Positions 1 through 64,000 of a DNA stretch of 64,000 bases are shown here, piece after piece. Below the pieces are notes generated by a model. The model did no database searches, was not told the origin of the DNA, and saw only the letters and a list, made by a program, of their open reading frames with translations. Position numbers and translations under genes: made by a program. This DNA is from Eledone cirrhosa (taxonomy: Eukaryota), in contig OZ024764.1 in NCBI GenBank assembly GCA_964016885.1, forward strand, positions 24,366,001 to 24,430,000, written 5' to 3'. The number at the start of each line of letters is the position of its first letter. Within the stretch, counting starts at the first letter, position 1.

Positions 1-110
1 TTATGGTCCATCTGGTTCCTTACTACAATTCCTTTGTTATATATATATATATATATATATACAATTCAATGATATTAAATAAATGGAAACTATATTTATA
101 AAACCATATT

Positions 111-175
111 TATTTTATTATATATATTTCAAGGGTAACCAAGACAACATTGGTACGCTTTCATCAGATAAAATA
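111..175 (-). ncRNA. Minimal type-I hammerhead ribozyme motif (family A)
   Basis: Reverse complement reads TATTTTAT-CTGATGA-aagcgtaccaa..ttggttaccctt-GAAA-TATATA-TA-ATAAAATA: 8-bp stem I, intact core, paired stem II, palindromic stem III. Confidence 0.8.
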
Positions 176-262
176 CAAAGTTTGTTTTACTTCTACTTAT
201 ATATATATATATAAAATAATTAAGTCAAATATTTAAAATTTGGCTCCGTTTATTAAAGATGT

Positions 263-317
263 ACTGCTCTATATATTTCGGTAACAGCCATCATTGGCTA
301 TGACCTCTTCAGGCAGT
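263..317 (-). ncRNA. Hammerhead motif with mutated cleavage site
   Basis: ACTGC-CTGAAGA-ggtcatagcca/tggctgttacc-GAAA-TATATA-GA-GCAGT; stems pair, but the UH position reads GA. Confidence 0.6.
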
Positions 318-469
318 CCGAATTGGTGTGGGAAAGACAGGTACACATGTTGTTGAATGTGTTTTACTCCGTCAATACTCCGATATGTTCAACTCCTGGT
401 TGTGTTGTTATTTCTCTGAGGAACTGGAATCATATGTTAACAAATGAAAAATATTCGCATTATCAAAAT

Positions 470-541
470 ATATATTTTATTATATATATTTCAAAGGTAC
501 TATGTTGTTTTTTCAGTACGTCCTCATCAGACAAAATATAT
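470..541 (-). ncRNA. Minimal hammerhead motif, left arm of fold-back 434-730
   Basis: ATATATTTTGT-CTGATGA-ggacgtact..agtaccttt-GAAA-TATATA-TA-ATAAAATATAT. Confidence 0.75.
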
Positions 542-620
542 GATTTGATATATGACATAGCGCTACGGTCTTGATTATTCAATTCTCGACTGCCAATACG
601 GCTATGTCATATATCAAATC

Positions 621-694
621 ATATATTTTGTCTGATGAGGACGTACTGAAAAAAAACAACATAGTACCTTTGAAATATATATAATAAAGTATAT
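621..694 (+). ncRNA. Minimal hammerhead motif, right arm of fold-back 434-730
   Basis: CTGATGA 632-638, GAAA 672-675, TATATA, TA, then a stem I partner with G:U pairs. Confidence 0.75.
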
Positions 695-837
695 ATTTTG
701 ATTATGTGAATATTTTTCATTTGTTAACATTTTGAATAATATTAAAAACACCAGGAAAACTTAATTGTTGAGTGCTTCTAATCTATTGTAAAACTGTATT
801 CGTTGAGTAATCGACGAACCATATTAATCTTTTTGGT

Positions 838-868
<31 letters not shown>

Positions 869-956
869 GGAAAGTTATATTTAAATTGTTGGGTTAACAA
901 CGAGTAAATATTTATAACTGATATAAAAGCACTCAACAAGTATTTGGAGTATATTT

Positions 957-1098
957 ATGATATTAAATAAATGGAAACTATATTTATAAAACCATATTTA
1001 TTTCGTTATATATATTTCAGGGATATCATATTGATATCCCTGAAATATATATAACGAAATAAATATGGTTTTATAAATATAGTTTCCATTTATTTAAT

Positions 1099-1103
<5 letters not shown>
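957..1103. repeat. Palindrome made from the 3' half of a family A hammerhead unit
   Basis: Arms of about 70 bp centred near 1030, each with GAAA-TATATA-TA and the ttataaatatagtttccatttattt tail seen at 70-110 and 38800-38840. Confidence 0.8.
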
Positions 1104-1185
<82 letters not shown>

Positions 1186-1853
1186 GGCATACGTCAAAAT
1201 GGCCGGTCGCAAAAGTGAAACTAATTTTTGACGACAATTACGTACGTCATTATTTTCAATTTGGATTGTGAATTTGTTTGTTTTTTTTACAACAGGTCTC
1301 AATAGTGAAAGTCAATTTTATTGATGGTGTTAATTAGTGTTGCGTGTACGTGATAATTTTTTTTATATCTTTTTTTGTGTATTGTGTGTACGGAAAATTT
1401 TTTTTAAAATAATGACATTGTGTGTTGAAATAAATACATATTGAAAATCTTTATTTAAATAAGTGTTTCTACTTTTAGCACAAGGCCAACAATTACCCAG
1501 TACATTACTGGTACTTTATTTTATCGACCCCATAAGGATGAAAAGCAAAGTTAACCTCGGTAAATAATGACATTGTGTGTTGAAATAAATAAATATTGAA
1601 AATCCTTATTACACCCTATAAATAGCTGAAATACAGTTGATCATCTTGCCAAAATTGTTGGCACCAACTCTCTGCCGCCAAAGAAATTAAGGTAAGGTCA
1701 TAAGAAGGACAGAGAATGATAAGGGATTTGGGTCAGAGGGGCAGCTTGGGGTCAGAAAGGGGCAGATTGGCGTCAGAAGGGCTGGGAAAATTTTATTTAT
1801 TTTTGTTAAACCAATCACCGAAGGCTTCATTGTAATACAGTGTCACATCAAAT

Positions 1854-2378
1854 ATGGCTGCACGAGTGTATGGTCGCGTTACCTTAGTTGAAGATATTTT
1901 GGATAACAATGCTATTGTTAATCGCTTTGAAACAATGTACACACTCTTCCCGGCGATAGACGGTGACACGTTGTGTATGTTACAGTGGTTGGCCAGTCGA
2001 CGTCTGTTGACCAACAGTGTGGAGTGTCCTGTCTGCAATAAGGCGTGCACATTGACAAGATATTCTGAGGGAATTGATAAATGGAGGTGGCGATGCGGCC
2101 GCGACAAATTTAGTCAATCGGTGCGACGGAATTCTATATTTTATCGAAGCCGTCTTCCACTCGATCACCTTATTGGCATTATCTATATGTGGTGCTACGA
2201 TCATGCCCAAAAAGAGATGATGAGGGAAACAGGACTTAGCAAGCCGACAGTTATAGACTGGTGCAACTTCCTTAAAGAAACTTGTCAGCAGTATTTTGAG
2301 GCGAATCCTCAACAGAGAGTTGGTACCAACAAGTTTGGTGAGATGATCAACTGTATTTCAGCTATTTATAGGGTGTAA
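1854..2378 (+). pseudogene. Merlin/IS1595 (ISXO2-like) transposase N-terminal fragment
   Basis: CPVC..WRWRC zinc ribbon, SVRRNSIF..SRLPL, TGLSKPTVIDWCNFL HTH-like segment; ends before the DDE domain; flanked by inverted arms 1380-1653 and 2334-2523. Confidence 0.7.
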
Positions 2379-2529
2379 TAAGGATTTTCATAAGGTACGT
2401 CAATTTATATTTTATATGCAACAAACCTATAACTATGGAGTTATTTAAAACAAACAAAAAAAATGTATTTATTTCAACACACAATGTCATTATTTAAAAA
2501 AAGATTTTCCGTACACACAATACATATGT

Positions 2530-2572
2530 GTGTATATATTTATATATAAATATATATATATATGTGTGTATA

Positions 2573-2620
<48 letters not shown>

Positions 2621-2708
2621 TAAATAATATGTTATTGAATACTGTTAGCTTCTCGCTACAACAATTTATATACTTTTCATTTATATATATATATTATATA
2701 TATATACA

Positions 2709-2755
<47 letters not shown>

Positions 2756-2939
2756 TATATATATATATATATATATACATATATATTATAGTATATATAT
2801 ATATATATATATATACATATATATTATAGTATATATATATATATATATATATACATATATATTATAGTATATATATATATATATATATACATATATATTA
2901 TAGTATATATATATATATATATATACATATATATTATAG

Positions 2940-2971
<32 letters not shown>

Positions 2972-3093
2972 TATTATAGTATATATATATATATATATAT
3001 ATACATATATATTATAGTATATATATATATATATATATATACATATATATTATAGTATATATATATATATATATATATACATATATATTATAG

Positions 3094-3125
<32 letters not shown>

Positions 3126-3276
3126 TATTATAGTATATATATATATATATATATATACATATATATTATAGTATATATATATATATATATACATATATAT
3201 TATAGTATATATATATATATATATATACATATATATTGTATTATATTATATACATATATATTATATATATATATAT

Positions 3277-3323
<47 letters not shown>

Positions 3324-3350
3324 GTATTATATATATATACACACACACGT
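2530..3350. repeat. (TA)n-based compound microsatellite with an approx. 29-bp unit
   Basis: Recurrent (ta)n-catatatattatag unit at 2770-3240. Confidence 0.9.
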
Positions 3351-4119
3351 GTCTATGCCGTTGTACATTTCTATTCACTGCGATCCTGTACTTCCGGTCA
3401 CCGCCCACTAAACAACTTAGTTCCACCTGTAATTAATATCACAACTCCACCAATCCACACCTCCACTTTATAGATTTAATATTTTCAAGGTATTTCAACT
3501 TTATTCCAGTCATTTTTACTTCAGTTTATTTTGTTTTCTTCTTAAAATATTTCTATTTTTTTTCTTTAATCTTTCGTCGTCTTCTTCTTTCCAGATGAAA
3601 TATTTTCAGTCAACCTAATTATTGTTATTTTCTATAAAACACTAAATATTCAACTGATTTATAAGTAATTATCATCCTCAACGATCTCTCTTACACAGTG
3701 TATCTTCCTTTATACCAGAGAAAATAAGTATATTTATCCCAGTCACATCACTAACACCATCTCTCTCTCGCTGGACTGGACTGGGTTGTGTTGTGTTCCT
3801 GAGCAAAACACTTCATGTTGCTCCAGTATAGTCTACTAGAAATGACTACCAGCAATAGCTGGGAGTTCAACCCTGCGAAGGTCTGGTGTCCTGTCCAGGG
3901 GGAAGTAGTGTCAGTCGCTTAACACCAAGGAAACCAGGATAACCACCGACCTGGTCACCCCCCGGGCTTGAGACATACTTTAACCTGCGATAGATAACAA
4001 ATGTATATTTATCCATGTCAGATCACCAACACCATCTCTCTCTCACACTTTCAGTCTTTCTCTACTAAATTTACAGAATCTACATCTTTATAACGGAGAG
4101 AAACCTGTAGTTTAAGGTA

Positions 4120-7100
4120 TCATCATCATCATCATCACCGTTTTACGTCCGTTCTTCCACGCTAGCATGGGTTAGACGGGTTGTCCTGTTGTGGGCAATG
4201 TTAGGTCGGCTGACCTTGTCTTGCTCATAAGGGAACTGATTCTGGCTTGATTTCTACAGCTGGATGCCCTTCCTAACACCAACCTCATTTACAGTGAGTG
4301 CTGGGTGCTTTTTTACCGTGGCCCCTACACGTCCACTTTACAGTGTGGGCTGGGTGCTTTTTTGCCGTGGCACCTCTACGAGGGTGTGGGGGCATATTGT
4401 CTATATGCTTCAACTTTGGCTTGTACCCGTGGGGGCTCGGGTCTTCTGTATTACTGCATGACGCCAGAGGTCACGGTCGTGTGTCATCGCATTTGAGAGG
4501 TGTAATTGGGTAAGGTCGGTTTTTATCACCTCATCCCAGGTCTTCTTGGGCCTCCCTACTCCGCGGCTTCCATCGACTTCTAGTGCTCTGCACCTTTTTA
4601 TGCAGCTGTCATCCTTCATATGCATCACATGTCCATACCAGCGCAACCGCCTCTCCTGCACAAGGAATTTCATTTCTCTGATGCTCAGTCTCTCTCTCTC
4701 AATTCATTTATGCTTTCTCGGAGCATGCAGGCTTCGTTTCTTTCTAATCTACGTACGTCTTCCACCTTCAGCCCCCAGGTCTCACTACCATGTAACATTG
4801 CTGTTCGGATACACACATCATACAGTCTGCCTTTCATTTTGAGGGAGAAGCCTTTTGCAGCTAGCAGTGGCAGTAGTTCTCTGAACTTCTTCCACAGTTT
4901 TCCCTAGTTACTGTACTTTCCGAACTTACCCGTTCTTACCCTAGTTACTGTACTTTCCGAACACCCACTTCTGCTGCTAATTCGGTCACCTAGGTAGCAG
5001 AAGCTGTCTACTGTTTCTATAGAGCCCTCCCAGAGTTTGGTGGTACTTGTTTCCTGTGGCTGTTTGCTGCTTGTTGTCCCAGCACAGCTGCTGCATGTGA
5101 AGCTTACATTGTTAGATAAACTTCCTGAGATCCCACCACATCTCTTGAGTACCCATTGTTTGCATTTGGGGCAGAGAATGGAGTTCCTACCTACACCTAT
5201 CATACATACCGAACAAGGCCATTTCCCTGAGGGGATCTGGGTTCTGTTTTCTCGTCTACTTATGAGGACCTTAGTCTTTGTCAGGTTGACTTTGAGACCC
5301 TTTCTTTCTAGGCCATGCTTCCAAGTTTGGAGTTTCTTCTCTATTTCCACCATAGATTCAGCTATAAGTGCGAGGTCATCAGCATACAGGAGTTCCCATG
5401 GGCATCCGGTCTTAAACTCTTCTGTTGCAGCCTGCAATACTATAATAAACAGGAGAGGGCTAAGAACAGAGCCCTGGTGGACACCAACCTATAAGCTAAA
5501 TTCCTCGCTATTGTTATGGTTAACCCTAACTTTGCTGACTGCTCCCCTATACATGGCTTGTACAGCTCTCACAAGCCATTCATCTACTCCTAGTTTTCTA
5601 AGAGCCCACCAGATTATGACACGGGGCGCTCTGTCGAGTGCTTTTTCCAGATCGACAAATGCCAAGTAGAGTGGCTTACTTTTAGCAAGGTACTTTTCCT
5701 GTAACTGCCTCACAAGGAAGAGGGCATCAGTGGTACCTCTTCCTGGCACAAACCCAAACTGCATCTCGTCTAGTTTTACCCGGTCCCTAATCAACTGTGT
5801 TATAACTCTTTCCGTTACTTTCATGACCTGGTCCATCAGCTTTATACCTCTATAGTTTCCTCTATCTAGTGCATCTCCTTTACCCTTGTAGCAGTTGACA
5901 ATGATGCTGCTGCACCAATCCTTTGGTATGACACCTTCTAGTATTACCTGGTTAACAATACGTGTGGTTATGGTGTGACCTACCGACCCAGATGCTTTCA
6001 GCATCTCGGCAGCTATATCCGATGGACCGGTTGCCTTCCTCGTCTTCATATCTTTCATTGCTTTACTTACTACGCTGCTGCTGACTTGTACTGCTGGCCC
6101 CTCTATAGGGTCTACTTGGGGTAGGGTCTCTTCTTCCCATGCATTCTCCTCATTTAGTAATCTATCATAATGGCTCTTCCATGCATCTTTCTTCTCAGCA
6201 CTTGTGAAGGCAAGCTCACCTTTATCATTCCGGATACACTTCTCTCCAATGACATCACAATTCTCTCTGGCACACTGCCTCGCAATCCTGAACATCTCCT
6301 GTTTCTGGTCCTCACATTGCAAAACATGCTTGAATTTTCTATCCTCTGCTTCCCTCCTAGCTAAGTATACTTGTCGCCTAGCTTCCCTCTTGGTCTCTAT
6401 GTAATGTACCCTGCCCCCCCCCGTTCTTCCATTCTTTCCATGCCTGCTTCTTGGCCTTAACTGCCTCATCTACCTTATTGTTCCACCACCAAGTCACTCT
6501 CCTCCTCCCTGTGGTCTTACTCCAGCCACAGATCTCATCCGTCACTTTTAGTAAGTTATTTTATAGGAACTCCCAGTGCTCTTCTACATTGAATGTCTCT
6601 ATCTGTTCTTCTTTACTGTCATAGGCGTCAAGTAGGATATCTTTAAATCTGTTACTGGCTGAGGGGGTCTTTCAGCTTCCAGATCTTTCTTCTCCAGGTT
6701 GCCTTCTCTTTCCAAGTTCGTCTAGTTCTGACCGTGAGGTCGCTGACAACTAAGTTATGTTGGGAGGTACATTCCTCACCAGGGAATGCTTTTGTGTTTA
6801 CAACCATCCATCTATCACGTCCTCTGATGACGATAAAATCTATCTGACTAGAATGCTCCCCTGATCTATAGGTGATCAGATGGTTGTTGGATTTTTTGAA
6901 GTTTGTGTTACATATCGACATGTCATTGGCGTCGCAGAATTCTAGAAGCCTTCTTCGTTTCTTGTGCCAAACCCGTAGCCTCCATGGAATCTATAGAAGC
7001 CATCACAGTGTTTCCCAACGTGTCCGTTAAAATCTTCAGCAATTATTAGGAAGTCACTGTCGTTTGTTAAGGACTCGTAAAAGTTTGTCTGGCAACCCTG

Positions 7101-7392
7101 ATTGGGCTGCGTAAGCTGATATAATTGTAGCAATTGTTTTATTCAGGACTAGTCTGAGTTTAATGATTCTTGCGTTCACCCTGTTCACTGAGATTACCTT
7201 ACCTATCCATTTGTGAGCTAGTAGGATACCTACACCACCCATCCTGTTGTCATTTCCCACCCAGAAAAAGTTTTAGCACTGACTTCTGCCTGCAAGGACT
7301 CTAGCGGACTCTGCTCTCCATCTAGTCTCTTGCACACAGCATACATCAATTTCCTTTCCCTCTAGCATCTCTACGATTTCTCCTGCTGTTGT
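4120..7392 (-). mobile_element. RTE-clade LINE, 5'-truncated and disrupted (APE endonuclease + RT)
   Basis: CVQETRW near 7330, DFNGHVG, SQIDF (APE); KGKGD..NYRGIKL, QFGFVPGRGTTDA, FVDLEKA, LLYADD (RT); RRLRWYGHV; (ATG)n 3' tail at 4120-4137; stops and frameshifts incl. a 37-bp duplication at 4902-4962. Confidence 0.92.
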
Positions 7393-7435
7393 ATATATAT
7401 GTTATACAATCTGAAGGTCTAACTGTAGTATATAT

Positions 7436-7820
7436 CATCATCATCAAAGGCGATGACACACGACCGTGACCTCTGGCGTCACGCAGTAATACAGAGTACC
7501 CGACCTCCCATGGGTACAAGCTGAAGCCTATAGACAATATGCCCCCACACCCCCCACCGCAAGGTGGTCGTGGAGGTGCCACGGCAAAAAAGCACCCAGC
7601 CCACACTGTAAAGTGGACGTGTAGGCGCCACAAAAAAAGCACCCAGCACTCACTGTAAATGAGGTTGGTGTTAGGAAGGGCATCCGGCTGTAGAAATCAA
7701 GCCAAATCAGTTCGTGTATGAGCAAGGCATGGTCAGCCGACCAGACACTGCCCACAACAGGACAACCCGTCTAACCCATGCTAGCGTGGAAGAACGGACG
7801 TAAAACGGTGATGATGATGA
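7436..7820 (+). mobile_element. RTE LINE 3'-end fragment
   Basis: Reverse-complement match to 4120-4490; ends in (GAT)n. Confidence 0.85.
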
Positions 7821-8107
7821 TCATCATCATCATCGTTTAACGTCCATCTTCCACGCTAGCATGGGTTTGGTCGGGAATTTTTCCACTTGAGGCAAGAGTG
7901 GTTGACTTGCTCGTATAAGACTGTCTGGCGGGTTTTCTACGGCTGGATGCCCTTCCTAACACCAACCACGTTTACAGTGTGGACTGGGAGGTTTTTACCG
8001 CGTTACCTACACGGCCACATTACAGTGTGGACTGTGTGTTTTTTTGTCGTGACACCTCCACGACCTCATTTGTTTCGGGCTGGATGTTGTGGTACCAACA
8101 AAACTTA
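7821..8107 (-). mobile_element. RTE 3'-UTR fragment (second subfamily), tail-to-tail with the previous one
   Basis: (CAT)n tail and ggatgcccttcctaacaccaacc core. Confidence 0.8.
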
Positions 8108-8112
8108 ACATA

Positions 8113-8145
<33 letters not shown>

Positions 8146-9000
8146 GTTCTAAACAACAGTAGATGAACCAAAAGACTTTATGCTCACCGTGTGTATATAT
8201 AAAATTAAATATGAAATAATAATTGTTTCTACTTTTAGCACAAGGCCAGCAATTACCCCAGTGTATTACTGGTACTTTATTTTATCGACCCCGTAAGGAC
8301 GAAAGGCAATGTTAACCTCGGTGGGATTATGAAATAATAATAATGAAAATTATGTACAGTGCTCAGGTGCACTACAACTCATCAAAGGTACATGTATAGT
8401 ACATAGAATAATGTAAAAATCATAGATTTCCCAGGATTTTTAATGATAGGGGTCCCCCGTTCTATCAATACAGGTTTAGCTAGCCTCCTACGAGGTTGTA
8501 TCTCATTGGAGGTTTCTCAAGTGTTTTAATGATAGGGGCCCAAAACCTATCATGTTCTTACAACACCTATGTAGGTTTAGCAGGCTTCATACAATGTCGT
8601 ACTTCATAGGAGGACACTTGGGTGTTTTAATGAAAGGCGCCCCTGTTATATCTTACAATTACAACACACACCTGTGTAGGTTTAGCTGGCCCCTACAAGA
8701 TTGTATCTTGTAGATTTTTTTGGGGGGGTGTTTAAAGTCTCTATCTTATATTGTCACAGCTCACACCTATGTATGTGTAGCTGGCCCCTACGAGGTTTCT
8801 GCATATTAGGGGTTTTTTCTTCTCGGAGGTTTCAGCGATAGGAGGCTCCCAGTCTGGGAATCTAACCCGCATCCTTTATGACAGTGAGTCCCAACACCTT
8901 AGAGGCTGCCAGCCTGGGAATCGAACCCAGAGGCTTCTAGTCTGGGAATCAAACTCGGATCCTTATAACAGTGAGTCCAATACCTTCACAGGAAAGAGAG

Positions 9001-9002
<2 letters not shown>

Positions 9003-9096
<94 letters not shown>
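9003..9096. repeat. (CA)n microsatellite
   Basis: Direct reading. Confidence 0.95.
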
Positions 9097-9099
<3 letters not shown>

Positions 9100-9179
9100 T
9101 GTTCAAAGGGATATAACCACTCCCTTGAACTTATTCAATTATAAAGGAACATTGTCAGTTTTCAACATTTTAATTTGAT

Positions 9180-9870
9180 CTTCTCCCACGTATTCCTGAG
9201 AGGGTCGTGGAGCTAGAGTCCTGAAACACTCCCTCCAGCCAAGCTCATGGATGTTATCCAACCATCTTGTTTGGTGTCTGCCTCTGGGTCTCCTACCAGT
9301 TGGTTTTGCCTGTAAAATCTGTCCAGCGATTCTTTCCTCAGACATTCTAACCACATGTTTATAGTATCAGAGCTGTGATCTCTGAGTTATGCACTTTATC
9401 GAGTAACGCTACTCCATTTGGCCGCTTGTATTTGCAATCGGATTCTTTCAGTCATTACCCAAGATTCATGACCATAGGTAAGGGTTGGCATTAATACTGA
9501 ATTGAAGATAGCGAGTTTGGCTTTTACGATTACCTCCCTTCTTCTGATTACTGAATGCTAAAGCAGGCACTTTACTGCACCAGCTTTTGTAATTCTTGCA
9601 CTTAATTCACCCCCTGTCTTTCATCACTCTTGAACACGGCCCTGGGGTACTTGAACTTCTCTGCCTGCTTCCGTGGAACTCTATTCACATGTAGAGTGCA
9701 CTGCACAGGCTTCCTTGTGTGGACGAGTGTCTCAGTTTTTGCAGTACTCAGAATCAAAGCTATTGTGTTAGAGATCACTTTCTGTTGAGTTAAGTAATGC
9801 CATGTCATCTGCAAATTCCAACTGACTGATTTTACACCTGCCAGCCGTGATACCACTTCCAACCCGGCTG
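9180..9870 (-). mobile_element. Degenerate RTE-like LINE 3' coding fragment (family shared with 21351 and 42570)
   Basis: VVRMSEERIAGQILQAKPTGRRPRGR; HESWVM; DNA match to 42570-43200. Confidence 0.75.
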
Positions 9871-10520
9871 AGGTAACAGCATTTACCCTTGGCGGAGTCT
9901 GACTCCCACATTGAATGGTTTCGATTTAGCACCATTTATCGGAACACAAATACTTGGCCATTTGTATAGAGACATAGCTGTGTATATCTCTCATCATTAA
10001 TGAACCAAGAGTCTAACGAACTTCTGATTACAGAGTCGGGCCAGATAAATACAGATCGAACCTGTCGTGTTTTGATGGCCATGTTGCTTGAGCCGGTGCT
10101 GACTTCCGACTGCAGCGCTGCATTGCAACATGCATTTAAGGGTTCACGTTGGAACATGTTATGACATGTTAGTACAAGAGCATACAGGTGCATTGAGATC
10201 TATATTTTAACTACCTAGATTTTTAACTATGTACTTTTTTCACAGAATTTTTGAAGTACCCTTGTATATATATATATATTCTTTCTTTCTATCTATATCT
10301 TTATTATTAATATTATATTTATTTTGATGTGATAGTTTGATTTCGTAACTTTGCCGGTTATACATTTAACTATATCTTCGTTCCTTCTTTCGTCATTTTC
10401 TTTCTTTCTCTCTCATTTCCATATGTCCCCCTTCCTTTATTTATTTATCATTAATACTATTATTGATGTAGTAATTTGAATTTTTAAGTTTACCATTATG
10501 CATGTATTTTGTATTTCTTA

Positions 10521-10631
10521 ACAGTTTCTGATGAAATGATTGAAGTTATATGTATTTTAAATTGAATTATGCTGTCTCCAGTGTTTAGCAATTTATAGAC
10601 AACTCTATCATGGAAACAATTGTTAGACTGT
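10521..10631 (+). ncRNA. Hammerhead motif with extended stem II
   Basis: ACAGTTT-CTGATGA-aATGAT..ATCATg-GAAA-CAATTG-TT-AGACTGT; about 78 nt between the cores. Confidence 0.7.
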
Positions 10632-10754
10632 AAATAAATCTCCTTGTCTGTACTGTTGACCATGTTATTCTTCACTTTTAATATATATATATATATCTGT
10701 CTTTTATATATATATATACACATATATATATTCGTCTCTATATATATATATAGA

Positions 10755-11172
10755 TCCGTCTCTTCATTGCTGTAGTGGAATCTGTGCTGCTGTACGGGTC
10801 TGAGACTTGGACACTGACCAAGAAATTCACTCAGATGGTGGATGGGTGCTACACGAGAATGCTGAGGATGGCTCTGAACATTAATCAGTATACACTGAGG
10901 ATGAAAGACTCAGAGTTGTATGGGAGCCTCCCAAAAGTCAGCTCGAGAGTAGCACAGAGGAGACTGAGGTTAGCTGGACATGCTCACCGAAATCCACAGT
11001 TGACACTGCACTCAGTGCTCCTGTGGGAGCCCCTACATGGACACACTGGAAAAGGGACACCAAGGTTGACATGTTGATGCCTTAAGGACAGACACTGGTC
11101 TGTTGGAGACGCAGGACATGGCAGCGATGATAAGAGAACTCGTCCATGGATCTCGGGAATTTTACCTGCCCT

Positions 11173-11173
<1 letters not shown>
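10755..11173 (+). mobile_element. RTE-like LINE C-terminal fragment (family also at 35884-36043 and 56703-56966)
   Basis: ESVLLYGSETWTLT..YTRMLR..RRLRLAGH; shared 3' end ggatctcgggaattttacc. Confidence 0.8.
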
Positions 11174-11210
<37 letters not shown>

Positions 11211-11882
11211 TAATATATAATTGTTTCTACTTTTGGCACAATTATTATCATATTTACACATATTTTTTCCTCTGCTGCTACCCGTCTTTTTCGTTCTTAC
11301 TGCTTCCTCTTTCTCTGTATCTTTACCCTTTCTAGCAGTCTCTCTCTCTCTGTTAGCCTCTTCCTCACCCTTCACTCACTCATTCTCTGTCACTACCTCT
11401 CTTCCTCCTCTTTCTTCCCGTTTGACCTGTGAGTAATTCTTTTCTCTCACATTCTCGGCCAAGCTGGTCGGAATTTTTTCTCTCTCGTCTACGATTTCAC
11501 AGAACTTATGTTTACCGAATTCGCAGACCAGACCCCTTCTTCCTCCCGTTAGACCTGTGCGAAATTCCTTCCTTGCTCACATTTCAACCAGGTTTGATGG
11601 TCTTTATTCTCTCGTTCACGATTTCACCGAATTTAAATTCATAGAAATCTGGGACTTGACTCCTTCTTCCTCACTTTTCGTTGCTTCACCATTTTTGTTT
11701 GTTTACACTCTTGTCCCCTTTATTTACGTGTCCCAACGACTTTTTTTAGCCGTTGCTCGCACCAACCGGAGGTATATGGTCTTTAAAGCGATGAAATGCC
11801 TATGATGGTTGGAAGATCACTGATGAAGGACTAACTTTTTTCATATGTAACCCATTAGCAACTCCACAGCGCCCTTATTATC

Positions 11883-11942
<60 letters not shown>

Positions 11943-12018
11943 TTTTACATGTGGCCGGTGCTCTGGTGCAATAAGTAGCAGCAAGTGCCCACAAACTACT
12001 AGCTCTTTCAATTGCGCA

Positions 12019-12857
12019 GAGGGTTCTATAGAAATAGTGGACAGCTTCCGTTACCTGGGCGATAAAATCAGCAGTGGGGGAGGGTGCTCTGAAAGTACTG
12101 TAGCTAGAGTCAGAACTGGTTGGAAAAAGTTCAGAGAGCTTATACCACTATTAGCTGCTAAAGGGTTCTCACTAAAAATGAAAGGCAGGTTGTACGATGC
12201 CTGCATACGAACAGCAATGCTGCATGGCAGTGAGACCTGGGCATTGTGTGCAGAGGATATACGCAGACTAGAGAGGAACGAAGCTTGCATGCTCCGCTGG
12301 ATGTGTAACAGTAATATACGTGAACGGCAAAGCATAAACGAACTAAGGAATAAATTAGAGATAAGAGGGATCAGATGTTGTTTACTCGAGAGAAGGCTAC
12401 GTTGGTATGGACACGTGATGCGCATGAAAGTCGATAGCTGTATAACAAAGTGCAGGGCAATAAAGATAGACGGTAGTCACGGAATAGGCAGACCTAGAAA
12501 AACCTGGGACGAGCTGATAAACTCCGACATCACACACTTACACCTCTCCAAGACAATGTCACTGGACCGAGACCTTTGGCGGTACTCAGTAACAGAGAAG
12601 ACCCGCCTTACCTAAATATATAGTAAAACCTACTCCAGCCAGTAGGCATCTCTAACAAAATACACCCCGTCCCACCACCCCCACCCCCACCCGATCCACA
12701 CCACCCCGTTCTATGTAAAGTTATGTTGGTGCCGCGCCATCGAGGCCGAAACAAATGAGATCGTGTAGGTGTCACGACAAAAAAACACACAGTCCACGCT
12801 GTAATGTGGCCGTGTAGGCAACACGGTAAAAACCTCCCAGACCCACACTGATGATGA

Positions 12858-12860
<3 letters not shown>
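12019..12860 (+). mobile_element. RTE LINE 3' fragment
   Basis: DSFRYLG..LHGSETW..RRLRWYGHV..GRPRKTW plus 3' UTR; near-identical to 49607-50140. Confidence 0.9.
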
Positions 12861-12904
<44 letters not shown>

Positions 12905-12905
<1 letters not shown>

Positions 12906-13073
12906 GTTTCTACTTTAGGCACAAGGCCAGCAATTACTCAGTACATTACCGGTACTTTATTTTATCGACCCCCGTAAAGGTGAAAGGCAAAGTCAACCTC
13001 GGCGGGATTTGAACTCAGACTGTAAAGGGACGTAACTATGCTGCAAAGCATGGCGTCCGACCCTCCACCGCCT
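12905..13073 (-). mobile_element. tRNA-derived SINE (MetaSINE-like); other copies at 1464, 8222, 28175-28640, 33033, 33142, 39241, 53881, 55052
   Basis: B-box-like gagttcaaatccc plus a tttgcctttca-cct-tacggggtcgataaaataaagtacc domain. Confidence 0.75.
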
Positions 13074-13183
13074 TATACACACATCTATGTGATAAGTGTG
13101 GAAGGAAGGAGTATGTGACAAACTATAGAAAACAGAGAACACCTCGGTTACTCATACATATATAAATGTATACACATACACAC

Positions 13184-13535
13184 GTGTGTGTATGTAATAA
13201 TTATTTTCTCTGAGTCTATTTATGTGTGTTTGTGTAGATGTGTGTGTATGTAATAATTATTTTCTCTGAGTCTATTTATGTGTGTTTGTGTAGATGTGTG
13301 TTTATGTAATAATTATTTTCTCTGAGTCTATTTATGTGTGTTTGTGTAGATGTGTGTGTATGTAATAATTATTTTCTCTGAGTCTATTTATATGTGTTTG
13401 TGTAGATGTGTGTGTATGTAATAATTATTTTCTCTGAGTCTATTTATATGTGTTTGTGTAGATGTGTGTGTATGTAATAATTATTTTCTCTGAGTCTATT
13501 TATGTGTGTTTGTGTAGATGTGTGTGTATGTAATA
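13184..13535. repeat. 56-bp tandem repeat, about 6 copies
   Basis: ttattttctctgagtctattt recurs at 13201, 13257, 13313 and onward. Confidence 0.9.
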
Positions 13536-13744
13536 AAGTGTGTATGTAACAAATGGTGGTTTTTCTGCTAGTTAATTTAATGTACGATTGGTCAACTGAC
13601 AGTTAATCATAGTGAGGATGTGTAAAACTGGTTTGTTGGTGTCAGTATAGCAGACGTTTTAAATCCAGGTGGTTTTGTATGGATAGTGAGATTACCGGAT
13701 CAAATCATGCTCGTCACAGTTTGTAGTTAGAGAATTTAGTGGCG

Positions 13745-14165
13745 GCTTTGTGCCTACAGAAGATTGTCCACTGATCTTGCAATTGAGCAGCATATTGTTA
13801 TATTGCAGAATATGGAGCAGCTCCATATTGCAGAGTCCACTGTGGTACATTCCATTCTTGTAGGCCCTTGCATTTGATAACTTTGACCAGCTAATCTCAT
13901 ATTACTGATTGATGTCCTTAAGCTGCTAGATTTTATTGGCCAGCGTTGTTGTATTACCAAGTTTACGGTTTTTTATGGAGTGTCGATGCATAAACCATCG
14001 TTTCTTGAAGTCACCAGTCGTAGAACCTATGTAATACCACACCTGGTTGCCAGACTTAATAGTACACAGGTATACCATACAGGACTCCAGGCACCTATTC
14101 TGTAGTGGGCATTTATCTGGTAGGTGGCAGTTACATTTGGAGGCCTTCCTATGCAGGTTCCTCGT
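13745..14165 (-). pseudogene. Penelope-like element GIY-YIG endonuclease remnant (Neptune-type Cys linker)
   Basis: Manual translation: KCNCHLPDKCPLQNRCLESCMVYLCTIKSGNQVWYYIGSTTGDFKKRWFMHRHSIKN..TTLANKI*QLKDINQ*YEISWS..ARAYKNG..LCNMELLHI..LLN / CRHK; two stops and a frameshift. Confidence 0.8.
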
Positions 14166-14719
14166 TGTAGTTCAATTTGTGGTTTGAGTTAAGTTGGGAT
14201 GCTAGTCTGTTGGTGTTTTGTTGTGACATATATTGATGGACAGCTGGTTGTGATGCTGTTACACGGTTGCGTTTTCTATTTGATGTTATAGTGTATGTTA
14301 GTAGACTATATACACACACACACACACACTAAAGCATATAATGTTTCTCTATTATTTCAGAATTCAGATGACATTGGCATTAAAGAATATTTTCACCTTG
14401 GATAGACCATCAATATTTATCATCTTTTAAAGACTAAAAGAAGTTGTTATACAGAACAGATATAACCCTGTATATATAAATCTGGGGTAGAATTACTGAA
14501 ATATCTCCTCTGACTGAGTTTATTGTCAATATTTCTCTACTTCACTGTCTGGAATATGTACAAGATGATTTTGTATTTTAACTAAACTTGGATTAGAAAG
14601 AAATTTGCATCATCTTCAGATATCAACAAAGATCACAGTTGATGGAAATATTTTCTAGGAATAAAATATAAAAACTAAAACAAGAGAAACATCTGTATAC
14701 TTTATCAAGAGAAGAAACA

Positions 14720-16405
14720 ATGGAAAATAAAGTTTGTGAGAAGAAGATAAAATGTGAAACAGAGTCTAAAGAGACCGATGTTCCAGATGAGAAGCTAAAA
14801 GATATAAGCAAGGCATTGTACAGTTGTGACATCTGTAGTAAGTCGTTCACTCGGAAAGGTAGCCTTATTTCTCACAAACGTATTCATACAGGAGAGAAAC
14901 CATATCACTGCAATACCTGTGGTAAATCATTCTCTCAAAACAGTCACTTAACTAGACACAACCATATTCATACAGGAAAAAAGCCATATCATTGTGAGAC
15001 CTATGGTAAATCTTTCTCTCGAAATGGTGACTTAACTAAACACAAAATTATTCACTGTGATATCTGTGGTAAATCATTCTCTGGAAGGGGTTCATTAAAT
15101 GACCACAAACGTCTTCATACAGGAGAGAAACCATATCACTGTGATATCTGTGGTAAATCATTCTCTAGATGTAGTGAATTAACTATACACATACGTATTC
15201 ATACAGGAGAGAAACCATATCAGTGTGACATCTGTGGTAAATCATTCTCTCATGGGAGTGCAGCAACTAGACATAAAACTATACATACTGGAGAGAAAAC
15301 TTATCACTGCAATACCTGTGGTAAATCATTCTCTCTTGAGAATGTTCTAATTACTCACATACGTACGCATACAGGAGAGAAACCATATCGCTGTGATATC
15401 TGTGGTAAATCATTCACTCAAGTCAGTCACTTAACTATACATAACCATATTCACACAGAAAAAAAGCCATATCATTGTGATATCTGTGGTAAATCATTCT
15501 CTCAAAATGATTCCTTAACTAAACACACACGTATTCATACAGGAGAGACTCCGTATCACTGTGATATCTGTGGTAAATCATTCTCTCAAAATAGTGACTT
15601 AACTAAACACAAACGCATTCATACAGGAGAGAAGCCATATCAATGTGATTTCTGTGGTAAATCATACGCTTTAAAACATACTTTAACTCTTCACCAACGT
15701 AGGCATACAGGAGAAAAACTGTATCACTGTGATATCTGTGGTAAATCATTCTCTGATGGGGGTGCAGTAACTAAACATAAAACTATTCATACAGGAGAGA
15801 AGCCATATCTCTGTGACATATGTGGTAAATCATTCTCTGTAGGGACTTCATTAAATAAGCACAAACGTATTCATACTGAGGAGAAATCATATCATTGTGA
15901 TATCTGTGGTAAATCATTCTCTAGATGTATTGAATTAACTATACACAAACGTACTCATACAGGAGAGAAACCATATCACTGTGATATCTGTGGTAAATCA
16001 TTCACTATAAGTAGTCACTTAAATACACATAAACGTAGTCATACAGGAGAGAAGCCATATCACTGTGATATCTGTGATAAATCATTCTCTCAAAATAGTG
16101 ACTTATCTATACACAAACGTATTCATACAGAAGGTAAACTATATCACTGTGATATCTGTGGTAAATCATTCTCTCAGAATAGTGACTTAACTAGACACAA
16201 ACGTATTCATACAGGAGAGAAGCCATATAATTGTGATTTCTGTGGTAAATCATTCGCTTTAAAACATACTTTAACTCTTCACCAACGTATTCACACAGGA
16301 GAGAAGCCATATCACTGTGATATCTGTGGTAAATCATTCTCCCAAAATAGCTATTTTACTAAACACAAACGTATTCATACAGGAAAGAAGGCATATCACC
16401 AGTAA
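14720..16405 (+). CDS. Tandem C2H2 zinc-finger protein, 19 fingers (ZF-1)
   Basis: 561-aa ORF of CxxC-x12-HxxxH units with TGEKPY linkers; finger 3 has C->Y; candidate splice acceptor ttatttcag ending at 14360. Confidence 0.93.
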
Positions 16406-16829
16406 TTTGTTCTAAATCATTTATTTTTTAAATAATAATAAACTCTACATATATTTTTGTATCCATAAAAATAACTGAACCCAGCCCACACTGTAAAGTG
16501 ATAGTTTTGGTGTCACAAAGAAAAGTGCCTAGTACACACTGTAAATGTGGTTGGTTTTAGGAAGGGCATCCAGCACAAGCCCCTTACACGGTTGACTATA
16601 TCACTGTCATGTCACCAGCACAACCACCTTACAGGGTCAACTGTTTGTAAATATTCTTAATAAACTCAGAGGTAAATAAACCTGATTTACTCTTAAATTG
16701 TTTTCCTCTCATTTTCTGTGTAGAACATATATGTATGAATGACAAATATTTAGACTTTACTGGGAAGACTTGACATGGAGATCCCCATAGTAGAAGTGAG
16801 TGAAATGTGTTTCTTCCAAAGGCTCTTTG

Positions 16830-19800
16830 AAGGGAGGTAGGTGTAAAAGAGAAACTTCCTGTCTTCATTTCAGTAATCAGAAGGGAGGTAGGTGTATAAG
16901 ACAAACTCCCTATCTTCAATTCAGTAATCAGTAGGGAGGTAGGTGTAAAAGACAAACTCCCTATCTTCAATTCAGTAATCAGTAGGGAGGTAGGTGTATA
17001 AGACAAACTCACTATCTTCAAATCAGTAATCAGAAGGGAGGTAGGTGTATAAGACAAACTCCCTATCCTCAATTCAGTAATCAGTAGGGAGGTAGGTGTA
17101 AAAGACTAACTCACTATCTTCAAATCAGTAATCAGAAGGGAGGTAGGTGTAAAAGACAAACTCCCTATCTTCAATTCAGTAATCAGAAGGGAGGTAGGTG
17201 TAAAAGACAAACTCCCTATCTTCAATTCAGCAATCAGAAGGGAGGTAGGTGTAAAAGACAAACTCCCTTTCTTCAATTCAGTAATCAGAAGAAGGGAGGT
17301 AGGTGTAAAAGGCAAACTCCCTTTCTTCAATTCAGTAATCAGAAGGGAGGTAGGTGTATAAGACAAACTCCCTATCTTCAATTCAGTAATCAGAAGGGAG
17401 GTAGGTGTAAAAGACAAACTCCCTATCTTCAATTCAGTAATCAGAAGGGAGGTAGGTGTAAAAGACAAACTCCCTATCTTCAATTCAGTAATCAGAAGGG
17501 AGGTAGGTGTAAAAGACAAACTCCCTATCTTCAATTCAGTAATCAGAAGGGAGGTAGGTGTAAAAGACAAACTCCCTATCTTCAATTCAGTAATCAGAAG
17601 GGAGGTAGGTGTAAAAGACAAACTCCCTATCTTCAATTCAGTAATCAGAAGGGAGGTAGGTGTAAAAGACAAACTCCCTATCTTCAATTCAGTAATCAGA
17701 AGGGAGGTAGGTGTAAAAGACAAACTCCCTTTCTTCAATTCAGTAATCAGAAGGGAGGTAGGTGTAAAAGACAAACTCCCTATCCTCAATTCAGTAATCA
17801 GTAGGGAGGTAGGTGTAAAAGACTAACTCACTATCTTCAAATCAGTAATCAGAAGGGAGGTAGGTGTAAAAGACAAACTCCCTATCTTCAATTCAGTAAT
17901 CAGAAGGGAGGTAGGTGTAAAAGACAAACTCCCTATCTTCAATTCAGCAATCAGAAGGGAGGTAGGTGTAAAAGACAAACTCCCTATCTTCAATTCAGTA
18001 ATCAGAAGGGAGGTAGGTGTAAAAGACAAACTCCCTGTCTTCAATTCAGTAATCAGAAGAAGGGAGGTAGGTGTAAAAGACAAACTGACTGTCTTCAATT
18101 CAGTAATCAGAAGAAGGGAGGTAGGTGTAAAAGACAAACTCACTATCTTCAACTCAGTAATCAGAAGCGAGGTAGGTGTAAAAGATAAACTCACTGTCTT
18201 CAACTCAGTAATCAGAAGCGAGGTAGGTGTAAAAGACAAACTCACTATCTTCAACTCAGTAATCAGAAGCGAGGTAGGTGTAAAAGATAAACTCACTGTC
18301 TTCAACTCAGTAATCAGAAGGGAGGTAGGTGTAAAAGACAAACTCACTGTCTTCAACTCAGTAATCAGAAGCGAGGTAGGTGTAAAAGACAAACTCACTG
18401 TCTTCAACTCAGTAATCAGAAGGGAGGTAGGTGTAAAAGACAAACTCACTGTCTTCAACTCAGTAATCAGAAGCGAGGTAGGTGTAAAAGATAAACTCAC
18501 TGTCTTCAACTCAGTAATCAGAAGGGAGGTAGGTGTAAAAGACAAACTCACTGTCTTCAACTCAGTAATCAGAAGCGAGGTAGGTGTAAAAGACAAACTC
18601 ACTGTCTTCAACTCAGTAATCAGAAGCGAGGTAGGTGTAAAAGACAAACTCACTATCTTCAACTCAGTAATCAGAAGGGAGGTAGGTGTAAAAGACAAAC
18701 TCACTGTCTTCAATTCAGTAATCAGAAGGGAGGTAGGTGTAAAAAACAAACTCACTGTCTTCAATGCAGTAATCAGAAGGGAGGTAGGTGTAAAAGACAA
18801 ACTCCCTATCTTCAACTCAGTAATCAGAAGGGAGGTAGGTGTAAAAGACAAACTCCCTATCTTCAACTCAGTAATCAGAAGGGAGGTAGGTGTAAAAGAC
18901 AAACTCCCTATCTTCAACTCAGTAATCAGAAGGGAGGTAGGTGTAAAAGATAAACTCACTGTCTTCAACTCAGTAATCAGAAGGGAGGTAGGTGTAAAAG
19001 ACAAACTCCCTATCTTCAACTCAGTAATCAGAAGGGAGGTAGGTGTAAAAGACAAACTCACTGTCTTCAATTCAGTAATTAGACGGGAGGTACGTGTAAA
19101 AGACAAACTCACTGTCTTCAATTCAGTAATCAGAAGGGAGGTAGGTGTAAAAGACAAACTTACTATCTTCAACTCAGTAATCAGAAGGGAGGTAGGTGTA
19201 AAAGACAAACTCCCTATCTTCAACTCAGTAATCAGAAGGGAGGTAGGTGTAAAAGACAAACTCACTGTCTTCAATTCAGTAATTAGACGGGAGGTACGTG
19301 TAAAAGACAAACTCACTGTCTTCAATTCAGTAATCAGAAGGGAAGTAGGTGTAAAAGACAAACTCACTGTCTTCAACTCAGTAATCAGAAGGGAGGTAGG
19401 TGTAAAAGACAAACTCCCTATCTTCAATTCAGTAATCAGATGAAGGGAGGTAGGTGTAAAAGACAAACTCCCTGTCTTCAATTCAGTAATCAGAAGAAGG
19501 GAGGTAGGTGTAAAAGACAAACTGACTGTCTTCAACTCAGTAATCAGAAGGGAGGTAGGTGTAAAAGATAAACTCACTGTCTTCAACTCAGTAATCAGAA
19601 GCGAGGTAGGTGTAAAAGACAAACTCACTATCTTCAACTCAGTAATCAGAAGGGAGGTAGGTGTAAAAGACAAACTCACTGTCTTCAATTCAGTAATCAG
19701 AAGGGAGGTAGGTGTAAAAGACAAACTCACTGTCTTCAATTCAGTAATCAGAAGGGAGGTAGGTGTAAAAGACAAACTCACTGTCTTCAACTCAGTAATC

Positions 19801-21350
19801 AGAAGGGAGGTAGGTGTAAAAGACAAACTCACTGTCTTCAACTCAGTAATCAGAAGGGAGGTAGGTGTAAAAGACAAACTCACTGTCTTCAACTCAGTAA
19901 TCAGAAGGGAGGTAGGTGTAAAAGACAAACTCCCTATCTTCAACTCAGTAATCAGAAGGGAGGTAGGTGTAAAAGACAAACTCACTATCTTCAATTCAGT
20001 AATCAGAAGGGAGGTAGGTGTAAAAGACAAACTCACTGTCTTCAATTCAGTAATTAGACGGGAGGTACGTGTAAAAGACAAACTCACTGTCTTCAATTCA
20101 GTAATCAGAAGGGAAGTAGGTGTAAAAGACAAACTCACTGTCTTCAACTCAGTAATCAGAAGGGAGGTAGGTGTAAAAGACAAACTCCCTTTCTTCAATT
20201 CAGTAATCAGAAGGGAGGTAGGTGTAAAAGACAAACTCCCTATCTTCAATTCAGTAATCAGAAGGGAGGTAGGTGTAAAAGACAAACTCCCTATCTTCAA
20301 TTCAGTAATCAGAAGAAGGGAGTTAGGTGTAAAAGACAAACTCACTGTCTTCAATTCAGTAATCAGAAGAAGGGAGGTAGGTGTAAAAGACAAACTCACT
20401 GTCTTCAATTCAGTAATCAGACGGGAGGCAGGTGTAAAAGACAAACTCAGTCTTCAATTCAGTAATCAGAAGAAGGGAGGTAGGTGTAAAAGACAAACTC
20501 ACTGTCTTCAATTCAGTAATCAGAAGGGAGGTAGGTGTAAAAGACAAACTCACTGTCTTCAATTCAGTAATCAGAAGAAGGGAGGTAGGTGTAAAAGACA
20601 AACTCACTGTCTTCAATTCAGTAATCAGAAGAAGGGAGGCAGGTGTAAAAGACAAACTCACTGTCTTCAATTCAGTAATCAGAAGAAGGGAGGTAGGTGT
20701 AAAAGACAAACTCACTGTCTTCAATTCAGTAATCAGAAGAAGGGAGGCAGGTGTAAAAGACAAACTCCCTATCTTCAATTCAGTAATCAGAAGAAGGGAG
20801 GCAGGTGTAAAAGACAAACTCACTGTCTTCAATTCAGTAATCAGAAGAAGGGAGGTAGGTGTAAAAGACAAACTCACTGTCTTCAATTCAGTAATCAGAC
20901 GGGAGGCAGGTGTAAAAGACAAACTCACTGTCTTCAATTCAGTAATCAGAAGGGAGGTAGGTGTAAAAGACAAACTTACTATCTTCAACTCAGTAATCAG
21001 AAGGGAGGTAGGTGTAAAAGACAAACTCACTGTCTTCAATTCAGTAATCAGAAGGGAGGTATGTGTAAAAGACAAACTCCCTATCTTCAATTCAGTATTC
21101 AGAAGGGAGGTAGGTGTAAAAGACAAACTCCCTATCTTCAATTCAGTAATCAGAAGGGAGGTAGGTGTAAAAGACAAACTCCCTGTCTTCAATTCAGTAA
21201 TCAGAAGGGAGGTAGGTGTAAAAGACAAACTCACTATCTTCAATTCAGTATTCAGAAGGGAGGTAGGTGTAAAAGACAAACTCACTGTCTTCAATTCAGT
21301 AATCAGAAGGGAGGTAGGTGTAAAAGACAAACTCCCTGTCTTCAATTCAG
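16830..21350. repeat. 51/54-bp minisatellite (roughly 88 copies) derived from RTE coding sequence
   Basis: Unit agaagggaggtaggtgtaaaagacaaactc(c/a)ct(a/g)tcttcaattcagtaatc; runs straight into LINE sequence at 21351. Confidence 0.95.
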
Positions 21351-21730
21351 TATTTGTGCCAACCCTTAAACATGAATCTTGGGTAATGACTTAAAGAATA
21401 TGATTGCAAATAGAAGCAGCCGAAATGGGGATCGTTTGAAGAGTCTTTGGAGTAACGTTACTCTATAGAGTATAGCTCGGAGGTGAGAGAGTCGCTTCAG
21501 GTAGAGTGACTACTCCAAATTGAGAGATCACAGCTCCGATACTACAAACATGGGGTCAGAAGGTCACAAGAAAGAATTGTTGGACAGATTTTACAGGCAA
21601 AACCAACCGGCAGGAGACCCAGTGATAGACCCCCAAGATGGTTGGACAACATCCATGAGCTCAGCTGGTATTCCTTGCTGACCCAGCCAGATCAATTGGA
21701 GAGGGTTGCTTCTCGCATGACTGAGGACTC
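21351..21730 (+). mobile_element. Degenerate RTE-like LINE 3' fragment
   Basis: gccaacccttaa..catgaatcttgggtaatga..attttacaggcaaaaccaac matches the reverse complement of 9240-9490. Confidence 0.8.
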
Positions 21731-22029
21731 TGCCCCCACAACCCTCACAGGAATAACATGGTACCAAGACATGGGAAGTGAATGCGGAGGATTTGTGAAG
21801 ACTTGACAGGAAGAAGTCAAGCATACTCTGATGGCAGTGTAATGTCTGTATGCATGGATGGTGAAGTGGTAGTTGTAGTAGTAGTAGGCGTAGTAATAAT
21901 AATAGTAATAGTAGTAGTAGTAGTAGTGACCAATCAAACCACCGTATCAGAAATATATCTTCACCGGTTACCCACGGCAACAACTGCTGCTACTACTACT
22001 GCTATAGTCTCTGCTATCCTTCAGCAATG

Positions 22030-22905
22030 TAGTAAGGAAATTAAAGATATGAAAACCGAGAAAGCAGCTGGTACATTAGGTATAGTTGCCAAGATGTTGA
22101 AAGCATCTGGGTTGGTAAGTCACACCATATATATAACATTGTTTCCTCAGTCTGATTTGATGAAAATTGATCGACTGTCTATATATATATATATATATAT
22201 ATCATCATCATCATCATTTAACGTCTATCTTCCACGCTAGCATGGGTTAGACAGGAGTTGTCCCACTTGAGGCAAGATTAGTCGGGTGACCGTGTCTCGC
22301 TCGTATAGGACTATCTGGCAGGTTTTCTACGGCTTGATACCCTTCCTAACACCAACCACATTTACAGTGTGGACTGGGAGCCTTTTTACTGTGTCTCCTA
22401 CACGACCACATTACAGCGTGGACTGTGTTTTTTTTCTCGTGACAGCTACACGATCTCATTAATTTCGACTGGATATTGTGGTACCAACATAACTTTATAT
22501 ATATATATAGACAGTCGATCAACTTTCATCAAATCAGACTGAGGAAACAATGTTTCCATTGGTCTTTCCAATTGTTAGTACTATCTATCGGTCACAACTC
22601 CAGGCAGAAGGAGCAACTTGAAATAAAGTGTCTTGCTCAAGGACATAATGCACCACCTGGTCCAGGAATCGAACTCACAACCTCACGATAGTGAATCCAA
22701 TTCTCTTACCACTCAGCCACGCGCCTTCATCATAACCACACATTGTAAACCAAGTAATACTGAATGGTGTCATACCAAAGGATTGGCACAGCAGCATCAT
22801 TGTCAACTGCTACAAGGGTAAAAGAGATGCACTAGATAGAGGTAACTATAGAGGCATCAAGCTGATGGACCAGGTCATGAAAGTAACAGAAAGAGTTATA
22901 GCACA
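22030..22905 (+). mobile_element. RTE RT fragment split by nested insertions
   Basis: IKDMKTEKAAG..KMLKASG..SHTI (22030-22130) resumes near 22730 as IVNQVILNGVIPKDW..NYRGIKLMDQVMKV. Confidence 0.8.
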
Positions 22906-22911
22906 TAGGAT

Positions 22912-23222
22912 GGAGGCACATGGCTTAGTGGTTAGAGCATTGGCCTTGCAATCGAAAGGTTGTAAGTTCAATTCTCAGACCGGGTGATGTGTTGTTTCCT
23001 TGAGCAAGACACTTTATTTCACATTGCTCCAGTTTACTCAGCTGTAGAAATCAGATGATAGGGACTGGGGTCCCTATCATTCCACTACAAAGTGGTCGTG
23101 GAGGTGCCACGGCAAAAAAACACCCAGCACTCACTGTAAATGAGGTTGGTGTTAGGAAGGGTATCCAGCTGTAGAAATCAAGCCAGAATCAGTTCCCATC
23201 CCACCCTGGCAAGCAGGGAAAA
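22912..23222 (+). mobile_element. tRNA-head SINE with RTE-derived 3' tail (copies at 36295-, 36610+, 53061-)
   Basis: A box tggcttagtgg, B-box-like agttcaattct, hairpin atgatagggac/gtccctatcat, tail shared with the RTE 3' UTR. Confidence 0.85.
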
Positions 23223-24114
23223 AGTTCAGAGAGCTTATACCACTATTAGCCGCTAAAGGGTTCTCCCTAAAAATGAAAGGCAGGTTGTATGATGCCTGCA
23301 TACGAACAGCAATGTTGCATGGCAGTGAGACCTGGGCATTGTGTGCAGAGGATATACGCAGACTAGAGAGGAACGAAGCTTGCATGCTCCGCTGGATGTG
23401 TAATAGTAATATACGTGAACGGCAAAGCATAAACGAACTAAGGAAAAAATTAGAAATAAGAGGGATCAGATGTTGTTTACTCGAGAGAAGGCTACGTTGG
23501 TATGGTCACGTGATGCGCATGAAAGACGACAGCTGTATAACAAAGTGCAGGGCAATAAAGATAGATGGTAGCCACGGAGTAGGCAGACCCAGAAAAACCT
23601 GGGACGAGCTGATAAATTCCGACCTCACACACTTACACCTCTCCAAAACAATGTCACTGGACCGAGACCTTTGGCGGTACTCAGTAACAGAGAAGACCCG
23701 CCCTACCTAAATACAAAGTAAAACCTACTACAGTCAGTAGGCATCTCTAACAAAATACACCCCCGTGCCACCACCCCCACCCCATCCACACCACCCCCAC
23801 CCCATCCACACCACCCCTTTCAATGTAAAGTTATGTTGGTGCCACAACATCCAGCCCGAAACAAAGGAGATCGTGTAGGTGTCACGACAAAAAAACACAC
23901 AGTCCACGCTGTAATGTGGCCGTGTAGGCAACACGGTAAAAACCTCCCAGCCCCACACTGTAAATGTGGTTGGTGTTAGGAAGGGCATCCAGCTGTAGAA
24001 AACCCGCCAGATAGTCCTATACGAGCAAGACAACCACTCTTGCCTCAAGTGGGGAAACTCCCGTCCAAACCCATGCAAGCGTGGAACAGGGACGTTAAAC
24101 GTTGATGATGATGA
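23219..24114 (+). mobile_element. RTE LINE 3' fragment with (GAT)n tail
   Basis: ORF 23273-23710 nearly identical to 12037-12615. Confidence 0.9.
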
Positions 24115-24242
24115 TCATCATCATTTAATGTTCATCTTCCATGCTATCATGGGTTGGACTGTTTTGTCACACTCGAGGCAAAATTAGTCTCACTTGTACA
24201 CAACTATTCTTGGCTGGATGCCCTTCCTAACACCAACCATAT

Positions 24243-38474: not shown

Positions 38475-38523
38475 GTATGTATGTATACGTACATACATAT
38501 ATGTATACAGACGTACAGTAGCA

Positions 38524-38563
<40 letters not shown>

Positions 38564-38655
38564 TATACATTGTATGTACGTATACATACATACTTACATT
38601 TAAGTAAGTGCCATACTAAGAGTGAGAAATGAAATTTCGTTTTCATTTTTTTCAA

Positions 38656-38712
<57 letters not shown>

Positions 38713-39058
38713 GAGATATTTGTTGGTAATTCAACAAATATAAATGTTTATAACTGATTCAGAGCACTCGACAGATTTTCTGGAGTATAATATTCAATGA
38801 TATTAAATAAATGGAAACTATATTTATAAAACCATATTTATTCTATTATATATATTTCAAGGGTACCATAAATATAAAATATAAGATGTTTTGTAAATAT
38901 TTGACATGACCTTAACGGTTATACACATCATTTGCATACTCATATTAATAATTTTAAATATCTGACTTTTCTTCTCTCTTCCCTTCACTTTCCTGGGATA
39001 ACTTGAACCGTTAAGGTATATCATCCTTGGTCATGTCAAATATTTATAAAACATTTTG

Positions 39059-39120
39059 TATTTTATCTGATGATAGGGTACCAACATTTTTGGTACCCTT
39101 GAAATATATATAATAGAATA
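39059..39120 (+). ncRNA. Minimal hammerhead motif (family A) within fold-back 38795-39148
   Basis: TATTTTAT-CTGATGA-tAGGGTACCAA-cattt-TTGGTACCCTt-GAAA-TATATA-TA-ATAGAATA. Confidence 0.85.
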
Positions 39121-39966
39121 AATATAGTTTCCATTTATTTAATATCATTTTGTGTATATATATTGTATATATATATATAGTGAAAGGGTGAAGAATAACA
39201 TGGTCAACAGTACAAATTATTATTATTATATATATATATTATTGTTTTTACTTTTGGCTCAAGGCCACCCAGTACATTACTGGTACTTTATTTTATTTGA
39301 TCCCGTAAGGATGAAAGGCAAAGTTATCCTCGGCAGGATTTGAACACAGACCGTAAAAGCCATAACTCTTTGCTGCAAAGCATGGCGTCCGACGCTCTAC
39401 GGATTCTGCCAACCACCAAATGTTACTCAATATGATGGTGTAGTTATAATTTGTAAATATGTAGATCTTCACATGGAGTTAATAAATTAATAAACTGTTT
39501 GTGCAAAAGTGTGTCATTCATTAATGTAATGTAGTAAAGTTTCCATTATTGAATCACATATTTTAGGGATTTTTCTGCAATAACATAATGTTTCTCTATT
39601 ATTTCAGAATTCAGATGACATTGGCATTAAAGAATATTTTCACCTTGGATAGATCATCAATATTTATCATCTTTTAAAGACTAAAAGAAGTTGTTATACA
39701 GAACAGATATAACCCTGTATATATAAATCTGGGGTAGAATTACTGAAATATTTCCTCTGACTGAGTTTATTGTCAATATTTCTCTACTTCACTGTCTGGA
39801 ATATGTACAAGATGATTTTGTATTTTAACTAAACTTGGATTAGAAAGAAATTTGCATCATCTTCAGATATCAACAAAGATCACAGTTGATGGAAATATTT
39901 TCTAGGAATAAAATATAAAAACTAAAACAAGAGAAACATCTGTATACTTTATCAAGAGAAGAAACA

Positions 39967-41055
39967 ATGGAAAATAAAGTTTGTGAGAAGAAGATAAAAT
40001 GTGAAACAGAGTCTAAAGAGACCGATGTTCCAGATGAGAAGCTAAAAGATATAAGCAAGGCATTATACAGTTGTGACATCTGTAGTAAGTCGTTCGCTCA
40101 GAAAGGTAATCTTACTACTCACAAACGTATTCATACAGGTGAGAAACCATATCACTGTGATATCTGTAATAAATCATTCTCCCGCAAAGTTAACTTAACT
40201 GAACATAAATACATTCATACAGGAGAGAAGCCATATCAATGTGATATCTGTGGTAAATCATTCTCTGGAAGTAGTCACTTAACTAGGCACAAACACATAC
40301 ATACAGGAGAGAAGCCATACCACTGTAATGTCTGTGATAAATCATTCTCTCAAAAAGGTAACTTAAGTGAACACAAATACATTCATACAGGAGAGAAACC
40401 ATATCGCTGTGATATCTGTGGTAAAGCATTCTCTGGAAGTAGTCTGTTAACTAGACACAAACACATTCATGAAAGACAGATCCCTCATCACTGTGATGTC
40501 TGTGGTAAATCATTCTCTAAAAATAGCCACATAAATAGACACAAACGCATTCATACCGGGGAGAAACCATATCACTGTGAAATGTGTAAAAAATCATTCT
40601 CTGACCGGGGTACCTTAAATAATCACAAATGCTCTCACACAAGAGAAAAACCATACCGCTGTGGTATATGTGGTAAATCTTTCTCTGAACAAGATTCATT
40701 AAATACTCACAAATGCATTCATTCAACTGATAAACCATATCACTGTGAAATGTGCAATAAATCTTTCTCTGACCGGGATTCCTTAAATACTCACAAATGC
40801 ACTCATACATGTGATAAGTCTTATTTCTGTAATATCTGTGGTAAATCTTTCTCTGACCAGGATACCTTAAATACTCACAAATGTGTTCATACAAATGATA
40901 AGCCTTATCACTGTGATATCTGTGATAAAACATTCTCTCAGAATGATGACTTAACAAAACATAAATGTATTCAAGCAGGAGACAAGCCGTATCATTGTGA
41001 TATCTGTGGTAAATCATTCTTTCAAAACACTACACATGTATGTATATATCCATGA
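39967..41055 (+). CDS. Tandem C2H2 zinc-finger protein, 11 fingers plus a truncated 12th (ZF-2)
   Basis: 362-aa ORF; first 43 aa identical to ZF-1; candidate acceptor ttatttcag ending at 39607. Confidence 0.9.
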
Positions 41056-41788
41056 AAATAACTAAGAAAGTCAACAGTCATTGTATGAAAGAGATATCCT
41101 GTGTAAATAATGCTGTATTTACACTGTATAGAAGATATGCCAATGCGTGATAACAACCCCCCAACTATATAAACAGTTACTGTGACTTTGTTTTGATATT
41201 CTTAAGAAAAATAATTCTTTCAAATTGCTCATAGATCTACATGAAAAACACCCAGTACATGTGGTAAAGTGGTTGGTAAAAGGAAGGGCATCCAGCTATA
41301 GAGTACTTCCCAATCAAATGATTGGGATGACTCTCCAGCCATGTGAAGGACATGACGCCCTCCCCAGTGTTGGTGATCTACACAATAAACACACCCAGTA
41401 CATGCTGTAAAGTGTTTGGTGATAGCATGCTTCCCAAACAAAGGGTTGAGAGGACCCTCCAGCCATGTCAACGACATGACAACTTCTCCTGTGCACTCTG
41501 TAGAACATGAGACCATACGTGAGATAACCGACCCCTCGACCTGTCTGGCAGATCAGTAGCCCTGCTTCAGTACTGACTTGGTCTATATAGACTCCTCCAA
41601 CCCTTGCTAGCAGGGAAAGTGGACATTAAAACAATGATGATGTTATTCCATCTACCATGTTTCTATAAAAAAGTAAAGATATAGAATTATTTTGACATTG
41701 AGGGTAAATAGCTAAAAAAAAAAAAATGTCTTCTCAAAAAGCAGCGTTCACGTCGCTATGGTGATTATGTTTGAAATAAATACATAAA

Positions 41789-42175
41789 CTATAAAATCAT
41801 CATCATCCAGTTTTTCACTATGTAGGACACAATCCTTAGTAGGGGTACGTCCTGCCTGATAGCGCTTCTTAGTGTCCCACGCCATGTGTTTCTATCTACT
41901 GGTCTCACTTGGGCCAGGCCGAGCCTAGCTTGATCCTGACGGACATCCTCCATCCAAGTCCTGTTTGGTCTTCCTGGGTCTCTGCTGCCTCCTGGATCGA
42001 CATTTATCACTTTGCTGATCCAGCCCTCACTGCGCACAACATGGCCATACCAGTGCATGTGTCTCCTGTGAAACACATCCTTGAGGTTGTTGATCAGCAG
42101 TTTTTTTAGGGGCTCAGTTGACCTGACATCATCCTCAATGGTCACACTACACATCCAGTGGATCATATAATTCAA
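41789..42175 (-). mobile_element. RTE-like LINE C-terminal fragment
   Basis: MIHWMC..HWYGHVVR..GRPNRTWMEDVRQD; ATG-repeat tail. Confidence 0.75.
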
Positions 42176-42569
42176 TATATCATGTATTATACATGTTCTT
42201 GATTGTATATCTTATGTATAATTCTGTTGCATGTTTCCCACCATGGGAATAATTCTGTCTTATATAGTTCTATCATTTCTTATTCATGAACCCTTCACTT
42301 GATAGTTAAACTGATTATCAATTTTAAAAGTGTCAATGTAATCTTAACCATTTAACTTGATATCAGTGTGATACCATGTGATATTGTGTGATACCATGTG
42401 ATATCATACTTGAGTTATCCTCATTCACTTCATCCAACTTCCATTGTCCATTCTCAATGTTGCTATATTCCAAAGTCCTCATCCTGAAGTCAACCTCATC
42501 ATTCTCTGTAAATATTCTTAATAAAATAAAATTAAATGTAAATATTTTCCTTCTGAAATTATTTTCCTT

Positions 42570-43202
42570 CTTCTTTGCCCACTTATTCCTGAGAGGGTCA
42601 AGGGGTCAGAGTCCTCAAACACTTCTTCCAGCAGGTCCTGTCAGAGGCAACCGTCTACAATTAACCCGGCTGGAACTCCAAGCCTGACCAGCCAAGTTCA
42701 TGTATGTTATCCAACCATCTTGTTCAGGGTCTATTGCTGGTTGGGTTTGCCCATAAAATCTGTCCAGCCATTCTTTTCTCAGTCATTCTAACTGCATGCC
42801 CAGAGTATCAGAGCTGTGATCTCTCAATTCAGAGCAATAGCAGCTCCACCTGGAGTGACTCTCATCTCCGAACTTCGCATTTTATTGAGTTACTCCAACA
42901 AAGACCCTTCGGAGGGATCCCATTTGGCCGCTTGTATTCGCAATCGTGTCTTTCGATCATTACCCAAGATTCATGACCATAGTTAAGGGTTGGCATTAAT
43001 ACTGAATTGAAGATAGCGAGTTTGGCTTTTACGCTTACCTCCCTTCTTCTGATTACTGAATGCTGCACCAGCTTTTGTAATTCTTGCACTCACTTCACCC
43101 CTGTCTTCCATCACTCTTGAACACAGCCCCGAGATGCTTGAACTCCATTCACATGTAGAGTGCACTGCGCAGGCTTCCTTGAGAGGACGAGTGTCTCAGT
43201 TT
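42570..43202 (-). mobile_element. RTE-like LINE 3' fragment (unexpanded source of the 51-bp satellite)
   Basis: SVIRRREVSVKAKLAIFNSVLMPTLNYGHESWVM. Confidence 0.8.
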
Positions 43203-43754
43203 TCACATATTTTATATATAGAACATCTAAACAACTTCTGTATTGACACGGTTTTATGGTATAGAGGTTACAAATTAGATTTATTTATTTTCTCTAAAAT
43301 ACCTTTCACAAACTGCAGATCTTAATGAAGGCAACCCATCTAAGAGAGCAGTATCTCTGAATAAATAAGACTGCACAGCTTAGACATGTTCTCTGAAAGC
43401 CACAGGGAAGGCAACCTGTTTTAGAGAGCAGTCACTCTGAATTAACCCATTAGTATTTAGATAGTCAATATTTACTATATTTTCATTGTAAAGGTTTTAC
43501 CTCGCGTAATATCAAATCTATGAGATTTTGATATTATTTATTTTGAGAACATCAGTATGAGTGGCCAGGAATCAAACCCATGACATTATTTATGATCGTA
43601 GCTTCAACACCCTTACCACTAGGCCACATGCTTTCACTATCAATAAGGTGTAGCTTGGAGATGATAAAGGCAATCAAGGTAGAACTGCTACACCTCAAGC
43701 ATCAAACGAACATTATTCTCTGAAATTTCCTTATATTCTGAAGAAGGGAATTTA

Positions 43755-46625
43755 AACCCTTTACTCTATATATACTATTGTATTGTCACAGTAAAGGCTT
43801 TACCTCACATAATATCTCACATAACATTTACATTACTCTATATATACTATTGTATTTTCACAGTAAAGGCTTTACCTCACATAATATCTCACATAACATT
43901 TACATTACTCTATATATACTATTGTATTTTCACAGTAAAGGCTTTACCTCACATAATATCTCACATAACATTTACATTACTCTATATATACTATTGTATT
44001 GTCACAGTAAAGGCTTTACCTCACATAATATCTCACATAATATCTCCATTACTCTATATATACTATTGTATTGTCACAGTAAAGGCTTTACCTCACATAA
44101 CATTTACATTACTCTATATATACTATTGTATTGTCACAGTAAAGGCTTTACCTCACATAATATCTCACATAATATCTCCATTACTCTATATATACTATTG
44201 TATTGTCACAGTAAAGGCTTTACCTCACATAATATCTCACATAACATTTACATTACTCTATATATGCTATTGTATTGTCACAGTAAAGGCTTTACCTCAC
44301 ATAATATCTCACATAATATCTCCATTACTCTATATATACTATTGTATTGTCACAGTAAAGGCTTTACCTCACATAATATCTCACATAACATTTACATTAC
44401 TCTATATATACTATTGTATTGTCACAGTAAAGGCTTTACCTCACATAATATCTCACATAATATCTCCATTACTCTATATATACTATTGTATTGTCACAGT
44501 AAAGGCTTTACCTCACATAATATCTCACATAACATTTACATTACTCTATATATACTATTGTATTGTCACAGTAAAGGCTTTACCTCACATAATATCTCCA
44601 TTACTCTATATATACTATTGTATTGTCACAGTAAAGGCTTTACCTCACATAATATCTCACATAACATTTACATTACTCTATATATACTATTGTATTGTCA
44701 CAGTAAAGGCTTTACCTCACATAATACCTCACATAACATTTACATTACTCTATATATACTATTGTATTGTCACAGTAAAGGCTTTACCTCACATAATATC
44801 TCACATAACATTTACATTACTCTATATATACTATTGTATTGTCACAGTAAAGGCTTTACCTCACATAATATCTCACATAACATTTACATTACTCTATATA
44901 TACTATTGTATTGTCACAGTAAAGGCTTTACCTCACATCATATCTCACATAACATTTACATTACTCTATATATACTATTGTATTTTCACAGTAAAGGCTT
45001 TACCTCACATAATATCTCACATAACATTTACATTACTCTATATATACTATTGTATTTTCACAGTAAAGGCTTTACCTCACATAATATCTCACATAACATG
45101 TACATTACTCTATATATACTATTGTATTTTCACAGTATAGGCTTTACCTCACATAATATCTCACATAACATTTACATTACTCTATATACACTATTGTATT
45201 TTCACAGTAAAGGCTTTACCTCACATAATATCTCACATAACATTTACATTACTCTATATATACTATTGTATTTTCACAGTAAAGGCTTTACCTCACATAA
45301 TACCTCACATAACATTTACATTACTCTATATATACTATTGTATTGTCACAGTAAAGACTTTACCTCACATAATATCTCACATAACATTTACATTACTCTA
45401 TATGTACTATTGTATTGTCACAGTAAAGTCTTTACCTCACATAATATCTCACATAACATTTACATTACTCTATATATACTATTGTATTGTCACAGTAAAG
45501 GCTTTACCTCACATAACATTTACATTACTCTATATATACTATTGTATTGTCACAGTAAAGTCTTTACCTCACATAATATCTCACATAACATTTACATTAC
45601 TCTATATATACTATTGTATTGTCACAGTAAAGGCTTTACCTCACATAATATCTCACATAACATTTACATTACTCTATATATACTATTGTATTGTCACAGT
45701 AAAGACTTTACCTCACATAATATCTCACATAACATTTACATTACTCTATATGTACTATTGTATTGTCACAGTAAAGTCTTTACCTCACATAATATCTCAC
45801 ATAACATTTACATTACTCTATATATACTATTGTATTGTCACAGTAAAGGCTTTACCTCACATAATATCTCACATAACATTTACATTACTCTATATATACT
45901 ATTGTATTGTCACAGTAAAGACTTTACCTCACATAATATCTCACATAACATTTACATTACTCTATATGTACTATTGTATTGTCACAGTAAAGTCTTTACC
46001 TCACATAATATCTCACATAACATTTACATTACTCTATATATACTATTGTATTTTCACAGTAAAGGCTTTACCTCAGATAATATCTCACATAACATTTACA
46101 TTACTCTATATATACTATTGTATTTTCACAGTAAAGGCTTTACCTCACATAATATCTCACATAACATTTACATTACTCTATATATACTATTGTATTGTCA
46201 CAGTAAAGGCTTTACCTCACATAATATCTCACATAACATTTACATTACTCTATATATACTATTGTATTGTCACAGTAAAGGCTTTACCTCACATAATATC
46301 TCACATAACATTTACATTACTCTATATATACTATTGTATTGTCACAGTAAAGGCTTTACCTCACATAATATCTCACATAACATTTACATTACTCTATATA
46401 TACTATTGTATTGTCACAGTAAAGGCTTTACCTCACATAATATCTCACATAACATTTACATTACTCTATATATACTATAGTATTTTCACAGTAAAGGCTT
46501 TACCTCACATAATATCTCACATAACATTTACATTACTCTATATATACTATTGTATTTTCACAGTAAAGCCTTTACTGTGACAATACAATAGTATATATAG
46601 AGTAATGTAAATGGTAAATGGTTAA
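43755..46625. repeat. 72-bp minisatellite (about 39 copies, some 60-bp variants) derived from a piggyBac-type MITE end
   Basis: Unit ttactctatatatactattgtatt(g/t)tcacagtaaaggctttacctcacataatatctcacataacatttaca; closes with an inverted copy ending in TTAA. Confidence 0.95.
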
Positions 46626-46789
46626 ATATAGATTTAGAAGAGCTCTATGGTATGTATATGATGAGAGGAGATATGAGTTAGATATAATGTAGAGGGAAGT
46701 TGGAGGTTTCTATAAGACAACCTACTACTGACGTGACTTGTGGCTGGGACATAGCACCAGGCAGAGAGTGATCTGATGGCGGAACTGTA

Positions 46790-48817
46790 CTGTGGGGAGA
46801 CCAGGAGGCTTGTCAGGCTGGTGCTTATCCTGGTTTCATGGTGTGAAGCGAGTGAGAGTAAGAGACTCTCCCCCGGATAGGACACCAGTCCTTTGCAAGG
46901 TTTAACCCGCAGTTATTGCTGGTACTCATTTTCAGCTGAGACTACCGGAGCAACGGGAAATGAAGTGTTTTACTGAAGAACACAACACAACCTAGGAGTT
47001 GAACCCACAACATTATGATAGTAACCCCAACCCCCTTACCACTAGACCCCACACCTCCACACAACACACAACCCAGGAGTTGAACCCACAACATTATGAT
47101 AGTAACCCCAACACCCTTACCACTAGACCCCACACCTCCACACAACCTAGGAGTTGAACCCACAACATTATGATAGTAACCCCAACCCCCTTACCACTAG
47201 ACCCCACACCTCCACAACACACAACCTAGGAGTTGAACCCACAACATTATGATAGTAACCCCAACACCCTTACCACTAGACCCCACACCTCCACACAACA
47301 CAACCTAGGAGTTGAACCCACAACATTATGATAGTAACCCCAACCCCCTTACCACTAGACCCCACACCTCCACAACACACAACCTAGGAGTTGAACCCAC
47401 AACATTATGATAGTAACCCCAACACCCTTACCACTAGACCCCACACCTCCACACAACACAACCTAGGAGTTGAACCCACAACATTATGATAGTAACCCCA
47501 ACCCCCTTACCACTAGACCCCACACCTCCACACAACACACAACCTAGGAGTTGAACCCACAACATTATGATAGTAACCCCAACCCCCTTACCACTAGACC
47601 CCACACCTCCACACAACACAACCTAGGAGTTGAACCCACAACATTATCATAGTAACCCCAACCCCCTTACCACTAGACCCCACACCTCCACACAACACAC
47701 AACCTAGGAGTTGAACCCACAACATTATGATAGTAACCCCAACCCCCTTACCACTAGACCCCACACCTCCACACAACACACAACCTAGGAGTTGAACCCA
47801 CCACATTATGATAGTAACCCCAACACCCTTACCACTAGACCCCACACCTCCACACAACACACAACCTAGGAGTTGAACCCACAACATTATGATAGTAACC
47901 CCAACACCCTTACCACTAGACCCCACACCTCCACACAACACAACCTAGGAGTTGAACCCACAACATTATGATAGTAACCCCAACACCCTTACCACTAGAC
48001 CCCACACCTCCACACAACACACAACCTAGGAGTTGAACCCACAACATTATGATAGTAACCCCAACACCCTTACCACTAGACCACACACCTCCACACAACA
48101 CAACCTAGGAGTTGAACCCACAACATTATGATAGTAACCCCCAACCCCCTTACCACTAGACCCCACACCTCCACACAACACAACCTAGGAGTTGAACCCA
48201 CAACATTATGATAGTAACCCCAACACCTTTACCACTAGACCCCACACCTCCACACAACACACAACCTAGGAGTTGAACCCACAACATTATGATAGTAACC
48301 CCAACCCCCTTACCACTAGACCCCACACCTCCACACAACACACAACCTAGGAGTTGAACCCACAACATTATGATAGTAACCCCAACACTCTTACCACTAG
48401 ACCCCACACCTCCACACAACACCCAACCTAGGAGTTGAACCCACAACATTATGATAGTAACCCCAACACTCTTACCACTAGACCCCACACCTCCACACAA
48501 CACAACCTAGGAGTTGAACCCACAACATTATGATAGTAACCCCAACCCCCTTACCACTAGACCCCACACCTCCACACAACACACAACCTAGGAGTTGAAC
48601 CCACAACATTATGATAGTAACCCCAACACTCTTACCACTAGACCCCACACCTCCACACAACACAACCCAGGAGTTGAACCCACAACATTATGATAGCAAC
48701 CCCAACACCTTTACCACTAGACCCCACACCTCCACACAACACACAACCTAGGAGTTGAACCCACAACATTATGATAGCAACCCCAACACCCTTACCACTG
48801 GGCCCCACACCTCCACA
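46790..48817 (-). mobile_element. tRNA-derived SINE whose 5' head is amplified as an 80/82-bp tandem array (about 23 copies, 46975-48817)
   Basis: Reverse-complement unit ggaggtgtggggtctagtggtaagggtgttgg..gtgggttcaactcctaggttgtgttgtgt; SINE body follows at 46790-46975. Confidence 0.9.
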
Positions 48818-49122
48818 TGAACTGTGGATAGGGCTCTAACAGAAAAGACAAAGACTGGAAAAATGGGGGCAATAAAACCAGTATAGGTAGCTGAAAGAGG
48901 AGTCAGCCCTTAGTCCACAAAGAAGCTTAAAGAGGTTTTCCTGTGTCTCGTAACATGAGGTGTTCTTCATTACAAAGCAGTGTGTCAGTGGGAACCAGGA
49001 TAATGTAATGGTGAAGTCAGTTCAAAATGACGTACAGAAAGACTGACCATCGCAGTTCTTCATTTTAGATTGAGTTGCATCTCGGAGGAGGATTCTCAGG
49101 GGTTAATGACAGGATTAGGATT

Positions 49123-49165
49123 GTCAAAGCTCTTTCATCACACATTCTGTGACCTCCTCAGTGAC
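49123..49165 (-). ncRNA. Minimal hammerhead motif (family C), left arm of fold-back 49120-49388
   Basis: GTCA-CTGAGGA-gGTCACA-gaatg-TGTGAT-GAAA-GAGC-TT-TGAC. Confidence 0.6.
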
Positions 49166-49342
49166 TAGGTGTTTATTTTGTCAGTCTCTCCATAGTTCTA
49201 TCCTACACCTTGTTTTTGTGTGTTGTGTGCTTTGTTTGCGCATGCGTTACATCCGTGTGTGTGTGTGTGTTTTATTGCACAACACACAAAAACAATTTGG
49301 TGTAAGATAGAACAAAGGAGAGACACAAAAAATATAAACCTA

Positions 49343-49385
49343 GTCACTGAGGAGGTCACAGAATGTGTGATGAAAGAGCTTTGAC
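49343..49385 (+). ncRNA. Minimal hammerhead motif (family C), right arm
   Basis: Same motif inverted; only a 4-bp stem I. Confidence 0.6.
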
Positions 49386-49516
49386 AATACATAAACATCC
49401 TTCCGGTTATCGAACTAACCAGCCAACTGGAAATTTCTAATAAATTGAAGTGAAAAACCAACAGGTGGGTGTATTTATTGGCAACATGACCCTCCCAAAG
49501 TATAACAATATTTATA

Positions 49517-49606
<90 letters not shown>

Positions 49607-50305
49607 CATACGTGAACGGCAAAGCATAAACGAACTAAGGAAAAAATTAGAGATAAGAGGGATCAGATGTTGTTTACTCGAGAGAAGGCTACGTTGGTAT
49701 GGACATGTGATGCGCATGAAAGTCGATAGCTGTATAACAAAGTGCAGGGCAATAAAGATAGACGGTAGTCACGGAATAGGCAGACCTAGAAAAACCTGGG
49801 ACGAGCTGATAAACTCCGACATCACACACTTACACCTCTCCAAGACAATGTCACTGGACCGAGACCTTTGGCGGTACTCAGTAACAGAGAAGACCCGCCT
49901 TACCTAAATATATAGTAAAACCTACTCCAGCCAGTAGGCATCTCTAACAAAATACACCCCGTCCCACCACCACCACCCCCACCCGATCCACACCACCCCG
50001 TTCTATGTAAAGTTATGTTGGTGCCGCGCCATCGAGGCCGAAACAAATGAGATCGTGTAGGTGTCACGACAAAAAAACACACAGTCCACGCTGTAATGTG
50101 GCCGTGTAGGCAACACGGTAAAAACCTCCCAGACCCACACTGTAAATGTGGTTGGTGTTAGGAAGGGCATCCAACTGTAGAAAACCTGCCAGACAGTCCT
50201 ATGCGAGCAAGACAATCACTCTTGCCTCAAGTGGGACTACCCCCGTCCAAACCCATGCAAGCGTGGAACACGGACGTTAAACGTTGATGATGATGATGAT
50301 GATGA
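49607..50305 (+). mobile_element. RTE LINE 3' fragment
   Basis: Near-identical to 12315-12848; (GAT)n tail. Confidence 0.9.
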
Positions 50306-50571
50306 TACATACATATTTTTTTTTTTTCATTTAGTCCAGAATTAGCCGTCGAAACGGCTTGAGCTCAGCCGTCGGGGTCCTACTCGTTGCTATTACCCAC
50401 TCTACTACCCTAAGTATTGAGTACTTTGGTGCATTATGGTCCACTTGGTTCCTTACCACATTTCCTTCGTTATATATATACATTTTTTTCTCAGTTTCAG
50501 AAGATCTCGTTAAAGGTGAAAACAGCGATTCTTTACTTTAATCTGTACTAATAATAAATATTTGCTCTAAG

Positions 50572-50613
<42 letters not shown>

Positions 50614-50906
50614 ATTATATATTATATCACCCTCGCAGCGATGGTGGGTAGAAATCGGTGCACACGGATCGGCGAAGCTGCAGTTGGGACGTTGAAGAAA
50701 AAATAGGTATATTTTTGTCTATCATTTCCTCTTATTTTTAATTTTATATTGTTTATATATATATATATGTATATATACATGTAGGAGGTGAGTTTTATTG
50801 TAATACAATAAAGCAATGCAGATATCGGATAAGAAGCACTCTACAGTTTGTAGGACTGGAGTATACATAATATATAAGAACAAAAGATGGTTAAAGGAGT
50901 TCCATG

Positions 50907-50977
50907 TATTTTATTATGCGCATTTCAAAAACAAATATCATCATGCAATAACATTTGTGTTTTCATCAGATAAAATA
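50907..50977 (-). ncRNA. Minimal hammerhead motif (family B), left arm of fold-back 50862-51172
   Basis: Reverse complement of 51065-51135. Confidence 0.8.
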
Positions 50978-51064
50978 GGAAGACATGATATGAAGGTTAA
51001 AAACACTTGTGGATAGAAAACTGCACTATCCACAAGTGTTTTTAACCTTTATATCATGTCTTCC

Positions 51065-51135
51065 TATTTTATCTGATGAAAACACAAATGTTATTGCATG
51101 ATGATATTTGTTTTTGAAATGCGCATAATAAAATA
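51065..51135 (+). ncRNA. Minimal hammerhead motif (family B), right arm
   Basis: TATTTTAT-CTGATGA-aaacacaaatgt..atatttgtttt-GAAA-TGCGCA-TA-ATAAAATA. Confidence 0.8.
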
Positions 51136-51203
51136 CATTTAACCATCTTTTAATCTTATATATTATGTATATATACATATATATATAAGTATGTATATAT
51201 ATA

Positions 51204-52485
51204 CGAGGGGGGGATCAAAAGGTTTGCGGAATTTTTCAGAAAATATTCTATTTTTCAAAAAATATGATTTACCTTCAATTTATTTTCTACATAGTTGCCA
51301 TCCAGGTCAATACACTTGACAAGGCGATGCTTCCAGCTTCGTAAGCCGTCTCTAAAGAAAGTTGAAGGCCTTGTTCGAAGCCATGTGTTGGCAGTGTTTT
51401 TAGCTTCTTCAACACCACTAAAACGGGGTCCTTTTAGCATTTCTTTGAGTTTTGGAAAGAGGAAAAAGTCTGATGGGGCTAAATCTGGACTATAAGGCGG
51501 GTGAGGAAGCACTTCCCATCAAAATTCTCGAAGAACATCTTTTGCAACCCACACAGAATGCGCTGGTGCATTGTCATGGTGAAACAAGATCCCACCATGA
51601 AGTTTCCCTTTTCGTTTCTTCACTAATGCCTCTTTCAGCTTCCTTAAAACATTTGCATAGTAAGCTCCTGTCACAGTTCTTTGACCTTCAAGATAATCTA
51701 TTAGTATCACCCCATCTGAATCCCAGAAAATGGTGGCCATCACTTTTTGATCCAACTTTTGAGATTTGAACTTGATTGGCCCCGATGATCCACGTGGAAG
51801 CCACTGTTTTGACTGCTGTTTGGATTCAGGATCATACTGGTAGATCCAGGTTTCATCTCCGGTGATGATTCTGGTCAGGAAATGCTCTTCATCAACTTCA
51901 ATTTTGTTTAATATCGTCAAAGACAGATCACTTCAAAGAATCAGCAGATCAGGGCGCAACGCTTTTGGGACCCATCGCGCTGAAAGCTTGCTTAGTCCCA
52001 AATTATTGTGCAGAATTGAAATTGCCGAACCATATGAAATGTCTAGGGACTTAGCTAACTGATTAACTGTTATTCTTCGATCTTCTTCAATTAAAGTCTG
52101 AGCAGCCTCAACGTTTTGGTCATTTTTTTATGTTCCTGGTCTTCCACTGCGATGGTCGTCTTCAAGGTCGTCTCTCCCTTGTTTGAATCGCTGAATCCCC
52201 TTGTAGACAGCAGTTTACTTTGGAGCAGTAGTACCGTAAACTTTAACTAAAGCCTCCATAATCTGTGTCCCTTTCCATTTGAGTTTCACCAGAAACTTGA
52301 TATTCGATCTTATCTCAAAATAACTATTTTCCATTGTTCCAAAAAGAGGTTTTTTAAAGAGTGTCAGTACTGTACAATAGTCTGCACATGACTGACTGCA
52401 AGTGACTGCAAGGTAAACACCCAGTGACAATGTTCTGACATGTTTAATATTGTTTTAACCTAATTTTTTTCTTGATCCCCCCTCG
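51204..52485 (-). mobile_element. Full-length mariner (DD34D) transposon; transposase pseudogene 52334->51255
   Basis: TA-CGAGGGGGGGATCAA ... TTGATCCCCCCTCG-TA termini; WVPK, TGDETW, HHDNAPAH, YSPDLAPSDF motifs in one frame with about 4 premature stops. Confidence 0.93.
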
Positions 52486-52773
52486 TATATATAAGTATGT
52501 ATAAATTTTGTTTCATTTTTTCCATACACATTTTTTGCAAACACAAAACCAACCACGCATATCTTCACTATCTCTAATCCTTCTATAGATTTAGAAAAAT
52601 AACCAATAATATATTCTATAAAAAATGTCAAAACAACAGATGGGAATCTAATTACTCACTGCCACCAAGAATTCTCACTGCTATCGAAAAACCACTCCTT
52701 CAACTATTCTTCTAACAACTTCACCCCTCCCTCCTAATATTCTCTATAAAAACTAAATAGGTCCTCAGTAATA

Positions 52774-52890
52774 TTATTCTGATGAAATGACAGTAAATAA
52801 TAACATTGAAATATTGAATGTCTGCATAACTAAAAGTTTGTAGATAGCTGTTTTAGGTTATGTAACTGTTATAGAAACACGTGTCAATAA
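52774..52890 (+). ncRNA. Hammerhead motif with extended stem II
   Basis: TTATT-CTGATGA-aATGACAGT..ACTGTTATa-GAAA-CACGTG-TC-AATAA; canonical GUC cleavage triplet. Confidence 0.75.
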
Positions 52891-53060
52891 ATTCCTTTCA
52901 ACTAAACTGTATCCATTCAAATCTTTCTATTTTTCTCCGGATTACTTTTGGAACTACAACTGGAACCGTCGAGCAAACTCTACGTGAGCTGATAATCTAC
53001 TGTGTGTAATATTTATATTACAACACAACGGAAAATACTGTATATATATATATATATATA

Positions 53061-53409
53061 TCATCATCATCATCATCATCATTTCATTTTACGTCCGCTT
53101 TTCACTGCTTGCAAGGGTGGGACGGGAACTGATTCTGGCTTGATTTCTACAGCTGGATGCCCTTCCTAACACCAACCTCATGTACAGTGAGTGCTGGGTG
53201 CTTTTATGCCGTGGCACCTCCACGACCACATGCAGTGGAATGATAGGGACCCCAGTCCCTATCATCTCATTTCTACAGCTGAGTAAACTGGAGCAATGTG
53301 AAATAAAGTGTCTTGCTCAAGGAAACAACACATCACCCGGTCTGAGAATTGAACTCACAACCTTTCGATTGCAAGGCCAATGCTCGAACCACTAAGCCAT
53401 GTGCCTCCA
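53061..53409 (-). mobile_element. Full-length tRNA-head/RTE-tail SINE
   Basis: Reverse-complement match to 22912-23222; (CAT)n tail. Confidence 0.9.
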
Positions 53410-53833
53410 TATATATATATATACATATATATATATAATCCTTATCAAGTCCTCTTCGGATTTTAGTCTTCACATTTTTTATTACTATATATATATATAT
53501 ATAGTAGAATAATCGAGTATCGAAAAATCGGCGCACGAGTTCACGATAAACAAAATTCGAGATGAGCGGCAGAGGGCTCTATAATTCAAATAAATCAGAG
53601 CTATAACTATCGTTAAAATACCGTCACACGTAGAATATTTCTACAATCAACCAAATAACCGAAAAGTTCGATATGGAAGATTCGGGACACTCAGATAAAT
53701 TATCAATAAATCAATAAATGAAATGAATATATATATATATATTACTATATATATATATATATATATATATATGCGTTCGGATCTAGCTGTCGAAACGGCT
53801 GGAGCTCAACCATCGGGGTCCTGACTCTTTTCC

Positions 53834-53869
<36 letters not shown>

Positions 53870-54289
53870 TAGTAATAATAATTGTTTCTACTTTAGGCAC
53901 AAGGCCAGCAATTACCCAGTACATTACTGGTACTTTATTTTATTGACCCCGTAAGGATGAAAGGCAAAGTTAACCTCGGCGGGACTTGAACTCAGAATGG
54001 CAAGGGCCGTAACTCTATGCGTCAAAGCATGGTGTCCGACCCTCTACCGATACTGCCAATCCACCGCGGAAATAATAATAATAATAGACGAGGCTAACAA
54101 ACGAAATAATAATAATAATATAGAAAAGAGATAAATTAGAGGTGTGTGTGGTTTACCTATTTCAAGGTATTCATTTATTTCGTTTCAGTTGAGGCCAAGG
54201 TATATTTTATATATTCCCCCCTATCACCCACATCTGTGACATCTGTGACATCTGTGACATCTGTTAATAGAAATACCATAATGACTAAC

Positions 54290-55037
54290 ATAGTTACTGC
54301 TTATCTTGTAGTTGCCCGCATTTAATTAGTTTTTTGGGTTTTTAATGTAATTAAGTAGGAAAGTTATTAATTAAATTTTAAATTATTTAATTTTTTTTTA
54401 TTTTTGTTAATGTAAAAAAAAAATTTTTAAAAATAATTTTAAGAAAAGTAAATAAACATAAATTATAATATTTTTTTGTAATCATCATTACAACTTTGTG
54501 GACCCTAACGACCCCACAAACCGCCGAGGGCTGGCAGTCATACAATCTCCTCCTCCAACATACAGTTGTAAACCATCATTACAACTTTGTGGACCCTAAC
54601 GACCCCACAAACCGCCGAGGGCTGGCAGTCATACAATCTCCTCCTCCAACATACAGTTGTAATCATCATTACAACTTTGTGGACCCTAACGACCCCACAA
54701 ACCGTGTGGAAGGCAGCTGAGGTCTTTGTAAAGTGAAGTTCCCTGCCATGAGAGGAACTTTAGTCCTCTCAACCTCAGAAGTTCTGCTGTTCAACATCTC
54801 CACCAATATTCTACAGACCCGACAGTATGATGTAGAAGAGACACTTTTCAATATTAGAATTTATGATTAAAAAAAAAAAATTTTTACAAAACTCAAAGAA
54901 AAAACATTTAACAAAAATTAAAAAAAATTAAATTATTTAAAATTTAATTAATAATAACTTTCTTACTTAATTACATAAAAAAAAATAATTTAAAAAATAA
55001 TAATTTAATGCAGACAACTACAAGATAACCAGTATTA
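54290..55037 (+). mobile_element. Merlin/ISXO2 transposase C-terminal fragment between AT-rich inverted arms
   Basis: GWQSYNLL..HTVVNHHYNFVDP..TNRVEGS*GLCK resembles the ISXO2 SDxWxxY..HxxVNHS..FVDP..TNxIExxW motif; about 90-bp internal tandem duplication; arms 54290-54415 and 54905-55037. Confidence 0.65.
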
Positions 55038-55639
55038 TAAATATAAACCAGTTTGCCTTCCATCCTTACGGGGTCGATAAAATAAAGTACCAGTAATGTA
55101 CTGGGTAATTGCTGGCCTTGTGCCAAAAGTAGAAACAATTATAAATATAAACACGATAAAGAGGTATTAAACATGTTTTAGGGTTAGAATTTGATACAAT
55201 ATAAGTAAGTTTGGTCCACCAAAGAACACCCCTCTATTTCAGTGGGAAAACCATTTCTCTCGTGTCGTGTCAACTAATTTAACCTCCAAGATGTTGGCAT
55301 TCGGCTTTTTTTTCATCTGGTAGAAAAGATAAGTCGATTGCGAGTATTTTAGAGGCCAGGTTAGTTGATACCACACGGGGAAAAGAAAAAATTTGGAGGG
55401 AAAAGTCTGGGGAGACACCAATCCCACCCTTTTCGTGAGGAAAAAAGTCAATTGCAGGTATTTTACAGGTGAAATGAATTGATAGTAGACGGGGAAAACC
55501 TAGGAATAAGTCTTATCCACTGAAATAGAAGGTCTTCTGTAATAATACGCTCGTGTATTTTCATTATAAAGCAGGTGTAGGACACTACACTCAATGTAAA
55601 GACAGGGCTTGAATGGACCGAAGGAGAAGGTGAGGTTAA

Positions 55640-56550
55640 CCCTTTAACATTTACATTACTCTATATATACTATTGTATTGTCACAGTAAAGGCTTTACCT
55701 CACATAATATCTCACATAACATTTACATTACTCTATATATACTATTGTATTGTCACAGTAAAGGCTTTACCTCACATAATATCTCACATAACATTTACAT
55801 TACTCTATATATACTATTGTATTGTCACAGTAAAGGCTTTACCTCACATAATACCTCACATAACATTTACATTACTCTATATATACTATTGTATTTTCAC
55901 AGTAAAGGCTTTACCTCACATAATATCTCACATAACATTTACATTACTCTATATATACTATTGTATTGTCACAGTAAAGGCTTTACCTCACATAATACCT
56001 CACATAACATTTACATTACTCTATATATACTATTGTATTTTCACAGTAAAGGCTTTACCTCACATAATATCTCACATAACATTTACATTACTCTATATAT
56101 ACTATTGTATTTTCACAGTAAAGGCTTTACCTCACATAATATCTCACATAACATTTACATTACTCTATATATACTATTGTATTGTCACAGTAAAGTCTTT
56201 ACCTCACATAACATTTACATTACTCTATATATACTATTGTATTGTCACAGTAAAGGCTTTACCTCACATAATACCTCACATAACATTTACATTACTCTAT
56301 ATATACTATTGTATTTTCACAGTAAAGGCTTTACCTCACATAATATCTCACATAACATTTACATTACTCTATATATACTATTGTATTTTCATGGTAAAGG
56401 CTTTATCTTACATAATATCGAATGTATGAAATTTTGATATTGTTTAAGTTCAATACCTTAACATCAGTATGAGTGGCCAGTTACAGCTGGTTTGAACAGA
56501 AATAGGTGAGAGAAGTCTGGCCAGATGCAGCAGGTTTAAATGCTAAAGGT
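55640..56550. mobile_element. piggyBac-type MITE with an internal 72-bp array (about 10 copies)
   Basis: TTAA-CCCTTTAACATTTA ... TAAATGCTAAAGGT-TTAA; same unit as 43755-46625; body matches 43442-43568. Confidence 0.75.
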
Positions 56551-57190
56551 TTAATAGGAATCTGAGGTGGTGTACAAGAGAGAAGACTGTTGGTAAGGAT
56601 ATGTGATACACATGGATGATGATCGCTGGGTGAAGAAGTGATAATGCCAGGTATAAAGCTGTAGTAAAGGTAATTGCTCCCATACAGCTCTGAGTTTTCA
56701 TCCCAAAAGTCAGCTCAAAAGTGACACAGAGGAGACTGATGTTAGCTGGACATGCTCACCGACATCCAGAGTTGACACTGCACTCAGTGCTCCTGTGGGA
56801 GCCCCTACATGGACACACTGGAAGAGGAAAACCAATGTTAACGTATGTTGATGCCCTAAGGACAGACACTGGTCTGTTGGAGACGCAGGACATGGCAGCG
56901 ATAATGAGGGACAGAGACCGCTGGAGAGAACTCGTCCATGGATCTCGGGAATTTTACCCGCCCTAGAAAGGTAATTGAAGGAAGACCTGGGCAGAGGTTG
57001 TTGGAACTGATCTCAAATTGCTGTGACTGGTAGAGGAGATGACAAAGGAACACGATGGGTGGAGACATTCTGTGCTAACCCACGTAAGTGTGGAAAAACG
57101 CACGTAAAAACATTGATGGTGTTGTAGTGCACCTGAGCACTGTAAACTATTTCATTATTTTATTATCTTAATATACAGTAATATCTAACA

Positions 57191-57660
57191 CTAGCAGTGT
57201 ATCCCGGCCTTGCACGGGTAAGAACATTGGTAATAGCACCTCCAATGAGAAACGTTTATTTGTGAGTGCCTCTTAAAAACTCATGAAAATAAAGCGACAG
57301 GAAACTTGTTTTATTTGGAGAAAATTAAGAAGTTGAAAGCACAGTTTAGCTGTCTACATGCATTGTTCATAGAAATATTGTTCAGCCCCTTCTTTTCATA
57401 CTCCTCTGTTTTGTCCTTTTGGAGTAAATGTGAAAGAGAAAGTCACAGGTTAAGTTGGTAGAAGGTTCCAGTGTCAGGAGTAAGGCGTAGGCTACTTACC
57501 TCAAAAGTTCATTCGCACTCTTTCCACTAAGTTACTCTTTCTCTCTATCCCTCTCGGTGCAGTCCCTTGCGAATTTCTCGAGTAGGCCTGGTGTAGATTT
57601 GCGCCCGATCCATCTGCCCGATGCATATGCCCGCTTTGTACGGCTTTTGGAGGTGATATA
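57191..57660. mobile_element. Possible Helitron/Helentron-derived fragment
   Basis: ctagcagtgtatcccggccttgcacggg terminal hairpin-like motif; the other end is unclear. Confidence 0.35.
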
Positions 57661-58394
57661 GTTGTGAGGTGTCTTAATCATCACCACCACCACCATCATC
57701 ATCGTTTAATGTCTATATTCCACGCTAGCATGGGTTAGACGGGAATTGTTCCACTTGAGGCAAGATTGATCGGGTGACCGTGTATGTATGTATGTGTGTG
57801 TATGTTCGTATGTATGTATATGTATACACCCACACCTTTCATCACAATTGCTTCTTTTTGTTATCATTTCTGTTGAAGTTGTTCTTGTAACTGTTGTCAA
57901 AGTTGACATCCTTATGTTCATATTCTTTGGTTGCTTTGGTTTTTCTTTTATCTCCCTAGGGAATTCGTTGACAAGCTTCTTTTATTTATTTTCTTCATTT
58001 TCTTCATTTTCTTCATTTAAATGCATTCACACTGGCTGTCTAAGAGACGTACAAAATATGACTTATAAAACTTACCAAACTAAAGAGCCTTCCAGCGCCC
58101 CTCTAGCGCCCCCCAAAGTTTCAAACGCCCTCCCCCCTCTAACGACGCCGTTGAGAACCTTTATTTTAGAGGGTAACACCAACATTCTCTGTTATAGTAA
58201 TTCAAGGAGTAGTTTTACCTGTTTTCCTTTTTCTTTTTGACCCCCCCCCCCCTTTTTTTTTATTGATTTCACTGTTTTGTAAATAATTTATTAATTTTTC
58301 ATAATTACTTTTATTTCATTCTATTTGTTGTTAATAAAAGAATTATATTCAAGGAATTTATCAAGTCTGTAACTTCAACTTTTTGTTATTTTGC

Positions 58395-59037
58395 CATCTA
58401 AATCTCTGTTATTAACACCATATGTAATGATATCATCTTGTTAGTAGTTTTAATACATCTAACACCCATCTAAATCTCTGTTATTAACACCATATGTAAT
58501 GATATCATCTTGTTAGTAGTTTTAATACATCTAACACCCATCTAAATCTCTGTTATTAACACCATATGTAATGATATCATCTTGTTAGTAGTTTTAATAC
58601 ATCTAACACCCATCTAAATCTCTGTTATTAACACCATATGTAATGATATCATCTTGTTAGTAGTTTTAATACATCTAACACCCATCTAAATCTCTGTTAT
58701 TAACACCATATGTAATGAAATCATCTTGTTAGTAGTTTTAATACATCTAACACCTATCTAAATCTCTGTTATTAACACCATATGTAATGATATCATCTTG
58801 TTAGTAGTTTTAATACATCTAACACCCATCTAAATCTCTGTTATTAACACCATATGTAATGATATCATCTTGTTAGTAGTTTTAATACATCTAACACCCA
58901 TCTAAATCTCTGTTATTAACACCATATGTAATGATATCATCTTGTTAGTAGTTTTAATACATCTAACACCCATCTAAATCTCTGTTATTAACACCATATG
59001 TAATGATATCTTGTAAGTAGTTTTAATACATCTAACA
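58395..59037. repeat. 72-bp tandem repeat, about 9 copies (unrelated unit)
   Basis: catctaaatctctgttattaacacc recurs every 72 bp. Confidence 0.93.
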
Positions 59038-59260
59038 CAAACACTTCAATATTGTTTAAAATCATTGAAATTCTATCATTCTTTGTATATTTTACAACTG
59101 AAATTTAGAAATTTGACAATATCCTGGTTATAGGGCCACTAACTTTGGTGGTATCATTGTTTCCCTAAAGTAACAAGATAAATTAAAACTTAGATCACAA
59201 ACTGTTGAAGTATTAGTTGTTTGTTGTTGAACTTGTAGTAATGGAGATTACTGGCATTCT

Positions 59261-60010
59261 TGGTCCCTATACCACCTCCCTGCTAACTGTTATCAGGGTG
59301 GAGTTAGCCACCCACAGGAGTGTCATGTTAAACTATAGTGGTGGAGTCAATTGTCAGACTTGGTCCCTATACCACCTCCCTACTAACTGTTATCAGGGTG
59401 GAGTTAGCCACACACAGGAGTGTCATGTTAAACTATAGTGGTGGAGTCAATTGTCAGACTTGGTCCCTATACCACCTCCCTACTAACTGTTATCAGGGTG
59501 GAGTTAGCCACCCACAGGAGTGTCATGTTAAACTATAGTGGTGGAGTCAATTGTCAGACTTGGTCCCTATACCACCTCCCTACTAACTGTTATCAGGGTG
59601 GAGTTAGCCACACACAGGAGTGTCATGTTAAACTATAGTGGTGGAGTCAATTGTCAGACTTGGTCCCTATACCACCTCCTTGCTAACTGTTATCAGGGTG
59701 GAGTTAGCCACCCACAGGAGTGTCATGTTAAACTATAGTGGTGGAGTCAATTGTCAGACTTGGTCCCTATACCACCTCCCTACTAACTGTTATCAGGGTG
59801 GAGTTAGCCACACACAGGAGTGTCTTGTTAAACTATAGTGGTGGAGACAATTGTCAGACTTGGTCCCTATACCACCTCCCTACTAACTGTTATCACGGTG
59901 GAGTTAGCCACCCACAGGAGTGTCATGTTAAACTATAGTGGTGGAGTCAATTGTCAGACTTGGTCCCTATACCACCTCCCTACTAACTGCTATCAGGTTG
60001 GAATTGGCCA
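59261..60010. repeat. 100-bp tandem repeat, about 7.5 copies
   Basis: tggtccctataccacctccc at 59261, 59361 ... 59961; alternating cccacag/cacacag variants. Confidence 0.95.
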
Positions 60011-60019
60011 CACACACTG

Positions 60020-61052
60020 TGATCAAGTCAAACTCAACAGTGACCTCTCAGAACCCTTCCCAAACATCAACTGAGTGAAGAAGGGTTGTGTAGGGTCACC
60101 AACTCTCTTCAGCATGATATTCAAGCAGGCCACAGAAGATCTTGCCGGCAGCCTGTTTAATCTTCCTCAACTACAGGCACTCATGAAAGTCCCTGGAGCA
60201 ACAGATCTGAGACCTCTTCTTTGCAGACGATGCTGCTTTTGTTGGCCTCACAGAAAGAGCCTTGCAACACATCACTTCCTGCTTCACAGAAGCTGCCCAG
60301 CTCTTTGGGATGTCAGCTGAAAGAAGATAGATGTACTCCACCAGCCTACACTTCCGGAAGAGTACCTCCCTCCATATACCGATTGGTGAGACTGAACTGA
60401 AAAATGGTCCATCTGTTAACCAGCCTGGGGTGCACCATCACGTCACATCTCAAGATCGACAGGTAACAGACTGGCAAAGGTGAGCAGTGCATTTGGCAGA
60501 CTGTACAAACCTGTGTAGAATAGTAAACACCTGAAGAAGGGTACCAAGATCAGAGTATACAGAACCATAGTCCTTCCCACCTTCCTATATGGCTTAGAGT
60601 TGTGGGTCACTTAACATCACCACCTTTATCTCCTTGAGTGCAACACCAAGCTGGGCAGGGTACATCTCCTGGATGAAGGATCTGCCGAGGATCATGGTCT
60701 ACGGTGAACTCTCCACTGGTCGTTGTGACGGGGGGCCACTAAGGAAGCAATACAAGGACTGTTTGAACAAATTCCTTGTCACATCGACCATCACTGGTGG
60801 TCCACCCTAGCTGAGACATGGGACGCCTCGTGTCTCACCAACAACCAAGCTGTCTGCTCTTTGAAAAACACCCACAGGGCCACCCTCGAAGACAAGAGTC
60901 TTAGGAGGAAGAACCACAAGTAATCAAACCCTTCTCCAGACCTTCATCTGTGGCTGTGCCATGCCTGTCCTACATAGGCCTGACCAGCCACAAGCAGGCC
61001 TGCAAGCAACGTAGAACAACTCCTTAACCTTTGTTCTCGAAGCCAAGCCATG
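60020..61052 (+). mobile_element. Old RTE/BovB-like LINE fragment
   Basis: QVKLNSDLSEPF..VKKGCV..PTLFS..GSLFNL..LQA; lfADDAA-like; cgaagccaagcc 3' end. Confidence 0.75.
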
Positions 61053-61249
61053 ATAAATTTTATTGAGTTACAGATGGAGATATAAATATATATACAAACA
61101 AACAACGGATTAACACTATCAGGGGAGACAACCTCACCATGGCATAATTCAAGTCCCAGATTAGTATGATCGAGTCGGCATATATTTAAATATTGGAAGT
61201 TGTTTTAGCTGTACCCATCTAGTGATGTCCAGCAGAAGCAAGGGGGACA

Positions 61250-61293
61250 ACCGTCTATCTATTTCAGGCTTAAGTGGCCTTCGTCAGGACGGT
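61250..61293 (-). ncRNA. Compact 44-nt minimal hammerhead motif
   Basis: ACCGTC-CTGACGA-AGGC-cacttaa-GCCT-GAAA-TAGA-TA-GACGGT; 6-bp stem I, 4-bp stem II. Confidence 0.8.
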
Positions 61294-61375
61294 CCCTCCC
61301 ACGGCTTGCGTATCTTTGGAGATACGAAATATTTATACATATTGTATAAAGCTATGCTTGAAGCGAAATCCTATT

Positions 61376-61466
<91 letters not shown>

Positions 61467-62173
61467 ACTAAACCGCAGAATATGGCTTTGTTGTTGTAAG
61501 ACAGTAGAGAGTGATATTTGGCTGCTATTTCTACCAGGTCAAGTAACCAGGTAAGAGACTCCCTCCTTGATACGTAATAAATATTTCACTGAGTGATGCT
61601 GCTTGTTTTACCGAGGGTTGGATACAATTGATATAACTGAAGGTCTTTCTGAAGGTATTAAATTATGTCAGGGACTTTTAACGCATGACACCGGTGTTAT
61701 TCAGGAGAGTGAAATATTGTCAACAATACCACGTACCTACTATCTTAATTATAACTTTAATTAATCTAATTATCTGATGTTAAGGTGAAAGTTGATATTT
61801 TGTAGATAACATAGAGTGAGCTCCATGTTCCAGGGTAGGTGTTCCATCTCCTACATGATTAAATATTTCATTTCATCGTGAATTGGTTGTTCCACATTTT
61901 ACAGGACTGAGAGAAATAGGTTTAAATCACCAACATCTGAACAATTAGCTTTCCTGGTCTTTCTTGACTTTACACTTGGACTTGAAATATAAATTACGTA
62001 TTATTTGTATTGTTAACACAGCAGATATTGTGTACTTTTCTACACTCAGTGGAGAACAATCCTCATTTATTAAGACACAAACACACACTCCCTCTCTTAC
62101 ACTTTCTTATACCGACATCAGTCTTACACAGTCATATATCTTCAGAACTTCGAAGAATTCTCCAAGAATTACT

Positions 62174-63844
62174 ATGGAGGACGTTAAACACTTGGACATT
62201 TCTACCACACCTGTTTCTACCAATATAGTTAGAGTTACAGAGACATACAGTGGTGAGAAAACTTTACCTAGTGAAACATGTAATGAACAAGGATCATTAT
62301 ACAGAAATATTCCTGAATATAGCTGTGAGATTTGTAGGAAAACTTTCTCATCAGAAGATGGATTATCTACACACAAACACATACATATTAAAGACAGACC
62401 CTATCACTGTGAAATATGTGGGGAATCTTTTAGTAGAAGTTGTCACTTGACTAACCACAAAAGAACACACACTGGAGAAAAACCTTTCAAATGTGAAACA
62501 TGTGAGAAATCTTTCAGTGTGAATTCCAATTTAATTAGGCATTTACGTAGTCACAGTGGGGAAAAACCATTTCACTGTGAAATATGTGGGAAATTTTTTA
62601 GTAGGAGTGGTGACTTGACTAACCACAAAAGAACACACACAGGAGATAAACCTTTTCATTGTGAAATATGTGGGAAATCTTTCAGTCTGAATTCCAATTT
62701 AATTAAGCATTTACGTAATCACAGTGGGGAAAAACCATTTCACTGTGAAATATGTGGGAAATCTTTTGCTAAGAAAGCTAATCTTGTTAGTCATATACGT
62801 AGTCACACCGGAGAGAAACCTTTTCACTGTGAAATATGTGGGAAATATTTTGCTGATAATGATATACTTATAGTTCACAGAAGAACACACACAGGAGAGA
62901 AACTCCATCACTGTGAAACATGTGGGAAATATTTTGTAGCAAGCAGTCATTTAACTGCACACAAAAGAACACACACTGGAGAGAAACCCTATCACTGTGA
63001 AATATGTGGGAAATATTTTCGCTGGAGTAATGTCTTGACTACACACAAAAGAACACACACTGGAGAGAGACCCTATCACTGTGAAACATGTGGGGAATCT
63101 TTTCGCTGGAGTAATGTCTTGACTACACATAAAAGAACACACACTGGGGAGAGACCCTATCACTGTGAAACATGTGGGAAATATTTTGTAACAAGCCGTT
63201 CTTTAACTGTACACAAAGTAACACATAGTGGAGAGAAACCCTATCATTGTGAAATATGTGGGGAATCTTTTCGCTGGAGTAATGTCTTAACTACACACAA
63301 AAGAACACACACTGGAGAGAGACCCTATCACTGTGAAACATGTGGGAAAGCCTTTATACAGAGCCGTTCTTTAACTATACACAAAAGAGCACACACTGGA
63401 GAGAGACCCCATCACTGTGAAACATGTGGGAAATATTTTGTAGCAAGCGGTCATTTAACTGAACATAGAAGAACACACACTGGAGAGAGACCCTATCATT
63501 GTGAAATATGTGGGAAATCTTTTCGCTGGAGTAATGTCTTGACTACACACAAAAGAACACATACTGGAGAGAGACCCTATCATTGTGAAATATGTGGGAA
63601 AGCGTTTTTACAGAGCGGTTCTTTAACTATACACAAAAGAACACACACTGGAGAGAAACCCTATAACTGTGAAATATGTGGGAAATCTTTTACAAATTCG
63701 TCTAAACTCATTGTCCACAAACGTACTCACACTGGAGAAAAGCCTTTCCACTGTGAAATATGTGAGAAATCTTTCATTAGTAGCAGTGGTTATAATAAAC
63801 ACAAAAGAACACACCCTGGAGAGAGACCCTATTCCCTGTTGTAG
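62174..63844 (+). CDS. Tandem C2H2 zinc-finger protein, 18 fingers (ZF-3)
   Basis: [18 protein letters not shown](K/R)PY repeats; first in-frame ATG at 62174 (the track start 61964 is TTG); candidate acceptor cattttacag ending at 61903. Confidence 0.92.
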   Translation: MEDVKHLDISTTPVSTNIVRVTETYSGEKTLPSETCNEQGSLYRNIPEYSCEICRKTFSSEDGLSTHKHIHIKDRPYHCEICGESFSRSCHLTNHKRTHTGEKPFKCETCEKSFSVNSNLIRHLRSHSGEKPFHCEICGKFFSRSGDLTNHKRTHTGDKPFHCEICGKSFSLNSNLIKHLRNHSGEKPFHCEICGKSFAKKANLVSHIRSHTGEKPFHCEICGKYFADNDILIVHRRTHTGEKLHHCETCGKYFVASSHLTAHKRTHTGEKPYHCEICGKYFRWSNVLTTHKRTHTGERPYHCETCGESFRWSNVLTTHKRTHTGERPYHCETCGKYFVTSRSLTVHKVTHSGEKPYHCEICGESFRWSNVLTTHKRTHTGERPYHCETCGKAFIQSRSLTIHKRAHTGERPHHCETCGKYFVASGHLTEHRRTHTGERPYHCEICGKSFRWSNVLTTHKRTHTGERPYHCEICGKAFLQSGSLTIHKRTHTGEKPYNCEICGKSFTNSSKLIVHKRTHTGEKPFHCEICEKSFISSSGYNKHKRTHPGERPYSLL

Positions 63845-64000
63845 TGTGTAATTAAGAGACCCTCTATCACCTGAGGTAATGACTTCTCTGCTATGATAAT
63901 TTTTAGAGGCTTACAGCAACATTCCCTGTTGTAGTGTGTAATTAAGGGACCCTCTATCCCATGCGGTAATTCTATGAGTGTCTAGTCTCAGAAATTTTAG

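Follow-up and report, generated by a model that had tools for sequence, protein, structure and literature searches.

The hammerhead motifs dispersed through this DNA are very probably type-I hammerheads of the 3' terminal repeat (pLTR) of Penelope-like elements (PLEs), left behind as short, 5'-truncated copies. We analysed a window of 64,000 nt from Eledone cirrhosa (GCA_964016885.1, OZ024764.1, positions 24,366,001 to 24,430,000, forward strand). The window has a GC content of 38% and abundant (TA)n, and TATATA is also a microsatellite word. A sequence-only reading had listed 13 sites in it, and CUGANGA and GAAA are present in type-I order at all 13. The core (CUGANGA, GAAA and UH) is intact in 12. 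The remaining site (263–317, minus strand) was correctly called mutated: it reads GAAA-TATATA-GA where family copies have -TA, and U16.1 is thus altered.

A strict descriptor gave seven matches, with 52774 misfolded among them, and a relaxed type-I descriptor was used instead. It recovered 12 of the 13 sites and matched nothing else in the window, whereas 100 dinucleotide shuffles of the window gave a mean of 0.03 matches (maximum 2) and 100 shuffles in 2-kb blocks a mean of 0.04 (maximum 1). Chance matching in AT-rich, palindrome-rich DNA might be expected from the base composition of the window, but it is refuted by these counts and by a reversed 400-kb control with no motif. Pattern-search controls also gave 0 matches, and compensatory changes were seen in the stems; the probability of chance is negligible. 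The hammerhead motifs in the window are thus confirmed. The proposed check against Rfam did not detect them: no hammerhead was among the 107 matches at E ≤ 10 for the window, nor among the 150 listed of the 191 matches for five loci. This reflects a limit of the Rfam models and not of the hammerhead core.

The 13 sites stand as motifs but not as separate events. Sites 470/621, 49123/49343 and 50907/51065 are each the two arms of one insertion, so that 10 insertions, including three head-to-head pairs, account for all motifs; they are drawn from eight high-copy families (Table 1). Decayed or partial copies at 37719–37896, about 950–1095 and 38779–38911 had been missed.

Table 1 Hammerhead motifs and neighbouring features in the window (EN, endonuclease; RT, reverse transcriptase; L numbers denote loci).
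Feature	Positions	Strand	Predicted cut after	Context	Related copies
Type-I hammerhead, stem III TATATA	111..175	−	119	Stump 38–190, 'ACCCTT' Hydra-clade group	89.6% to L372, where the Hydra EN ends about 1.2 kb upstream
Decayed hammerhead (U16.1 = G)	263..317	−		Stump 198–448, 'ACTGC' Hydra-clade family	78–81% to L374/L375, where RT-EN ends about 1.2 kb upstream
Hammerhead, TATATA	470..541	−	481	Short-ended left arm (434–585) of inverted 'GGAC' Hydra insertion	95.3% to L376, where EN ends about 1.28 kb upstream
Hammerhead, TATATA	621..694	+	683	Long-ended right arm (605 to about 886) of 'GGAC' insertion shared with 470..541	
Hammerhead, CAATTG, 78-nt stem II region	10521..10631	+	10624	Stump 10279–10679, Hydra-clade family	92.1% to L135; EN ends about 700 nt upstream in L131 and L135
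Hammerhead, TGCGCA	32933..33003	+	32995	Stump 32872–33034, Hydra family of L088	95.0% to the 3' pLTR of L088, a near-complete family copy
Hammerhead, TATATA	39059..39120	+	39112	'ACCCTT' stump (about 38928–39179), partial inverted arm 38779–38911	77–86% to L371/L372/L382
Hammerhead, GAGC	49123..49165	−	49127	Left arm (49120–49252) of inverted Neptune-like insertion	90.4% to L380; EN ends about 235 nt upstream in L163, L164 and L175
Hammerhead, GAGC	49343..49385	+	49381	Right arm (49278–49511) of Neptune-like insertion shared with 49123..49165	
Hammerhead, TGCGCA	50907..50977	−	50915	Long-ended left arm (50750–51011) of inverted Hydra insertion	
Hammerhead, TGCGCA	51065..51135	+	51127	Short-ended right arm (to 51171) of insertion shared with 50907..50977	
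Hammerhead, CACGTG, 88-nt stem II region	52774..52890	+	52885	Insertion 52536–53048, young 3.55-kb Hydra family	96.7–97.5% to L244 (parent-type copy)
Hammerhead, decayed stem III TAGA (family TGCA)	61249..61294	−	61256	Fragment 61215–61310 with inverted arm 61313–61390, ORF-less cyclic 332-nt unit	
Broken Hydra-clade GIY-YIG endonuclease remnant	13732..14154	−		No intact hammerhead downstream	tblastn E 1e-16; 68% DNA identity to L248/L135
C2H2 zinc-finger exon	14672..16405	+		Pfam zf-C2H2, 18 stretches	
C2H2 zinc-finger exon	39919..41055	+		Pfam zf-C2H2	
C2H2 zinc-finger exon	61949..63844	+		Pfam zf-C2H2	

Ten motifs align to six Hydra-clade PLE families, in whose long copies an RT/GIY-YIG gene lies 0.7–1.3 kb upstream, and the two GAGC motifs align to a family whose Neptune-like endonuclease lies about 235 nt upstream of the motif. 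The tie to PLEs that had been proposed is therefore upheld, as 12 of 13 motifs end PLE families. Family copies share their 3' ends and have staggered 5' ends. The weakest parent link is that of 39059; for the heterogeneous 'ACCCTT' group (14,161 pattern matches) it is based on two loci with patchy alignment (67–82%) and a SINE-like repeat inside. Pattern searches gave 10,334 matches for the 'ACTGC' family and 3,781 for the CACGTG family, though a DNA search with 52700–52920 gave no match.

The structure of the parents was examined in the longest copies. In L088, 613-nt direct repeats (95% identical) flank a 715-codon open frame, and the hammerhead lies in the 3' repeat. L244 is arranged as hammerhead, 777-codon frame and hammerhead, with 3,552 nt between the two hammerheads. 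The predicted L088 protein model (pLDDT 73) had TERT as its top PDB fold match (E 7.9e-8), and homologues gave weak RVT_1 and GIY-YIG matches. Pfam gave no match for the L088 and L086 parent proteins, and a PDB sequence search with an alignment gave nothing meaningful (best E 0.08). The Hydra motifs RW(K/I), DKT, CxCX5C, CxxC and CxH were all found in parent proteins: RVRWK and ADKT in L244, RLRWI and SDKT in L086, and the CxCX5C linker with CxxC/CxH in place of CCHH in L086, L088, L245 and L370. The L244 copy is without the linker, which its sister L245 has. Insertion into (TA)n, the pLTR structure and a hammerhead near the 3' end are further Hydra-clade traits of these elements. Judged by motifs and by eye against published sequences, the L086, L088 and L244 families are Hydra-clade PLEs. 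Placement of L088 in the Neptune clade was dropped for Hydra after the published clade definition (PMC8557442). The GAGC-family endonuclease fits the Neptune linker CX2-5CxxC before GIY-YIG, plus CCHH (by eye in L163/L164: CADRKCIVC, VVY..C....C...YIGET and two His). It is followed by a 3' UTR and the hammerhead, unlike Naiad; the copies examined are truncated within about 790 nt, and the RT region was not recovered in them.

The sequence-only reading had regarded the motifs as short non-autonomous units, and one could suppose that all of them are retrozyme- or SINE-like and travel as small RNAs. Window copies are only about 95–510 nt long, the 61250 family is such a unit, and L379 has two 'ACTGC' motifs on one strand, 494 nt apart, that may represent a short tandem derivative. 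However, seven of the eight families have long copies with staggered 5' ends that reach a PLE gene, and colinear parents refute the supposition for the TGCGCA, CACGTG, CAATTG, GGAC, ACTGC and GAGC families, though these groups may contain some short sub-families. As an account of all motifs it is thus very improbable. It was right for one of the 13 (61250) and wrong for the 12 that are 5'-truncated 3' ends of gene-bearing PLE families.

A 6-nt palindrome forms stem III in 10 of the 13 motifs, in line with the earlier claim that it usually is; the exceptions are GAGC at 49123 and 49343 and TAGA at 61250, whose family has TGCA in 24 of 30 motifs. The term 'minimal' suits stem III but not the rest, as 15–88 nt separate CUGANGA and GAAA. 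Stem III hexamers were self-complementary in 192 of 201 motifs picked without regard to the hexamer. In 35 related motifs, a set picked by a pairing descriptor, 97.4% of cells were paired versus 88.5% in shuffles and 36–59% in slid controls, and 85 cells carried double changes versus 29.9 in shuffles. Nine pairs carried double changes, a number that 169 of 500 shuffles reached. Stems said to stay paired despite divergence thus show compensatory changes overall, but the count of covarying pairs does not exceed shuffles. Stem III is predicted to favour dimers: in all 12 motifs the computed dimer fold gained 4–10 kcal/mol per motif over the monomer hammerhead fold. For three (49123, 49343 and 61250), a monomer fold other than the hammerhead was predicted to be more stable than the dimer. 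The two members of a head-to-head pair, being on opposite strands, cannot serve as dimer partners for each other.

We sampled 400 kb elsewhere in the genome and found 39 motifs, or 0.975 per 10 kb, which by extrapolation imply about 290,000 motifs genome-wide. Motif density in the window is about 1.9 times the sample mean, and 39059, on the strand of a zinc-finger gene, precedes a likely splice acceptor (near 39866, by eye) by about 750 nt, as if ribozymes had been kept or enriched to cut zinc-finger pre-mRNAs and tune the gene cluster. By resampling, however, the chance of at least 12 motifs in 64 kb was about 0.10, and the two strands are hit about equally (six plus and six minus among the 12). 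Core or palindrome bases are lost in two copies, and six motifs lie in self-complementary pairs. The exons at 14672..16405 and 39919..41055 share 463 nt at 99.6%, and this block common to the two paralogous genes holds no hammerhead and stops well before the nearest one; no upstream exon common to the zinc-finger genes was found. We consider such a role extremely unlikely, and the zinc-finger cluster, named earlier as the setting, is incidental.

Insertion 3' ends were counted in the CACGTG family (n = 20, ordered by position) and in the 332-nt unit to which 61250 belongs (n = 55), with GAGC and part of CAATTG left out. Each family has two fixed end points, both of them downstream of the cleavage site, and no end lay at that site itself. 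CACGTG copies ended at +41 to +45 (9/20) or at +160 (10/20), with one running on, and a microsatellite followed 19 of the 20. Copies of the 332-nt unit ended at position 157–160 in 23 of 55 and at 194–210 in 20 of 55, and none ended at the cut site 32/33.

The 332-nt unit (1,760 pattern matches) has a type-I hammerhead with a 7-bp stem I and a 4-bp stem II. The unit junction was crossed in 28 of 55 loci, all of which stay within the unit, and the loci have no outside flank in common, except one locus that was sampled twice. Copies exceeded one unit in 18 of 55 loci (up to 625 nt), and no long array was present among the 55. The predicted fold of the circle is stable (z −3.7). No parent PLE with this hammerhead was found, nor was a PLE gene found in L378, where two TGCA pattern matches lie 2.2 kb apart. 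In addition to the two fixed ends, a microsatellite flank (44/55) and an inverted arm (35/55) mark its integration. These marks indicate that the unit likely borrows the PLE copying enzyme.

Inverted pairs were listed in 101 rows, of which 14 were removed by hand: four that recurred inside tandems, and seven GGAC and three ACCCTT rows that were duplicates or members of another family. The remaining 87 comprised 72 short+long, 3 short+short and 2 long+long pairs and 10 that were unclassifiable. Short+long pairs, which occur in six families, thus make up 72 of 77 classifiable pairs (p 1e-16 against 0.5), suggesting that a single RNA, uncut or circular, serves as template for priming by both nicked strands of the target. 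A fuller reading, to which we give an even chance, is that one complex extends both nicked strands of the (TA)n target on a shared RNA that is uncut or circular, with each strand using a different internal start site, to give short+long pairs by two-site twin priming; that the 332-nt circular retrozyme uses the same machinery; and that about 290,000 motifs (1 per 10 kb), nearly all invisible to Rfam, would make this one of the most ribozyme-dense animal genomes on record. For the mechanism only, short+long pairing could instead follow single priming: the new DNA would fold back or switch template, and resolution by the endonuclease would then add or trim a tail at one end. The tail is often at one end only, which has been ascribed to endonuclease resolution of an intermediate (Craig et al., PMC8557442), and several pairs have hairpin-like centres. 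Against this, two RT start sites were measured in PAc and the tail there equals the segment that they bound (PMC11167929), and the two end types are similarly frequent (9/20 and 10/20), yet like-ended pairs are rare (5/77). We hold single priming to be possible but rather unlikely.

The truncated copies probably arose by target-primed reverse transcription at TA repeats. The endonuclease of the element would nick both strands of (TA)n, and each nick would prime at one of two internal start sites. The template RNA would still be whole across the hammerhead, either as an uncut tandem transcript or as a re-ligated circle, and early termination would leave stumps or head-to-head pairs. The ribozyme would act in the tandem transcript of the parent, where it would probably cleave either as a dimer joined by the palindromic stem III or assisted by the protein of the element. 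Stumps in the window would be passengers, and paired stumps would fold back on their own mirror image.

Because the class is known, the finding is mainly one of annotation: eight families, with parent genes identified for seven, that Rfam and Pfam miss. They may be additional members of the class, though Repbase/Dfam or published supplements may already hold them. With the short+long rule, how PLEs form inverted repeats and tails becomes a prediction that can be counted in an in vitro system already established. The 332-nt unit, a retrozyme-like RNA, bears marks of PLE integration, which supports a link argued elsewhere from co-occurrence and sequence likeness. If transcribed, the high-copy fold-back pairs would yield large amounts of double-stranded RNA.

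Hammerheads in Hydra PLEs have been published, including one octopus family, Hydra-1_Obim of Octopus bimaculoides (Craig et al. 2021, PMC8557442). That was the sole PLE paper found on hammerheads in octopus or cephalopods; the main text of an O. vulgaris repeat paper (PMC13282606) does not contain the word 'hammerhead'. As described for the Hydra clade (PMC8557442), the elements have RT followed by GIY-YIG with the RWK-like, DKT, CxCX5C, CxxC and CxH motifs, (TA)n targets, 5' truncation, an inverted 5' copy, a tail, and a type-I hammerhead near the 3' end with extra bases beside stem II and a short palindromic stem III. They differ in several respects from that description: the hammerheads of the six families are unlike the listed Hydra-1_Obim motif (by eye), units are about 3.55–3.7 kb with 3' UTRs of 0.7–1.3 kb (published Hydra generally under 3 kb), stem III palindromes are even, 6 nt and loopless, stem II regions reach 88 nt, and tails are about 80–115 nt against 30–40.

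The PLE hammerheads of Cervera and de la Pena 2014 (PMC4209133) are similar in lying in pLTRs, mostly as solitary truncated copies, in opposite-strand pairs 100–700 bp apart, in many families per genome, and in their palindromic helix III variants and dimer model. The helix-III-less 'min-HHR' of that paper differ. They allow no helix III or loop 3, and all 12 window motifs have 4 or 6 nt between A15.1 and U16.1; the core-adjacent G10.1–C11.1 pair is G-C in none of the 12 window motifs, and in 7 of 51 once the sampled motifs are added (first and last stem II bases, registers with a bulged 9.1 base left out). We estimate 290,000 motifs here against 2,000–9,000 per genome there, with different descriptors.

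Retrozymes have been described as PLE derivatives, with PLEs as the proposed mobiliser (Cervera and de la Pena 2020, PMC7229834; Li, Clavereau and Pollet 2026, bioRxiv 10.64898/2026.07.22.740005). The 332-nt unit resembles the metazoan non-LTR retrozymes of these papers in size, lack of a gene, type-I hammerhead, stable predicted fold of the circle and more-than-unit copies, and has the retrozyme features of a 170–400 nt unit, gene-less, with a type-I hammerhead and tandem copies. Its sampled insertions differ in being dispersed and of 1–1.9 units instead of long arrays. Unlike in the retrozyme papers, as far as their available text goes, PLE integration marks were counted directly on the unit.

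The closest experimental system is PAc (Poseidon of Anolis), in which two internal RT start sites were found in vitro and both strands were nicked and extended (Frangieh et al. 2024, PMC11167929). RNA cleavage was not needed there, and cleavage was protein-assisted. The scheme proposed for the Eledone copies agrees with PAc in two start sites that bound the tail, an AT-rich target nicked on both strands and an uncut RNA template. A literature search on Penelope twin priming and inverted copies found nothing on the subject. In vitro, PAc had no start-site difference between the two strands, and this does not predict a short+long bias. PAc belongs to another clade, and the available text of that paper reports no strand or arm asymmetry, whereas here 72 of 77 inverted pairs are short+long.

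The hammerhead core, in the type-I order described by the sequence-only reading, was present at all 13 sites of the window (38% GC, three C2H2 zinc-finger exons). A relaxed descriptor recovered 12 of these sites without additional matches, compared with 0.03 and 0.04 matches in two sets of 100 shuffles each; an Rfam check reported no hammerhead for the window. Site 263, described as mutated, carries G in place of U16.1, and other copies of its family are intact. Stem III was a 6-nt palindrome in 10 motifs, as had been said of most. The stem II region spans 15–88 nt, and thus the motifs are minimal, as they had been called, in stem III only. Three pairs of sites are the head-to-head arms of single insertions, so that the sites represent 10 events in eight families. 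The original observation is confirmed; its interpretation, as short non-autonomous units in a zinc-finger gene cluster, is partly supported.

Features located in the window and at two loci elsewhere in the genome (L135, L379).
Position	Feature	Remarks
263–317 (−)	Hammerhead site	
950–1095	Two truncated arms, near-perfect palindrome	Each with a GAAA-TATATA-TA half only, of a related hammerhead family
37719–37896	Decayed head-to-head pair, ninth hammerhead family	Overlooked by the sequence-only reading
L135:2925	Intact-looking relative (see 37719–37896)	Stem III is 2-nt CG
11433–11885	Copy of a frequent repeat (matches in 5 of 40 sampled stretches)	GAAA upstream of CUGAUGA, near 11788–11826; possibly a rearranged hammerhead
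36091–36896, 38195–38423	Long inverted repeats (both 96–99%)	No hammerhead detected
7771–7870	Long inverted repeat	No hammerhead detected
16629–21394, 24115–27106, 43683–46580, 55581–56437	Long minisatellite arrays	Spurious open frames
4904–6990 and others	LINE RT fragments	
51519–51932	Mariner-type transposase fragment	Pfam Transposase_1
14338–14800, 39585–40047	463-nt block common to two zinc-finger genes	99.6%
52536–53048	Insertion of the CACGTG family	269 nt beyond the core
L379:997, L379:1491	Two ACTGC-family hammerheads	Same strand, 494 nt apart; another spacing of 500 nt seen

A link to the zinc-finger cluster, named as the setting, was not borne out. Forty 10-kb stretches, taken at round coordinates on 20 large contigs as a small and not strictly random sample, contained 39 comparable motifs (reversed control, 0), and the chance of at least 12 motifs in 64 kb was approximately 0.10. 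Hammerheads are not a zinc-finger feature. The density of 0.975 per 10 kb (bootstrap 0.55–1.48) extrapolates to approximately 290,000 motifs (165,000–440,000) in the 3.0-Gb assembly, and 23 stem I/stem III types occurred in the 400-kb sample. Many further families were seen in loci L184–L223, with stem III sequences such as CGATCG, CTAG, CTAATTAG, CATTAGTG and CCACTGG and stem II regions of up to approximately 115 nt. The block common to the two zinc-finger genes is a recent duplication or conversion; it takes in the likely splice acceptor together with the first codons.

Matches per family ranged from roughly one thousand to more than ten thousand. Their copies have common 3′ ends and staggered 5′ ends, and upstream extension led to a gene.

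Abundance of the eight families and their parent elements.
Family	Matches	Control	Parent element
TGCGCA	1,244 first-look candidates, not copy number		L088: 613-nt direct repeats (95%) flanking a 715-codon frame; hammerhead carried by the 3′ repeat, its 5′ counterpart decayed
CACGTG	3,781 pattern matches	0	L244: hammerhead, 777-codon frame, hammerhead; spacing 3,552 nt
CAATTG	1,629 first-look candidates, not copy number		Endonuclease end ~700 nt upstream
GGAC	940 matches to a narrow pattern	0	Endonuclease end 1.2–1.3 kb upstream, at least two loci; colinear, 85–90%
ACTGC	10,334 pattern matches	0	Endonuclease end 1.2–1.3 kb upstream, at least two loci; colinear, 85–90%
ACCCTT group	14,161 pattern matches	0	Endonuclease end 1.2–1.3 kb upstream, at least two loci; patchy alignment, 67–82%
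GAGC	3,083 first-look candidates, not copy number		Separate gene type, CX4CxxC linker and YIGET ~235 nt upstream; seen from the endonuclease part only
TGCA (332-nt unit)	1,760 pattern matches	0	

The best match of the L088 protein model was TERT (E 7.9e-8). The parent proteins contain RW(K/I), DKT, CxCX5C, CxxC and CxH, which PMC8557442 gives as defining motifs of the Hydra clade of Penelope-like elements (PLEs). An endonuclease query returned 59,821 first-look candidates. By its linker and YIGET, the gene of the GAGC family is Neptune-like. The window copies are 77–97% identical to the parent loci, and from these matches 10 motifs are Hydra ends and two are Neptune-like ends. The description as short non-autonomous units thus fails for these 12 motifs, the ends of gene-bearing PLE families, and stands for site 61250, which belongs to a 332-nt unit. 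Separately, the insertion at 52536 extends into the 5′ leader of its parent L244 and ends just ahead of the start codon, making it a copy of the element's tail-to-head junction. The ACTGC-family tandem at L379 is possibly a short non-autonomous derivative.

The 332-nt unit runs on into itself. We collected 55 loci, 25 by similarity and 30 in position order; one was fetched twice, and three pairs are two arms of single insertions. The unit junction was crossed in 28 loci, all of which remained inside the unit, and 18 of the 55 copies were longer than one unit. An inverted arm adjoined the copy in 35 of the 55 and a microsatellite lay at its end in 44, with no common foreign upstream flank among the 55 loci. 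The predicted folding energy of the circular unit was −91.4 kcal/mol, with a z-score of −3.7 relative to 100 shuffles. The unit, with its putative circular form, resembles a non-LTR retrozyme and would work like one that PLE machinery integrates.

The stems had been described as differing between families yet remaining paired. In 35 related motifs, a set picked by a pairing descriptor, 97.4% of cells were paired (88.5% in shuffles, 36–59% with slid partners), and double-change cells numbered 85 versus 29.9 in shuffles (e.g., A-U/G-C and U-A/C-G within the stem III palindrome); the nine covarying pairs were not in excess over shuffles. In a less circular test, motifs were collected by the 5′ stem and core alone: the 3′ half was present in 201 of 215, with self-complementary stem III hexamers in 192 of the 201. 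A palindrome without a loop does not pair inside a single molecule. In predicted folds, the swapped dimer was favored over the monomer hammerhead fold by 4–10 kcal/mol per motif (12 of 12), and for 9 of 12 motifs it also surpassed the most stable monomer fold; a dimer preference is predicted. In alignment A2, a mismatch of C with C or U (columns 19 and 48), three pairs into stem II, is retained across related families and its neighbors covary; it is possibly a tertiary or protein contact.

None of the insertion ends examined lay at the cleavage site. Two fixed 3′ end points, designated short and long, were found downstream of it: approximately +45 (9 of 20) and +160 (10 of 20) in CACGTG copies, mostly +42 to +52 or +130 to +134 in TGCGCA copies, and +125 to +128 (23 of 55) and +162 to +178 (20 of 55) in the 332-nt unit, neither end of which coincided with the cut at the 55 loci. 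An ACTC...GAGT motif pair begins exactly at the short end in TGCGCA, ACCCTT, ACTGC and GGAC tails; its self-pairing is predicted in two of these four tail folds.

Among 87 de-duplicated inverted pairs of six families, 72 were short+long, three short+short, two long+long and 10 unclassifiable, where independent choice would give at most one half short+long (p 1e-16). Similarity ranking, used for some of the loci, can favor long arms. In position-ordered and incidental rows alone, a hand count gave 43 of 45. Window pairs 470/621 and 50907/51065, the two classifiable there, are both short+long. With ends away from the cleavage site, the RNA template would span the hammerhead and stay whole during insertion, uncut or re-ligated. 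According to Frangieh et al. (PMC11167929), two internal RT start sites delimit the tail of the PLE Poseidon of Anolis (PAc), both strands are nicked and extended, and cleavage is unnecessary; two such sites would explain the two end points. In the simplest reading, to which we give an even chance, both nicked target strands would prime at the two start sites (twin priming). Fold-back after priming with resolution of the tail is a possible alternative that would likewise yield short+long pairs. The working ribozyme would be expected in the head-to-tail transcript of the parent. Transcription through a head-to-head pair, with one motif on each strand, would give a long hairpin and not a ribozyme dimer.

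In the literature searched, with repeat libraries and several supplements outside its scope, we found no published account of these families, their density or the short+long rule. Cervera and de la Pena (2014; PMC4209133) describe hammerheads in PLE terminal repeats (pLTRs), truncated copies that occur singly, pairs on opposite strands and a low activity of dimers. Two further sources treat retrozymes as PLE derivatives, as proposed in 2020 (PMC7229834) and argued in a 2026 preprint (10.64898/2026.07.22.740005). Craig (2021; PMC8557442) reported Hydra PLEs with hammerheads, including Hydra-1_Obim of Octopus, and the motif listed there for Hydra-1_Obim differs from the eight families described here.
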